IMG/VR virus record: IMGVR_UViG_3300029258_001885
Span: 1-51,501 of that record
Strand: one strand, 5' to 3'
From: a virus
Lineage: Duplodnaviria > Caudoviricetes
DNA: 51,501 bases
A program made the position numbers and the translations under genes. Position 1 is the first letter of the stretch. Each line of letters opens with the position of its first letter. Below, piece after piece: positions 1 through 51,501 of this stretch. The notes under the pieces were generated by a model that was not told the DNA's origin, searched no databases, and worked only from the letters and a program-made list of their open reading frames with translations.

Positions 1-1
1 T

Positions 2-199
2 TCGGTCGGGGCATATATCTCGTCGCTATTTCCGGGGATTGAAAAATGGAAATACCTCAAACATGAAAAGGGAGTCAATCCATTCCAACCCGCAATTGAC
101 CTGTGGCGCATGGGTCTTGTCCCATCCTTTGACGGAAAAATCTGGAGACTTCACACGGGACCAGATGGAAGGGTTGTTTTTGAAGGAAAAGGATTTTGA
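2..199 (+). CDS. C-terminal part of SVxD-repeat protein (continues from 51028..51501 across the circular junction)
   Basis: Frame 2 is open from base 2 to TGA at 197-199 (SVGAYISSLFPGIEKWKY...LWRMGLVPSFDGKIWRLH...GF). It begins with the same TTCGGTC unit that ends the window. Confidence 0.8.
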   Translation, partial: SVGAYISSLFPGIEKWKYLKHEKGVNPFQPAIDLWRMGLVPSFDGKIWRLHTGPDGRVVFEGKGF

Positions 200-202
200 A
201 CA

Positions 203-418
203 ATGTGGAAGTTAATACCGATATGGATGGACAATCTTATTTGTAGGATATTTGAAGCTGTAGGCTTTAATCCGGTGATTGTGCTTTGCAAACACACCGA
301 ACAAGACGTTCGGATTGCCTCTGTATGTTTTTCCGAAAAATCTGCCCAATGGGTGATCGACCACAACCAGGACGAACACAGAAAATACTGGATGACCGTA
401 CCCAGATTGACCATTTAA
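203..418 (+). CDS. hypothetical protein
   Basis: 71-aa ORF tightly packed in the plus-strand operon; no recognisable motif. Confidence 0.5.
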   Translation: MWKLIPIWMDNLICRIFEAVGFNPVIVLCKHTEQDVRIASVCFSEKSAQWVIDHNQDEHRKYWMTVPRLTI

Positions 419-436
419 CAGAAGGAATATGAACAA

Positions 437-913
437 ATGAACAAAGGTTTTTCAAAACTTGATAACCCAAGCCATGAAGGAAATACCAATACGTGGCTTA
501 CTCCCAAAAGCATACTTGACCCATTAGGTTGGTTTGATCTTGACCCATGCGCGGAAAGAGGATGGGAAACGGCAAAAAATTATTACTACGATCAAGGATT
601 AGAAAAGCCCTGGTTTGGTCGCGTATGGCTGAATCCTCCATACGGCAAAAATACGGGCAAGTGGCTGTCAAGACTTCAGGAACATGGAAATGGAATTGCT
701 CTTGTATTTGCTAGAACAGACACAAAATGGTTTCAAGCAATAAAGCCACATGCAATTAGGTTTATAGCCGGAAGAATTGCTTTTCTAAAGCCTGATCATA
801 CTGCTTCAACAAACGCTGGCGCACCAAGTTGTCTGATTGCATATGGCCAGAAAAATGTTGCTTCTATAGAAAATATCAATGGCGTAACTTTTCAATTAGC
901 AGAAATTTGCTGA
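437..913 (+). CDS. phage DNA N6-adenine methyltransferase (Dam-like family)
   Basis: Motifs WLTP, FDLDPCA, WFGRVWLNPPYG (catalytic NPPY) and ARTDTKWF. Confidence 0.9.
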   Translation: MNKGFSKLDNPSHEGNTNTWLTPKSILDPLGWFDLDPCAERGWETAKNYYYDQGLEKPWFGRVWLNPPYGKNTGKWLSRLQEHGNGIALVFARTDTKWFQAIKPHAIRFIAGRIAFLKPDHTASTNAGAPSCLIAYGQKNVASIENINGVTFQLAEIC

Positions 914-926
914 ACGGAAGGACATA

Positions 927-1157
927 TTGAACGACACCATTAAAAACCCACATCTTGACAGGCTTTCTCAAATTGAGCGGTATTATCGTGAAGAACCCAC
1001 CCATCCCAAAGACATTCTTTGGATGTTGAACACAATAAGGTATCAGCAAAGCCAACTCAAGAAAGCGGCAAAATACATGAAAGAAGGTAAGCGGATTATG
1101 AAAAAGAACACAACAAACAGTGATGTCGATGTCTTTATTGCCAAATGGTCAAAATAG
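927..1157 (+). CDS. hypothetical protein
   Basis: 76-aa ORF with TTG start after GGAAGGA; operon context. Confidence 0.55.
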   Translation: MNDTIKNPHLDRLSQIERYYREEPTHPKDILWMLNTIRYQQSQLKKAAKYMKEGKRIMKKNTTNSDVDVFIAKWSK

Positions 1158-1189
1158 AGAAACTTTATGAACATACTAAGGAGGATACT

Positions 1190-1414
1190 ATGACCAAGGA
1201 ACATATTTATTATCTGGAGCATGAATGTGATTGTGGGCAGACAATCAAGAAAAGATGTCTTTTTGTCGGCCCAGAAGATGGTCCGGTGATATTCATGCAG
1301 GGACTTGGACAACAGGATTTCCAATGTCCTGATTGTAATACCGTATGGTCTTATGGAGATATTGAATACATCAACGCGACAGAAGAATTTGGAACAACTG
1401 AAGCATTCGATTAA
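1190..1414 (+). CDS. small zinc-ribbon protein
   Basis: AAGGAGG RBS before ATG 1190; CDCG...CPDC pairs. Confidence 0.6.
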   Translation: MTKEHIYYLEHECDCGQTIKKRCLFVGPEDGPVIFMQGLGQQDFQCPDCNTVWSYGDIEYINATEEFGTTEAFD

Positions 1415-1417
1415 CAG

Positions 1418-1681
1418 ATGAAGGATGAACACGACTTTTTGAACGGGGATTCTATGAAACCAATAAGAGCCGATAAAAGATGGTTCCACCCAAAGAAGAC
1501 CGATGATCTCAGGAAGGAATGTCTACCCTGGATCGGTAGGGAAGTTACAGTCACAAGCTGGCACAACAATGTAGCAATGACCGACGATTACCCAAATGAT
1601 GATCTTGTGGGATTCGTCAAGGAATTTGCATGTGACGTGCCTCAAAGCGAATTGCGTCTTCAAAAACCAGAAATTAAATGA
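1418..1681 (+). CDS. hypothetical protein
   Basis: 87-aa ORF, packed operon. Confidence 0.55.
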   Translation: MKDEHDFLNGDSMKPIRADKRWFHPKKTDDLRKECLPWIGREVTVTSWHNNVAMTDDYPNDDLVGFVKEFACDVPQSELRLQKPEIK

Positions 1682-1694
1682 ACTGGAGGACTTT

Positions 1695-2093
1695 TTGAAC
1701 ACAAATAATGAAATGTTTTATATTCAATGCACCAGCCAATTAGCCGGTGATTTTATTCTGTGGTGGTGTCCCAAACGCCTGGGCTATACCTATAATCTAA
1801 AAGACGCTGGCTTATACCCCAAAGATGAGGCTGAAAGCATTTGCAAATTGAGGGGAGAAGAAAGAGCTTGGCCGAAAGAAGAAGTTGAAAAACGAATATC
1901 AACCGCAGTCAATATCGGCCATTTACATATGGATGGAATCAAGCCGGTCTTTGATGAAAAATCCTACAAAAAACCGAAAGTGAAAAAGCACCGGGCCAAA
2001 CCAAGAAACTGTAACAAGTGTGGGAGGTTTTTCAGCGATCCCGACCCATATCAGGAAACGTGCGAAGATTGTTATGATTATTCATTAAGGTGA
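1695..2093 (+). CDS. phage hypothetical protein with C-terminal zinc finger
   Basis: GGAGGA RBS at 1685-1690, start TTG 1695 or ATG 1713. FYIQ...LWW...GYTYNL..AG.Y...EA pattern and CNKC...CEDC. Confidence 0.6.
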   Translation: MNTNNEMFYIQCTSQLAGDFILWWCPKRLGYTYNLKDAGLYPKDEAESICKLRGEERAWPKEEVEKRISTAVNIGHLHMDGIKPVFDEKSYKKPKVKKHRAKPRNCNKCGRFFSDPDPYQETCEDCYDYSLR

Positions 2094-2213
2094 AGGATAA
2101 TGAACATGGACAGATGTATTAAAAAACTGGAAGTTGATCTCTTGGGTAGCATTTTATGCCAAAGATCAGATATTCCAATATAATGAGCCAAAAACAAGGA
2201 GGTTTTTTGAAAC

Positions 2214-2528
2214 ATGATTTTCCTTGCCGATGGATGTCTGAGGTTTGAGGATTGCGAACCATCTTTTAGGAGTTGCTGGGAATGCAACCCTGCACATAAG
2301 CATCTCAAAAAGGTAAATACCATCCACCACTGCATTGCCTGTGGAAGGGACTGGATATTTGACAAGTATCTTGATGAGATTGCAGACCCTGCGGCATGGG
2401 ACAGCTATTTTAAAGGTCTGGGTCTCAAGTATGGACAATCCACAACCACCATTGACAGAGGGTACAGGATTGCCGTGGTTACACCGTTTGATGCATCTTG
2501 TATTGACCCAAACAAAAAAAAGCCGTGA
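2214..2528 (+). CDS. Cys/His-rich hypothetical protein
   Basis: GGAGG upstream; CWECN..H.HL...HHCIACGR putative metal ligands. Confidence 0.55.
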   Translation: MIFLADGCLRFEDCEPSFRSCWECNPAHKHLKKVNTIHHCIACGRDWIFDKYLDEIADPAAWDSYFKGLGLKYGQSTTTIDRGYRIAVVTPFDASCIDPNKKKP

Positions 2529-2542
2529 CGTTCTGTCACGGC
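2514..2542 (-). terminator. intrinsic terminator at the convergence of the two transcription directions
   Basis: Perfect 8-bp stem GCCGTGAC/GTCACGGC (2522-2529/2535-2542), 5-nt loop, followed on the minus strand by T8. Confidence 0.75.
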
Positions 2543-2566
2543 CTTAAGATCATTTAAATCAATGTT

Positions 2567-3307
2567 TTATCTTTTAAACATCGCTATGCCGTAGGCGTTT
2601 GAATCAGCCTGTCCTGACACGTACATGCCTGACAGGATGGCTTTGTTGCACTCCTCACACTTCCAGCATTGGCCTTTGCCCAGCCTCATGCCTGTTGACT
2701 GGACACTCACGGACCAGCCTATGAGCAGGTAGGTGGATGTGTTGACAGCGTCATTGCAGACCCAAAATCCCCTGAGGTTGGGCAGGATGTCTCCAGAGGA
2801 TATGGCAGCCTCAGCGCTTACACCGTCAGTAGTCTTTGAAATGTCTGTATGGCTGGTGTCGCCGTCTGCTATGTCGGTTGTTGCTCCATAGCCGACATTG
2901 GTGATTGTGAGCGTATCGGTCACCCTTGTGATGTCAAATGGAGTACCGCTGATGGCATCCATGGCCGTTTCGGTGTCGGTACAAACCTGCTCGCCGGTGT
3001 CATCGGCTGAGATATCAACCTCCACAAGGGTAGCGCCAGATACGGTGGGGGCACTGGATCCGTCATCAACGTCATACCACACACCGTACTTGACGGCGTC
3101 AAGGGCACTGTAGATGACAAAGTACTTGCCCCCAAGGTTGCCCGAGGCGTCAGCCCGACACTGTACACTACTGATCTCCTGTACCTCAAGGTTGGTGGAC
3201 CCACGTACAAAACCCGTCTGTTTTGCTGTCTGGTTTTTGTCGTAAATCTCTGCGAATGCAGAGGTTGCAAAAATAAGCGTTGTCAAAATAACTGCAAATG
3301 GTCTCAT
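2567..3307 (-). CDS. secreted protein: signal peptide + virion-decoration-like domain + Cys-rich beta domain
   Basis: MRPFAVILTTLIFATSAFA is a Sec signal with AFA cleavage site. The C-terminal ~80 aa is paralogous to 3334..3717 (CNDAVNTSTYL identical). Confidence 0.75.
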   Translation of the reverse strand: MRPFAVILTTLIFATSAFAEIYDKNQTAKQTGFVRGSTNLEVQEISSVQCRADASGNLGGKYFVIYSALDAVKYGVWYDVDDGSSAPTVSGATLVEVDISADDTGEQVCTDTETAMDAISGTPFDITRVTDTLTITNVGYGATTDIADGDTSHTDISKTTDGVSAEAAISSGDILPNLRGFWVCNDAVNTSTYLLIGWSVSVQSTGMRLGKGQCWKCEECNKAILSGMYVSGQADSNAYGIAMFKR

Positions 3308-3333
3308 GGTAAAACCCCCTTTAAATTGTTTGT

Positions 3334-3717
3334 TTAATTTTTGTATTGAAAAATGGAATATCCGTTGTCCGCTGCCTGTCCCTCAACCTTCAAAAGCTTT
3401 AATATCGAGGGCTTGCAGTTTTCGCATACAAAGCATTGTCCGGGGGCGAGCCTTATGCCGTCATCTGATACGTCGGTATCCATACCCAAAGCGAGGTATG
3501 TTGAGGTGTTTACTGCATCATTGCATACATCAAAACGGTAGATACCACCAAGTACGCTTGCAGACGGTATGGCTGCTGCAGTGGTCGTACCAACAGTTGC
3601 GTGGTACGGGGTTACGGACTTGATTTTTGTATTTTCTGCAAACCATGCAGCATTGGCTGCAGGGGCAAGCAATACGGCAAGTCCAACGATCAGTGCGATT
3701 TTTGTCTTTTTAAACAT
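3334..3717 (-). CDS. secreted small Cys-rich beta protein
   Basis: GGAG RBS before ATG 3717; MFKKTKIALIVGLAVLLAPAANA signal peptide; paralog of the 2567..3307 C-terminus. Confidence 0.75.
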   Translation of the reverse strand: MFKKTKIALIVGLAVLLAPAANAAWFAENTKIKSVTPYHATVGTTTAAAIPSASVLGGIYRFDVCNDAVNTSTYLALGMDTDVSDDGIRLAPGQCFVCENCKPSILKLLKVEGQAADNGYSIFQYKN

Positions 3718-3754
3718 TTTTAAATCTCCCATGGTGCAAAAGGTTGTGAAAACA

Positions 3755-3783
3755 ATAATATTTAAAAACCCTGTAGTTTACAA
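3755..3783 (-). promoter_or_regulatory. candidate sigma70-type promoter for the two secreted paralogs
   Basis: TTGTAA (3783-3778) - 17 nt - TATTAT (3760-3755) on the minus strand; overlaps a weak hairpin plus T5 ending the upstream gene. Confidence 0.5.
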
Positions 3784-3790
3784 CAGGTCA

Positions 3791-4135
3791 TTAAAGTGAT
3801 AGCAGCAGGCCTATCCATACCCCCAAACCTACTCCAACCACAGTACCACCCACTACAAGCACAGGGTCTTGATACCACTCCAAAGGCTTGCTCCTCAGTC
3901 TTTTTATGTAATCATGCGTGATATCAAGCTCTGCCTGACACTCCTGACATTCATACAGCCTGTTTGACAATATCCTGATTGATGCAGGGGCATAACAGCG
4001 GCAGTCAATCTGCAGGTCCAGACACTCTTTGGGTCTGATATCCCTGTACTCAAACTCAGCCGTCCCCATTGGTTTTGCGACTGCCGGCAGAGTCAAGGAC
4101 GTCATTAATATGGTCAACAGGATCCTTGTCAGCAT
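3791..4135 (-). CDS. spanin-like lysis accessory protein (signal peptide + C-terminal TM)
   Basis: N-terminal signal, Cys-containing coiled region, C-terminal hydrophobic helix; overlaps the upstream Rz-like ORF. Confidence 0.45.
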   Translation of the reverse strand: MLTRILLTILMTSLTLPAVAKPMGTAEFEYRDIRPKECLDLQIDCRCYAPASIRILSNRLYECQECQAELDITHDYIKRLRSKPLEWYQDPVLVVGGTVVGVGLGVWIGLLLSL

Positions 4136-4334
4136 GTTTGTCTCTCATCTCCAGTTTTTTATGCGCGACCCTCTTTTCGTATTCCGCCAGTGCCACAGTT
4201 GCCTCAAGACTTTTGGTTTTGGCCTTGAGGTATGCCGTGTAGGTCACAAGGGCCGCAGGAAGTATGGTCTCCAGCAACCCTGCAATTTTCAAGCACAGAC
4301 GTGCCCAGACTACAGGCTCAGTAATTTTACCCAT
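4056..4334 (-). CDS. Rz/i-spanin-like membrane protein
   Basis: N-terminal hydrophobic segment then coiled coil; located in the lysis cluster. Confidence 0.45.
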   Translation of the reverse strand: MGKITEPVVWARLCLKIAGLLETILPAALVTYTAYLKAKTKSLEATVALAEYEKRVAHKKLEMRDKHADKDPVDHINDVLDSAGSRKTNGDG

Positions 4335-4692
4335 CAGATCCTTGCTTTTTGGACAGCTGTTTGGGCGATCCCAGTCCAAACCACCCTATGACTGCCGAAA
4401 TCCACAGCATGGCCCACCTCAAAAATGCCAGTGCCCTGTTGTCACCCTCCCAATCGGTACGAGGGGCAAGCCAAGCCAAAAACTCAGCTACAGCCCTGCA
4501 CAGACCCATAAACAGGCCCAGGACTGCAGCAAGCCACATGTTGACCTCTGGTATTGCTCCTACAAGCTTTCCAACAAGCAGGACCCAGAATGGGGCATCC
4601 TCTGGCGGTGGCGGCAGGGTGCCGGCGTCCTGTGCAAAAAGACTCCCAGCCATCACAATCGTCATCGTCAAAACCGTTAAAAGGTACTTCAT
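4327..4692 (-). CDS. holin-like membrane protein
   Basis: Signal-like N-terminus plus 2-3 hydrophobic helices and a basic C-terminus; directly after the endolysin. Confidence 0.55.
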   Translation of the reverse strand: MKYLLTVLTMTIVMAGSLFAQDAGTLPPPPEDAPFWVLLVGKLVGAIPEVNMWLAAVLGLFMGLCRAVAEFLAWLAPRTDWEGDNRALAFLRWAMLWISAVIGWFGLGSPKQLSKKQGSDG

Positions 4693-4693
4693 A

Positions 4694-5248
4694 TCATCCT
4701 CCCTGTTTTTTGTTTTGGTTCAGCATCAGCCAAACCCCTTCAATACCGTATTTTTTATACAGCTGCTGGATGACATACATGTCAGGCAGCCCCGCAAGCT
4801 GGTAATGGACCAGCTCTTTAAACCTTCTGTTCCGCCCGTACCACCTCAGCCCCACAGACTCCATTATCGGTCCCAGCTTTTTGTAAAGCTCAGTGGGCTC
4901 CCAGGTCCACCTGCCATCGACATACATGACAAGATCGGCAGCCAGCCCGTAATTGTGCATTGACTCACCGGGTTTGGCATTTGTTATGACATTGCCGCCC
5001 TTGGTCCTGCCCCTTTTCCACAGCTCCCCCTGCCTGGGCCTGGATCGATATGTTTCAAAAATCCTGACTGGTATTTCAGCCTCATGGGCAATTTTAATGC
5101 CCTCAAGCATTTTGGTCTTGAATGGCGGGTATAAAAGGTCCAGGGTGTCCGTTCGATCAAGAATAGCCTGCCAGTGTCCATTTACAATCTGCATAAAAAC
5201 CTCATGAGTCAGACAGTCTGGCCGGGAGCTCTGACTGCTTTTGGACAA
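4694..5248 (-). CDS. endolysin, M15-family (L-Ala-D-Glu type) zinc peptidase
   Basis: ETYRS..RQ.EL...GRT..G.VITNAKPG.S.HNYGLA.D and a downstream W.G...H motif; exact start uncertain. Confidence 0.85.
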   Translation of the reverse strand: MSKSSQSSRPDCLTHEVFMQIVNGHWQAILDRTDTLDLLYPPFKTKMLEGIKIAHEAEIPVRIFETYRSRPRQGELWKRGRTKGGNVITNAKPGESMHNYGLAADLVMYVDGRWTWEPTELYKKLGPIMESVGLRWYGRNRRFKELVHYQLAGLPDMYVIQQLYKKYGIEGVWLMLNQNKKQGG

Positions 5249-5522
5249 CCTCCCACAGCCTGTCTATTGAGCCCTCATGTCTGCCAAGCTTTTGATTGGT
5301 CTCATTGACAGCAACCTGCAGTTGGCTGAGGGCTCCATTGGCCTGGGCCTTCTGACTTGCGAGTACTGCCGAGTTTATGCGTACATCCTCCATTTTGGAC
5401 TCCAGACCGTCCAGACGCCTGTCTGTACGTCTGGCCCAGTATCTCATCCAAAACATCGATCCAAACACTCCAGCAGCTCCAGAGACGGCGCTAATCACTG
5501 CCTGTATTGTGGTATCTGTCAT
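5202..5522 (-). CDS. single-TM coiled-coil protein (holin/antiholin-like)
   Basis: MTDTTIQAVISAVSGAAGVFGSMFW TM followed by a coiled coil; directly upstream of the endolysin. Confidence 0.5.
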   Translation of the reverse strand: MTDTTIQAVISAVSGAAGVFGSMFWMRYWARRTDRRLDGLESKMEDVRINSAVLASQKAQANGALSQLQVAVNETNQKLGRHEGSIDRLWEVVQKQSELPARLSDS

Positions 5523-6462
5523 CCTTAGACCTTTCCAGTACGCGTGAGGCAACAAAAAGCCATTCGGCCAGCACACATTCCTCCTGACTGGAGCATCTGA
5601 CATATGTGGCGTGCCTGTATGGGTGGTCAATCAGCATTTTGGTGACTGGGCCCATGTCCCCGTCACTGTAGAGATGATAAAGGTATGTGTACCATGGGCT
5701 TTCGGGCTCCCTGCTGTAATGCTCCTCCAGCCTGTCAAACATGGTGCCGGATATGCCTGTCAGCCTGGCCCCCTGTCTGGGCACCGCATCCATGTCTCCA
5801 ATTGTCGCGGCAGCTTCTCCCTGCAGCCATATCATCATGGATTGAATATGGGCTTCATAGTCATCCAGACCACCCGGCCAGTAAGAGGGCCATAGTCGGT
5901 TGGCTGAGTTTTGGCCACCAAGGGCATAAATCAGCTCATAGAGGAGCCCAATCACGTTGGGGGTATAAATCACCCTCCCATCACCAATGGGCTGTCCCAT
6001 GACCCAGTTGAGGGCCCTGCCGTAGTCTGCATGCAGCTGGAGGATGTCCAGCCTTTTGTTTACCCAGCAGTATGGCAGCAATCCAGCACTGCCCATGTCC
6101 CTTGACCACGTGGTGGAGCTGCCTGTGTCCCCCTCCTCAGACCAGCATCTGCCCTGGTACTCACCATCCTCATACAGTGGACGCCTGCCGAAGCGTCCAG
6201 GCTCGTCATCAAAGGAGGCAGCAAAAATATCAACACCATCTATACCCAATGCCGACCCGTACTTGCCTGCCCATATCATCCCGTCACAGTCATCCCCTGC
6301 CAGCCATCCGGTCTGTGAGTCCCTCAACTCAAGGGCTCTTTTGGTCTTTTGCTCATACATGTCCCAGAGCGTGTCAGTATCAGTGGGCTCTACAGACTCC
6401 TTTTGATCAATTACACCACATGATGCAATGATTAATGAAATCATCAGAAAAACAAGTCTCAT
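5491..6462 (-). CDS. lipoprotein of unknown function
   Basis: MRLVFLMISLIIAS-C lipobox (Cys15); 323 aa. Confidence 0.7.
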   Translation of the reverse strand: MRLVFLMISLIIASCGVIDQKESVEPTDTDTLWDMYEQKTKRALELRDSQTGWLAGDDCDGMIWAGKYGSALGIDGVDIFAASFDDEPGRFGRRPLYEDGEYQGRCWSEEGDTGSSTTWSRDMGSAGLLPYCWVNKRLDILQLHADYGRALNWVMGQPIGDGRVIYTPNVIGLLYELIYALGGQNSANRLWPSYWPGGLDDYEAHIQSMMIWLQGEAAATIGDMDAVPRQGARLTGISGTMFDRLEEHYSREPESPWYTYLYHLYSDGDMGPVTKMLIDHPYRHATYVRCSSQEECVLAEWLFVASRVLERSKDDRYHNTGSD

Positions 6463-6968
6463 GCCCCCTCCTCCCTCACATGACGGCTGGATGCAATCAT
6501 GTCTCCGAGTTGATCAGGTGTGATCTTGTCAAACCTATCCGGCCAGTCCACATCAGGCAGTATCATTAGTTTTTTTACCGCTTCGGCAAGCTCAACACAC
6601 ATCACGGCCTTACGTGATGCCCAAAGGTTTCGCTTGATGATTTTTTTAAAACGCCTGAAGGGATACGCCATCAGACCAAAGGCAAGCGCTCCCACATCGT
6701 ACCATCTGCCCAGATAGTGGTTTAGCGTCTGTCTGTAAATTTCCCTTTTTTGGTCATGCCCCATTGGGCCTATATACTCCAAACGCCTTACAATGACCTG
6801 ATCCTTTAGCCATTTTTGGTAATACTCAATCTTGACCCAGGGAAATGTGCCATGAATGACAATGTCATGCTCATCAAAATAAAGGGCAAAATGACTGGCA
6901 TCCTCTCCAATGACATACCTGATAAATCTTGCCATGGGTTTTGGCGTGGTTGTCAGTAAAAACTGCAT
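6459..6968 (-). CDS. permuted papain-like NlpC/P60 (YiiX/YebB-like) enzyme
   Basis: His-before-Cys order SHFAL...H...LGRWYD...MCVEL; GAGGTG RBS before ATG 6968. Confidence 0.7.
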   Translation of the reverse strand: MQFLLTTTPKPMARFIRYVIGEDASHFALYFDEHDIVIHGTFPWVKIEYYQKWLKDQVIVRRLEYIGPMGHDQKREIYRQTLNHYLGRWYDVGALAFGLMAYPFRRFKKIIKRNLWASRKAVMCVELAEAVKKLMILPDVDWPDRFDKITPDQLGDMIASSRHVREEGA

Positions 6969-6976
6969 GGCCCACC

Positions 6977-7909
6977 TCAACAGTTTTTTTTCGCAAATGT
7001 AAGCATGTCTATGCCACACTTGACGCCAGTAGTATCGTCATTTAACTGAAACTTTATTTTCCAGGAATTGTATATCAGCTTGCCTACAACATCAGAGCAT
7101 TGACACACGGACTCCGCACCATCATACCCGCGCCCAAATATCATATTGCCAAATCTGAACAGAGTGACATCCACAGTGTAAAGGTCATAGCCTCCATCCT
7201 GATCCATGTTTCGGGTTAACACGTTGTCCCACTTGGCGTAGTCAAACCAGCCTTGGTTGCCTACACTGGGTACCGGTACACACTTGAGTATGTCCGTATT
7301 GGTCAATTTGGCCGTCAGGTCAAGACTATATGACCCGGTGTCCTCGGCTACAGGTATGATCTTGTAGTTTGTAATATTGTAGTCTCCAGTTTCCTCAACA
7401 TGCCCGGTAGTTGCAGGACAGATCAGCCAGGCATCAAGAGAGTCAGCCAGTTTTGCAGACTCCCATATCGCAGTGGCCCCAACAGCATACCAGTGTTGTA
7501 AAAGCTGGAAGTACTTGACATCATTTGTGGCATCAAGCTTGAGTATGTCCCCGTCTCCATATGTGCCATTGGTGATATTGTCGGCCCTGCCCGTTGGATA
7601 CTGGGTGTACCCTGCAGGTACACGGTTTACGGCCATGTACGGCAGGCTCTCAGCCGTCACCGGTATCGGTGTGTTTGTCAGCATTTTTAGATGGTTTATC
7701 TGGTCATCATAGTCAGTAAAGTACTGGGCACCGTCACCTATCTGGAGGTCATCGTCATAAATCTTTGCACCAACAACACTGTTGTTGGCCCATCTGAGCC
7801 TCTCATTGTCAGTGATTGTGTGCTCCTCAGCAATTGCAAGGTCCTTGCCCGTGCCCAGTCCTGTGATTGCAGCACCACTGATGTTTTTTACCAGACAGGT
7901 TGTGTACAT
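6977..7909 (-). CDS. putative virion accessory protein
   Basis: 310 aa, beta-rich T/G/D composition; N-terminus resembles that of 7912..9564. Confidence 0.55.
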   Translation of the reverse strand: MYTTCLVKNISGAAITGLGTGKDLAIAEEHTITDNERLRWANNSVVGAKIYDDDLQIGDGAQYFTDYDDQINHLKMLTNTPIPVTAESLPYMAVNRVPAGYTQYPTGRADNITNGTYGDGDILKLDATNDVKYFQLLQHWYAVGATAIWESAKLADSLDAWLICPATTGHVEETGDYNITNYKIIPVAEDTGSYSLDLTAKLTNTDILKCVPVPSVGNQGWFDYAKWDNVLTRNMDQDGGYDLYTVDVTLFRFGNMIFGRGYDGAESVCQCSDVVGKLIYNSWKIKFQLNDDTTGVKCGIDMLTFAKKNC

Positions 7910-7911
7910 GA

Positions 7912-9564
7912 CTAAACCCCTGTGTCTATGTTTGTTTGGTTTATGACTGTGAGCTGTGGCTTGTTAAAGCTGCCTGAGACCACCTTGCACACAATGAGGT
8001 CCCCCTTGTCCACAGCCTGAGTCTGCTCAAACTGATTAAAACTCTCATTGCTAAAGGAGATTGTAAAAAGCGGATTGACAAGGTCAGTGGACAGGTAAAA
8101 GCCCATCACACCTGTATTGAGGGCTGTGGTCTGCAGGCTGACGGTCCTTATAAAGCCGTCCTCAGGAATTGGGAATGGTGTAAGATCCATCGACTGGCCC
8201 TGTCTCTCCATGTATCTGTCTGTAGATGCCAGGGCTCCATATCCGCACTCCCAAAGGTATCTGTCCTGTGTCTCACCCAGGTACCTGAGGTCATCAAACA
8301 GGTAAAGCACTGCCTTGGGCTCATTGGTGTATGAGGTGTCAGTCCTAAAGATGAGCCTGTATAAAAAGACATACTCCTGAAAAGGGAACTCACCGGCGAC
8401 GTCTCTGGCCGTCTCTGACAAAACCAGTGCGGCATTGGTGGAGCCCACCCTGCCTGCAATTGCCACAATCGGCTCATCAATACTGTTTGTGGCAAACACA
8501 AACATGTTGCAGTACCCACCATTGGGTACGTTGTCCAAACTAAAAACTCCTGCATCAAGCTTGTTGTACTTTATGGTGTTTGTGCCGTCCCAGATGACTG
8601 CATAGTCTGTGGCGTCAATCCTCCTGATGTCGTCAGTGCCCGACACGTAATAGATGGGCACCTTTGCAATCGGGCTGAGTATCTGCTCAAAGGGGTTGGA
8701 TGGTGATGCTGCATCAGCAATGGAGTGCTTTAAATCCTCATCATGTATTGCTCCATTGCCCAGCCCAAAGGTGGCATGTGAGTCAAGGCTGCCGTCTCCT
8801 CCTGATATAAAATCACCAAGCAAAAAATCATTGTAGGGGTCATCGAGCTGGGTAAAAGTGGTCCTATGATGGTACCTGTGCTCACTCCATGACCACTGCA
8901 GCCCATGCCTCTCATCCTCCAGCCATATGTGCTTGTTGTTTGTGGCGTCCCAGTAGATAGCAGCCACAAAGGCATGGGTCTCAAAGTCCCAGATGGTCTG
9001 GCTGGCTGTGAGTACTCCTGCTGTTGTGTAGTAAAAAAACCAGACGCCCTCAGTGTCAGTGATGACCACGGACTCTGATGACGTTTTTGCAAACCTGTGA
9101 CCCCTCTGCCAGACATCAAAGCTGGCACCTGTTGGGGCAATTGTAAAGGTCAGTGTCCCATCATTAAAGCTTATGGTGGTATCTGTGTTGGTCTCAAAGC
9201 CTGTTGGGTCCTTTAAAAGCTGCCTAAAGTCGATCTCCTCAAGACCCTGCTGGAGTGTCAGGGCCTCATAGTCACTTGCAGACCTGACCGTCCTGTCCAG
9301 CATGGGCGTGCCGATACCGTAGTTGAAAAGCCTGTGCCAGCCCTCGTACTTGTCGGTGTAGTCGGCAGTGCCGTCATCGTCCTCTGCATAGTAGAGGCTC
9401 CCGGCGTCAAACCAGCCCCACAGCTGGGAGTCATTGAGCCTGTAAAGGATGTCCTTGTCTACAGCCTTGTACTCACCGGCTGGCCAGGTCTCACCCGTGT
9501 TGGTGTGCTCAAGGTCTCCACCCGTGGTGTTTTTCAGATACTTGTCAGGGTCAATCTGGCTCAA
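7912..9564 (-). CDS. putative tail fibre/spike protein with C1q/TNF-like C-terminal domain
   Basis: 550 aa, beta-rich; C-terminal ...AVDKGD... domain shared with 9561..10094. Confidence 0.6.
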   Translation of the reverse strand: MSQIDPDKYLKNTTGGDLEHTNTGETWPAGEYKAVDKDILYRLNDSQLWGWFDAGSLYYAEDDDGTADYTDKYEGWHRLFNYGIGTPMLDRTVRSASDYEALTLQQGLEEIDFRQLLKDPTGFETNTDTTISFNDGTLTFTIAPTGASFDVWQRGHRFAKTSSESVVITDTEGVWFFYYTTAGVLTASQTIWDFETHAFVAAIYWDATNNKHIWLEDERHGLQWSWSEHRYHHRTTFTQLDDPYNDFLLGDFISGGDGSLDSHATFGLGNGAIHDEDLKHSIADAASPSNPFEQILSPIAKVPIYYVSGTDDIRRIDATDYAVIWDGTNTIKYNKLDAGVFSLDNVPNGGYCNMFVFATNSIDEPIVAIAGRVGSTNAALVLSETARDVAGEFPFQEYVFLYRLIFRTDTSYTNEPKAVLYLFDDLRYLGETQDRYLWECGYGALASTDRYMERQGQSMDLTPFPIPEDGFIRTVSLQTTALNTGVMGFYLSTDLVNPLFTISFSNESFNQFEQTQAVDKGDLIVCKVVSGSFNKPQLTVINQTNIDTGV

Positions 9565-10094
9565 AACTCCCCCTTTATGACAAGGCCCACAACCGGGTTT
9601 TTGGCAGACCCGGAGGTGACCTTGACGGCAAGCTCGTCCCCCTTGTCCACAGCATTGCTGGTTGTGTAGCTCTGTATTTTTGTCCTCTGCGAGGTCAGTG
9701 ATATGGACAGTATCAGCACAAAGGATGCTCCCGACCTCTCGTACACGCTGACTGTAAAGGTGTTGGCATCCTCATTGGCCACAAAGACCTCAACTATCTC
9801 ACCATCAACGGGTACAATCCTGCCGGCAAGATTTGACGGTACCGAGTCGTTTAAAAGCCATGCACTTGATACGCTGCCGGACTTGCCCCAGGTAAAGCCG
9901 GGGCTGGCAGACTGGTCAATCCTCTCGTCCAGCTCCCTGAGTGCTGGACCCACCTGCTCACTGGTCAGACTGGAGCCCGTTGGGTCAAAGGGTATGCCCT
10001 CTGCCTCGGGCATGTGCCACCAGTCCTGCCCACCACCGTGGGCCGGGACTGAGACAAAAAGGAGCACCAGCAGCAGTATTAGTCTTTTAATCAC
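9561..10094 (-). CDS. signal-peptide-bearing C1q/TNF-like fibre-tip protein
   Basis: MIKRLILLLVLLFVSVPAHG signal; C-terminal domain paralogous to 7912..9564. Confidence 0.6.
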   Translation of the reverse strand: MIKRLILLLVLLFVSVPAHGGGQDWWHMPEAEGIPFDPTGSSLTSEQVGPALRELDERIDQSASPGFTWGKSGSVSSAWLLNDSVPSNLAGRIVPVDGEIVEVFVANEDANTFTVSVYERSGASFVLILSISLTSQRTKIQSYTTSNAVDKGDELAVKVTSGSAKNPVVGLVIKGEF

Positions 10095-10462
10095 TTGAGC
10101 TCCTGCACTATCACGTCATTGGATGCCGTCCCCGCTATCAGGTAAACCCCCACGTCACCCACCGGTATCACCACCACCTGCCTCTTGTAGATGGGCACAC
10201 CCTTTGTGGATCCGGAGGTTGTCACACCCGTGGGTCCATAGTAGACCACCACGCTGGAGTCATTGTACATGAGAAGCCTCTGGCGTTTGGCGTCCCGGGT
10301 ACCCCCAACCTTGGCCTCAACCTGTGTGGTACCCACCGACACCACGGCAGCCTGGTACCCGCGATCATGGGTGTCTGCACGGTCTGGATTGTATGCCATG
10401 CCTCCATGGATTGTGGGGGCCCAAAGCAGGCACAGCAGCAGTACTGGCCAAAGGTATCTCAT
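10091..10462 (-). CDS. signal-peptide-bearing small beta-sandwich protein
   Basis: MRYLWPVLLLCLLWAPTIHG signal; R..L..YN.S...VY.G..GVT..G.TKG pattern shared with the 10838 gene C-terminus. Confidence 0.65.
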   Translation of the reverse strand: MRYLWPVLLLCLLWAPTIHGGMAYNPDRADTHDRGYQAAVVSVGTTQVEAKVGGTRDAKRQRLLMYNDSSVVVYYGPTGVTTSGSTKGVPIYKRQVVVIPVGDVGVYLIAGTASNDVIVQELK

Positions 10463-10474
10463 GGGAGTCCTCCC

Positions 10475-10786
10475 TCAGCGTTTGTGGGCCTTTTTAAGGG
10501 CTTTTTTCATCTGTCTGGTGGTTTTGGCCCTCTTGACCGTCTTTGGGGCCTGAGGTGGCTTTTTGCCGCCCTGTGGGGCCGTCTTTGAGCGTGCGTGGCG
10601 TCTGGAGACCTCGGCACCGTCGATGGCTGACGCCATCCTGGTCTCAAGGCCCTCGGCCCATTTGAACATGGCAGCTGTAAAAAAAACCTCCTCACCCTCA
10701 AGCTCGCACTTTGAGCGTGCAAGGTACCTGTGCAAAACCTGCAGGTGCTGGTCATCGTGCTCCTGGACCTCTATGTACTTTGGCAT
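10475..10786 (-). CDS. hypothetical protein with basic C-terminal tail
   Basis: AAGGAGG RBS before ATG 10786; K/R-rich tail. Confidence 0.6.
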   Translation of the reverse strand: MPKYIEVQEHDDQHLQVLHRYLARSKCELEGEEVFFTAAMFKWAEGLETRMASAIDGAEVSRRHARSKTAPQGGKKPPQAPKTVKRAKTTRQMKKALKKAHKR

Positions 10787-10837
10787 TTTTGCCTCCTTGG
10801 CAGTAGTGGGGGCCACATGGCCCCATGGTTTAAAGGT

Positions 10838-11707
10838 TTAGCCAACCTGTGTAATCTGGACGTTGGCTGTCTCACCAGATGCACAGATTGCGTACACGTC
10901 AACAAACTCACCCAGTGGCAGCTGCTCTGTGGCTCCACCAGGCAGCTCAAAGCCCTTGGTGGCACCCGTTGCAGTCACACCTGACCCACCGATAAATGCA
11001 GGGTCAGAGCTCTGGTTTTGGAGTATGACCCACAGCCTGCCTGACTGCTTTGTGCCGTCAAGCTGGTCCGGGCCTGTCTCGTCCACTGCAACCACTGCAC
11101 CACTGATGCCCACGTTGGGCGCGTTGTTGACCATCTGCCGTCTGTAGATGTCACTGATGCCGTCTGCACGGTCATTGGCAGCACTCAGCTCTGTGAGGGC
11201 AGCGTTTGTAGCCCTCCAGCCAATCTTTATCGGGTTGCCGGAGTCTGCAGTATCGTCAGCCACATCACCAACAATCGGGAATTCAGCCGAGCTGTTTACA
11301 TCGTCGATGTAGACATGCTTGGCTCCAGCCGTTGCATGAATGCGGTCCCAGTGGTCGGTGTCCCAGCCCATGTCAAAACCGTTGACGTCCATTGCCTGCA
11401 GGTTTGCAGGGTCCACGGAGTCGCTTGACGGGGCTGCACCGGTCCACCTGAGTGTCTGGTGGGTGTCACCGGGTGTGGCGTTGCGGACATGGCCTATGAG
11501 GCCCACGTTGTCCGGGTCTGCGTTGGTTGAGACGTTGTAGACACCGTCAAGGTCGCAGTTGAGGTCATTGAGTACGTTTACATCAAGGCCCTCGTCACCG
11601 TCCACGTCTGTGGATGTGATCCGGTTGTCGCCGAAAATGTAGGCGGCGACCTCGTCACCCTTTGACGGAGTTGTTGAGTTGAATACCAGTCTTCCCTTGC
11701 CAATCAT
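10838..11707 (-). CDS. putative virion decoration/fibre protein
   Basis: GGAGG RBS before ATG 11707 (MIGKG...); D/N/G-rich; C-terminal small beta-sandwich domain. Confidence 0.6.
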   Translation of the reverse strand: MIGKGRLVFNSTTPSKGDEVAAYIFGDNRITSTDVDGDEGLDVNVLNDLNCDLDGVYNVSTNADPDNVGLIGHVRNATPGDTHQTLRWTGAAPSSDSVDPANLQAMDVNGFDMGWDTDHWDRIHATAGAKHVYIDDVNSSAEFPIVGDVADDTADSGNPIKIGWRATNAALTELSAANDRADGISDIYRRQMVNNAPNVGISGAVVAVDETGPDQLDGTKQSGRLWVILQNQSSDPAFIGGSGVTATGATKGFELPGGATEQLPLGEFVDVYAICASGETANVQITQVG

Positions 11708-11802
11708 GTCAATCCTCCCATTGGTTTGCGTCAAAACAAGTACCAGTGGGAGTGCTCGGCAGATATGGCCAAGCACTTTAGAAATGACTGTGGGGCAAAG
11801 GG

Positions 11803-12171
11803 TCATGACCAGCTCCAAACCTTTGCGATGTCTGAGTTTTTGTCGGATGTAAATCTCAGTGTGTATGTCTTGGTTGGGTCCAGTCCCTTCTCACCGTACC
11901 CAGCCCCAGGAGGTATGTCCGTGCCCTCGGACGTGTCAGCCGTGTTGGCTGTCAGCACACAAAAGCCCTTGTCAAAGGCAATGTAAAACCTCTTGGTGCC
12001 TGCAGGCAGCGTGTAGGTGTACTCATTGCCTGCAGTGGCCATGGGCTCATGGTGGTGGTTGGGGGTGCCCACGGCAGCCTCTGAGGTCTCCACCGTACCA
12101 GTGACCTCAAGGGGCCCACCCGTTGGGCAGTTGGCCACGTACTGCAGAGGGAGGTCCTTTATTTCACCCAT
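11803..12171 (-). CDS. small beta-sandwich virion accessory protein
   Basis: 122 aa; EYTYTLPAGTKRF...IPPGAGY pattern; late-operon position. Confidence 0.5.
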   Translation of the reverse strand: MGEIKDLPLQYVANCPTGGPLEVTGTVETSEAAVGTPNHHHEPMATAGNEYTYTLPAGTKRFYIAFDKGFCVLTANTADTSEGTDIPPGAGYGEKGLDPTKTYTLRFTSDKNSDIAKVWSWS

Positions 12172-12550
12172 TTTTTTTACCTACTGCAAAGGCAGTCAGG
12201 GTCCCTGCCGTGTTTGAGCCAGCATAGTACTTTAGCAGGATGTACCTAAAGCCAATGACACCAAGGTTGTCCAGGTGGGTCTTCTCGTCCCCTGCACCAC
12301 CCGTCTCCACCAGTGTGTGCTCTCCACAGTGGATTTTTGCAAACTTGTCCACCTCACGGACGTTGGACCCGTAGGCCACAAGCCTGCCGTCCAGCTTGTC
12401 ATTGCCGGACCAGAAGGCCTGCCATGAGCCCACGGTCATCTCTTTGAAGTCAATCATCTCACTGACTGCATCCTGAGACATGTCCAGGTCTGTAAAGAGG
12501 TACCCACGGGCTGCATTGCGTGCTGTTTTACACTGCTCGTTTTGGCTCAC
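12164..12550 (-). CDS. small jelly-roll-like virion accessory protein
   Basis: 128 aa with GTG start; S..IDFKEM..GS.QA.W.G...G...FRY..L.Y.AG...GTL pattern. Confidence 0.55.
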   Translation of the reverse strand: MSQNEQCKTARNAARGYLFTDLDMSQDAVSEMIDFKEMTVGSWQAFWSGNDKLDGRLVAYGSNVREVDKFAKIHCGEHTLVETGGAGDEKTHLDNLGVIGFRYILLKYYAGSNTAGTLTAFAVGKKNG

Positions 12551-12559
12551 GTCAGGCTC

Positions 12560-12886
12560 CTAATACTTGACCAACTGTGTGATGGTAAACCTGCATTTCC
12601 AGGTGGTACAGGTAAAGCTGCTGTCAGTCTGCGCCCTCACGACATCCCCGCTTTCAAGCGGCATGGTTACACTGCAAACCGTGTGGTATGTACCGGCTAC
12701 ATCGGCAAGGCAGACTGTTTCCCCTTCAAGCGTATCATTGCCATCCCAGTTTGCCTGGATAAATCCTGTCACCATCTCCTTGAAATCACCAACGTCAGAC
12801 CACAAATCAGAGGCCATGTTGTTTGTTACAGGCTCAACAAGTATTGGCCTGTGGGTATTTCTCAGAGTGTGTATTTTTAATGACAA
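12560..12886 (-). CDS. apparently chimeric accessory protein
   Basis: N-half paralogous to 12164..12550 (DFKEM..G..QA.W.GND.L.G); C-half unrelated to it. Confidence 0.5.
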   Translation of the reverse strand: MSLKIHTLRNTHRPILVEPVTNNMASDLWSDVGDFKEMVTGFIQANWDGNDTLEGETVCLADVAGTYHTVCSVTMPLESGDVVRAQTDSSFTCTTWKCRFTITQLVKY

Positions 12887-12951
12887 TTTTTCACCTCACA
12901 ATGCAGACGTTGGCGTACACTGGTTGCATTCTAACAATACTCCTTACCATT

Positions 12952-15063
12952 TCAATCAGAGACAGTATAACTTATCGTTAAGCCACCACCGGACGTCTGA
13001 TTGGATAAATTGCCAGCGTGATCATAATGCGTGATAGCAATAGTCCCGTCTGTGTAAACCGTTGCCCTGGTTTGTATAGCGGTGCTTAAAGCATACGAAT
13101 TATAAGCATCAACATCCGGTCGTCCCCAGTCAGGAATTAAACCAGCCGAGCTTTCGACAAAGGAATCAGCCGCATGGGTCAAGGATGAAATAGACGAGAT
13201 TGTAACCATCCTTTCGACCTTGACAATTCTAATACTCCCTCCGGTAAACTCATTGTCCAGTGCAATTTCAGAAACTTTATCACCATAGACATACGCTTGC
13301 GGAAGGTTCTGGGTTACGGGATAGATAGACCAATAGATAGGGTTAACAGGAGCAGATCCTACGCCCTGACGTATTTGAACAGCTCCATTATCAGCCTTTC
13401 CTCTAATTCTTATTGTCTTTTGATTAAAATTAGATACCTCATACAACCCGCAAAGAGTAACGGAGTCTCTTCTATTTGTATTATCTGATTCTTGTCTGTG
13501 TCCTGATTCGGCAATTACAGTGGGGGTAAGATCGCTCAATTCATAAGCTTGCGAAGCGTCGGCAGTTCCGCCTGATCCAACCAAAACTGCGCACACATTA
13601 TAGACACCAGTTCTTCTGGGAGTCCATACAATCCCAGGTAATTCACTTCCGTATCCAGTAACAGTCCCGAAATTATAATTTATTGTTTCAACCAGGTTAC
13701 ACGTCGCATCTGCGGTAAAATCACCATATGCAGTATTAGTTCGGCTCCATATACAAGTATCGTCATGATATCCAGACCACGCAAGAGCAGACGTATCAAC
13801 GCTTACAGCCTTCTGGGAGTCAAGGGGATAACGGTAGACTGAAACAAGCATCTCATCCCATCTTACGTATACATATGCCGTCGAAGCGCCGTCTGCACGG
13901 TTTGCAAGAAGTGTAAAGGTGGTGGTGCCCTTTCCCGAAGTGTATTGAAATTCCGTTTCAATAATGTTTATTTGCGGCCTCTGCTGGTTTGCAAGGGTTG
14001 TGATTCTGGTAACATCCTTTCTTGTGGTTCCGTCCGTTATGCCCCAGTCTACGCTTGAGGTGCCTGCACCTTCATGTGTAAACTGGGCGCGAAATGTAAC
14101 CCGATAATTTCCAGGTTCAAGATTAGAAACCCTTATTCTTGGAATTTGCCCATCATTTGAAGCGTCTGCTATTGCTTTCCCGACAAATACCCTTGGGTTA
14201 TCATCACAATCAGCATCGGCTGAAAAATCATTCCAGTTGTTTGCCGCCTTGCTCCACTGACAATCTGTTGTAGCCACCCATTTTTTGCTGCCGTAAAGCT
14301 CGGTTTCCGAAAGCTCAAAACTGTTCAGATCAGAACCGGCCCACATGTTGTCCACAATTATATCAGCAGCCGAGCTGTTCAAACTCTCTAAACGAAGCTG
14401 CAGATTACCTGATGTTGGGCATGTAAATGCAACACGTGCCTTGAGGCTCTCACCACTTGAAGTGGGCACAAGCTCAAGGACCTCATGCAAAGCATTGGAC
14501 CCATCATAGGCGTATGCAGACATGTGACCTGCTGTGGCACCGTCCCAGCTGTAGTAAAAGGATATTTCGCAATCCTTGCCGTACAGTCCCTTGGGTATTG
14601 CAACAGCATCACTTGTCAGGTACTCACTGGCCGCACTTGGATTCCACTTGAGACTCTGGTCTCCAAACAATTCGGATGTAGTCTCAACAGACTTGACTGA
14701 GGAGCCTGATGCAGTCCAGTTATTGGTGTTTCGAGGCACTTCAAAGTCAGGGTTTTCAATAACGTTTACCTTGTTGCCCGCTCCACCAACACCACCCTCA
14801 CCAAGGGTGGCAATATTTGAATCAGTATCTATTGTCTTTATCTGTTTTGTGTCTACGAAGATTTTAAGATCATTTGCTCCACTGGGAGCACTGGGAGCAC
14901 CTGACTGGTGATACATCTCAATGGCACCATCACCAGCAGTACCGGATATCACCGCCCTGTTGGCGTCAAGCTCCCTGCCCACACTCACATCACCTTTAAA
15001 ATCCTTGCCGCTTGCTGTCATACAGACCATAAGGGCAATCACTGTTATAAATAGATATCTCAT
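12952..15063 (-). CDS. large fibre/receptor-binding-like protein with N-terminal signal peptide
   Basis: MRYLFITVIALMVCMTASG signal; CBM-like N.IENPDFE...W domain; two tandem Cys-paired repeat domains. Confidence 0.65.
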   Translation of the reverse strand: MRYLFITVIALMVCMTASGKDFKGDVSVGRELDANRAVISGTAGDGAIEMYHQSGAPSAPSGANDLKIFVDTKQIKTIDTDSNIATLGEGGVGGAGNKVNVIENPDFEVPRNTNNWTASGSSVKSVETTSELFGDQSLKWNPSAASEYLTSDAVAIPKGLYGKDCEISFYYSWDGATAGHMSAYAYDGSNALHEVLELVPTSSGESLKARVAFTCPTSGNLQLRLESLNSSAADIIVDNMWAGSDLNSFELSETELYGSKKWVATTDCQWSKAANNWNDFSADADCDDNPRVFVGKAIADASNDGQIPRIRVSNLEPGNYRVTFRAQFTHEGAGTSSVDWGITDGTTRKDVTRITTLANQQRPQINIIETEFQYTSGKGTTTFTLLANRADGASTAYVYVRWDEMLVSVYRYPLDSQKAVSVDTSALAWSGYHDDTCIWSRTNTAYGDFTADATCNLVETINYNFGTVTGYGSELPGIVWTPRRTGVYNVCAVLVGSGGTADASQAYELSDLTPTVIAESGHRQESDNTNRRDSVTLCGLYEVSNFNQKTIRIRGKADNGAVQIRQGVGSAPVNPIYWSIYPVTQNLPQAYVYGDKVSEIALDNEFTGGSIRIVKVERMVTISSISSLTHAADSFVESSAGLIPDWGRPDVDAYNSYALSTAIQTRATVYTDGTIAITHYDHAGNLSNQTSGGGLTISYTVSD

Positions 15064-15089
15064 TGCAAAACTCCTTTAAAAAAGTTGGT

Positions 15090-15731
15090 CTACATCAATA
15101 CAAGCTTTCCCTCAAACCTGAGGTCAGGGCTTTCCGTTACACGTATGGATACGTCACCAGACGAGTTTACAAGTACCCTGTCGGGCTCCACCTTTATATA
15201 GTCCGTGCTGACCTTCTCGTACACCTGCACAATGGGACTAACCCCCTTGTGGTGGTCACTATCAGGACGTGTAATGGTGTAGTAACCACCAGCAGCACTT
15301 CCCCAGTCTGTGGTGGCGTTAAACGTCTTGACATCCCTTTCGTCACCCTGCTCAAGCACACACGCTATATCCTCCTGACCACCAGTGTTGTTGGTTACTC
15401 TGAGACTTGTCAGCGTTGAGCCAGGTGTGGCTGCAATCGTAAAGTCATCCAGTGAGGGGGTGGTTTGGGCTGTCAACCTTGTCAGCTCTCCAGTGCCCGT
15501 ATTGAGACTGTAGAGCTTGATTCGTATGTCAGACAAAGCCACGTTGTAGTTGTGGACAAAATCCACACTAGCAGCATTGTCAAGGTCCTCCTCCTCAAAG
15601 TACCTGCCACCCATCATGTCTGCCAGTTTGGTCCATGCAGACCTGACTGCTGCATGAAGGTCAACTCCTCCCGGCTCTCCCAAGTCTGGATGTGCAAGTG
15701 GTAATCTACCCACATTGGTTGTTGCTGTCAT
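15090..15731 (-). CDS. putative tail-associated structural protein
   Basis: 213 aa; two H-N/H-H-x-G strand repeats of a kind often seen in fibre-base proteins; position after the tail tip. Confidence 0.5.
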   Translation of the reverse strand: MTATTNVGRLPLAHPDLGEPGGVDLHAAVRSAWTKLADMMGGRYFEEEDLDNAASVDFVHNYNVALSDIRIKLYSLNTGTGELTRLTAQTTPSLDDFTIAATPGSTLTSLRVTNNTGGQEDIACVLEQGDERDVKTFNATTDWGSAAGGYYTITRPDSDHHKGVSPIVQVYEKVSTDYIKVEPDRVLVNSSGDVSIRVTESPDLRFEGKLVLM

Positions 15732-16207
15732 CGTCCTGCTCCTCTCGTATGCTCCTCAAGTTTGTGTAAAGTCTCATACTTGTCCAGTGGCCTGGTCTGT
15801 ATCTGACCATCCACAAAAACAGTGATTTTTGAATCTCTGGTAATTATTGACATGCCGATGACATCACCAGCACCTGTGTATGAGGCAATCTTTGACCTGC
15901 CCAAAAATGAGGGTGCAGTCAGTGCCACCCTCCACTCAAAGCTTGCAAAGTTGTGCCCATCGACAACCACAAGTGGCTTTATGGTCCACTGCCCAAACCT
16001 TTCACCCTCAATGACAGCCTTGGCCAAATGGTCCTTGTCCACAAAGGCAGCCATCTGCTTTGGGTCCTGACTGGCAGCATTCCAACCACCGTATCTGGTT
16101 TTTTTGCCATCACTGTATTCAAGCCTCCACCTTAGCCTGTAAAAGGGCTGGGTGCCCTTGCGTTTGGGCAGCTCTTTGGCCAAAAAATCGTCAGTGTATG
16201 GGCACAT
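15728..16207 (-). CDS. hypothetical protein
   Basis: 159-aa ORF coupled to both neighbours. Confidence 0.55.
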   Translation of the reverse strand: MCPYTDDFLAKELPKRKGTQPFYRLRWRLEYSDGKKTRYGGWNAASQDPKQMAAFVDKDHLAKAVIEGERFGQWTIKPLVVVDGHNFASFEWRVALTAPSFLGRSKIASYTGAGDVIGMSIITRDSKITVFVDGQIQTRPLDKYETLHKLEEHTRGAGR

Positions 16208-16925
16208 TGCAATACTCCCACCTGGTACCTTTTACTGTCAGACGTTTGCCCTGACAGCACTCTGTTATTTTACCACCCTGGGATCCAATGGACTCACCAG
16301 CTTTTTTGGCACTGTCAAAGACCTCACCAGTACTGATGCACCTGACAGGTCTTTTTGCAGCTGCTGCACTCTGTCTGGCTCTGGTCTCAGCTGATGCTTT
16401 ACGTCCCCGCCTGGTCTCAGCCTGTTTGCGTCTGGCCTCCTTGGTCTGGCCAGCTCTGGTGAGTTTTGCCATGAGCTCTGGGTCTCTCTTTTTACCCAGC
16501 CAGGGTCTGGCAATGCTTTTGGCAGGATTGGCCTGCTTGGTGGCCTTGATTTTATCGCGTGTACTTTGTGGTCTGGGTTTGCCCCATGTCCAGTGTCTCT
16601 CCTTGGCTCTCATCTGACTCAGGATTTTTGATGCTCTTTTGTCCCAGCCCTTGCTGCTCATGCCACCTGCTGAGACATTGGCAAGGTCATTGCCTTGGGC
16701 CAAAAATGACCTCACCAGCTCAATCTCCTTTTTAAAAGCATCATGCTCAGTGAGGTCTTTTGCAAAAAACCTGACAGTTGGTTTTGTTTTGCCAAAGATC
16801 GAAGCCCAGCGTTTACTACGCTGTGCATGTACGTATGCCCGTCTACGTCTGCCCTTGCCTACGTACCTGCATGTCCCAGTACTGTCATAGTGTCCGTACA
16901 CGTAATAGTCCTTGTAATTGGTCAT
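16191..16925 (-). CDS. free-standing GIY-YIG homing endonuclease with NUMOD3/NUMOD1-like tail
   Basis: YYVYGH...RYVGKG...R...E...N.S.GG nuclease core; basic repeats; RPVRCISTGEVFDSA...ITECC.GK HTH. Confidence 0.85.
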   Translation of the reverse strand: MTNYKDYYVYGHYDSTGTCRYVGKGRRRRAYVHAQRSKRWASIFGKTKPTVRFFAKDLTEHDAFKKEIELVRSFLAQGNDLANVSAGGMSSKGWDKRASKILSQMRAKERHWTWGKPRPQSTRDKIKATKQANPAKSIARPWLGKKRDPELMAKLTRAGQTKEARRKQAETRRGRKASAETRARQSAAAAKRPVRCISTGEVFDSAKKAGESIGSQGGKITECCQGKRLTVKGTRWEYCNVPIH

Positions 16926-16950
16926 GGTATCCTTCTTTTGGAGGATGACA

Positions 16951-17697
16951 CTAGACCATGATTTTTAGCACGTCAAGACTCTGCATAAAGCTGCCAAAAC
17001 ATGCTGATATGCCACCAATTACCAGAGCAGTGAACGAATATGCCCATACCCAATCCCACTGAATGATGCCACCGTCTGGTGCCGAGTCCTCAAGGTAGAA
17101 CCTTACGCCCACCCATGCAGTGTCTCCCAAAACGGTGTCACCAGATTTGCCAATCTGTCCAGTCACTGGAGTGGTTGCATCCACCGGAGTGCCTGCATTG
17201 TTCCAGATCATGGCATCCACATGGAGGTCAAAACCAGAGGCAAGGCTGATACCATCAGTGCCGTTGTTGCCGTAAATATTTACTTGAGCACGTGATGGCA
17301 AAAAAGCGCTTGCACCAAGGCTGGCTATGTTTTGTCCAGCATGCTCAATTCTGTACCCACTGGCCAGACCGTCACTGTTGTTTGCTGTAGCCTCATTGTC
17401 TGCCTGACCCTTTGCAATCATGGTGGCTATGTCTGCAGCACTTGATGCCGCACCTCCATAGGCCTGAGAGTACTCATCGATGAAGGTCTTGGTATCAGTT
17501 ATTGGATCCACTGTGGCGTTTGTTGATACATAGACATCCTGGTGACCCGTGTTCGAGGGCTTGGATATGATGGGTGTGTACTCGGAATTTACCACTTGGC
17601 CCAAGTCCAAACCGGTACCACCACCAGCCAAAGCATCAGCAACCTGGCTGGGTGGATTCAATACTTTTGAGATTGTCAAGTTAACTGCCATTGTCAT
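16951..17697 (-). CDS. putative tail tip/baseplate structural protein
   Basis: 248 aa, G/A/T/D-rich, immediately after the hub gene; hydrophobic C-terminal 24 aa. Confidence 0.55.
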   Translation of the reverse strand: MTMAVNLTISKVLNPPSQVADALAGGGTGLDLGQVVNSEYTPIISKPSNTGHQDVYVSTNATVDPITDTKTFIDEYSQAYGGAASSAADIATMIAKGQADNEATANNSDGLASGYRIEHAGQNIASLGASAFLPSRAQVNIYGNNGTDGISLASGFDLHVDAMIWNNAGTPVDATTPVTGQIGKSGDTVLGDTAWVGVRFYLEDSAPDGGIIQWDWVWAYSFTALVIGGISACFGSFMQSLDVLKIMV

Positions 17698-19397
17698 GTC
17701 TCCTGTGTAATGGTTGCTGTAGACCCACCAGTGATGCCACTGTATCCCGGACTCCAGCCGCCAAAGGGCACCATCTGGAAACTCCAGAACCTGACGGGTA
17801 TTGCAAGTCCCTGTGGGTCATATCCTAAAGTACGTATCATTGCAGGGGTCTTGTCAAGCTGGACAGACCCAATATTTACATTGACGCTCACAAAGTCCCC
17901 TACATCCAAAAGAAGGGCCCTTGGTGTGAGTGTCACGTCAATCCTCTCGGAGTAGGCACTGGCAAGCTTTAAAATCTCCTTTAGGTTGCGTGTCACATCC
18001 CCAATTTCATAGAGGTTTGGAAAAACAACCAGCTTTGATATCTCCCTGCCAGCCTGTGTGATTGCAGCGTTGTTTCGATAAAATGGCGTAGACAGCCTGG
18101 CCTCGCCCTTGGAAGGGTCAAAATCAAAGTCTCCCTTGGCCCTGTTAAAGTTGTTTAGGTCATCAGTCATGGGTTTGAACGTCCCACGTACAGCATCCCA
18201 GTTTCGCACCTCATAGGATGGGCTGGCCTCAAAGTCATCCAGATGCAGGGAGTTTATCTTTAGCTTTTGGTCCCTTGATATAAAGGCCTCAAGCCTGACC
18301 TGCTCAAGCATGGACAGGGCATAGGCCAAAACCTCCTGAGACTCCTGTATCCATACCCTGCTCAAAACCCCTGCAATATCAGATTCTGTTGGTGTGGACT
18401 TGTCCCTGTAGGTTGCCCAATTGGCATCAAAGTCTCCAGATGCCAATCCTCCAAACCTGATGAGGATATCTCTGGCTTGCCAGACAATATTGTCATCGTA
18501 TCCGCTGAGGTCCACGCCTACGCATTTGAGATAAAACTCATCACCTGCTCCATATTGCCAGGGACTGCCGTCAATCATGAGGTTTCCCTGCTGGATATCT
18601 ATGACCTGGTTGTTTGTACCGCCCACAATGCTGATGTCCGAGGATGCAAAGGTATAATAGTCCTCCCCCCTTCTGAGGGTCACACTGGAGGTATCCACAC
18701 TCTTTAGGGGGACCGAGCTGATGACACACCTGACATCCGTGGTGCCGGCAAGGACTCCAGCATTGGTGCCGTTTACCGGGAAGGCAGGTACTGCAGGTGC
18801 CTCAGGTCTCAAATATGCTGTCCAGTCTCCATATATGACCGGAACACCAAGTCCCACAAAAGAGTCCTCAATATCAGGCCAATCATCATCAATAAGGACT
18901 TGGTTGGGCAGAATGTTGGTGTTTATATCATCAAAATCATTTCGACAGGTCAGTATGAAGGTGGAGGTATTACGCTCAAACCCACCCACATCTGTCACCT
19001 TGCCCCTAAAAATCTCTGTATATGAGCTGGCAAGCTCTGCCAGCCCCACCTTGACCACCACGTTCCTGCCGATAAAACCGTCATAGTCAGCCCCACCAGG
19101 CAGCCATCTTGAATATTCACCATCTACGTTGGACACCTCAAGCTTCAGCTCACTAAACTGGAGCTCTCCACTCAGCCATTCACCTACTGTTTTTTGTATG
19201 ATTGGAAAGGTCACACGGGGAGGATAAAACACACCACCCACATACTTGGCCCTGTCACTGGCCAGTATGGTATTTGACGGCACCTCAATCTCTGCAATCA
19301 TTTCAATGCGATTGGCAAGATTGTCCTGGCACTCGTCCAGCAAAGCCTGATTCAAGGCTGTAGCTGTTTCATAAGGCCGTCTGTCACTTGTCCCCAT
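17694..19397 (-). CDS. tail tip / baseplate hub protein
   Basis: 567 aa, second gene after the tape measure; L.VSN.DG, F.GKV, VPVIYGD and L.VGD.V.V motifs. Confidence 0.7.
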   Translation of the reverse strand: MGTSDRRPYETATALNQALLDECQDNLANRIEMIAEIEVPSNTILASDRAKYVGGVFYPPRVTFPIIQKTVGEWLSGELQFSELKLEVSNVDGEYSRWLPGGADYDGFIGRNVVVKVGLAELASSYTEIFRGKVTDVGGFERNTSTFILTCRNDFDDINTNILPNQVLIDDDWPDIEDSFVGLGVPVIYGDWTAYLRPEAPAVPAFPVNGTNAGVLAGTTDVRCVISSVPLKSVDTSSVTLRRGEDYYTFASSDISIVGGTNNQVIDIQQGNLMIDGSPWQYGAGDEFYLKCVGVDLSGYDDNIVWQARDILIRFGGLASGDFDANWATYRDKSTPTESDIAGVLSRVWIQESQEVLAYALSMLEQVRLEAFISRDQKLKINSLHLDDFEASPSYEVRNWDAVRGTFKPMTDDLNNFNRAKGDFDFDPSKGEARLSTPFYRNNAAITQAGREISKLVVFPNLYEIGDVTRNLKEILKLASAYSERIDVTLTPRALLLDVGDFVSVNVNIGSVQLDKTPAMIRTLGYDPQGLAIPVRFWSFQMVPFGGWSPGYSGITGGSTATITQET

Positions 19398-20692
19398 TAC
19401 AAACTCTCGTCCCAGTCAAGGCTAAACCCGACACGGTGGTTGTTATCACTGAGCGCCTGGTGATTCTCCACAGGCAGCTCCACAAGCTTGGCAAACACAG
19501 CCAGACTGGACGGCTGTGTGGGTCTTGGTATGATCAGACACTTGAGGTCAGTCTTGGCATCGGCAAAATAATCCTGCATCAGTCTCCAGTTGCCGCCATC
19601 ATAAAGCCACTGGCTGAAATTGAGGCCCAGCACCTTGCGCGTTGCCCTGTCATTGGAGACATTGGTAAAGCCCTCAGTCTCAAGCGTATCCTTGAAATGC
19701 TTGTTTCCATATCTGACTGGATTGTCAAAACACTCCCTCAGGCTGACGATACTGGCAGACCCAAAAACAACAGCACCAATTTTTATATGGTTGTCTGGGT
19801 TGGTTGGGTCTTCTATGACCAGCTGCCAGTACCTGAATGCATCGGTGGGCAGTGTCGGACTGATGTAATACATGTTTTCCAGTTCTGTGACCAAAACCTC
19901 ACTAAAGCCTATGGTTGCAAAGTTTGGAACAGTAGATCCCTGAAGGGTTACACGGGCACTGGTAGTTAAATTGTGGTCAAGAATACCAAGGGTGTCCACA
20001 AACGCTCCCTGTGGTATTCCCGTGTCACATCTAAGCCTGACAAGGGCAATATCCCCATTATCTGACTGGTACCTCTGCTCAAGGATATCCGTGTTGAGGT
20101 TGTTTTGAGAGTAGTCTGCCACAGACACTGAGGGTATTGCTGTCCAGTTGGTCCCACCAAGGGATGATGTACCACGAGAGGCAAAATTACAGAGTATTCT
20201 AAGCTGTTGGATATTGTACAAGACCATGGTGGCCTGAGTGCCAAGGTCCACCTTTTTTATCATGTTTGCCTGCATGCCCAGAGGCGTCTCGGTATCCACC
20301 CTCATTTTGGCCTGCACACCCAAAGCCTTAAGTACATCCTTGATTTTAAGGTCCACCTGCATGCCCTGCAGCTTGTCATCAGCCTCTGAAACAATCCTCA
20401 TCTCAGCCTGTACGCCCTGCTTTGCCCTGATACAGCCAGACAAATAGGGGTCTGTGAGGTATGGCTCAGAGTTTAGATATTTGGGACACCACCAGTGTGC
20501 AAGGTCTCCAGCTTTTACCTGAATACCCAAAAGCTTTTGGTCACCAATCTGCATTTCTGTTTGGGTGCCGAGTGGTTTGGTCTTTTTGGTAAACATTTCC
20601 ACCTGCATGCCCAGCTGCTCAAGTATCCTGCCAGCCAGATAGGGCAGATCAGATAGGTAGGGTGTTTCAAGATATCCGATTTCGGTTGTCAT
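19397..20692 (-). CDS. distal tail (Dit-like) protein with repetitive N-terminus
   Basis: First gene after the tape measure; I.DHNL...L.GS...RYW.L.I.DP...IKIG discoidin-like insert; N-terminal G.Q..M repeats. Confidence 0.6.
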   Translation of the reverse strand: MTTEIGYLETPYLSDLPYLAGRILEQLGMQVEMFTKKTKPLGTQTEMQIGDQKLLGIQVKAGDLAHWWCPKYLNSEPYLTDPYLSGCIRAKQGVQAEMRIVSEADDKLQGMQVDLKIKDVLKALGVQAKMRVDTETPLGMQANMIKKVDLGTQATMVLYNIQQLRILCNFASRGTSSLGGTNWTAIPSVSVADYSQNNLNTDILEQRYQSDNGDIALVRLRCDTGIPQGAFVDTLGILDHNLTTSARVTLQGSTVPNFATIGFSEVLVTELENMYYISPTLPTDAFRYWQLVIEDPTNPDNHIKIGAVVFGSASIVSLRECFDNPVRYGNKHFKDTLETEGFTNVSNDRATRKVLGLNFSQWLYDGGNWRLMQDYFADAKTDLKCLIIPRPTQPSSLAVFAKLVELPVENHQALSDNNHRVGFSLDWDESL

Positions 20693-23600
20693 GCCCTGCT
20701 CCTAACCCCCCTGTCAGAGAGTACAAACTCACCCCTCTGTGATTTTTGTTTCAGCTGCCTTTCAATTTCCGGTACAACCTCGCGTCTGACCTGGTCAACA
20801 GTGAGGTTGGTTTTGGCATTGACCACTATGTTTATATTTGTGGGACCACCCGTGGCAGGTACAAAAGGCTCACGTGAAGCATTTATGGCTGCAAGCAATC
20901 CAATATTGGCTCTTGCAGACTCTCTGTTGACCACAAATTCACCTGGCGTGAGCATCGCCGGTACAGAGTCCGTGCCCCTGGGTACAAGCGCACCCGCCTG
21001 GGCATATATGGGCCCGCCGTTGGCCCTATAGATATTTTCGGCATTACGAACGGCATTATCAATACTGTTTGCCGTGACAATACCACCTGTGGATCCAAAT
21101 ATACCTCCCACATCGGGAGCCCAGCTGAAAAGGTCATTGACAAAGTTTTGTAAATCCTCCACCCATTGGGGTTTTGACAAAAGCGGGGTAACCACATACT
21201 CGTCTATCCATTTCCATACGGCAAAAACACCATCAGTCACAGGCCCAACTATATGCTCCGAAACCCAGCCCCAAACAGCATTCAAACCTTCAATCATGGG
21301 TGTCACAACGTTTTGCACCACCCAGTCCCATACCGCCCAGAGCCCGTCAACAAGAGGCATGACAATCCGCTCCCATACAAAGGTCCAGACAGCCGTCAAA
21401 CCCTCTATTATCGGATTTAGAATGTTGTCCCAAACCCACTGCCAGACGGCTCTTAAAGCTTCAAAAACCGGCATCAATATCTTGTCGCGTATCCACTCCC
21501 AGGTCCTCACAAGAGCATCCCACAGCCTCTGCAGGATGTTTGCAGACCTGTTTGTGCTTGATCCTATTGCGTTGCGTATCCTGTCTGAGACATCCATACC
21601 CCTGGTTGCAGCTGCAATATCTACAACCTCAAACATCTCCGAGGTGCTCCTTGATATGTCATCACCAAGCTTTTTGAGCTGCTCCTCTGTCTCGCTAAAA
21701 TCCACACCAAGATCAAAGATATCCTCCTGCCCAAGCACGTTTGCCAGGGTATTGACAATCTCCTTTAGACCGTCCAAAAGCCCCATGACGATGGCTTCTC
21801 CAATTTCCGGAGCCAGTCTGATCATGGTTTCGACAAATATGACTGCCAGCCTTGGCACCATGGCAACCAATCCAACCTGCAGGGCAATAATGAGACGTGG
21901 GACGGCAGATACCAGCCCAAAAACAAGCTTCTCAACAAATTCAGGCAACCTGTCCAACAAGTACTGAAAAGCATCCGGTATTCCTGTGGCGATCAACTCC
22001 ACCAGGGCATTGGGCAGGTCAATTAGCAGACCCTCCACCAAAGCGAATGCAAGATCACCAATACTGGATATGATGTTGGGTATAAATTCGCTTATAAACC
22101 TTCCGATGGAGCCAATCAGATTTTTTACACCATCCACAATGGCAACCGGCAAATCCGTAATTGAATCAATGAGATTTGCAGCTTTGGATAAAAGCTGAGG
22201 TATTGCATCAACAAGCTGCTGAGCGGCATCAAGCATCATGTTTGCAGCTCCCAGCACAGCAAGAGGTCCTGTCATTGCCGTGCTTACTGCACCAGCAATA
22301 GACGCTGAGCCCTGTCCAAAAACATCCCCAATAAGTTTAAGGTCTTTTTCCTTGAAAAGCTCAAAGTCCTTTAGAGTACCTTCAATCTGAGGTATTGCGG
22401 GTCCAGCCTCCTCTGCACCCTTGACAAGTCCCCCACCTGCCTGGATTGCCTTGTCCTCCACCTCATCCAGCCCGTTTATGAGCGTGTCAATAAACTTGCC
22501 AGCTTCTCCTGCAAGCCCAAGGTCCACACGTTTGGCGGTATCTGTCAGCTGCTTGTCAGTATCCTCAATCTGCCTGTTTATCTCATCAGCCTCTCCTGCA
22601 AGGCTTGACATCGCCTCACGTACACCGTTTAATGCACCCTCACCAACCACCCCAAAGGTATCCATTGCCTCAAGCATGATCTCAATACCCACCAGAACAC
22701 CTGTTGCAATGGCGTTGAAACCACGCTGTACCCTGAGCCACATGGATTTAAATGCATTGCCTATGGTGTCGGCAAGATCCTCAAGGTGATCCATATTGCT
22801 TATAAATATGTCCACGGCAGCAACCGCTGCAGCCACACCAGCGGCAATCAGCAAAAACTTGCCGGCCACAATGGCAGCTGGTGCAGCAACAGCCCAGATG
22901 GCAGGAGCAAGGGCCGCCAGGCCTGCAATTATTTTAGGCCCTGTGAGCAGTAAAAACGCCCCTGCAAGCCCCTTTATGGAGACAGCAACAGATTCCCAAT
23001 TTACCTGCCTGACAGCGTCAGACAGCCGTTTTACCACGTCTATTGTCATTTCCATTGCATCTATGAGTACCTCTATTGCAGGTACTGCAAATTCAAGCAG
23101 GACACTGCCAATCCTGGTCATGGCGGACTCAAAGCGTCCCCTCAGCACGCCCAGTCTGAAGTCTGCCGTTTGGGCAATCTTTGCAAAGGCATCCTCTGTA
23201 ACCTGACCCATATTTTCAGCGCTGGCACCCATGTCCTCCATGATGTCATTAAACTTGTTGCCTATGCTCCCGCTTGTCAGTGCAAGCACGGCATTGACTG
23301 CCTCAATCCTGCCAAAAAGCTTGGTGAGGCTCTCAGTAGTCCCGTCAGTCTGGCCAATAATACGCCTCAGGGTTGTGACCATGCCGTCCTGTGATATGGC
23401 GTTTTGTATTGAGCTGATATTCAGCCTGTCAAGGACTTCACGCAAGTCTCCAGTCTGCTTGGACAGGCCTACCATGGCACTCCTCACCTGGGTCACTGCC
23501 ATGGCTGTCTCAACACCTCCAGTGGTAATGGCTGATACACTGGCCACAAGCTCCTCCATGGACACCCCTGTGGCAGCTGCCAGAGGAGCAGCCATACCCA

Positions 23601-24186
23601 AAGACGCACTGAGTGCGTCCACAGTAGTCTTGCCAGCCCTCATACCGATAAACAGGGCATCAGTGACCCTTGCAGACTGCTCAGCCGATATGCCGTAGGA
23701 ATTTAACAGAGTGGTCAGACCATCGGTGGCAACGGCAAGATCTGTCACACCACCCACGGCAAGCTTTTGGGCAAAAGTGAGAAGGTCTGTGGACGTGGCA
23801 GCATCTACGGCACCAGATGACAGAGCCTGATAATATGCCTTGGCCAGCTCGGTCTGGTCTGTGCCAAACTGCTCTTGCTGCTCAAGTATCTCATCAGTAA
23901 AAAAGCCCATGGACTGGCTGCCATCGTCCAGTAATGTAGTGATCTCAGCCACTGACTTTTGGAGGTTTACAGCAGAGCCCACGGTGGCATCAATCGCTTG
24001 ACTGGCGCGTCTTGATACCGTCCCAAAAATCTGCATTGACTGGTTTATGCCTGTCATGGCAATGGCAAAGGACTGAAAGCCCTTGGTTGCCTGCTGGGCC
24101 TTGGCTCTGACTGAATCCAAAAACTTGACGTTTTTGGCGTCAAACTTCATTGGCACCACAAAAGTGTCACCAGTCACCACTGCCAT
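20689..24186 (-). CDS. tail tape measure protein (TP901-like core)
   Basis: ~1165 aa, Ala/Leu-rich helical; A.Y.ALSSG...LAVGG.TDL...G.TT..L core, TM segment, Trp repeats, GTDSVPAMLTPGEFVVN; GAGG RBS before ATG 24186. Confidence 0.92.
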   Translation of the reverse strand: MAVVTGDTFVVPMKFDAKNVKFLDSVRAKAQQATKGFQSFAIAMTGINQSMQIFGTVSRRASQAIDATVGSAVNLQKSVAEITTLLDDGSQSMGFFTDEILEQQEQFGTDQTELAKAYYQALSSGAVDAATSTDLLTFAQKLAVGGVTDLAVATDGLTTLLNSYGISAEQSARVTDALFIGMRAGKTTVDALSASLGMAAPLAAATGVSMEELVASVSAITTGGVETAMAVTQVRSAMVGLSKQTGDLREVLDRLNISSIQNAISQDGMVTTLRRIIGQTDGTTESLTKLFGRIEAVNAVLALTSGSIGNKFNDIMEDMGASAENMGQVTEDAFAKIAQTADFRLGVLRGRFESAMTRIGSVLLEFAVPAIEVLIDAMEMTIDVVKRLSDAVRQVNWESVAVSIKGLAGAFLLLTGPKIIAGLAALAPAIWAVAAPAAIVAGKFLLIAAGVAAAVAAVDIFISNMDHLEDLADTIGNAFKSMWLRVQRGFNAIATGVLVGIEIMLEAMDTFGVVGEGALNGVREAMSSLAGEADEINRQIEDTDKQLTDTAKRVDLGLAGEAGKFIDTLINGLDEVEDKAIQAGGGLVKGAEEAGPAIPQIEGTLKDFELFKEKDLKLIGDVFGQGSASIAGAVSTAMTGPLAVLGAANMMLDAAQQLVDAIPQLLSKAANLIDSITDLPVAIVDGVKNLIGSIGRFISEFIPNIISSIGDLAFALVEGLLIDLPNALVELIATGIPDAFQYLLDRLPEFVEKLVFGLVSAVPRLIIALQVGLVAMVPRLAVIFVETMIRLAPEIGEAIVMGLLDGLKEIVNTLANVLGQEDIFDLGVDFSETEEQLKKLGDDISRSTSEMFEVVDIAAATRGMDVSDRIRNAIGSSTNRSANILQRLWDALVRTWEWIRDKILMPVFEALRAVWQWVWDNILNPIIEGLTAVWTFVWERIVMPLVDGLWAVWDWVVQNVVTPMIEGLNAVWGWVSEHIVGPVTDGVFAVWKWIDEYVVTPLLSKPQWVEDLQNFVNDLFSWAPDVGGIFGSTGGIVTANSIDNAVRNAENIYRANGGPIYAQAGALVPRGTDSVPAMLTPGEFVVNRESARANIGLLAAINASREPFVPATGGPTNINIVVNAKTNLTVDQVRREVVPEIERQLKQKSQRGEFVLSDRGVRSRA

Positions 24187-24193
24187 AAAAACC

Positions 24194-24619
24194 TCATTTC
24201 TTGCCAAACATTCTGGCAATCATTTTACCAATTGCCTCCAGTACCCTGGGCGTAAACTCTCCCACCTGCTCCCAGGTCCTGCAGTACATCCTGTGTCTGT
24301 ACCTCTGGACAAATACCGGAAATACTTCGCAAAAATATTGGTCCTGATGCTCAAGACCGCCTTCGCGTGGAAGGATGCCCGTCTCTGTGGCCACCACACA
24401 CTGGTTATACAGCTCCAATAACCACCTGTGGCGTGTAGCCTTGCCTGGACAAAAGGTGTACTTGAGGCTGTAGCTGTCCACGGGTTTGGGCTTTTTGTAG
24501 TTGTTGTAACCAGGCTCCTCACAGCGTCTGGCCTCCCTTGTCATTTTGGTACATCTTGAGCATCTGTACACTCCACTTGTCTTTGCACTGGCAAACCTCA
24601 AATCTACCAGTGCCTGCAT
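24194..24619 (-). CDS. tail assembly chaperone, frameshift extension (gpT-like)
   Basis: In the -1 frame relative to the upstream chaperone, between chaperone and tape measure; LP..GG...Q motif. Confidence 0.7.
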   Translation of the reverse strand: MQALVDLRFASAKTSGVYRCSRCTKMTREARRCEEPGYNNYKKPKPVDSYSLKYTFCPGKATRHRWLLELYNQCVVATETGILPREGGLEHQDQYFCEVFPVFVQRYRHRMYCRTWEQVGEFTPRVLEAIGKMIARMFGKK

Positions 24620-25131
24620 CAGTTTTTTGCATTTGCCTTGTGCTCATCCTTTGTGAGCATGGTGTAATGACTGAATATCTCTGGTACAAGTCCAGCTCTC
24701 TCCAAAAGCGACATGGTCCTGTTGTCCACATATCCACGCGAATCCTTTTTAAGGACAATTACATTTTCCACATTGGGCGGGTTTTCGATCTCCTTTAACA
24801 CCATCCTGACAACCGTGTATGCCCATGACCCAAACTGGACAACCGGGTCTTTGGTGTCCTTGTCAATACTCTTGATCATGGAGTTTTTGATGGCTGCGGC
24901 TTCCTTGCCGTCCAGTTCGAAATTGCAGACAAAAACTGTTGGGCTCATGTCCTGCTTGTATTTGATAGCATCCTCATTGCGTACCGGATCCTCACGGTAT
25001 CTCTCCCAATCCTCCTCAGTGGTTCCAGTGGGCTCCTGGTCTGTCTCTTTGGCCCAGTCTATTGCCGTATCCTGTTTGGAGATGACCCTCACACAATTGA
25101 GCCGTTTTTGGTTGTTTAAAACAATTGCCAT
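24619..25131 (-). CDS. tail assembly chaperone (gpG-like)
   Basis: GGAGG RBS before ATG 25131; follows the tail tube gene; ends ...AKN at the slippery site. Confidence 0.75.
   Translation of the reverse strand: MAIVLNNQKRLNCVRVISKQDTAIDWAKETDQEPTGTTEEDWERYREDPVRNEDAIKYKQDMSPTVFVCNFELDGKEAAAIKNSMIKSIDKDTKDPVVQFGSWAYTVVRMVLKEIENPPNVENVIVLKKDSRGYVDNRTMSLLERAGLVPEIFSHYTMLTKDEHKANAKN
24622..24628 (-). other. -1 programmed frameshift slippery site A AAA AAC
   Basis: Minus strand reads GCA AAA AAC TGA; a -1 slip gives ...K L M Q A L V D in frame with 24194..24619. Confidence 0.75.
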
Positions 25132-25150
25132 ACCTGCCTCCTGTAGGTTT

Positions 25151-25190
25151 AAAAAAAGGGGGACGGTTGCACATGTATGTGGCCGTCCCC
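25151..25190 (-). terminator. intrinsic terminator after the major tail gene
   Basis: GGGGACGG/CCGTCCCC 8-bp stem followed by T7 on the minus strand. Confidence 0.6.
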
Positions 25191-25254
25191 GCATAAGCTG
25201 CTGCCATAAAAACAATATGTATGATACGTGGGGACTCCCAGTACCCAACGGGTA

Positions 25255-26859
25255 TTAAAGGAATGCCGCCCGTATCGGGTCTTTTGCATTCGGAGCGCTC
25301 TGGTACAAAAAGCCCTCAAGAGTTACAGGAGTTGTCCCCTCCTCAGGGTTGTCAATCCTTGGTACTGTCGGTTTCCAGTTGGGTGCCGTAATGAGCAGAT
25401 ACCTTCCGGTACCGTCTCCAATTTTCAGTTCAATGCTGTATCCGTTAAAATCTCTGGCCTGTACCAGCCACTCAAGCGCCTTGGTGGACAAGTCAAGGGT
25501 CACAGACAGATTCCAGTTGGCACGTCCACCAGCTGCAAAGCCCTGGTTTGCATCAGAACCAAAGCAGTTGTTTATGTCCGTGTGGTTGTTGACCAGTCCA
25601 AGGGTCAGGTTGGTAACACAATACTCATCACCAAGGGCATCAAACTTGAATGTGCCCTCAAGGTCTGTGTAAATATTGTCTCTTGCAGTCTGCTGGATTG
25701 CACCCGGATGCCATGGCACGACATAGCTGTCATCGTCAGCATCAACGGATGTGCTGAGTACAAGCTTGTGTGTGGCATTATCCACACTTGATACAAACAG
25801 GCTGCCATCAGCGCCAGCAGTTATTGTCCTGCCATCAGCCTTGACCAGCATGACATATGCATTGGCAGTATAACGCTTGCTCTCATTGTCATTGACTATG
25901 ACATCAGTGCTGGAGGAGACAATACCATTGACCTGGCTGATGCCTGCAATGCTTGCTTTTTCTCCGTTACCAACAAATTTCATGGTGCCCGGAGCATCAC
26001 CAGGTACCGTGAGCGTCCAGTCCCTGCCGTACATGCCTGTGTAATACTCACCGTAGATGGTGCCAACACGTACCATGGAATATGTAAAGTTGGGCAATCC
26101 CTGCTCATATACGATGGATGTACCGGCATTTACAGTTTCTTTTCCAAACACGGACTCAAGGAGAAGTCTGATTGCCGTGTCAATACTGTCACCGGCAGAT
26201 CCTGACATGTTGATCATGGTATCAATATCATGATCTGCCACCTTCTTTTGCTTTACAACATCCACATGATACCTGCCTGACCTGTGGGCGTTTGACTCGG
26301 CAGGTTGCTCATATCCAGGACCACCTGTAGTGTTGAGCAAAAAGTCCTGATCATTGGTACCTGCCGCCTCTGTGCCTCCGTTGGCCGTACCAAGTTTGAG
26401 GTCATCTGCCACGTTATCACTGATGGCGTCCGTTATGACTACAGCACTTGTGGTGCCTGTCTTCTGGCTCTTGACCTCGTAATGGTCATCAGCGTTGTCA
26501 TAAAACACCCATACACGCCCATCCTGAGAGGCAGCGGCAAGAGCTGCATTTATCTGGGTCTCCAGTTCTGCCTCAATGGCCGAACCAGTTGACAGCCCTG
26601 CAAGAGTCAGTGTAACTGCCACTACAGCACCACCGTCCACAGCCACGTTCAGGCTGTCATCAGATCCGGCAGAAATGTCTGTAGATGCTGCAGTGTCTCC
26701 AATGGAGGAGCCCTGTGTGCCTATTCTTGGGGCACTAAACGTCCTCTCTATTGCCTCCTTGCGGGCAAAAATAGCGCCGTCAATACCAAGGTTGAAGCCT
26801 TGACGGTTGCCACCGTAAATTTGTGCATAGTCTACGCTTGAGCGGTACTGTAGTCCCAT
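25255..26859 (-). CDS. major tail tube protein with inserted domains
   Basis: 534 aa between tail terminator and chaperone; tube-like beta segments interrupted by A/D/T-rich inserts. Confidence 0.75.
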   Translation of the reverse strand: MGLQYRSSVDYAQIYGGNRQGFNLGIDGAIFARKEAIERTFSAPRIGTQGSSIGDTAASTDISAGSDDSLNVAVDGGAVVAVTLTLAGLSTGSAIEAELETQINAALAAASQDGRVWVFYDNADDHYEVKSQKTGTTSAVVITDAISDNVADDLKLGTANGGTEAAGTNDQDFLLNTTGGPGYEQPAESNAHRSGRYHVDVVKQKKVADHDIDTMINMSGSAGDSIDTAIRLLLESVFGKETVNAGTSIVYEQGLPNFTYSMVRVGTIYGEYYTGMYGRDWTLTVPGDAPGTMKFVGNGEKASIAGISQVNGIVSSSTDVIVNDNESKRYTANAYVMLVKADGRTITAGADGSLFVSSVDNATHKLVLSTSVDADDDSYVVPWHPGAIQQTARDNIYTDLEGTFKFDALGDEYCVTNLTLGLVNNHTDINNCFGSDANQGFAAGGRANWNLSVTLDLSTKALEWLVQARDFNGYSIELKIGDGTGRYLLITAPNWKPTVPRIDNPEEGTTPVTLEGFLYQSAPNAKDPIRAAFL

Positions 26860-26871
26860 TGGTTGTCTCCT

Positions 26872-27351
26872 TTAAAAATTCCAAAGTTTAGTTTCGTATC
26901 TAATACCAAGGACAACCCCATACATCCGGTTGGCCTCAATCATGTTTAAATCTGTCCAAAGATCCTTGAGATTTACATCATAGACTGAGGCATGTATGCC
27001 GTTGGGAGGAGGTCCCCTAAACGCCGTGTTTACCTGTGCCGTAGGACTGTTGGCATAAACCGCCTTTAAAACAGCCCTCACGAAATCATCCATTACACTG
27101 TCAGGCTGATCGCCATGGATTAACTGCAATTCAAATGACCAGTTGCCCCTCATGCATCCGTGACTCTGCTCGGGCTTGTCCTGGCCGGCAATGCAAAGAA
27201 TTGCAGGCAGCTCAAAATCGGCAAGGTCCATGCCCATGGGTATCTGGTCAAAATAGACCTTCTCAACAGTCAGATCATACCCGTTTACATTCTGGATTGT
27301 CTTCAGCCTGTCAACCAGTCCCTGCTGTATCTGTGTCTTTAATGCGGTCAT
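26872..27351 (-). CDS. tail terminator protein
   Basis: I...L..RL.TI...NGY...LPAI pattern; position before the tail tube. Confidence 0.7.
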   Translation of the reverse strand: MTALKTQIQQGLVDRLKTIQNVNGYDLTVEKVYFDQIPMGMDLADFELPAILCIAGQDKPEQSHGCMRGNWSFELQLIHGDQPDSVMDDFVRAVLKAVYANSPTAQVNTAFRGPPPNGIHASVYDVNLKDLWTDLNMIEANRMYGVVLGIRYETKLWNF

Positions 27352-28016
27352 TTTCTACCCAAAAGCTCCCTCAGCCGTTTTGTATAGGAGGCCTTTTGTA
27401 TATTCTGTGCCTCAATCGCTGCCGGCATCAAGTATGGTCTTGCTGGCATTTTAACCTTTTTGGCCAAAAAGAATAATACCCAGGAACGTGCTGACCCAAT
27501 GGAAGCCCCTGCACGCCTTGTCCCCCAATAAACAGCCACTGCATTACCACGGTCTGTGGGCTGTATCGTAAAGTTGTTTGGGTTTTGCCTTTTGGCCGTT
27601 ATAAACTCTGTGGGAGTCATCCTCTTGAATCTTGCCGGGACGTCCCACTGCTTGAGCCAGAGGTTTTTGGCTCTCTTTGGCTTTATGGTCCCACCCATCT
27701 CATGGATACGGCCGTATGGTATGCCTCTGGTGCCGATAAACCCCTCAGGCAGGTCAATACCCCTGCCTGTCTGTTTGGCTCCACCAAAGATGCTGTTTAA
27801 AAGTCTGCCTGACAGTCTCCGCTTTGACTCTGTTTTGCCAAAGCTGTCACGGGCGTTTTGCTTGGCCAGCTCCTCAGCCTTTGTAACCATGTCAAGCATG
27901 GACAGGCCGTGGGCCTTCAGGAGTACGTTGTTGACTCCCTTGATATAGGCTGCCAGCTCCCTTATGTCCCTATGCTTAGCCAAAGCAGACTCCTGTCTAA
28001 TTGTAAATATAATCAA
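27348..28016 (-). CDS. neck/tail completion protein (HK97 gp10 / virion morphogenesis-like)
   Basis: SGRL..SI, PYGRIHE.GG.I, MPARPYL.PA motifs. Confidence 0.8.
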   Translation of the reverse strand: MIIFTIRQESALAKHRDIRELAAYIKGVNNVLLKAHGLSMLDMVTKAEELAKQNARDSFGKTESKRRLSGRLLNSIFGGAKQTGRGIDLPEGFIGTRGIPYGRIHEMGGTIKPKRAKNLWLKQWDVPARFKRMTPTEFITAKRQNPNNFTIQPTDRGNAVAVYWGTRRAGASIGSARSWVLFFLAKKVKMPARPYLMPAAIEAQNIQKASYTKRLRELLGRK

Positions 28017-28028
28017 ACCCGGATGGGT

Positions 28029-28640
28029 TTATACATTGCGTTGGGCCATGGGCAGACCACCAAACTCAGGCCCAGACTTGTATGGACCCAGTTTGTAAAC
28101 CACCTCCTTGGGTAGGCCTGTCTTTTTGTCCCAGGCTGCGAGGCTGTTGGTGTATCCCTCTGACTCATCCTTTTTGGCACGTGAGGCAAGCCCAATGGAT
28201 TTACGCCCTTTTCGTCTAAACTCAGCCTCAACTGCCTGCAGGACTGCAAGGTGTACGTCACCCGGAACACCATCGTATCCATAGGTATAGTCAACACGTA
28301 CAACAGACCTTCTAAAGGGCTGCTTGTAAAAGGCCAGCTTGATGGCACCGTCCTCCACCTGATACTCATCAGAGTCCACAAGTGACCCACCAGAGCCATC
28401 CGGGTCACAGTGCAGGTAAAGGGCCTGTACACTGGCCACCGGCCTCTTGTCTGGAACAATGATATCTGATTTGTTGCCGTCAATGACCTCATTGGTAATG
28501 GGCGTCAGCTCAAAGGCAGTTTCACAATAGTTGAGTATGGACTGCTCCACAGACTCCTGTATCACTGTGAGTATGGCATCATGGGTGCTGCTGGTGATAC
28601 CGAGCCACTCTTTTATCTCATCAAGGGTGACAAGTGACAT
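28029..28640 (-). CDS. head-tail connector (HK97 gp6 / SPP1 gp15-like)
   Basis: LVTLDEIK.WL.I....D..L; V.YT.GY..VP.D..LA; L.PYK. Confidence 0.85.
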   Translation of the reverse strand: MSLVTLDEIKEWLGITSSTHDAILTVIQESVEQSILNYCETAFELTPITNEVIDGNKSDIIVPDKRPVASVQALYLHCDPDGSGGSLVDSDEYQVEDGAIKLAFYKQPFRRSVVRVDYTYGYDGVPGDVHLAVLQAVEAEFRRKGRKSIGLASRAKKDESEGYTNSLAAWDKKTGLPKEVVYKLGPYKSGPEFGGLPMAQRNV

Positions 28641-28646
28641 GTGGAT

Positions 28647-28967
28647 TTACGCCTTCTTTTTGCTGACTTTCTTTTTGCTGACCTTCTTTTTGCCAAACAT
28701 GGACTTGTCAGACTTTTTGGGCATGTCTTTGGTTTTTGTCTCCACCTTCTGGTGACCTAAAAGCTGGTAATGTCCACCTTTTAACTTGTCCAGCTCAAGA
28801 TTCTTGACCTCAACAAGCCGGTTGGGATATTGCTTGAGCATCCTTTGGACAATTGACTCAAGGACAATTATACACTGTCCATCCTTGAGCATCACACCAC
28901 CACACTCGAATATGGTCAGTGAGGAGCCTCTCAGGTTACATGCCTTCAATTCCGTGCATTTTTTCAT
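28647..28967 (-). CDS. hypothetical protein, Lys-rich tail
   Basis: 106-aa ORF after the capsid gene; KKKVS repeats. Confidence 0.55.
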   Translation of the reverse strand: MKKCTELKACNLRGSSLTIFECGGVMLKDGQCIIVLESIVQRMLKQYPNRLVEVKNLELDKLKGGHYQLLGHQKVETKTKDMPKKSDKSMFGKKKVSKKKVSKKKA

Positions 28968-28983
28968 GTCAGACCCCTTTTAA

Positions 28984-29018
28984 AGAGCCCCACCTCCCAC
29001 ATGGAGAGGAGGGGCTTT
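28984..29018 (-). terminator. hairpin/terminator after the major capsid gene
   Basis: AGCCCC...GGGGCT long imperfect stem with a short T tract. Confidence 0.5.
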
Positions 29019-29032
29019 CAAACATTTAGAGT

Positions 29033-30385
29033 TTAGCTCTTGGCAATATTGCGGGCGTAAATGACACTACGCTCATCAGATGACTGAGGAACACCAGCAA
29101 AGCTGTGGCGTGCCTTGGCACTCATCAACATGGTGTCTGAACTAGGCAGACTGGGAGCAGCCCAAATTTTGGTTGCCTGACGGGTCCACCTTTGAAACCT
29201 GGATTTTTTGACAATCAACATGCCCATGAGATTTTTCGTAATATTGTCATAAACACCATCGGCGTTGAGGTCTTCCCTCATGTAACTGGACTCAATGCCC
29301 TTGACTCCAAATACCGGAGGTATTTGGCCTGTTACATTGGATGCAAGAGCACCAAAAGCAAAAGCAGTGAACAATTCAGGGATAGCTCCTGTGACCAGCT
29401 CATGACCAATGTGGCAGGGCATGATCCAAATGAGGTCAGACTTGTCATCACCCATGCACTTGGTACGCTTGAGCATCTCTGCAAAAAGGTCTTTGTCTGC
29501 AGTAGAGCCACCGTGGTTGTAAACAATCTCACCACCACCGACAACAGCCTCGTTTGCAATGGCAAGCTTGCGGAAGCCTTTGAATGCCTTGCGGAAATCC
29601 TTGGCATTGGTTACATCGGAATCCTGGTGTGGTGCAGTAGTGTCGCCATTTATGATTGAGCGCTCATATGAGCGTCCAACACCACGCTGTACCTCATATC
29701 TGATTTTGTCAATGATCGGAGGTGCAGAGTCATCAAGCAGGTCCTGGGTAACAACCGTGTGTACCACGTTGTTTTTGGACTCAACAAGGTATGATGCCTT
29801 TGTGTTTGTTTGTGCAGTAAAGGTTGCGTCATCAGCCTCAAGCTCACCAAACATGAGACCAAGAGCGCCTGGTACCCTTACCGTAGAGTTTGCCATCGGG
29901 AGCTGGTCAAACTCGTCTGCCAAAAGGAGGGCTATCTCATATTCTTCAAAATAAAAACGTGCCTGGACTGTCGGCAGCCAGCTGTCAAAGTCCGTGACAT
30001 TAAAAGCCTTGAGCATGGGCTCAAGTGCATTTTTGTACTCAGGTACGTTTTTCATCTGTTCAACCGTTGGACGTGCTGTACTATATTTGATGCCAGCCTG
30101 TATTTCACAGTTGTTGAAAACCTTTTTGAAATACAGGAGCCTGAGGCGGACGTCATCAGGCATGAAACCTGTTTGCTTGCGGCTTCCAAAGTTGAGGGGA
30201 CATGCGATTGTCTTCTCGTCATTGTCCGAAACCCTCTGACCAATAAGCTGGCTCATGTGACGTGCTCCAGCCATTTCCGCCCACTTGAGGTCTTCTTTGT
30301 AAATAGGCTTGCCTGTGATAGCAGGTGCCTGCTTGCCGTTTATGACTCCATAAATTCCATCGAGTCCCTGGTTTTGCTCTGTCAT
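29033..30385 (-). CDS. major capsid protein (HK97 fold)
   Basis: 450 aa after the protease; VTQDLLDDS, ERSIINGDT, FKGFRKLA, P.FG...IES.YM; GGGAG RBS before ATG 30385. Confidence 0.88.
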   Translation of the reverse strand: MTEQNQGLDGIYGVINGKQAPAITGKPIYKEDLKWAEMAGARHMSQLIGQRVSDNDEKTIACPLNFGSRKQTGFMPDDVRLRLLYFKKVFNNCEIQAGIKYSTARPTVEQMKNVPEYKNALEPMLKAFNVTDFDSWLPTVQARFYFEEYEIALLLADEFDQLPMANSTVRVPGALGLMFGELEADDATFTAQTNTKASYLVESKNNVVHTVVTQDLLDDSAPPIIDKIRYEVQRGVGRSYERSIINGDTTAPHQDSDVTNAKDFRKAFKGFRKLAIANEAVVGGGEIVYNHGGSTADKDLFAEMLKRTKCMGDDKSDLIWIMPCHIGHELVTGAIPELFTAFAFGALASNVTGQIPPVFGVKGIESSYMREDLNADGVYDNITKNLMGMLIVKKSRFQRWTRQATKIWAAPSLPSSDTMLMSAKARHSFAGVPQSSDERSVIYARNIAKS

Positions 30386-30417
30386 GTCAATCACTCCCTA
30401 AAGTACGTTAAAAGAAT

Positions 30418-30444
30418 AAAAAAGGGTGGGCACCTGCTCCACCT
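30418..30444 (-). terminator. terminator-like hairpin between protease and capsid genes
   Basis: GGTGG(A)GCA-GG-TGCCCACC then CTTTTTT on the minus strand. Confidence 0.4.
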
Positions 30445-30453
30445 CTAAACTAT

Positions 30454-32016
30454 TTATCCATTGATCTGGTTGTAAATGTGCTCCACAACCTTGCTGATTT
30501 TTTTGAGCTCCTCGCCATGAGCCTTGACCTGGTCTGTAAGCTCTGCCAAAGCCTTGCCGTCGCCAGCATCTGCTCCAGCGTCATCTCCCTCAGGCTCTGT
30601 AGCTGCATCACCCTCTGGAGTTGCCTCAGAGTCTCCATCAGACTCCTCAGGCTTGGGATCAGCTGATGCATCCCCCTCACCCTCAGGCTTGGGATCATCA
30701 TCAGCAGTTTTGGCATCCAGCTTGCCCAATACCGACTCCTGCAGCTCAACAGAGCGCTGCAGCTTGACTGTGTTGTCCTGGGTTACTGTCACCAATTCCT
30801 TGACTGATTTTACCAGGTCTTGTGCAGTCTTCTCATCCATGGCGTCCTCATCGTTTGGATTGTTTTGATTGTTATTGTCTTTATTGTTTGCCCCATCAGC
30901 ATCATTTGTCAAGCCCTGGACATCATTAGTAATACTTGTGTTTAACAAAACCTGCCTTATCTCAAAAGTTGACAGCGGATTGGCCGGTACGGCGACTATG
31001 GACAATTCCAAAAGCTCCCAGGCCAGGACAACGGCAGGCTCAACAATCCTGCCCTCATCGTCATAAACAGGAGCCTGTATCTTGGTGGGTATGAAGCCCA
31101 CTGAGACGGTCTTTAGTATGCCTTGAGCTACAAGGCTTCTGACGTCCCTTTGGAGCTGGGTCAGGGGTGCCTTGGTGGGATCTCCGATGTACGCCACAAA
31201 GTGTACACCATCATCCTCGGTCCTGAGCTCCTCCACCTCACCTACGGCAAACCCTGTCATATAGAAATGATCAGCCAAAAGGATTGGATTGAGCATGAAG
31301 TTTTGTATGTCTATACCCCTTGGGTCCATTCTCTCATCCACCCTGTCAACAATATTGGCATTGGCAATGCCTTCAATCCTGAGTTTCGACTCCTCGTCAA
31401 AGCCTGGCTGTCCCAGCTCCTTGCCAGACTCATCCATTACCTTGGTGATGGTCATGGTGGTCTGACGGTACTCCGGATGCAGCATGTTTGGATTGTACTG
31501 GCCTAGTGCGGACTTGCCGCCATCCTGACCAAACTTTTTAAGTCCTCCGTAAACAACATGTCGTCCTGTTTGGGGGTCTATGCCGTCAGAGCCTACACCA
31601 CGTTCTTTTTTGTATCTCTCAACATCATCTGGCCGTCCGACAATCTCAATTGTTCCCTTCATGCTGTCCTCCATCTCATCAAGCATCTCCATGAGAGTGC
31701 CTGCTGCTTTAAAAACATCATCATGATTGTTTTGCGCTGCCCTTGAACGTATGGCTCTTACGGCAGACCTGTATATTTTGGTAGTATCACCATCCTTTTT
31801 GGCAAACGGGTATTTCCATGCCTCCTTTGTCTCCTCGTCGGCATCAGAATCCCGTCCCAAAAAATGCTTCAGATATCTGTCCCAGCTTGGGGGATCACCA
31901 AGCAGCTCATTGCCATCATCAGCGCTAAAACTCCAGGAATCATCACTATTTACATCGCCACGGTCTATGAGAGTTTTGGCAAAGGTAAATCCCCTGCGGT
32001 TTAGCTTGACTGCCAT
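30454..32016 (-). CDS. prohead protease (HK97 family) with N-terminal extra domain and acidic scaffold-like tail
   Basis: VDR..E...P.G, NPILL.DH, SVGF.P, ELLELSIVAVPANP; GGAGG RBS before ATG 32016. Confidence 0.9.
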   Translation of the reverse strand: MAVKLNRRGFTFAKTLIDRGDVNSDDSWSFSADDGNELLGDPPSWDRYLKHFLGRDSDADEETKEAWKYPFAKKDGDTTKIYRSAVRAIRSRAAQNNHDDVFKAAGTLMEMLDEMEDSMKGTIEIVGRPDDVERYKKERGVGSDGIDPQTGRHVVYGGLKKFGQDGGKSALGQYNPNMLHPEYRQTTMTITKVMDESGKELGQPGFDEESKLRIEGIANANIVDRVDERMDPRGIDIQNFMLNPILLADHFYMTGFAVGEVEELRTEDDGVHFVAYIGDPTKAPLTQLQRDVRSLVAQGILKTVSVGFIPTKIQAPVYDDEGRIVEPAVVLAWELLELSIVAVPANPLSTFEIRQVLLNTSITNDVQGLTNDADGANNKDNNNQNNPNDEDAMDEKTAQDLVKSVKELVTVTQDNTVKLQRSVELQESVLGKLDAKTADDDPKPEGEGDASADPKPEESDGDSEATPEGDAATEPEGDDAGADAGDGKALAELTDQVKAHGEELKKISKVVEHIYNQING

Positions 32017-32077
32017 TACATCCTCCGGTTGGTCCTGACTTAAGTTTGTACCCAACAGGAGGGTTTTGTCAATCAGC

Positions 32078-34447
32078 CTATATGGTCTCCAGGATTGCGC
32101 TGGCATTGGACGTGGCAGTGGGTGGTATCACGGATGTAAGCGTACATCTACAATTTATAATCGAAGCTGCTCCACCCATCGGGTCTCTTGGATATTTGAG
32201 TTTGCCGCCAGTCTCATTATCTGTATAGATATGATCCGATGGCACTACACCATCACCTTCGGGCCCCTCCTTTTCAAAAAGGGCATGACTATTGCGTGCA
32301 TCAGGATTGGAGCCTCCAAGGGCAGGGGCGTCGCCGACATGCAGCCATTTCTTGTAGACCTGGCTAAAAACCTCTTTTAGAGTTTCGTGTTGCCACCACA
32401 AGCCCTCAGAGACTGCCGTCAGGGTCTCAGTCCTCGCTATTGTGAAGGCCTGGTCTCCATAACGTTCACCATATTCCTCACGTATCTTTGTAGAGGTCTG
32501 CTCCGTTGTGAGCCCCTCAGTCTGACCCTCCTCAATAAGCCTCATTATCTGCTCTGTCTGCACCTCATCTGTGCCCACAAACCGCTCAATGCCACGGTTG
32601 GCCAGCAATGTACGCCTGTTATCCTGCTCGCGTTGTCTGAGAGCCTCAATGGCCTGCTCATCCTCTGCCGTAAACCTTGAGCGTTTGGTTGGGTACCTGC
32701 CGGAAAGGTCTCTGGTTGTAATGAATTGGCTCAGTGACTTGGTTGTGGTGTTGGCAAGGGTAAACCCACGGTCCATTGCATCATTGAGTACAGGTAGCAT
32801 TGAGGCAGTCCAGTAGTCTGTCCTCTCAGAGCGTGTGGACTCAAGCCTTTTGGCCACATCAGAATTGTCTGTCAGCGCCTCTGCCGCAGTCTCTACAAGC
32901 TTTTCACGGTATTTGTCGAATACTGTACCGTATTTACTCATCATGATCTTTTCAACGTTTGCCTGTGCCTCCTGTGCGGTCTGCTTTATCTGCTTGTAGG
33001 CAATTGTCTTGTCATCATCGGTAGAGTCTGTATTGTCTTCTCCCTGATCAGTATCAGGATCCTCAGGTCCGAAATCATCTCCATCAGCATCATTAAGTGG
33101 TGTTATCTGACTTATAAACAGATTGCCTCTTGGATCGGACGCCTTGAGAGGCTCATAACCAAAGATGTCCTGACGTATCTCATTGATTGTGAGTACATCC
33201 TTGCCTGCATCTACATCCTCCTTTTTGGATGCAATCGACCCCTCAACTGGCGTACCAATAAAGTTGGGCCTTATTTCCACCTCTCCATTATAAATGGTCT
33301 TTACCAGATATGAGTTGTTCCACCCAGATGCCTCAAGCATTGAAAAAGGCACGATTGTGTTTTGCCAAAAGACCTTCTCCTGAGCCTCAGAGGTGGACCT
33401 GTTGACATCCTGCACAATACCCACCTGAGACGGGGGTATCCTGAGCCTTGCAAGCAGTGTTAGCCTGTTTTCTTTTAGTCCCTCAAGGTGCTGCATCTCC
33501 TTCATGTTGAGCTGGGCGTTTACCCACTTGGCACCCTTGGGTAAAAAGAGAGTCCTCCACCAGTTGCGTTTGCCAGTGTAGGCGTTTTCATAGGTTTGCA
33601 TGAGTCTCCTCATACGCTCCTTGGTCATGTCCTCAGCAGTTTCAATGACTCCTGTATTGGTGGCTCCCCTAAGGTAAAAGGCCAGTTCAAACTCATTCTT
33701 GTGCCTGTCCAAAAGGATTGGTCTGGAGGCTGCTGTCAGCAAACTCATGCCGTAATATGGATTGTAGGGGTTTGGTAGCTTGTGATGGACCACCCTCTCC
33801 CATGGGACAAAGAGAGGCTTGTAATTGCCTGAGCCCGTTTTGCGTATCTCAATACCCTCAACTGGTCCCAGCCTCTCAACAAGTGCGCGCTCCTCCTCTG
33901 TGGAAGCCTTGCGAAGTCTCAGCTGGACGGTCTCCACCGGGCACTGGGTCTGAACCTTGTACTGCTCATCAAAAACTCTAAAAAAATTTCCGGCAGCGGT
34001 CAGGTCAATACCGCCATTCCACTCAATCAACATCTTGTCCTGCAGTTGGTTGCCTGCATTTATCTGGGCGTTTAACGGGTGGGTATCATCCACCTCGTCG
34101 GCTGCCTTGTTGTAAACATCCCACTTGAGACTGGACATGGTCCCGCCTATGAGGTCTGCACCGATTGCAACCCACGGCTCCCTCAGGTACAGGGACTTGA
34201 GCCTGCCCACCGTTGATCTTAGATTAAACTCCAGACCAAAATGACCTGTCTCGTCAAGGAGGTTATCCACAGCCCCCTGAAAATCCAAAAGGGAGTATGT
34301 CTTTGTGACAAAATCCTTGCCATACTGGGCCTCAAGGTTTTGGAGCATGTCATTGAGCTCATACATGCCCAAAAGCTGCTCAGTGGATGCTGCAAGATCT
34401 ATAGGCTCATCTGTATTGTCCTGTCCACCCCAAGGCCAAAGTCTCAT
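32078..34447 (-). CDS. portal protein fused to Mu gpF / SPP1 gp7-like head morphogenesis domain
   Basis: V.H.K.PNP..PYYG.S and IPP..VG portal motifs; C-terminal IARTET...KKW...R.SH...LKYP.DP...INCRC. Confidence 0.88.
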   Translation of the reverse strand: MRLWPWGGQDNTDEPIDLAASTEQLLGMYELNDMLQNLEAQYGKDFVTKTYSLLDFQGAVDNLLDETGHFGLEFNLRSTVGRLKSLYLREPWVAIGADLIGGTMSSLKWDVYNKAADEVDDTHPLNAQINAGNQLQDKMLIEWNGGIDLTAAGNFFRVFDEQYKVQTQCPVETVQLRLRKASTEEERALVERLGPVEGIEIRKTGSGNYKPLFVPWERVVHHKLPNPYNPYYGMSLLTAASRPILLDRHKNEFELAFYLRGATNTGVIETAEDMTKERMRRLMQTYENAYTGKRNWWRTLFLPKGAKWVNAQLNMKEMQHLEGLKENRLTLLARLRIPPSQVGIVQDVNRSTSEAQEKVFWQNTIVPFSMLEASGWNNSYLVKTIYNGEVEIRPNFIGTPVEGSIASKKEDVDAGKDVLTINEIRQDIFGYEPLKASDPRGNLFISQITPLNDADGDDFGPEDPDTDQGEDNTDSTDDDKTIAYKQIKQTAQEAQANVEKIMMSKYGTVFDKYREKLVETAAEALTDNSDVAKRLESTRSERTDYWTASMLPVLNDAMDRGFTLANTTTKSLSQFITTRDLSGRYPTKRSRFTAEDEQAIEALRQREQDNRRTLLANRGIERFVGTDEVQTEQIMRLIEEGQTEGLTTEQTSTKIREEYGERYGDQAFTIARTETLTAVSEGLWWQHETLKEVFSQVYKKWLHVGDAPALGGSNPDARNSHALFEKEGPEGDGVVPSDHIYTDNETGGKLKYPRDPMGGAASIINCRCTLTSVIPPTATSNASAILETI

Positions 34448-34458
34448 TGGTCTACTCC

Positions 34459-35901
34459 TTAATTATTGTCCTGGTCAAAGTCTAGCTCCTCAACTGTCTC
34501 ATTGTCAAAGAATCCATCCTCATCCTCAGAGCCACCTGCCACACGGGCATACTCGGCCACCGGGTCCTCTGTGACCTCTGTGATGTCCTTTCCCTGCATG
34601 GCTGCCTCCAAAAGCTTTTCGGCCTCCTCAGCCTTGGCTGACTGGTATGCCGTGGACAGGGCCAGCATCAGGGCTGTCACACAGTCATCATGCTCGCCTT
34701 CGGGAGCGCTGTAGGTATGGTTGCCCGTCTTTGTGACGCTCAGCTCATACGATGCCAGCTCATGCTCCAGCACCTCAATTCTGGGAGCCCTGTGCCAACC
34801 ATCCTCCAATGCCATGGTGGCCCTTGTCACCATCTCACCCTTAAGCTTGTTGGTAAAGGTGATGGGTGTGATTGCCACATCAAGGTCAAAGTCTGCCAGA
34901 TACTCCCCAAAGGCCTCGCCCACACCAGTGGCGTCATACCTGAGGATATGGTCCCCATCGAAATACGTTTTTAGATACCTCTCAAGTCTGAATGCCTGCA
35001 GCTGATACTTGACATGTCTAAACCGGCAAAAGCCCACACACATGCCGTTGGTGGCCACAGAGTAAAAGACTGTGTAGTCCTGTTTTTTGGCCACATCCAC
35101 CCCATGTATGATTGATCCCGACCGGAGGGACTCATTGGGATGGATCCAAAAGCGCACATTGCCCTCAGGCACCTGCAAGGACTCATCCCAAACCCCCGAG
35201 AGGTCTCCAAAGGTTGACCCGTATGAGGTAAAGATTGCTTTATAGTACTGGTCAAACAGGTGTTTTGGCAGGAGTCTTTTGGCGTTGGCTATGGCCTCGG
35301 GTCTGACAAAGGGGCTGCAGTCTGTCTGCAGCTGGGCCCAACAGAAAAAAGGATCACCAGACTTGGCCAGCCTGAAGACGTCATAGTACCAGTTAAACCC
35401 ACGGGGGGTGCCTGTAATGATGCCAAGACCCATGGTCTGTGTGATGGTGGTAAAAAGGGAGTGCCAGACCTGTCTCACGATTTTACCGGCCTCGTCCAGT
35501 ACAAACCGGTCAATGGCCTCACCCTCAACGGTGACCTCGGCGTCACGTCCGTGCATAAACTTGATAAAGGAGCCGTTGGCCAGGCGTATCTCAAGCTTGC
35601 CGTCCACACATCTGGCCAGACCGTCGATGTTGACCATGGCCTTTATGTATCTGTAGGCTATCTGGCATTTTTGATAGGTTGGTGCAACCCAAGCACAATA
35701 CAAGCCCTTGTAGGTCAAAGCCTCTGTGGTGAGCCACAGGGAGGCTCCCATGGTCTTGCCGGACTTTGTGCCTGCAGGCCCCACAAGTACCTGGGCCTCT
35801 GGATACATCTCAGGCCAGTCTGTAAAGACACGCTGGTGCTCATGGGCTCCAGGCAGCCTGATGCGTACCTTTGAGGGCATGGTGCCTGAGTCCACGTACA
35901 T
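34459..35901 (-). CDS. terL: terminase large subunit
   Basis: Walker A AGTKSGKT, Walker B FVLDEAG, GTPRGFNWYY, nuclease GVDVAKKQDYTV...D.TGVG...HDDCV. Confidence 0.95.
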   Translation of the reverse strand: MYVDSGTMPSKVRIRLPGAHEHQRVFTDWPEMYPEAQVLVGPAGTKSGKTMGASLWLTTEALTYKGLYCAWVAPTYQKCQIAYRYIKAMVNIDGLARCVDGKLEIRLANGSFIKFMHGRDAEVTVEGEAIDRFVLDEAGKIVRQVWHSLFTTITQTMGLGIITGTPRGFNWYYDVFRLAKSGDPFFCWAQLQTDCSPFVRPEAIANAKRLLPKHLFDQYYKAIFTSYGSTFGDLSGVWDESLQVPEGNVRFWIHPNESLRSGSIIHGVDVAKKQDYTVFYSVATNGMCVGFCRFRHVKYQLQAFRLERYLKTYFDGDHILRYDATGVGEAFGEYLADFDLDVAITPITFTNKLKGEMVTRATMALEDGWHRAPRIEVLEHELASYELSVTKTGNHTYSAPEGEHDDCVTALMLALSTAYQSAKAEEAEKLLEAAMQGKDITEVTEDPVAEYARVAGGSEDEDGFFDNETVEELDFDQDNN

Positions 35902-35902
35902 G

Positions 35903-36661
35903 TCAGTCCTCTTTTTTACGTCTCTTTGGTCTGGGTCTTGTCAAGTCGTACCTTTTGGAGACCCGTGAGTCTTTTAAAAGCCTCTCTTGCCTGCTGAGGT
36001 ACAACTGCATTGCCGAGGGCGTTAATTTGGTCCACTGGGATGGGTAGCTCATTACAGTCTCGTAAAAGACCACCTTTGGCAGTAAACCAGTCTTTTGGTA
36101 AACAAATGTTGGTATCTCCAGGCTGTCCCTGTTGCGTCTCTTTTTGAAATTCCAAACCTTCCAGTCCCGGGCCATGGGCGTGGGCAAGGCAAAACCATCT
36201 GTCTCTCTTGTGAGGGGCTCCCACCTCAAAAGCGGATACAACACCCCATCGACAATCATACCCTGCATTGGCCAATTGATACCCAACGGTGTGCAGCCCA
36301 CGTGTCCTGATTGCTGGGACATTTTCAAAGAATATGAATCTGGGTTTGATTTTTTTGGCCAACCTGATGACATCAAAAAATAATCCGCTTCGCTCGCCAT
36401 CCAAGCCATCACCAACCTTGACAATACTAAGGTCCTGACATGGCCACCCAGCCGTAATGATGTCCACCAGGCCCTCAAGGGGTTTGCCTGTAAAGGTTGT
36501 GACATCGTCCCAGATGGGAGCGTGTGGGAGGTCTCCTGTCTGCATCCTCTCCTTGAGCACCTCCTGGCAGTAGGGGTCAAGCTCAACGTATGTGATTGGT
36601 CTGACCCATGGGGACAGGGCAACTGCAAGTCCTCCAATGCCGGTAAATAGATCCAGCCCAT
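35903..36661 (-). CDS. C5 methyltransferase beta chain in overlapping alternative frame (start uncertain)
   Basis: Open for 252 codons over the MTase; WP..GM..DG..Y, LPTP.ARDWK and F.E.VM.YP..WT (motif IX-like). Confidence 0.7.
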   Translation of the reverse strand: MGWIYLPALEDLQLPCPHGSDQSHTLSLTPTARRCSRRGCRQETSHTLPSGTMSQPLQANPLRAWWTSLRLGGHVRTLVLSRLVMAWMASEADYFLMSSGWPKKSNPDSYSLKMSQQSGHVGCTPLGINWPMQGMIVDGVLYPLLRWEPLTRETDGFALPTPMARDWKVWNFKKRRNRDSLEIPTFVYQKTGLLPKVVFYETVMSYPSQWTKLTPSAMQLYLSRQERLLKDSRVSKRYDLTRPRPKRRKKED

Positions 36662-36668
36662 TTAGCAC
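35916..36668 (-). CDS. DNA cytosine-5 methyltransferase, alpha chain (motifs I-VIII and X)
   Basis: DLFTGIGG, AGWPCQD, FFENV, GAPHKRDR, ALGNAVVP; motif IX not seen. Confidence 0.9.
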   Translation of the reverse strand: MLNGLDLFTGIGGLAVALSPWVRPITYVELDPYCQEVLKERMQTGDLPHAPIWDDVTTFTGKPLEGLVDIITAGWPCQDLSIVKVGDGLDGERSGLFFDVIRLAKKIKPRFIFFENVPAIRTRGLHTVGYQLANAGYDCRWGVVSAFEVGAPHKRDRWFCLAHAHGPGLEGLEFQKETQQGQPGDTNICLPKDWFTAKGGLLRDCNELPIPVDQINALGNAVVPQQAREAFKRLTGLQKVRLDKTQTKET

Positions 36669-36678
36669 CTCATCCTCC

Positions 36679-37002
36679 TCAGTGCTCCTGATGGTCCTGC
36701 TGCTCCCTGTTGGATATGTCCACCACCCTGTCAGGCTTGTCTGATGCCCTCAGGACGCCCACCTTGATATCATGGGGGACAAACCAGCAGGTCACGTCCT
36801 TTATGCCCCTGCTTGCCAGTATCTGGTCCAGCATCTCCCTGAGCCTTGCAAAGCGTTTAAACTTGAGCTTGTACTCCGGCTGTACAATGAGGATGTCGCC
36901 CGGCTGTACGTCCAGCACCCCAAGGGTCTTTAGTGTGACCATCTCCTCCTGGTCCTCTGTCTGCACCTCATCAGTACGGTCTGCACCTTGTGTAGTCTCC
37001 AA
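36679..37002 (-). CDS. hypothetical protein
   Basis: 107 aa with TTG start after GAGGAGG; LDVQPGDILIV. Confidence 0.6.
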   Translation of the reverse strand: METTQGADRTDEVQTEDQEEMVTLKTLGVLDVQPGDILIVQPEYKLKFKRFARLREMLDQILASRGIKDVTCWFVPHDIKVGVLRASDKPDRVVDISNREQQDHQEH

Positions 37003-37126
37003 TGTTTGCCTCCTCTATGATTTTAGACGCCTTTATGGCAGCCCTCTTGTACCTGAGCCCTGCAAGGCCCACGATGACGTCTGCAAGCAGGGTGACTAGT
37101 ATGGCCCATTTAAAAATGGGGCCCAT
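36971..37126 (-). CDS. small membrane protein (not in ORF track)
   Basis: 51 aa MGPIFKWAILVTLLADVIVGLAGLRYKR...; fills a gap in the operon. Confidence 0.45.
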   Translation of the reverse strand: MGPIFKWAILVTLLADVIVGLAGLRYKRAAIKASKIIEEANIGDYTRCRPY

Positions 37127-37220
37127 ATCCACCTATATGCCAAAAAGCACTCCATGCCTGACCGTAATTGTACTCAGGGTCATGGTCCCAGCATATCTCA
37201 TTGGCTGTGATGTACTCCAT
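37110..37220 (-). CDS. 36-aa mini-protein (not in ORF track)
   Basis: GGAGG RBS; MEYITANEICWDHDPEYNYGQAWSAFWHIGGYGPHF. Confidence 0.5.
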   Translation of the reverse strand: MEYITANEICWDHDPEYNYGQAWSAFWHIGGYGPHF

Positions 37221-37374
37221 TACCCGCCTCCAGTTGTCTTGCAAAAACAGCAACAGCCTCACCAAACTTCACAAATGGCTGGGTCAGGTTGTGCATCAAA
37301 AGAGCCCACCTGTGCCATAAAAGAGCGCCCCTGTCATAGTCCATACATATCTCGTCCACGGTCACATATTCCAT
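37198..37374 (-). CDS. 58-aa mini-protein (not in ORF track)
   Basis: AGGAG RBS; MEYVTVDEICMDYDRGALLWHRW... Confidence 0.5.
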   Translation of the reverse strand: MEYVTVDEICMDYDRGALLWHRWALLMHNLTQPFVKFGEAVAVFARQLEAGNGVHHSQ

Positions 37375-37383
37375 TGGGCTCTC

Positions 37384-38052
37384 CTATGATATCTGTCTTG
37401 GCTTGACTGTCTTGAATTTCCCACTCGAAGAAATTTGCACCTCGAAAGTGGGCACGCCATCGTCCTCAGGCTTGTCAGTGGGCACCTCATCCTTGACCGG
37501 TGGCTCCACCCCAATATTCTCGGTACTCATGCCCAGTGCCAGCCTCTGTATCCTCTGGATGCTCTCAAGGGCCTTGGCCAGCATCCTTATCTGGGTTGGG
37601 CTCAGTTTGGACCCAAGCCTCTGCTCTCCGCTCTCACTGTCCACAATCATGTAACTTGAGTTGTTGAGGATGAGGGCCACATGATCCCTCAGGACGTTGG
37701 CCGTGTCATAGTCCTTTTTGGCCTGGGCCCTCCTCCACTGCTGCACCATCTGCCACAGGTCAGCCTTTTGGTCTGACGGTTTGGGCCTGTCCACCATCGT
37801 CTGGCCTGACATGTTTGCATGGGCCTGCCTGACCTGTGCCGTCCACTGCTGGGTCTGCTTTTTGACATGCTGGGCTGTTGGATCCAGCCCCCTCTCCCTC
37901 AAAAACACAGCCCTCGGCTGGTCTGACTTCAGCCATTCTGCAAAGAGCACGTCGAAATTTATGCCCGGTCTGCCACCCGAGTACCTCTTGTACTTGTCCG
38001 CCAAGGTACCGTTAATCCTGGGTTTTCTTTTTGCCTTGCGTTTGGTTGCCAT
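37384..38052 (-). CDS. probable terminase small subunit
   Basis: First gene of the late block; HTH-like N-terminus, helical middle, IQRLALG.STE motif. Confidence 0.55.
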   Translation of the reverse strand: MATKRKAKRKPRINGTLADKYKRYSGGRPGINFDVLFAEWLKSDQPRAVFLRERGLDPTAQHVKKQTQQWTAQVRQAHANMSGQTMVDRPKPSDQKADLWQMVQQWRRAQAKKDYDTANVLRDHVALILNNSSYMIVDSESGEQRLGSKLSPTQIRMLAKALESIQRIQRLALGMSTENIGVEPPVKDEVPTDKPEDDGVPTFEVQISSSGKFKTVKPRQIS

Positions 38053-38091
38053 AATACCCTGATTGTACTACATTTTTAGGCAATCTGCCCT

Positions 38092-38107
38092 TTGTGTTAT
38101 ACAATAC
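38092..38107. promoter_or_regulatory. operator-like motif, copy 1
   Basis: TTGTGTTATACAATAC, 15/16 identical to the copy at 50118-50133; intergenic before terS. Confidence 0.45.
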
Positions 38108-38136
38108 CCATTTTTTGCAAATACAACCATGTGTAA

Positions 38137-38733
38137 TTAAAGCCTTAATTTAGCCTCAGCCTGAGCATAGTCTATGCTGGATTTTTGCACCCCAAAGAAT
38201 TCCCTGAGTCTTGTCATCTCGGAGCCTGACTGGCACCTAACGAAAAACGTATACGATGGGCTCTTAAGGTATGGCTCTGTCTCCTCTGTGGTGTGGGTGT
38301 CAAGGTGTATATGGGTCTGCAGGGTGTCATGGTCGTACCCAAGCAGCTCAAGGTTTACATCCAGTTTTTGCAACTCTACAAGCTCCTGGGAGAGGACCTT
38401 TGGATCCGTCTCGGCGTTTCGGGCTATCTGGTTGTCTGCAAGGATGTAGGCCCTCAGCTGCCCGGCCGTGAGGTTGTCAAGGGTCATGCAGGGGACCTCC
38501 TCCAGACCTATCTCATGGGCTGCCAGTACCCTGCCGTGTCCGGCAATGATTGTCCCTTCGGTGTCTATCAGTACCGGGTTGGTAAAGCCAAACTCCTGTA
38601 TTGAGTTGACAATCTGTCTTATCTGCCACTGGGGGTGTACGTTGGCGTTGTGGGCGTATGGCATCAGCTCATGGACTGATACGGGTTTTACCCTTGCCTT
38701 TTTGATGTTTTGGGCGATTGTCCTTGGGTCCAT
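38137..38733 (-). CDS. ParB/Srx-like nuclease-domain protein
   Basis: L.PY..NA..H...QI..I..SI.EFGFTNPVLID....IIAGHGR..AA...LADN. Confidence 0.88.
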   Translation of the reverse strand: MDPRTIAQNIKKARVKPVSVHELMPYAHNANVHPQWQIRQIVNSIQEFGFTNPVLIDTEGTIIAGHGRVLAAHEIGLEEVPCMTLDNLTAGQLRAYILADNQIARNAETDPKVLSQELVELQKLDVNLELLGYDHDTLQTHIHLDTHTTEETEPYLKSPSYTFFVRCQSGSEMTRLREFFGVQKSSIDYAQAEAKLRL

Positions 38734-38740
38734 TGTGTCC

Positions 38741-38965
38741 TCACTTCAGCAAGCTGGTTTTTGGGTTGATCCTGCTCTTGAGCCTCTCGACGTCCAGATG
38801 CAGCCTGAGTATGTCCGTGATTTTGTCCGCACAGTTGCACGCAGCGTTTACGGTCTCCGGCGTGCAGTCCTTGCTTGTAACCTTCTGCATCAGCCCCTCA
38901 AGGGTTGTGACCACCCTTCTGGTGTCAAACTGTCCGGCTCTTGCCGGGGTGTTGTTGCCTGCCAT
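38741..38965 (-). CDS. small helical hypothetical protein
   Basis: 74 aa, GGAGG RBS. Confidence 0.6.
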   Translation of the reverse strand: MAGNNTPARAGQFDTRRVVTTLEGLMQKVTSKDCTPETVNAACNCADKITDILRLHLDVERLKSRINPKTSLLK

Positions 38966-38966
38966 T

Positions 38967-39734
38967 TCAAACCTCCAGTATTCTTTCTATTTTTTCGAGT
39001 GTGGCATCCATTGACCTGGTGCCGTGTATCCATTTTTGAAACCTTGACAATGCCCCAAGGGCCAGTACCAGATGATCAGGTACGTTGGATTGTCTGGCCC
39101 ACGGATAAAGACAGACCCATGGGACGATCCTGTAACAAAAGTCGCCGTTGCGCATGCCACCTGTTGGCCCGGCTTTGGTCTTCATGCCCTCCACGGGATA
39201 TCCCAGCAGTATTTCTGCAAGCCTCTGTGGCAGTCCGTTTACGTACCTGCTCTTGATGTCCAGCCTGCTTGTCATCTCCTTGACCGAGTGCATGGTGCCG
39301 CGGTTCAGCTTTTTTGCGATCCATTCCCTTGGCTTCAGGCCGGCGTGCCTGAGAAGAAAAAGCGTCTCGTCCAGAGACCAGCTGTCATTGCGGCGTGTGT
39401 CCTTTCTCAAGTGGTCGTATTTGGGGTCTCGGTACGATACTGTCTGAATGGACCTAAGCTCGGACCTTGTCAACCCAAACCTCTCCATTGTCTCCTCAAA
39501 GGTGTGCGTCACAAAATATTTCATTGCAGGCATCCTGAGATGCTTGTGCTTGACTATCCTCTGCTTGCGGTAACAGGTGTTTTTCAGACCCAGCCTTGTC
39601 GCCTCGCATGCGACCTGGTTTCGGCCCAGACCCATGATTTTGGCAATCTCCGGGTTTGTGTGGTCTCCTGACTCCACAAGGACTGTGAGCAACAGCCTTT
39701 CACTGTCGGTCCATTTTTTATGTTTTCTTCTCAA
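38967..39734 (-). CDS. multi-HTH DNA-binding protein
   Basis: KKWTDSE..LL...EIAKIMG....V...A.RLGL and WS..E..FL...IAKKLNR repeats. Confidence 0.65.
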   Translation of the reverse strand: MRRKHKKWTDSERLLLTVLVESGDHTNPEIAKIMGLGRNQVACEATRLGLKNTCYRKQRIVKHKHLRMPAMKYFVTHTFEETMERFGLTRSELRSIQTVSYRDPKYDHLRKDTRRNDSWSLDETLFLLRHAGLKPREWIAKKLNRGTMHSVKEMTSRLDIKSRYVNGLPQRLAEILLGYPVEGMKTKAGPTGGMRNGDFCYRIVPWVCLYPWARQSNVPDHLVLALGALSRFQKWIHGTRSMDATLEKIERILEV

Positions 39735-40306
39735 AAAACCACCCAGTCCACGTCAAGGATTGAGAATTCCCTGTCATAATGATATCTGTCCCATGCCTCA
39801 TCCATGACCATCGCGTCACGTATTTCCTTTTTCATGTCCCTTTTCAATTGTGAGATACGGGTTTCGGTAAATCCAGTGTACTGAGCCACTTCGGCCTGCG
39901 TGGCCTCGTTGATGATTTGCTGGAGGATTTCCTCATGGATGCCTTTTCCAAATCGGACACGAGCTGTCCAGTCCGGTAGTTCTGGTTCCAGACCAGCTCG
40001 GTCAGGTGCGACAGGTTCATGCTCAATGACTCCACCATCGCCATGTCCGGCACCTGATCCTCCGAGAGCCACTGGGCGATGTCTTGAGCCTGACTTGAGG
40101 CGACCGACAGGAGTCCTTGTATTTCCATAGAATTCCCGTAGAAAATCGACAAATAGAAGTCTAAGAGAGAAAGTTCCTCTTATGACATGTCCGATATACG
40201 CTTCATGTGCGAAGTCTTCAGCGTCTTGTCCATACCCCTTGTAGATTGCATATCTTTTTGCCTTATCAAGAAATTTTTTGAGATCATCGCCGTCAAGAGC
40301 ATTCAT
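39731..40306 (-). CDS. RNA polymerase sigma-factor-like protein
   Basis: Region-2-like DAEDFAHEAYI...FVDFLRE and region-4 HTH TQAEVAQYTGFTETRISQL. Confidence 0.7.
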   Translation of the reverse strand: MNALDGDDLKKFLDKAKRYAIYKGYGQDAEDFAHEAYIGHVIRGTFSLRLLFVDFLREFYGNTRTPVGRLKSGSRHRPVALGGSGAGHGDGGVIEHEPVAPDRAGLEPELPDWTARVRFGKGIHEEILQQIINEATQAEVAQYTGFTETRISQLKRDMKKEIRDAMVMDEAWDRYHYDREFSILDVDWVVF

Positions 40307-40515
40307 TACATGCTCCTCACACGCTCCCAGCGTTTTTGGTGTTTTACAAATGACAGTCCGTGCATGTCTGCCAGCCTCATCAGTCCCTTGTCATCTTGAG
40401 ACCTCTCAAGATAAAGCAGGTAATAGTACATCCACAGCTCAAACTGTATGCCCATGGCTTTGTACAGCCTTTTGACGAGTCTCCTTTTACGTATCCAGCC
40501 CCTGATACACCTCAT
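40306..40515 (-). CDS. small helical protein, paralog 3 of tandem triplet
   Basis: AAGGAGG upstream of ATG 40515; RLVKRL...W...Y...RWERV. Confidence 0.6.
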   Translation of the reverse strand: MRCIRGWIRKRRLVKRLYKAMGIQFELWMYYYLLYLERSQDDKGLMRLADMHGLSFVKHQKRWERVRSM

Positions 40516-40715
40516 AAGGCTCTGACCCTCCTTAGCCTGTCCCCAAGGTTTATACATCTTTGGGCATGCCACAGGGCTGTCTCACGGACCTTGTCACTCC
40601 TGTCCTCCATGGTGATGTACCTGTTGGCCAGTGTGACCCAAAGCTTTTTGTGGGCCCCTTGGAGTGTCTCAAGCCTTTTGACCAGTCTCTTTTTGTGTCT
40701 GCACTTGTATCTCAC
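40512..40715 (-). CDS. small helical protein, paralog 2 of tandem triplet
   Basis: RLVKRL...W...Y...RLRRV. Confidence 0.6.
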   Translation of the reverse strand: MRYKCRHKKRLVKRLETLQGAHKKLWVTLANRYITMEDRSDKVRETALWHAQRCINLGDRLRRVRAL

Positions 40716-40969
40716 CTCATTGCCTCCACCCTTTTGATGCGCTTGTCCAGATTGTCCACCCTGTCACGATACCTGCAAAAGTCATCCAAAGCCTGCTGGT
40801 CCTTAAACCCTGAGTCTGTATACCTTTTATTGCACTCTCTCCAGCGTCTGGCTGACATGTTGAGCTGATACCTCAGTGCTCTCAGTATCCTCTGCTTTTT
40901 GTCAAACAACCCCACACACACCTCCAGACAGGTTTTGTTATACATTACCCTTTTTTTAATCTCAGTCAA
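40712..40969 (-). CDS. small helical protein, paralog 1 of tandem triplet
   Basis: RILRAL...W...Y...RIKRV; true start may be the internal GTG after GGAGG. Confidence 0.55.
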   Translation of the reverse strand: MTEIKKRVMYNKTCLEVCVGLFDKKQRILRALRYQLNMSARRWRECNKRYTDSGFKDQQALDDFCRYRDRVDNLDKRIKRVEAMR

Positions 40970-41275
40970 TCAGTTTGGTATGGGTGTGGCGGTTTTGATG
41001 TACTTGTCCAGTTGGCCTGGCTGGGCAAAGGCGGGAGGGGCAACCCTCCATTCGGACATGTGGCAGCCCAGTGATTCAAACCACGCCCTCAGGTCCTCCA
41101 TTACCCTCCTGTCTCCTGTGAGCGTGTAGTTGGGCACCATATAGTAGATACCGTCAGCTGTAGACTCATATATCTGGTTGGTTGTGTCGTAAACGAGATA
41201 AAGACGGGTAAGTGCAGCCTCATCCATGTAAATGGGCTTTACTACGTATTTGTGTTTGAAACCTTGCTCAACCAT
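40970..41275 (-). CDS. hypothetical protein
   Basis: 101-aa ORF in a packed operon. Confidence 0.55.
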   Translation of the reverse strand: MVEQGFKHKYVVKPIYMDEAALTRLYLVYDTTNQIYESTADGIYYMVPNYTLTGDRRVMEDLRAWFESLGCHMSEWRVAPPAFAQPGQLDKYIKTATPIPN

Positions 41276-41490
41276 GATGTCATACTGTTTTGTTTAACAA
41301 TCAATGACTTGATCATGGAGTAGTATAGCAAACTAAAGCCAAGACATGCCAACCAATACCATCCACTGTGTCCATTAAAGAATATTGCCCATCCAAAGAT
41401 GGTATATAGACATACCTGTCCCAGCATGTTTGCAAGTAGTCCCACGGTCTCCCTCCTAAAGTATTCTGCTGTCGTGCCGAGTAATATCAC
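41242..41490 (-). CDS. small membrane protein
   Basis: Two hydrophobic helices. Confidence 0.5.
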   Translation of the reverse strand: MILLGTTAEYFRRETVGLLANMLGQVCLYTIFGWAIFFNGHSGWYWLACLGFSLLYYSMIKSLIVKQNSMTSWLSKVSNTNT

Positions 41491-41510
41491 AGACTCATTT
41501 AACTCCTCTT

Positions 41511-41720
41511 TTATGTCCTGCCTGCATGCCCTTTATTGTGGGCAGGATACGTCCCATCATCCCTTGCCATCAGCCTTCTCAGACAATTTCGACATGTAAC
41601 CTTTTTGCGTATGTTTGTGGCAGGTTTTGTAACAGGCCTGTAGGGCATGCAGAGTATCTGTGCCGTGCCCATCGGATACTCAAGGTAATGTATTGGTTTG
41701 TGTTTTTTTGTTTTATTCAC
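41511..41720 (-). CDS. small zinc-binding protein
   Basis: IH...LC...VTCRNC. Confidence 0.55.
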   Translation of the reverse strand: MNKTKKHKPIHYLEYPMGTAQILCMPYRPVTKPATNIRKKVTCRNCLRRLMARDDGTYPAHNKGHAGRT

Positions 41721-41755
41721 TGCTCCTGCTCCCGCTCCTGCTCCTTAAATATCCC

Positions 41756-42097
41756 TCATTTGTTATTTTTGCCCTCCACCGTTGTCCCGCACACTGTACA
41801 TACCCATGTATTGGTATCCTCCTGATAAACGGTGTATTTTTTGGCACATCTGCACGGCATGTCTACGGGAGGGCTTCCCGCTCTTGGCTTGTATCTTTTT
41901 CTTGTTGGATCCTCGATGTAACCCTTGAGAGTCCTTCTTAAACTCATCTTGTCTCTAGGAGACAGCCTCTCCCACGTCTTCGCGAAAACCTTTTCAAAAC
42001 GCATGACTGCCTCATTGTATCCATTGACATATGAGGCTCTTGGATCATGTGAAAGCACTGCAGGTATGATTAATTGAGGTGCCTTTAGTCTGGGCAT
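41756..42097 (-). CDS. hypothetical protein with C-terminal zinc ribbon
   Basis: AAGGAGG RBS; CRC...CTVC. Confidence 0.6.
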   Translation of the reverse strand: MPRLKAPQLIIPAVLSHDPRASYVNGYNEAVMRFEKVFAKTWERLSPRDKMSLRRTLKGYIEDPTRKRYKPRAGSPPVDMPCRCAKKYTVYQEDTNTWVCTVCGTTVEGKNNK

Positions 42098-42098
42098 G

Positions 42099-42437
42099 TC
42101 AGTCCTCCTTGTCCAGTTTGTGGGCGATGTCCTCAAGTGCCCTGATTGCCTCCCTGACCATTCCCCTGCCAGTGATGTAGCCCAGCAGACACCTGCCTAT
42201 GTCTTCATGTGGTTCATAGCCCTGCTCCTGCCAATACGCCTTCTCGCCCATGTGATGGAGTTTGTGGTGCTCATCTGTTGATAGCGGCAGTGTCCAATAG
42301 TCGCTTGGCTTCTGGCCCATGCCGGCACCAGCCCCCATACGTACATGGTGGGCAATACTGCTGCCCCAACCCTTGATGAGACAGTTTCTCTGCCGTATCC
42401 ACTCAAGGTATTTTTTGCTTCTGTAGGGCTTGGCCAT
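42099..42437 (-). CDS. DUF968/Ref-like HNH-type protein
   Basis: YRSKKYL.WIR...C...AHH...GMGQKPSD...PL...H...H. Confidence 0.7.
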   Translation of the reverse strand: MAKPYRSKKYLEWIRQRNCLIKGWGSSIAHHVRMGAGAGMGQKPSDYWTLPLSTDEHHKLHHMGEKAYWQEQGYEPHEDIGRCLLGYITGRGMVREAIRALEDIAHKLDKED

Positions 42438-42477
42438 TTTGTAATCAATCTCCAATCAAGTCATGTCAGTTTATATG

Positions 42478-42493
42478 GTATTGTTTAACAATA
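42478..42493. promoter_or_regulatory. operator-like motif, copy 2, in the spacer of a candidate leftward promoter
   Basis: GTATTGTTTAACAATA, directly next to TTGACC on the minus strand. Confidence 0.5.
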
Positions 42494-42679
42494 GGTCAAG
42501 CAGGATGTTTTAAAGGACTGGTTTTATTGTCATTCTTTTCCAGCCTCCTCAGATGTTTCACGTGCAACAGGCCTGCCGTGTATTGACAGGCTCACTGTCA
42601 CGTCAAGGTTGCACACCTCCAGCTGTCTCTGGGTCCAAAATACAGTTTTAGAGCCTCTGAAGGCTTTTAAACAGCCCTG

Positions 42680-42985
42680 TCAGCACCCTCCCTGCATTTT
42701 ACCCAGCCAGTCTGAGTCTGCCTCATACAGCTCCAGCTCATCAACATCATGCCAGAAGTCCTGGTCCACAATCCTGACAATCCTGCCCTCATCCACAAGG
42801 CAGGTGTAGTAGTTGGTCACAGCCCATTTAAACATGTTGCCCTTTTTGTAGGATATGCCCATGGCATGGCACCTGTCCTCCACCTCAGTCATGCCCTCTG
42901 GCTCAACAGACAACACCGTGATGCTGTCATACCCAAGCAGACCCTCCTCCTTGCTGTCCTTTTTTAGTCTCAGTTTAAATAGCAT
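42680..42985 (-). CDS. hypothetical protein
   Basis: AGGAGG RBS before ATG 42985; 101 aa. Confidence 0.6.
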   Translation of the reverse strand: MLFKLRLKKDSKEEGLLGYDSITVLSVEPEGMTEVEDRCHAMGISYKKGNMFKWAVTNYYTCLVDEGRIVRIVDQDFWHDVDELELYEADSDWLGKMQGGC

Positions 42986-42986
42986 C

Positions 42987-43202
42987 TCAGTCCTCCTGTT
43001 TGAGTATTGCTTCAAAACCGCACATCAAAGCAAATATCCTTGCAAGCCTCTCGCTCTTTCCGCTGACAAGCTCTTTTTCTGCTATGTCCAAAGCCAGCAG
43101 ATTGAGACCGTCCACAAGATCACGGACATCATCCTGTGACAGTCTGGGTCTGTATTGCCTGACAGGCTTTTTCAAGTTGTCTACACATGATAAAATCATC
43201 AT
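42987..43202 (-). CDS. hypothetical protein
   Basis: AAGGAGG RBS; 71 aa. Confidence 0.6.
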   Translation of the reverse strand: MMILSCVDNLKKPVRQYRPRLSQDDVRDLVDGLNLLALDIAEKELVSGKSERLARIFALMCGFEAILKQED

Positions 43203-43239
43203 GTACCTCCTTTCAGATGAGGGACAGCCCTACCAAGTT

Positions 43240-43271
43240 AATACCCTGGTACAACATACCGGGGTATTTTT
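43240..43271. terminator. intergenic hairpin, possibly a terminator
   Basis: AATACCCTGGTA/TACCGGGGTATT 12-bp stem with one G-T pair, T tract on the plus side. Confidence 0.5.
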
Positions 43272-43410
43272 ATGACCATACGACATAATAACCACTGTTT
43301 TTGGATACATGATATTTGGCCCAGTCTCTTGCCTCCCTGTAGGTTGCAAAAGGACCCACGGTATCCATCGATACTGGAGTAACTACAATTGCCCAAAATG
43401 CAGTGCCCAT
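43270..43410 (-). CDS. 46-aa protein (not in ORF track)
   Basis: AGGAGG RBS; MGTAFWAIVVTP...VGPFATYREARDWA. Confidence 0.55.
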   Translation of the reverse strand: MGTAFWAIVVTPVSMDTVGPFATYREARDWAKYHVSKNSGYYVVWS

Positions 43411-43413
43411 GAC

Positions 43414-43581
43414 TTAATCCTCCTTTGACGGTTTCGTGTTGAGCTGCAAACAACCGTTGTTGTCTGATATCGAAAAAACCCGGTCAACATCAGGCCCCTC
43501 TCCGCAATAGACAATCACTTCGGCATCATCCTCGAATATCTCCATTACCTTTTTTAAAATCCCGACTGTGACAATAGCCAT
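43414..43581 (-). CDS. small hypothetical protein
   Basis: GAGGAG RBS; TVG.LKK.ME.F.DDAEVIV pattern. Confidence 0.6.
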   Translation of the reverse strand: MAIVTVGILKKVMEIFEDDAEVIVYCGEGPDVDRVFSISDNNGCLQLNTKPSKED

Positions 43582-43819
43582 AAAAACTCCTCTGGTGTGG
43601 GTTGCCGCAACATCCCCCAATGAATGCAAAGTCGGTACCAGTTTGGACTACCAATGATTGCAACAGATTGAAGGAGACACAGGTGTCCATGGTTTGTACT
43701 GTAAAAGATGTGTGTTTTAGCGGGTTTAAAGGTGGGTTATTGATATTTTTGGAGGGCCAAACCCAATTACATCAATGGTTTGATGTTGAAGTTTATGACG
43801 GGTGTAAAAACTCTGGACA

Positions 43820-44008
43820 CTATGCGGCCCCCTTTTTAACCGTTTTAAGATAAGAATCCAGCAGACTCCTCACCAGATCAGAAGGTCTCAAACCCAGCGC
43901 TCTTGCCGACTCCTCAAGCCTTGACTTTACCGACAGCGGTACCTTTATGCCTATCAGTTTTGTTGGCTCTTGACCCAGTCTTGGCCGTCCTCCCTTTGGG
44001 TTTGTCAT
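43820..44008 (-). CDS. ribbon-helix-helix (CopG/Arc-like) transcriptional regulator
   Basis: GGRP...IGIKVP...K.RLEE.AR..G..PSDLVR.LL. Confidence 0.8.
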   Translation of the reverse strand: MTNPKGGRPRLGQEPTKLIGIKVPLSVKSRLEESARALGLRPSDLVRSLLDSYLKTVKKGAA

Positions 44009-44312
44009 TTGAAAGATCCCCCTTGCACAGTCTGCTCAAAAAATTGTAGGTCAGCTCATGGACAAGCCTTTGCTGTGTACCCCTGCACTGTCTAAACCTC
44101 ATGTGGTTGAGTGTCCACCAGAAGTTGAAGTTGGCTGGTGTGGGCCTTGCAATCTCACCCAGTCCGGTATTGACAACCTCAAGGCCATGCTCATCAAGCT
44201 TTTTGTACAAAGGCTTGTATTTTTTGTCCTTTAGTCCCCAGCGCTTGAAACTCTCCCTGAGGGCACTGGCCTGCAACTCATGTGTTGGCATCTTTACAGC
44301 TGGTTGTCCCAT
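43914..44312 (-). CDS. hypothetical protein
   Basis: AGGAGGAG RBS; 132 aa. Confidence 0.6.
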   Translation of the reverse strand: MGQPAVKMPTHELQASALRESFKRWGLKDKKYKPLYKKLDEHGLEVVNTGLGEIARPTPANFNFWWTLNHMRFRQCRGTQQRLVHELTYNFLSRLCKGDLSNDKPKGRTAKTGSRANKTDRHKGTAVGKVKA

Positions 44313-44329
44313 AAACTCCTCCTGTTTGG

Positions 44330-44488
44330 TACTCCGGACTGGACCCCAACCTCATCCAGCACCTGTCCCTCACATTTATGGGGACCATGCACCTGCTGTC
44401 CATCAAGGCCAGCGTCCAACCGTCATTGGATGTGCACTATCCAGGTGTCAGCCTGGCCTCCCTGGGTCCTGACATACCCACCGGAGTA
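44330..44488 (-). ncRNA. candidate structured ncRNA or 5' leader
   Basis: Enclosing stem TACTCCGG/CCGGAGTA with at least five internal helices; starts just after a promoter. Confidence 0.45.
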
Positions 44489-44525
44489 TTGTTTAACAAT
44501 CTACATTTTATCTAAGGCGTGTCAA
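44486..44525 (-). promoter_or_regulatory. sigma70-type promoter overlapped by operator-like motif copy 3
   Basis: TTGACA (44525-44520) - 16 nt - TAGATT (44503-44498); GTATTGTTTAACAAT at 44486-44500. Confidence 0.55.
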
Positions 44526-46277
44526 GTCCAAGACATTGCCGCTGTTGTCCCCGCTGATGATTTTTACATCCCTGACACATTCGGCAAAACATCTGGTCTT
44601 TTTGTCGTAAACCATCCAAAGCTTGTTGTTTATCCTGTCCACACCAGACTCACGGGTCTTTTCCATGTGCAGCTGGATAAAGTCCTCGACAGGGTTGAGG
44701 TTTAAATAATTGTCGGCATCCTGATATGTCTGGCTGTAACCCTTCTGGTTGCCCGAGTTTACCCGCTGGCTGGAATCCACCTTGTGGGGCTGCCAGACCA
44801 CTATGACATGGACCATGTAATGAGTGGCAATCCTTATGAGCTCGCCATAGGCTGCAAGTTTGTCGCTGTTGCAGTCTCCTGTAATATGGTCAAGATTGTC
44901 CAGTATCAGGAGCCTGGCCCCCTTTGCAATCATTGACTCAAACTCAGACACGCACTCGGATGGTTTGACCCTTTTGCCCTCAAGCCTGGATATCATAAGC
45001 CGGGAAACCGTTTCCTTGTACTGCTCAGGCTTGCAGATGCCACGTACCACGTCTTTTATCTTCGGTTTCAGTGCCTTGCGGGTACCCTCCACGCTTATGA
45101 GACCCACACCGGTACCTGTCATTGCTGCATAAACTGCAATCTGGTTGCAAAAGCTGGTTTTGCCGGTACCGCTCTTCGCCAAAAGCCCTGTAGTCTCCCC
45201 ACCCCTGAGCCCTCCATTGAGCATGTGGTTTAGACTGTCAAAAGGCGTCTTGCATACAAGCACCACATTCTCTGGCTCATCCTCCCTGTCCATGTCCATG
45301 TCCATGTAATTGCCGGACTGGATACTGCAACCTCCAGTCAGCCGTGTGAGGCCCGTACAGGCATCCTCAACGTCTCCAAGGCAAAGCGAGGGGTTTTGTA
45401 CCAGCCACTCATTGAGGTCCTTGTAGGGCATTTTGAGCGTCCCTACACGATCCGGTCCCAGCTGGGCAAAAAACCGCTCCACAGCCCTCTGGCCTGCCTC
45501 ATCCTCATCCATTGCCAGCCACACCTCCCAGTCATCGGGTATGTACCTCAGCATGGAGTCCACGTGTATGGAGCCGGCACCGTTGGGCAGACTAAAGGAA
45601 TTTTCAAGGCCCAGCTGCCAGCCCACCATGGCATCCCATTGTCCCTCAAAAATAACTGCACGCTTTTTTGGATCTTGCAAATTCAGCAGATGGTTGCCTA
45701 TCAGCAGACCTGTGGGAGCCCCTTTTTGGTCAAACCAGTCAGTGCAGTTTTTGGAGTCCCGGTCAAGACATACACGTATCCTTGCATTGACAATGCCCCA
45801 CGTTCGGCCAGTCCAGGCATATATTGGCCATCTCAGAGCCTCCGGTCCCTTGGTGGACACCCTCCAGGCATCAAGGGTACGGTCTTCGATACCCCTGAAA
45901 CGGCAATACTCCAAAAGGTCCGGGTGATGCCCACAGGTCACAGGTCTCCTCTGTATGCCAAAAAACCTCTCAAAGTCCACAGGCCTGATGGGGTTGGCAT
46001 CGTCCTTGTACCTGTCGTTTAAAGGCAAGGGTGCACCAAAATCCCTTGTCAGGGTAAAGAAGTTGCCAACAGCCCCACATCCGAAACACCTCCACAAACC
46101 CGTCTCCATGTTTATCTGGCTGGAAGGGTTTGAGGCAGAGTCACCCATGCACTTTGGGCACGGTCTGAATCTCAACTCCTTGCCGTAGGCCTTGACCCAT
46201 TTGGCATGCCTTGACAAAAAAGCTGCAACCTCACCCTCTCTGGGCGATCTGTACTCACGCCTGGACTGCATTGACAT
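44508..46277 (-). CDS. primase-helicase (T7 gp4/Twinkle-like: Zn finger + TOPRIM + SF4 helicase)
   Basis: CPKC...CFGC; FEGQWDA, AMDEDEAG, KDLNE; Walker A AKSGTGKTS; LILDNL; QDADN. Confidence 0.92.
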   Translation of the reverse strand: MSMQSRREYRSPREGEVAAFLSRHAKWVKAYGKELRFRPCPKCMGDSASNPSSQINMETGLWRCFGCGAVGNFFTLTRDFGAPLPLNDRYKDDANPIRPVDFERFFGIQRRPVTCGHHPDLLEYCRFRGIEDRTLDAWRVSTKGPEALRWPIYAWTGRTWGIVNARIRVCLDRDSKNCTDWFDQKGAPTGLLIGNHLLNLQDPKKRAVIFEGQWDAMVGWQLGLENSFSLPNGAGSIHVDSMLRYIPDDWEVWLAMDEDEAGQRAVERFFAQLGPDRVGTLKMPYKDLNEWLVQNPSLCLGDVEDACTGLTRLTGGCSIQSGNYMDMDMDREDEPENVVLVCKTPFDSLNHMLNGGLRGGETTGLLAKSGTGKTSFCNQIAVYAAMTGTGVGLISVEGTRKALKPKIKDVVRGICKPEQYKETVSRLMISRLEGKRVKPSECVSEFESMIAKGARLLILDNLDHITGDCNSDKLAAYGELIRIATHYMVHVIVVWQPHKVDSSQRVNSGNQKGYSQTYQDADNYLNLNPVEDFIQLHMEKTRESGVDRINNKLWMVYDKKTRCFAECVRDVKIISGDNSGNVLDLTRLR

Positions 46278-47358
46278 CTCCCAGCTCTACATCGTTTGAG
46301 CCAATTGTAAACCCAATCTTGTCCTTCTCCGCCTCACCATCCTCAGGGCCCACGTCAATTATATCTCCATAAATTTCATGGAGTTTGGACCCAATGGTTT
46401 GCCAGCCCTTTTTGGCAATCTGTATGAAATATGCATCCTTGAGTATGGCGTTGAAGTGCTTGGTAAACTGGGAGGGCTTGCGGTCGATTGTGGCAAACTG
46501 CCTGTGTGGCACCGTCAGGTCAAACTGTGGCTTGCCTGTCTTCTCGTCCATTGCAGGCACTCCACACGCAAAGATGTACCAGGCCAGTGACGCTGTCCTG
46601 CAACCATACTGCCTGAAGGTTTTGGTCAGCTCCCTGCGCTCCCTCATTGCCTGAGAAGGCATGTTTTTGATGTCTCCTGCCCAGTTGGGCCTTGCCGTAC
46701 CCCTGCCCATCTCGGACTGTCCGAAAACCCATATCCTGGCACACCCACTGACAAAATCCTTGTCCCGGTCTCTCCAAAGCATCTGGTCCCTCACCTTTTG
46801 GGCCTTGTCGGCACTCTCTGCAGCCACAAGGGCGTCAAGGCGGGCATCGTCGTTTATGTACTCCATGCCGTCCTCTCTTGGTGGCTCGGGCTCTCCATAC
46901 AAACAATCAGTCTCAAAACCCTGTACGTCCTCCTCATACTCCAGACGGGCAAGCCCAATGCCCACCAGATGCTTTGAAACAGTAGTAAAAACAGATGGTT
47001 TGGTTCCTGGTTCCATTAGCTGTCCAACAACAGGATTGATTGAAATTAACTGGGTCTTTTTTTTGCGGGTTCCATCATTACGCCATGCGGTCTCAATCCT
47101 GACAAGGCCAAACCTGCAAAGCTTTTTTAATCGGCACCTTATACGGTTGCGGGTTGATCTCAGGATTTTGGCCATGGTGTATGATGACAGTCTGGCCTGC
47201 AGACCTCCCTCCTTTTGGGCCTCTGATACCACCAGCCACATGATTGACTCGCCTATTGGGTCAAAAGCCGTTGGACTCAAATGACCCTGCCTTGCGGCTT
47301 CCCTGTACATCTTTTCCATTAACCTGCCTACTGCTGCCGGTACCTGCCTTTTTGTCAT
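46255..47358 (-). CDS. putative replication initiator / wHTH protein
   Basis: S...MAK.L..TRN.I...LKKL...GLV winged-helix pattern; coupled to the primase-helicase. Confidence 0.5.
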   Translation of the reverse strand: MTKRQVPAAVGRLMEKMYREAARQGHLSPTAFDPIGESIMWLVVSEAQKEGGLQARLSSYTMAKILRSTRNRIRCRLKKLCRFGLVRIETAWRNDGTRKKKTQLISINPVVGQLMEPGTKPSVFTTVSKHLVGIGLARLEYEEDVQGFETDCLYGEPEPPREDGMEYINDDARLDALVAAESADKAQKVRDQMLWRDRDKDFVSGCARIWVFGQSEMGRGTARPNWAGDIKNMPSQAMRERRELTKTFRQYGCRTASLAWYIFACGVPAMDEKTGKPQFDLTVPHRQFATIDRKPSQFTKHFNAILKDAYFIQIAKKGWQTIGSKLHEIYGDIIDVGPEDGEAEKDKIGFTIGSNDVELGDVNAVQA

Positions 47359-47359
47359 T

Positions 47360-47715
47360 TTTTTCTACTCCTCTCTTATTGTGTCTACTACGTAGTAGTA
47401 GACTATTTATTACGAAGTAATAACTGGTGGAAAAGCACCTAATGTTTGGGTGACCCCGACCACCTGGTCGGTTTTAATAGAATCCTTTAAAATCGATAAA
47501 ATATTTAGAATCTGTGAGGTGGTAATTTTGTGGTTGTTTTGTGGTTGCTTTTTGGAGTTTGTGTGGGACAATGTGGCCATCTCCTTTTGTTGGGGGATTT
47601 GTTTTTTTCTCGCTTTACTCGTGTGGGGTCTCCCAGGGCCCCCACAAAACTCTCCTGCATATTTCCAGTTTGTGAATTAACGTAATCATTATTTAACCCC
47701 TGCACACAGGACTCT
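47360..47715. other. AT-rich non-coding region with palindromes and direct repeats (candidate replication origin)
   Basis: CTACTACGTAGTAG and TTATTAC-GAA-GTAATAA palindromes; tandem TTTTGTGGTTG x2 (47526-47547); directly upstream of replication genes. Confidence 0.35.
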
Positions 47716-47720
47716 CAAGC

Positions 47721-47755
47721 AAAAAAAGAGGCAGAGCCCAAAGGCCCTGCCCCTC
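47721..47755 (-). terminator. intrinsic terminator after the SSB-like gene
   Basis: GGCAGGGCC-TTTG-GGCTCTGCC then TCTTTTTTT on the minus strand. Confidence 0.7.
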
Positions 47756-47776
47756 AACACAGTGGCGACTATCTCC

Positions 47777-48349
47777 CTAAAAAGGTATCTCATCAAGGTT
47801 GGGCACGTTGCCCACCGCGGGTGCCGTCACAGGAGGCTGCTGGAGCGTGTCCTGTGGCTGGGTTGCCGCGGCCTGAGCCGTCTGTGTGGTGACGTCTGGA
47901 GCACCAGGATTGGGTGCATTTATGAAGGTCACAAACTTGCCCGGCTGATACTTGTTGGGCTGTACCACCACGGTGCAGGCCCTGCCCTTGAGCTGACCCA
48001 TCATGCCCAGTACAGACTGGTCTCCGGTGGACCATGCCTGTGGTTCTGGCAAACCAAGATCAACATAAATGGCTTTTGTGCGGGTTATTGACTTCAGTAT
48101 TTTTTCCCTCTTGTCCTGATTGACTTCTGCCTGTGCAATGTCGGACTGGTTAAATCCCCATATGGTATATTGTGCCAGTCCTTCAGTGGTCCTTACCGAG
48201 ACATTCCATATTGGCCTGCCTCCAATTTCCTTTTGCTTGATCTCCTCTACCTTGCCGTCAAAAGACCCACATGGGTGCTGTTTGTAACCGCTGTCTGCCG
48301 ACGCACCCTTGACCATGTTGTCCAGTATTGCAGTCATGTCCTGTACCAT
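47777..48349 (-). CDS. single-stranded DNA-binding protein-like (DUF669 type)
   Basis: P.G.F...V.EI; L.GR.C.V.V; P/Q/A linker; acidic C-terminus LDEIPF; follows the Sak4-like ATPase. Confidence 0.7.
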   Translation of the reverse strand: MVQDMTAILDNMVKGASADSGYKQHPCGSFDGKVEEIKQKEIGGRPIWNVSVRTTEGLAQYTIWGFNQSDIAQAEVNQDKREKILKSITRTKAIYVDLGLPEPQAWSTGDQSVLGMMGQLKGRACTVVVQPNKYQPGKFVTFINAPNPGAPDVTTQTAQAAATQPQDTLQQPPVTAPAVGNVPNLDEIPF

Positions 48350-48384
48350 TTTAATCTCCTTTGTTTTTAATTGGTTGTAGGTTT

Positions 48385-49155
48385 TTATCTTTTGGATCTG
48401 ATTTTAAATCCAAGCTCCTCGGCCTTTTTTGCATAGGCATCACGTACCGTGGCCCAGTCCAGAGGCAGCTCACCCAGCTGTGCCAAAATGTCTGTCCTGT
48501 CCTTGGCTGCAATTGCAGGCTCCTGTTTAAATGTGATGACATGGGCACCGTCAAGCTTTTTGTGGATGTACCCAACACAGTTGACAATTCCGTCCAGATA
48601 CTGGGCAGCCTTGTTGTTGCTAAACGTGGGCACATGGCAGCTGACCTCCTGCTTGATACCGTTGTCCATTGGTACCTCAATATCCACCATGTTGCAGTGG
48701 GTCACAAACCGCACGTTTATGATGTCCATGAGCACCCTCAGCCACTGGGTCCACTCACGGTTGCACTCTGCCCACGTTTTGCCAAAGTCCTTGTCAGACG
48801 GGTATGTCACACCCTTGGCCTTGCACACCGAGTCCCTGCACATGACATTGAGGTTGTCCACAATGTCAATGACACAGGCACTGTACGGCAGCTTGCCATC
48901 CTTTTTTAGATGCCCAAGCTCAAACACCAGCTTTTTAAATGTGGGCCACTCCCTGACCGGTACCACGGTGGACTTGATAAACTCCTGACCGGGCTCCGTG
49001 GCTGCAAAGATGGCCTTGTCATCCCCTCCACAAAACCGGGTCTTGCCTGAGCCCGGTCTGCCAAAAACCATGAGTGTCAGGTCTTCAAACGGTGGTACCG
49101 TGTAGGTGTCCTGTCTGGGAGGTATTACGCTGTTTGGTTGCTGCTGGTCACTCAT
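48385..49155 (-). CDS. Sak4-like AAA ATPase recombinase
   Basis: VFGRPGSGKT, TEPG, VIDIVD, AKDR. Confidence 0.85.
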   Translation of the reverse strand: MSDQQQPNSVIPPRQDTYTVPPFEDLTLMVFGRPGSGKTRFCGGDDKAIFAATEPGQEFIKSTVVPVREWPTFKKLVFELGHLKKDGKLPYSACVIDIVDNLNVMCRDSVCKAKGVTYPSDKDFGKTWAECNREWTQWLRVLMDIINVRFVTHCNMVDIEVPMDNGIKQEVSCHVPTFSNNKAAQYLDGIVNCVGYIHKKLDGAHVITFKQEPAIAAKDRTDILAQLGELPLDWATVRDAYAKKAEELGFKIRSKR

Positions 49156-50098
49156 CCTTGTCTCCTCTGTGTATTGGGTTTAGGTACTTGTTTATAAATG
49201 ATCCAGAATCAAGTGGCTCCTTGCCGTTGGGTATGTACTGGCCACCAAGCTGGTCAGTGCCGTTGGCACACAGCGGAAGCCATTCACACGGTCCCCACTT
49301 GCCCATGCACTCACCAGGATTGCAGTCCCAGCCCGTCAGGGTGTGGGTCTTAAACATCTGTCTGATACGCCTGTCAAGCCTGTCCTTTTGTAGACTGTAG
49401 GCTGTCAGCTGGGCTGGCCCAAAAGCCACTGGTATCTCACGGTAAAAATCGGCGTTACGCTCACCACAGTACAGATCAAGCACCCTATGGGCATAGTCTG
49501 TGCCCGTCTCCTTTTTGGTCCTTTTGGTGGAAGTCTTCAGGGTCTGGCGGTACTTGATGCCTTTGGGCAGGATACCCTCAGAATTCAACAGGACATTGTA
49601 GTTTAAAAGCTGCTCATCCAGCCTGAGGGCCATTTCAAGATTGGGATCCAGCCGTGAGGTTGTCTTGTCCTCAATCACCCACTTGCAACCATCAATTTCC
49701 TGGATACAGTCAATATAAGCCACCTCAGTGTCCGTACGTATCTCATACTCACAGGCCGCAGTCTGTTTTGGGTCATCCTTGTAAAAAATCCCATATCCTA
49801 AAATGTAGGCATTGAGTCTGGACTGCTCATCCTCAATTGCATCAAGTCCCAGGTCAAACTCCTGCAGGTCTTGAATCAATTCCTTGTTGGCCTCATTTAT
49901 TGCCACAGGCACCTTGTGGCCCTGTCTGATCAGATATAGTGCCTTGTGGTATGCCCTGCCTATCGCCTGAGCCTTTGAGCCACCTGTCTTGGGCTGAATG
50001 CCGGCTACATACCTGTAAAAAACTTTGCGTGGACAGGACTTGTAAGCTGCCCTCATGCTTGCACTAATTAAAGGAGTGCCACCTGTTGGGTCTGTCAT
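49148..50098 (-). CDS. PD-(D/E)XK (Cas4/RecB-like) exonuclease
   Basis: SAS...Y..CPRK..YRY, G.AYH, ID...EDKTT, QL.NY, C-terminal C...CEW..LC. Confidence 0.85.
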   Translation of the reverse strand: MTDPTGGTPLISASMRAAYKSCPRKVFYRYVAGIQPKTGGSKAQAIGRAYHKALYLIRQGHKVPVAINEANKELIQDLQEFDLGLDAIEDEQSRLNAYILGYGIFYKDDPKQTAACEYEIRTDTEVAYIDCIQEIDGCKWVIEDKTTSRLDPNLEMALRLDEQLLNYNVLLNSEGILPKGIKYRQTLKTSTKRTKKETGTDYAHRVLDLYCGERNADFYREIPVAFGPAQLTAYSLQKDRLDRRIRQMFKTHTLTGWDCNPGECMGKWGPCEWLPLCANGTDQLGGQYIPNGKEPLDSGSFINKYLNPIHRGDKDE

Positions 50099-50117
50099 GC
50101 TTGTACCTCCATCTGGG

Positions 50118-50168
50118 TTGTGTTAAACAATACTCGACACTCATACCCCATACGGGTATGATTGGCAA
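50118..50168. promoter_or_regulatory. divergent promoter region with operator-like motif copy 4 and an inverted repeat
   Basis: TTGTGTTAAACAATAC at 50118-50133; rightward TCGACA-17-TATGAT (50134-50162); leftward TTGCCA-17-TATGAG; TCATACCC/GGGTATGA inverted repeat at 50141-50161. Confidence 0.55.
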
Positions 50169-50188
50169 TACACAAGGAGACCCAAAGG

Positions 50189-50713
50189 ATGAGGATTGCA
50201 GGCATTGACCCTGGCAAAAAGGGTGTTGTTGTTGCCCTTGACTCTGATGGTGGAGGCATGAGGATACACAAGCTCGGCTTTGACTCGGCTGGCACCCTTG
50301 TCTGGGACTGGTTTTACAAGTTTACAAAGGATGCAGACATAAACCTTTTTATTGTGGAGAGACCCAGAGGCAGGGGAGGATTTACAGCAACCAGCACCTT
50401 TGCCCTTGGTGAGGTCTGTGGACAGGTCAGGCAGGTGGTTGCCCAGACCCAGATACCATGGAGACACGTGGACCCCAAGGTCTGGCAGGAAGTCATCCAC
50501 AAGGGCATACCAGCCAACAGGTCCCCAAAGATAAAGTCACAGGCTGCCTATGAGCAGCTTTACCCACATAAACCACTGCCTCTGACACCCAGGTCCAAAA
50601 AGACAGATGACAACCTCATTGACGCCCTGCTGATTGCTACATATGGAGTGCTCAAGTATGGAGGAGGCAAACTGCAGAGGTGGGACCTCTGCAAGGAGGA
50701 TGAGGATGCTTGA
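50189..50713 (+). CDS. RuvC-like Holliday junction resolvase
   Basis: MRIAGIDPGKKG, IVERP, F..G...G, P.VWQ, D.LIDALLIA.YG. Confidence 0.88.
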   Translation: MRIAGIDPGKKGVVVALDSDGGGMRIHKLGFDSAGTLVWDWFYKFTKDADINLFIVERPRGRGGFTATSTFALGEVCGQVRQVVAQTQIPWRHVDPKVWQEVIHKGIPANRSPKIKSQAAYEQLYPHKPLPLTPRSKKTDDNLIDALLIATYGVLKYGGGKLQRWDLCKEDEDA

Positions 50714-50915
50714 GGATATACCGGCATGGAGGATTAGTGTAATTATTTTGGGTCTGTTTTTTATGAGCATTGTCCTGTGGGTACTCTGGTTGAGATGGAT
50801 GACGCAAAAAAGACCTATTGGGTACCGCGAGTCCAAAATGCTCAAAAAACGGCTCATGTGCTCTGTTTATGATCCTGAGAGGTTATTGGTGGAAGATGAC
50901 GAGCAAACGATGTAA
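50706..50915 (+). CDS. small membrane protein
   Basis: One strong TM helix (ISVIILGLFFMSIVLWVLW); coupled to RuvC. Confidence 0.55.
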   Translation: MLEDIPAWRISVIILGLFFMSIVLWVLWLRWMTQKRPIGYRESKMLKKRLMCSVYDPERLLVEDDEQTM

Positions 50916-51027
50916 ATAGCCGGAGGCCCACGAGATTGTGGGCACATCCGGCTCCGATTTTGGCAGGTATTTATATTGTACATGATTTTGGAACAAGCGA
51001 CTAAATGAACACTGGCAAGGGGATTTT

Positions 51028-51501
51028 ATGCAAACATACAAGGTACTGAAATCAGACATGACAAGCCCATTCAAGAGCTTCCAGTTTGAAAAGGGAAGGG
51101 AATACACCTGCACGGACTTCTGTGAAGACAAATCCAAAGACTGTGCCGAGGGTTTTTATGCTACGCCTACAATTGAGGGATGCCTGTATACGAATCTGTC
51201 TGGCGGAAAGCAGGTTTTTGAATGCAAGGCTAGCGGCAGGTGTGTTGAATTCGACAGGTTTAAGATCCGGTGGGAGAAGCTAAATATTGTCCGAAGGGTT
51301 GAAGAACAAGAAATTAGACAAATTGCAAGGTCAGAAAGTGAAAAACGGGGATACAACATCGAAGATGCACTGTACCCGGTCAATCCGCTTTTGATTGACC
51401 CCCCTGAAATCACCGACAGGCACAAGCACCTGTTGAGACAGTGGGCTTCGGTCTGGGATTCGGTCGGGGATTCGGTCAGAGCTTCGGTCGGGGATTCGGT
51501 C
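51028..51501 (+). CDS. N-terminal part of SVxD-repeat protein (runs off the window end into 2..199)
   Basis: ATG 51028, 158 open codons MQTYKVLKSDMTSPFKSFQFEKGREY...C..GFYA...QWASVWDSVGDSVRASVGDSV; absent from the ORF track because it has no stop. Confidence 0.8.
   Translation, partial: MQTYKVLKSDMTSPFKSFQFEKGREYTCTDFCEDKSKDCAEGFYATPTIEGCLYTNLSGGKQVFECKASGRCVEFDRFKIRWEKLNIVRRVEEQEIRQIARSESEKRGYNIEDALYPVNPLLIDPPEITDRHKHLLRQWASVWDSVGDSVRASVGDSV
51445..51501 (+). repeat. 12-bp in-frame tandem repeat G(A/C)TTCGGTC-NG(G/A)
   Basis: GCTTCGGTCTGG GATTCGGTCGGG GATTCGGTCAGA GCTTCGGTCGGG GATTCGGTC. Confidence 0.9.

Follow-up and report, generated by a model that had tools for sequence, protein, structure and literature searches.

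Genome organization and gene content

The window, i.e., the whole stretch of DNA analysed (51,501 nt), is the near-complete 51.5 kb genome of an uncultured siphovirus-like tailed phage, in which nearly all genes share the minus strand. The gene for the large terminase subunit, TerL (34459–35901, minus strand; PHROG 2, E 4e-28), served to find and place relatives. Directly upstream of it lies the gene of a small C5-cytosine DNA methyltransferase of 250 aa (35916–36668, minus strand; PF00145, E 9.9e-35; M.HhaI, E 1.3e-17), whose target-recognition region comprises just ~40 aa. This enzyme is context for the CpG depletion of the genome (rho 0.46, with CA/TG at 1.40) and has no link to the GAA depletion. 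CTAG was found 14 times against 378 expected in the same genome. The endolysin (4694–5248, minus strand) is of the L-alanoyl-D-glutamate peptidase/VanY-M15 type (PHROG endolysin families, E 6e-20), with Pfam VanY and Peptidase_M15_4 both over their cut-offs and 38% identity (tblastn) to Ply500 of Listeria phage A500. It shows that the host has murein and is thus a bacterium.

On the plus strand, a RuvC-like Holliday-junction resolvase is encoded at 50162–50713 (PHROG 1770, E 1.8e-20); the other nucleases recognised in the genome are a PD-(D/E)XK recombination-type nuclease and a DUF968 protein. The genome ends with a DUF7666 gene (51028–51501; Pfam E 3.3e-9) which seems to run on at 2–199 with a 1-nt offset. 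If the genome is circular, the plus-strand accessory block at 50991–51501 continues at position 1 and extends to 2213. Within this second part, 437–913 encodes a Dam-type N6-adenine methyltransferase (PF05869, E 4.5e-12).

Size and mosaic of the GAA/TTC deficit

Over most of the genome, about 60% of the expected GAA/TTC trinucleotides are gone. The span 2567–50890 retained 595 GAA + TTC in 48,324 nt (12.3 per kb), with an observed-to-expected ratio (O/E) of 0.40 by base composition and 0.42 by a first-order Markov model, the lowest among all 32 reverse-complement trinucleotide pairs. Outside this span, there were 120 motifs in the left 2,566 nt and 30 in the right 611 nt. The component dinucleotides were normal (GA/TC 0.91, AA/TT 1.05), and the depleted unit is therefore the trinucleotide. 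The four hand counts of the sequence-only reading were reproduced exactly, namely 3 in 780 nt at 10021–10800, 1 in 540 nt at 50161–50700, 27 in 540 nt at 50941–51480 and 25 in 480 nt at 421–900. Its remarks on codons also held for the genome: TTC made up 90 of the 513 Phe codons, in comparison with 49–60% C-ending codons in other NNY pairs, GAA was used in only 170 of the 852 Glu codons, and both TTG/CAA (O/E 1.64) and TTT/AAA (1.57) were abundant, the latter being the most enriched trinucleotide relative to the Markov model (1.43). Within genes 566 motifs were left, while synonymous recoding could reach a minimum of 90. For such partial, graded depletion, a small cost at each site is a better fit than all-or-none restriction.

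The depleted core had been placed at 2567–50890, and depletion of this region stands, albeit with a different left limit and without uniformity. Judged by motif positions, the depleted region extends on both strands from 2214 to 50990, covering nearly all minus-strand genes together with the plus-strand genes at 2214–2528 (already depleted) and 50162–50713. The latter, the RuvC-like gene, has one motif in 552 nt; the depletion thus tracks the gene, not the strand or transcription unit. The most extreme block, 7501–10500, holds 8 motifs in 3,000 nt, as compared with ~13 per kb across the structural genes, with a sliding O/E of about 0.07–0.11 at a GC content of 0.50–0.57. It consists of genes without assigned function, flanked by the tail fibre on one side and the lysis genes on the other, and among them is an ORF (9561–10094) with zero motifs.

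The accessory block is motif-rich and lower in GC in both its parts, with 30 motifs in 611 nt at 50891–51501 and 115 in 2,213 nt at 1–2213 (GC 0.41; GAA O/E ~1.5), and the end genes use GAA for 42 of 51 Glu codons. Two further non-depleted patches lie inside the core, both on the minus strand. The first, at 13097–14460 (GC 0.42–0.48), forms the C-terminal two thirds of a putative tail-fibre gene (12952–15063), in which 26–42 motifs per kb at 12952–14500 adjoin a depleted N-terminal part with 14 per kb (14501–15063). It resembles a receptor-binding module that has been swapped; no match was found in the phage collection searched, and an atlas comparison gave a lead, no more than that, to phage fibre clusters of the C1q type (score 0.87). 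The second, at 39301–40306, comprises ORF 39731–40306 (24 motifs in 576 nt; GAA 11 versus GAG 4) and the 5' part of ORF 38967–39734 (13 motifs in 434 nt). GC and CpG, too, set the motif-rich patches apart from the core, and all three lower-GC patches look recently acquired.

Independence of codon usage, frame, strand and motif position

Two possibilities raised by the sequence-only reading were a codon-bias artefact and an effect limited to in-frame codons. Neither agrees with the data. After synonymous-codon shuffling, out-of-frame GAA was seen 179 times against 464 expected (ratio 0.39, z −21) and out-of-frame TTC 127 times against 317 (ratio 0.40, z −15). The deficit was present in all three phases (z from −7 to −20) and on both strands, and extended to intergenic DNA (32 motifs in 3,186 nt). 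An origin in codon usage or GC3 is therefore rejected. Although nearly all genes share one strand, the coding-strand ratios of GAA (0.39) and TTC (0.40) were about equal, which fits recognition of duplex DNA.

At four-fold degenerate codons, avoidance extended to all three positions of the motif (odds ratios 0.18, 0.34, 0.24 and 0.33), while matched controls gave 0.83–1.33. The T and A positions (0.18 and 0.34) were affected along with the C/G position (0.24), and the G before AA gave way mainly to C (0.61 versus 0.49), not only to A. The earlier reading had left long-term selection and a mutational process side by side; avoidance of every position favours selection on the whole motif over a single-base mutational process. 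The depletion even reaches the protein level: Phe followed by a codon starting with C was seen 28 times against 92.9 expected, and the dipeptides Phe-[Pro/His/Gln], which force a TTC, were seen 20 times against 50.1 (0.40; 0.67 in 47 pooled family loci).

Longer sequence contexts

All eight 4-mers containing GAA/TTC were depleted (all z ≤ −6 after shuffling). The strongest deficit was that of GAAC/GTTC, with 60 seen against 378 expected (O/E 0.16; 0.53 versus a second-order Markov model; 0.26 after synonymous shuffling), and the remaining seven ranged from 0.26 to 0.59 (GAAA 0.59, GAAG 0.42, GAAT 0.41). Among the residual sites, the share of GAAC/GTTC was 0.11 versus 0.22 expected, i.e., twice the depletion of the other contexts. 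Otherwise, the sequences flanking the 595 residual sites were at background levels, save position −1 and the CpG position. Among gapped or palindromic pairs of GAA and TTC, such as GAATTC, TTCGAA and GAA-N4-TTC, none was depleted beyond the trinucleotide effect. GAAC/GTTC had been named as a Dnd motif, and it is indeed the Dnd phosphorothioation consensus (PMC4507180); a deficit confined to this 4-mer is rejected, given that GAAA, GAAG and GAAT are low too. Classical restriction-modification site avoidance is likewise rejected, considering the 3-nt unit, the lack of any longer or gapped motif and the 595 sites left.

Relatives

Overall, 267 TerL homologues were found, and the TerL tree comprised 67 sequences: the window, L001 and 65 others. 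L001, the sister of the window (support 0.984), had a GAA/TTC ratio of 0.36 against 0.40 in the window, while the loci of the other 65 were at 0.74–1.71. The depletion is thus restricted to one small clade. The comparator L041/L088 has equal GC and equal CG and CTA depletion, yet GAA is at 1.0. Other short words were low, independently of frame, in some relatives: AG/CT in L038 (rho 0.18, codon-boundary ratio 0.25) and in L039, and GAG/CTC in L053 (0.18). Within genomes, the only TerL relatives were distant Bathyarchaeia proviruses. A spacer-type search with 20 kb of the window against 401 genomes of the Bathyarchaeia class gave 13 hits at chance level (best E 3.2e-4), and this is the wrong domain in view of the murein endolysin.

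Possible agents of the depletion

To account for the observed depletion, which is mosaic, restricted to one small clade and present whatever the frame, strand or motif position, we infer as the agent, at roughly even confidence, a type I CRISPR-Cas system of the host with a 5'-TTC PAM, the phage showing unusually deep PAM avoidance. The motif that is depleted coincides with an established PAM. As the sequence-only reading had stated, TTC is the PAM of type I-C systems; GAA/TTC is in print as such, and its depletion is reported for Streptococcus phages of I-C hosts (Kupczok and Bollback, 2014, PMC4246573); TTC is canonical for I-C and occurs in some I-B and I-G systems as well (PMC8482600, Table 1). 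By the two measures of PMC4246573, the window had a resampling ratio of 0.40 (316 versus 793 expected; 306 versus 781 with a second gene model) and a substring ratio of 0.42. As a positive control, S. pyogenes prophage 315.5 showed avoidance at all positions as well, albeit weaker (odds ratios 0.32, 0.28, 0.41 and 0.67). The claim that the depth is unusual for PAM avoidance agrees with this one calibration, in which a single pipeline gave 0.40 for the window and 0.61 for the prophage.

If PAM escape is the cause, the phages surviving each new host spacer would mostly be PAM or seed mutants, and each PAM escape would cost one TTC, on either strand, at whichever base is cheapest to change. Fewer PAMs would also leave fewer sites for the uptake of new spacers. 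Over the turnover time of synonymous sites, such a ratchet would thin out the motif in every frame, on either strand and between genes, and would even select against Phe-Pro/His/Gln dipeptides. The modules still unpurged (the accessory block on the plus strand, the C-terminal tail-fibre region and ORF 39731–40306) would then have come in by recent recombination.

Several observations count against PAM avoidance. With dozens of 2–3 nt PAMs known, a match of the depleted motif to some PAM is weak evidence alone. Type I-C systems have the weaker PAM variants CTC, TCC and TTT, none of which was depleted in the window. GTTC/GAAC is depleted twice as much as the other contexts, while I-C PAMs are not known to have a preference at a fourth position and the control prophage has no such effect. 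Moreover, ordinary PAM avoidance may not suffice for a ratio of 0.40 versus 0.61 and a locally about tenfold depletion, and the AG/CT and GAG/CTC depletions of the relatives (0.18) are deeper than the PAM effects in the literature consulted.

An alternative, which we consider unlikely, is a non-CRISPR defence reading GAA/TTC in duplex DNA, be it an uncharacterised host system or a nuclease or nickase with a very short recognition site; or else the phage would itself encode such a nuclease against host DNA and shun the motif in its own genome. The depth beyond the recomputed PAM case (0.40 versus 0.61; ~0.08 locally) and the additional effect of G at −1 speak for it, while the still deeper AG/CT of L038 and GAG/CTC of L053 suggest a strong general pressure on short motifs in the family. 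Nicking enzymes with 3-nt sites do exist in chloroviruses. However, the ~600 core sites would still be lethal if all were cut, and a low per-site probability is required; the nucleases recognised in the phage genome include no candidate of short specificity, and no known system with GAA/TTC specificity was found in the literature searched. Extended to the whole family, it is a tentative and rather doubtful proposal that an undescribed defence or an own offensive nuclease reading 2–3 nt words exerts the pressure, with CRISPR PAM escape not the main cause. Such a pressure would be strong enough for a 2.5- to 10-fold, frame-independent purging, of a word that differs by lineage: GAA/TTC in the window and L001, AG/CT in L038 and L039, and GAG/CTC in L053.

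Less probable still is a context-dependent mutation or repair bias, such as methylation- or deaminase-driven C-to-T change in TTC, very-short-patch-like repair, or amelioration to a GAA/TTC-poor host. The enrichment of TTT/AAA (1.43 by the Markov model; O/E 1.57) is what TTC-to-TTT decay would yield, and the genome combines CpG at rho 0.46 and CA/TG at 1.40 with an encoded C5-methyltransferase. A single-base bias predicts, however, that only the mutable base is affected and, usually, that the strands differ. Instead, avoidance is as strong at T and A as at C/G, the main replacement of G before AA is C, and strand asymmetry is absent although the genes are nearly all on one strand. L041 and L070 carry a homologous C5-methyltransferase in genomes without GAA depletion, and the motif-rich patches look foreign (different GC and CpG), not locally exempt. 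The objection from all-position avoidance is softened, since hypermutable sites could be under second-order selection that gives the same picture, and a mutation bias is thus made less likely rather than rejected.

Finally, avoidance of longer restriction- or Dnd-type sites with GAA (e.g., GAAC/GTTC), leaving the trinucleotide deficit as a by-product, is improbable: GAAC/GTTC is the most depleted 4-mer (O/E 0.16) and relatives such as L002 are low in GAAC (0.56) but not in GAA (1.04), yet seven other 4-mers are depleted too, GAAC is no lower than GAA in L001 (0.34 and 0.36, respectively), neither gapped nor palindromic pairs fall short of what the trinucleotide effect predicts, GAA/TTC remains under expectation with the GAAC/GTTC counts removed, and the GAAC/GTTC aversion is at most a second layer over the trinucleotide effect.

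Reports so far describe PAM depletion in phage genomes as modest, and the effect is debated. The window is a clean and much deeper case, independent of frame, strand and position, visible in protein sequence and confined to one small clade, and the unpurged recombinant modules provide internal controls. Should CRISPR be the cause, natural CRISPR pressure would be able to reshape an entire phage genome, phage composition alone could reveal the PAM and hence the CRISPR subtype of an unidentified host, and recent module acquisitions could be dated by missing purging. If it is not, the varied 2–3 nt depletions of the family would point to an undescribed short-motif defence.

Comparison with known systems

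CpG loss through cytosine methylation and deamination is well known, as are deaminase footprints in viral genomes. As in those cases, a short motif is lost here and the C-to-T product is enriched (TTT/AAA 1.57); unlike them, all three positions are avoided without strand asymmetry. Restriction-site avoidance, typically of short palindromes such as CTAG or GATC, is likewise a frame-independent loss of words under defence pressure, and the low CTAG count of the window is a case of it, whereas GAA/TTC has 3 nt, is non-palindromic and is only partly removed, with ~600 sites which all-or-none cleavage would not tolerate. With Dnd plus DndFGH restriction, the window shares GAAC/GTTC as the most depleted motif-containing 4-mer; it differs in that depletion acts on the trinucleotide, whichever of the eight contexts it stands in.

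The closest likeness in sequence composition is to the PAM depletion described for I-C hosts (PMC4246573), where, as here, GAA/TTC is depleted by both measures and the strands agree. Prophage 315.5 of S. pyogenes likewise avoids every motif position but has no extra aversion to G before TTC (GTTC/GAAC Markov ratio 0.93), which the window has. Compared with both, the window goes further: its depletion is deeper than that of the prophage (0.40 versus 0.61; locally ~0.08), and, in contrast to the published I-C case, it reaches the protein level and forms a mosaic with unpurged modules.

Genome organization and host of the phage

By its gene content, the window is a siphovirus-like tailed phage, with genes for a tape measure protein (20689-24219), a capsid/protease (30454-32106), a portal (32078-34447), a large terminase (TerL, 34459-35901) and a primase-helicase (44508-46277), besides an AAA_24 ATPase, a PD-(D/E)XK nuclease, an endolysin and, on the plus strand, a RuvC-like resolvase (50162-50713). 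According to a self-trained codon model, the minus strand carries almost every gene of 2567-50098. A plus-strand module begins at 50162, leaves the contig end and picks up again at position 1. The gene calls are a heuristic of this analysis; the composition-based figures are independent of them. The last ORF (DUF7666, 51028-51501) leaves the contig end and apparently continues in 2-199 with an offset of 1 nt, an 'SVGDSV'-like peptide motif being repeated across the junction. The genome is therefore probably circular or circularly permuted, and one base is probably missing or extra at the junction. Neither tRNA genes nor an exact terminal repeat were found in the window. A prophage with host flanks was ruled out, since the virus record comprises nothing beyond this contig, the end genes are of phage type (Dam, DUF7666) and the last ORF apparently goes on at the contig start.

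The endolysin belongs to the VanY/M15 L-alanoyl-D-glutamate peptidases, which points to a murein-bearing host, that is, a bacterium. An archaeal host, suggested by the TerL matches in Bathyarchaeia and the frequent AGR and ATA codons, was ruled out by the same murein endolysin. The core codon usage (AGR in 587 of 837 Arg codons, ATA in 294 of 820 Ile codons) is odd for a bacterial phage of 50% GC and may partly be a consequence of CpG avoidance. The phage collection contained no nucleotide match to the window and no match to the tail-fibre protein, and its top isolate TerL match had 31% identity. The first genome scan for the host gave no match, a spacer-type search with 20 kb of the window against 401 archaeal genomes of the Bathyarchaeia class returned noise-level matches only, and the Atlas search yielded weak leads only.

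Depth of the GAA/TTC deficit

A strong, strand-independent avoidance of GAA/TTC in the core genome (2567-50890) had been proposed in the sequence-only reading from hand counts in four samples, all of which were reproduced on recount. The core contains 595 GAA+TTC in 48,324 nt, and the contig ends 120 in 2,566 nt and 30 in 611 nt. The observed-to-expected ratio (O/E) in the core was 0.40 from base composition and 0.42 under a first-order Markov model. GAA/TTC was the lowest among 32 trinucleotide pairs, followed by CTA/TAG at 0.48, and its component dinucleotides were normal (GA/TC 0.91, AA/TT 1.05).

Codon bias or GC3 was ruled out as the cause by synonymous shuffling, intergenic DNA and four-fold degenerate sites. 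The deficit persisted when the synonymous codons of 61 core genes were shuffled gene by gene, following the resampling of Robins and of Kupczok and Bollback, with out-of-frame GAA at 0.39 and TTC at 0.40: GAA occurred 76 times versus 137 expected in phase 1 (z -7.1) and 103 versus 326 in phase 2 (z -19.7), and TTC 59 versus 188 (z -12.6) and 68 versus 128 (z -7.2), respectively. Among the 64 trinucleotides out of frame, these two were the only strongly depleted words without CpG or TA. A restriction to in-frame codons, considered beforehand as a possible refutation, does not apply, as the out-of-frame phases and the core intergenic DNA (32 motifs in 3,186 nt, about 10 per kb) are depleted too. 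In frame, TTC makes up 90 of 513 Phe codons (18%), against a C-ending share of 49-60% in Tyr, His, Asn, Asp and Cys, while GAA (170 of 852 Glu codons) resembles CAA in Gln (21%) and is unlike AAA in Lys (43%).

The avoidance touches the protein sequence as well. Phe followed by a codon starting with C, where TTC is unavoidable, was observed 28 times versus 92.9 expected, and the pairs Phe-[Pro/His/Gln] 20 times versus 50.1 (0.40), the corresponding values being 0.67 for the 47 pooled family loci and 0.86 for the Tyr control. The purge is graded and incomplete: 566 motifs are left in the core genes, with a synonymous recoding minimum of 90.

Mosaic distribution of the motif

The motif density of core genes ranges between 0 and 42 per kb. 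The sliding O/E reached its minimum of 0.07-0.11 at 7.5-10.5 kb (8 motifs in 3 kb) and was about 0.4-0.5 in the structural genes. Three patches stood at O/E 1.0-1.5 versus the depleted remainder: about 50991-51501 plus 1-2213; 13097-14460, covering the C-terminal two thirds of a putative tail fibre with a depleted N-terminal part; and 39301-40306. Because these patches, where measured, have a lower GC (0.41-0.46) and a weaker CpG depletion (0.65-0.87 versus 0.3-0.5), yet share the CTA/TAG depletion with the rest of the contig, they look like modules acquired by recombination and still unpurged rather than regions spared by the pressure. Depletion also reaches the resolvase gene on the plus strand (50162-50713), with a single motif; the trait therefore goes with ancestry and not with strand or transcription unit. 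Donor searches are uninformative on how recent the motif-rich modules are (one relative at 52% identity for the Dam gene, no relative for ORF 39731-40306). The putative tail-fibre gene as a whole (12952-15063, minus strand) is chimeric by composition, with 14 motifs per kb in its N-terminal 14501-15063 and 26-42 per kb, at a lower GC, in 12952-14500.

Relatives of the phage and their word composition

TerL had 267 homologues at E <= 0.001, all metagenomic, with a best non-self identity of 61%. The loci found with the TerL alignment included 47 IMG/VR loci and 29 genome loci, the relatives being fragments of 4-21 kb. All 29 genome loci (L008-L036) were proviruses in Bathyarchaeia MAGs with a best-segment identity of 24-42%, yet the endolysin of the window points to a bacterial host; the terminase lineage seems common to bacterial phages and archaeal proviruses.

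The window core had a GAA/TTC O/E of 0.40 and its TerL sister L001 one of 0.36, and all other loci compared lay at 0.74-1.71. The codon pattern of L001 matches that of the window: GAA accounts for 16% of Glu codons versus 43% CAA in Gln and TTC for 13% of Phe codons versus 43% TAC in Tyr, the resampling ratio being 0.43 (32 observed versus 75 expected). A TerL tree with 67 sequences joins L001 and the window as sisters with a support of 0.984, and their nearest neighbours have GAA/TTC values of 0.86-1.30. The loci L041 and L088, both on one 53.8 kb contig, are like the window in GC (0.50-0.51), CpG (0.47-0.56) and CTA (0.29-0.37) but have GAA at 1.0; the depletion is thus a trait of a single small clade, which fits a host-specific pressure. 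A metagenome scan for closer relatives gave two loci only, at 53% identity, and scans with ORF 7912-9564 and the primase found L087-L089, none of them GAA-depleted. One of these loci, L087 (21,005 nt of a 98 kb viral contig), has GAA at 1.6 and lacks GATC wholly over 21 kb (O/E 0.00).

Other members of the family are short of other words. In L038 (whole locus, 10,755 nt), AG/CT had a rho of 0.18, deeper than the GAA/TTC depletion of the window, with 100 occurrences at codon boundaries versus 393 expected (z -22.5) and a corresponding codon choice (Arg: 8 AGR versus 165 CGN; Gln: 4 CAG versus 104 CAA; Leu: 34 CTN versus 184 TTR); the same word stood at 0.41 in L039 (15,543 nt). GAG/CTC had an O/E of 0.18 in L053 (21,392 nt; out of frame, 62 observed versus 220 expected, z -15), and GAC/GTC of 0.44 in L006 (21,419 nt; 98 observed versus 168 expected). 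All these depletions are frame-independent. Lineage-specific purging of short words is thus common in this phage family, which fits diverse CRISPR targeting motifs (PAMs).

Possible causes of the depletion

The best-supported reading, to which we give an even chance, is that the phage has long avoided TTC as the PAM of a type I CRISPR-Cas system in its host. Repeated escape of the phage by PAM mutation would lower the TTC count, and fewer TTC sites would leave fewer sites for spacer acquisition. As a rough estimate, the O/E could be held at 0.4 if the escape-driven loss per PAM were just of the order of the neutral substitution rate; an escape sweep would then be needed once in some thousands of phage generations, which would not be implausible.

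The duplex word might also be read by another defence or by a phage nuclease, which we consider unlikely; a novel short-motif reading is kept open chiefly by the depth of the family depletions, with a dinucleotide at 0.18.

A mutational, repair or amelioration cause appears rather improbable; a mutational process was the other proposal of the sequence-only reading. At four-fold degenerate codons, we scored whether the third base and the codon after it together made up the motif. The middle T was used in 24 of 328 cases where the motif would form versus 541 of 1,752 where not (OR 0.18), the first T in 33 of 279 versus 223 of 782 (OR 0.34), the G of GAA in 33 of 765 versus 224 of 1,431 (OR 0.24) and the middle A in 45 of 454 versus 250 of 1,008 (OR 0.33), with OR 0.83-1.33 in four matched non-motif controls. 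Before AA, the main substitute for G is C, not only A. Every position of GAA/TTC is thus avoided, a pattern that does not follow directly from a single-base C-to-T or repair bias. Moreover, both strands are equally depleted although nearly all genes lie on one strand, which argues against a process on single-stranded DNA. When contigs of runs X1-X7 were compared with the phage for variants, X1 covered the 20 kb stretch in full and showed 0 differences, and X5-X7 gave identical low-depth fragments only, with no variants present to compare at residual TTC sites.

A site of the Dnd (phosphorothioation) or restriction-modification type is very improbable as the main cause: GAAC/GTTC, the Dnd consensus, is about twice as depleted as other contexts (share 0.11 versus 0.22 expected) and may be a second layer, but a longer site was ruled out by the depletion of all eight GAA-holding 4-mers (O/E 0.16-0.59; after synonymous shuffling, all z -6 or lower). 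The flanks of the 595 residual TTC sites were at background except for G, which stood at 0.10 in position -1 and at 0.16 in position +1, where it makes a CpG. No GAA..TTC spacing was missing, and no gapped or palindromic GAA-containing site was short beyond the trinucleotide effect.

The window also encodes a C5-cytosine methyltransferase (35916-36668, minus strand, 250 aa) with motifs I, IV, VI, VIII and X but only about 40 aa at the expected place of the target-recognition domain. It was ruled out as the cause of the GAA depletion, since loci L041 and L070 have homologues and no depletion. The alignments to these homologues have 279 and 281 columns, about 40 more than the 237 query residues covered, and a second ORF of 252 aa (35903-36661) overlaps the gene in another frame. 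In the core, CpG has a rho of 0.46 and CA/TG one of 1.40, and CTAG occurs 14 times versus 378 expected, with CTA/TAG at 0.31. The CTA/TAG depletion is uniform over the whole contig, GAA-rich patches included; that of CpG is weaker in those patches.

Comparison with published PAM avoidance

As described in the text of Kupczok and Bollback (2014; PMC4246573), GAA is the type I-C PAM, and GAA/TTC is depleted on both strands, with the strongest effect in Streptococcus phages whose hosts are I-C (median log ratio -0.59 versus -0.05), for which these authors argued selection through PAM escape. The PAMs given by Vink et al. (2021; PMC8482600) include TTC for I-C (canonical), I-B and I-G. For calibration, one published phage was recomputed, namely prophage 315.5 of S. 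pyogenes, which heads the legend order of Figure 5 in PMC4246573; that it is the lowest is our reading of this order as 'bottom to top', on which the legend itself is silent. In the same pipeline, prophage 315.5 gave 0.61 by resampling and 0.68 by substring, compared with 0.40 and 0.42 for the window, and all three positions were avoided more weakly than in the window (OR 0.32, 0.28, 0.41 and 0.67). The extra GTTC effect of the window was not present in prophage 315.5. Overall, the window has the same qualitative signature as this published I-C case at roughly twice its depth in log terms.
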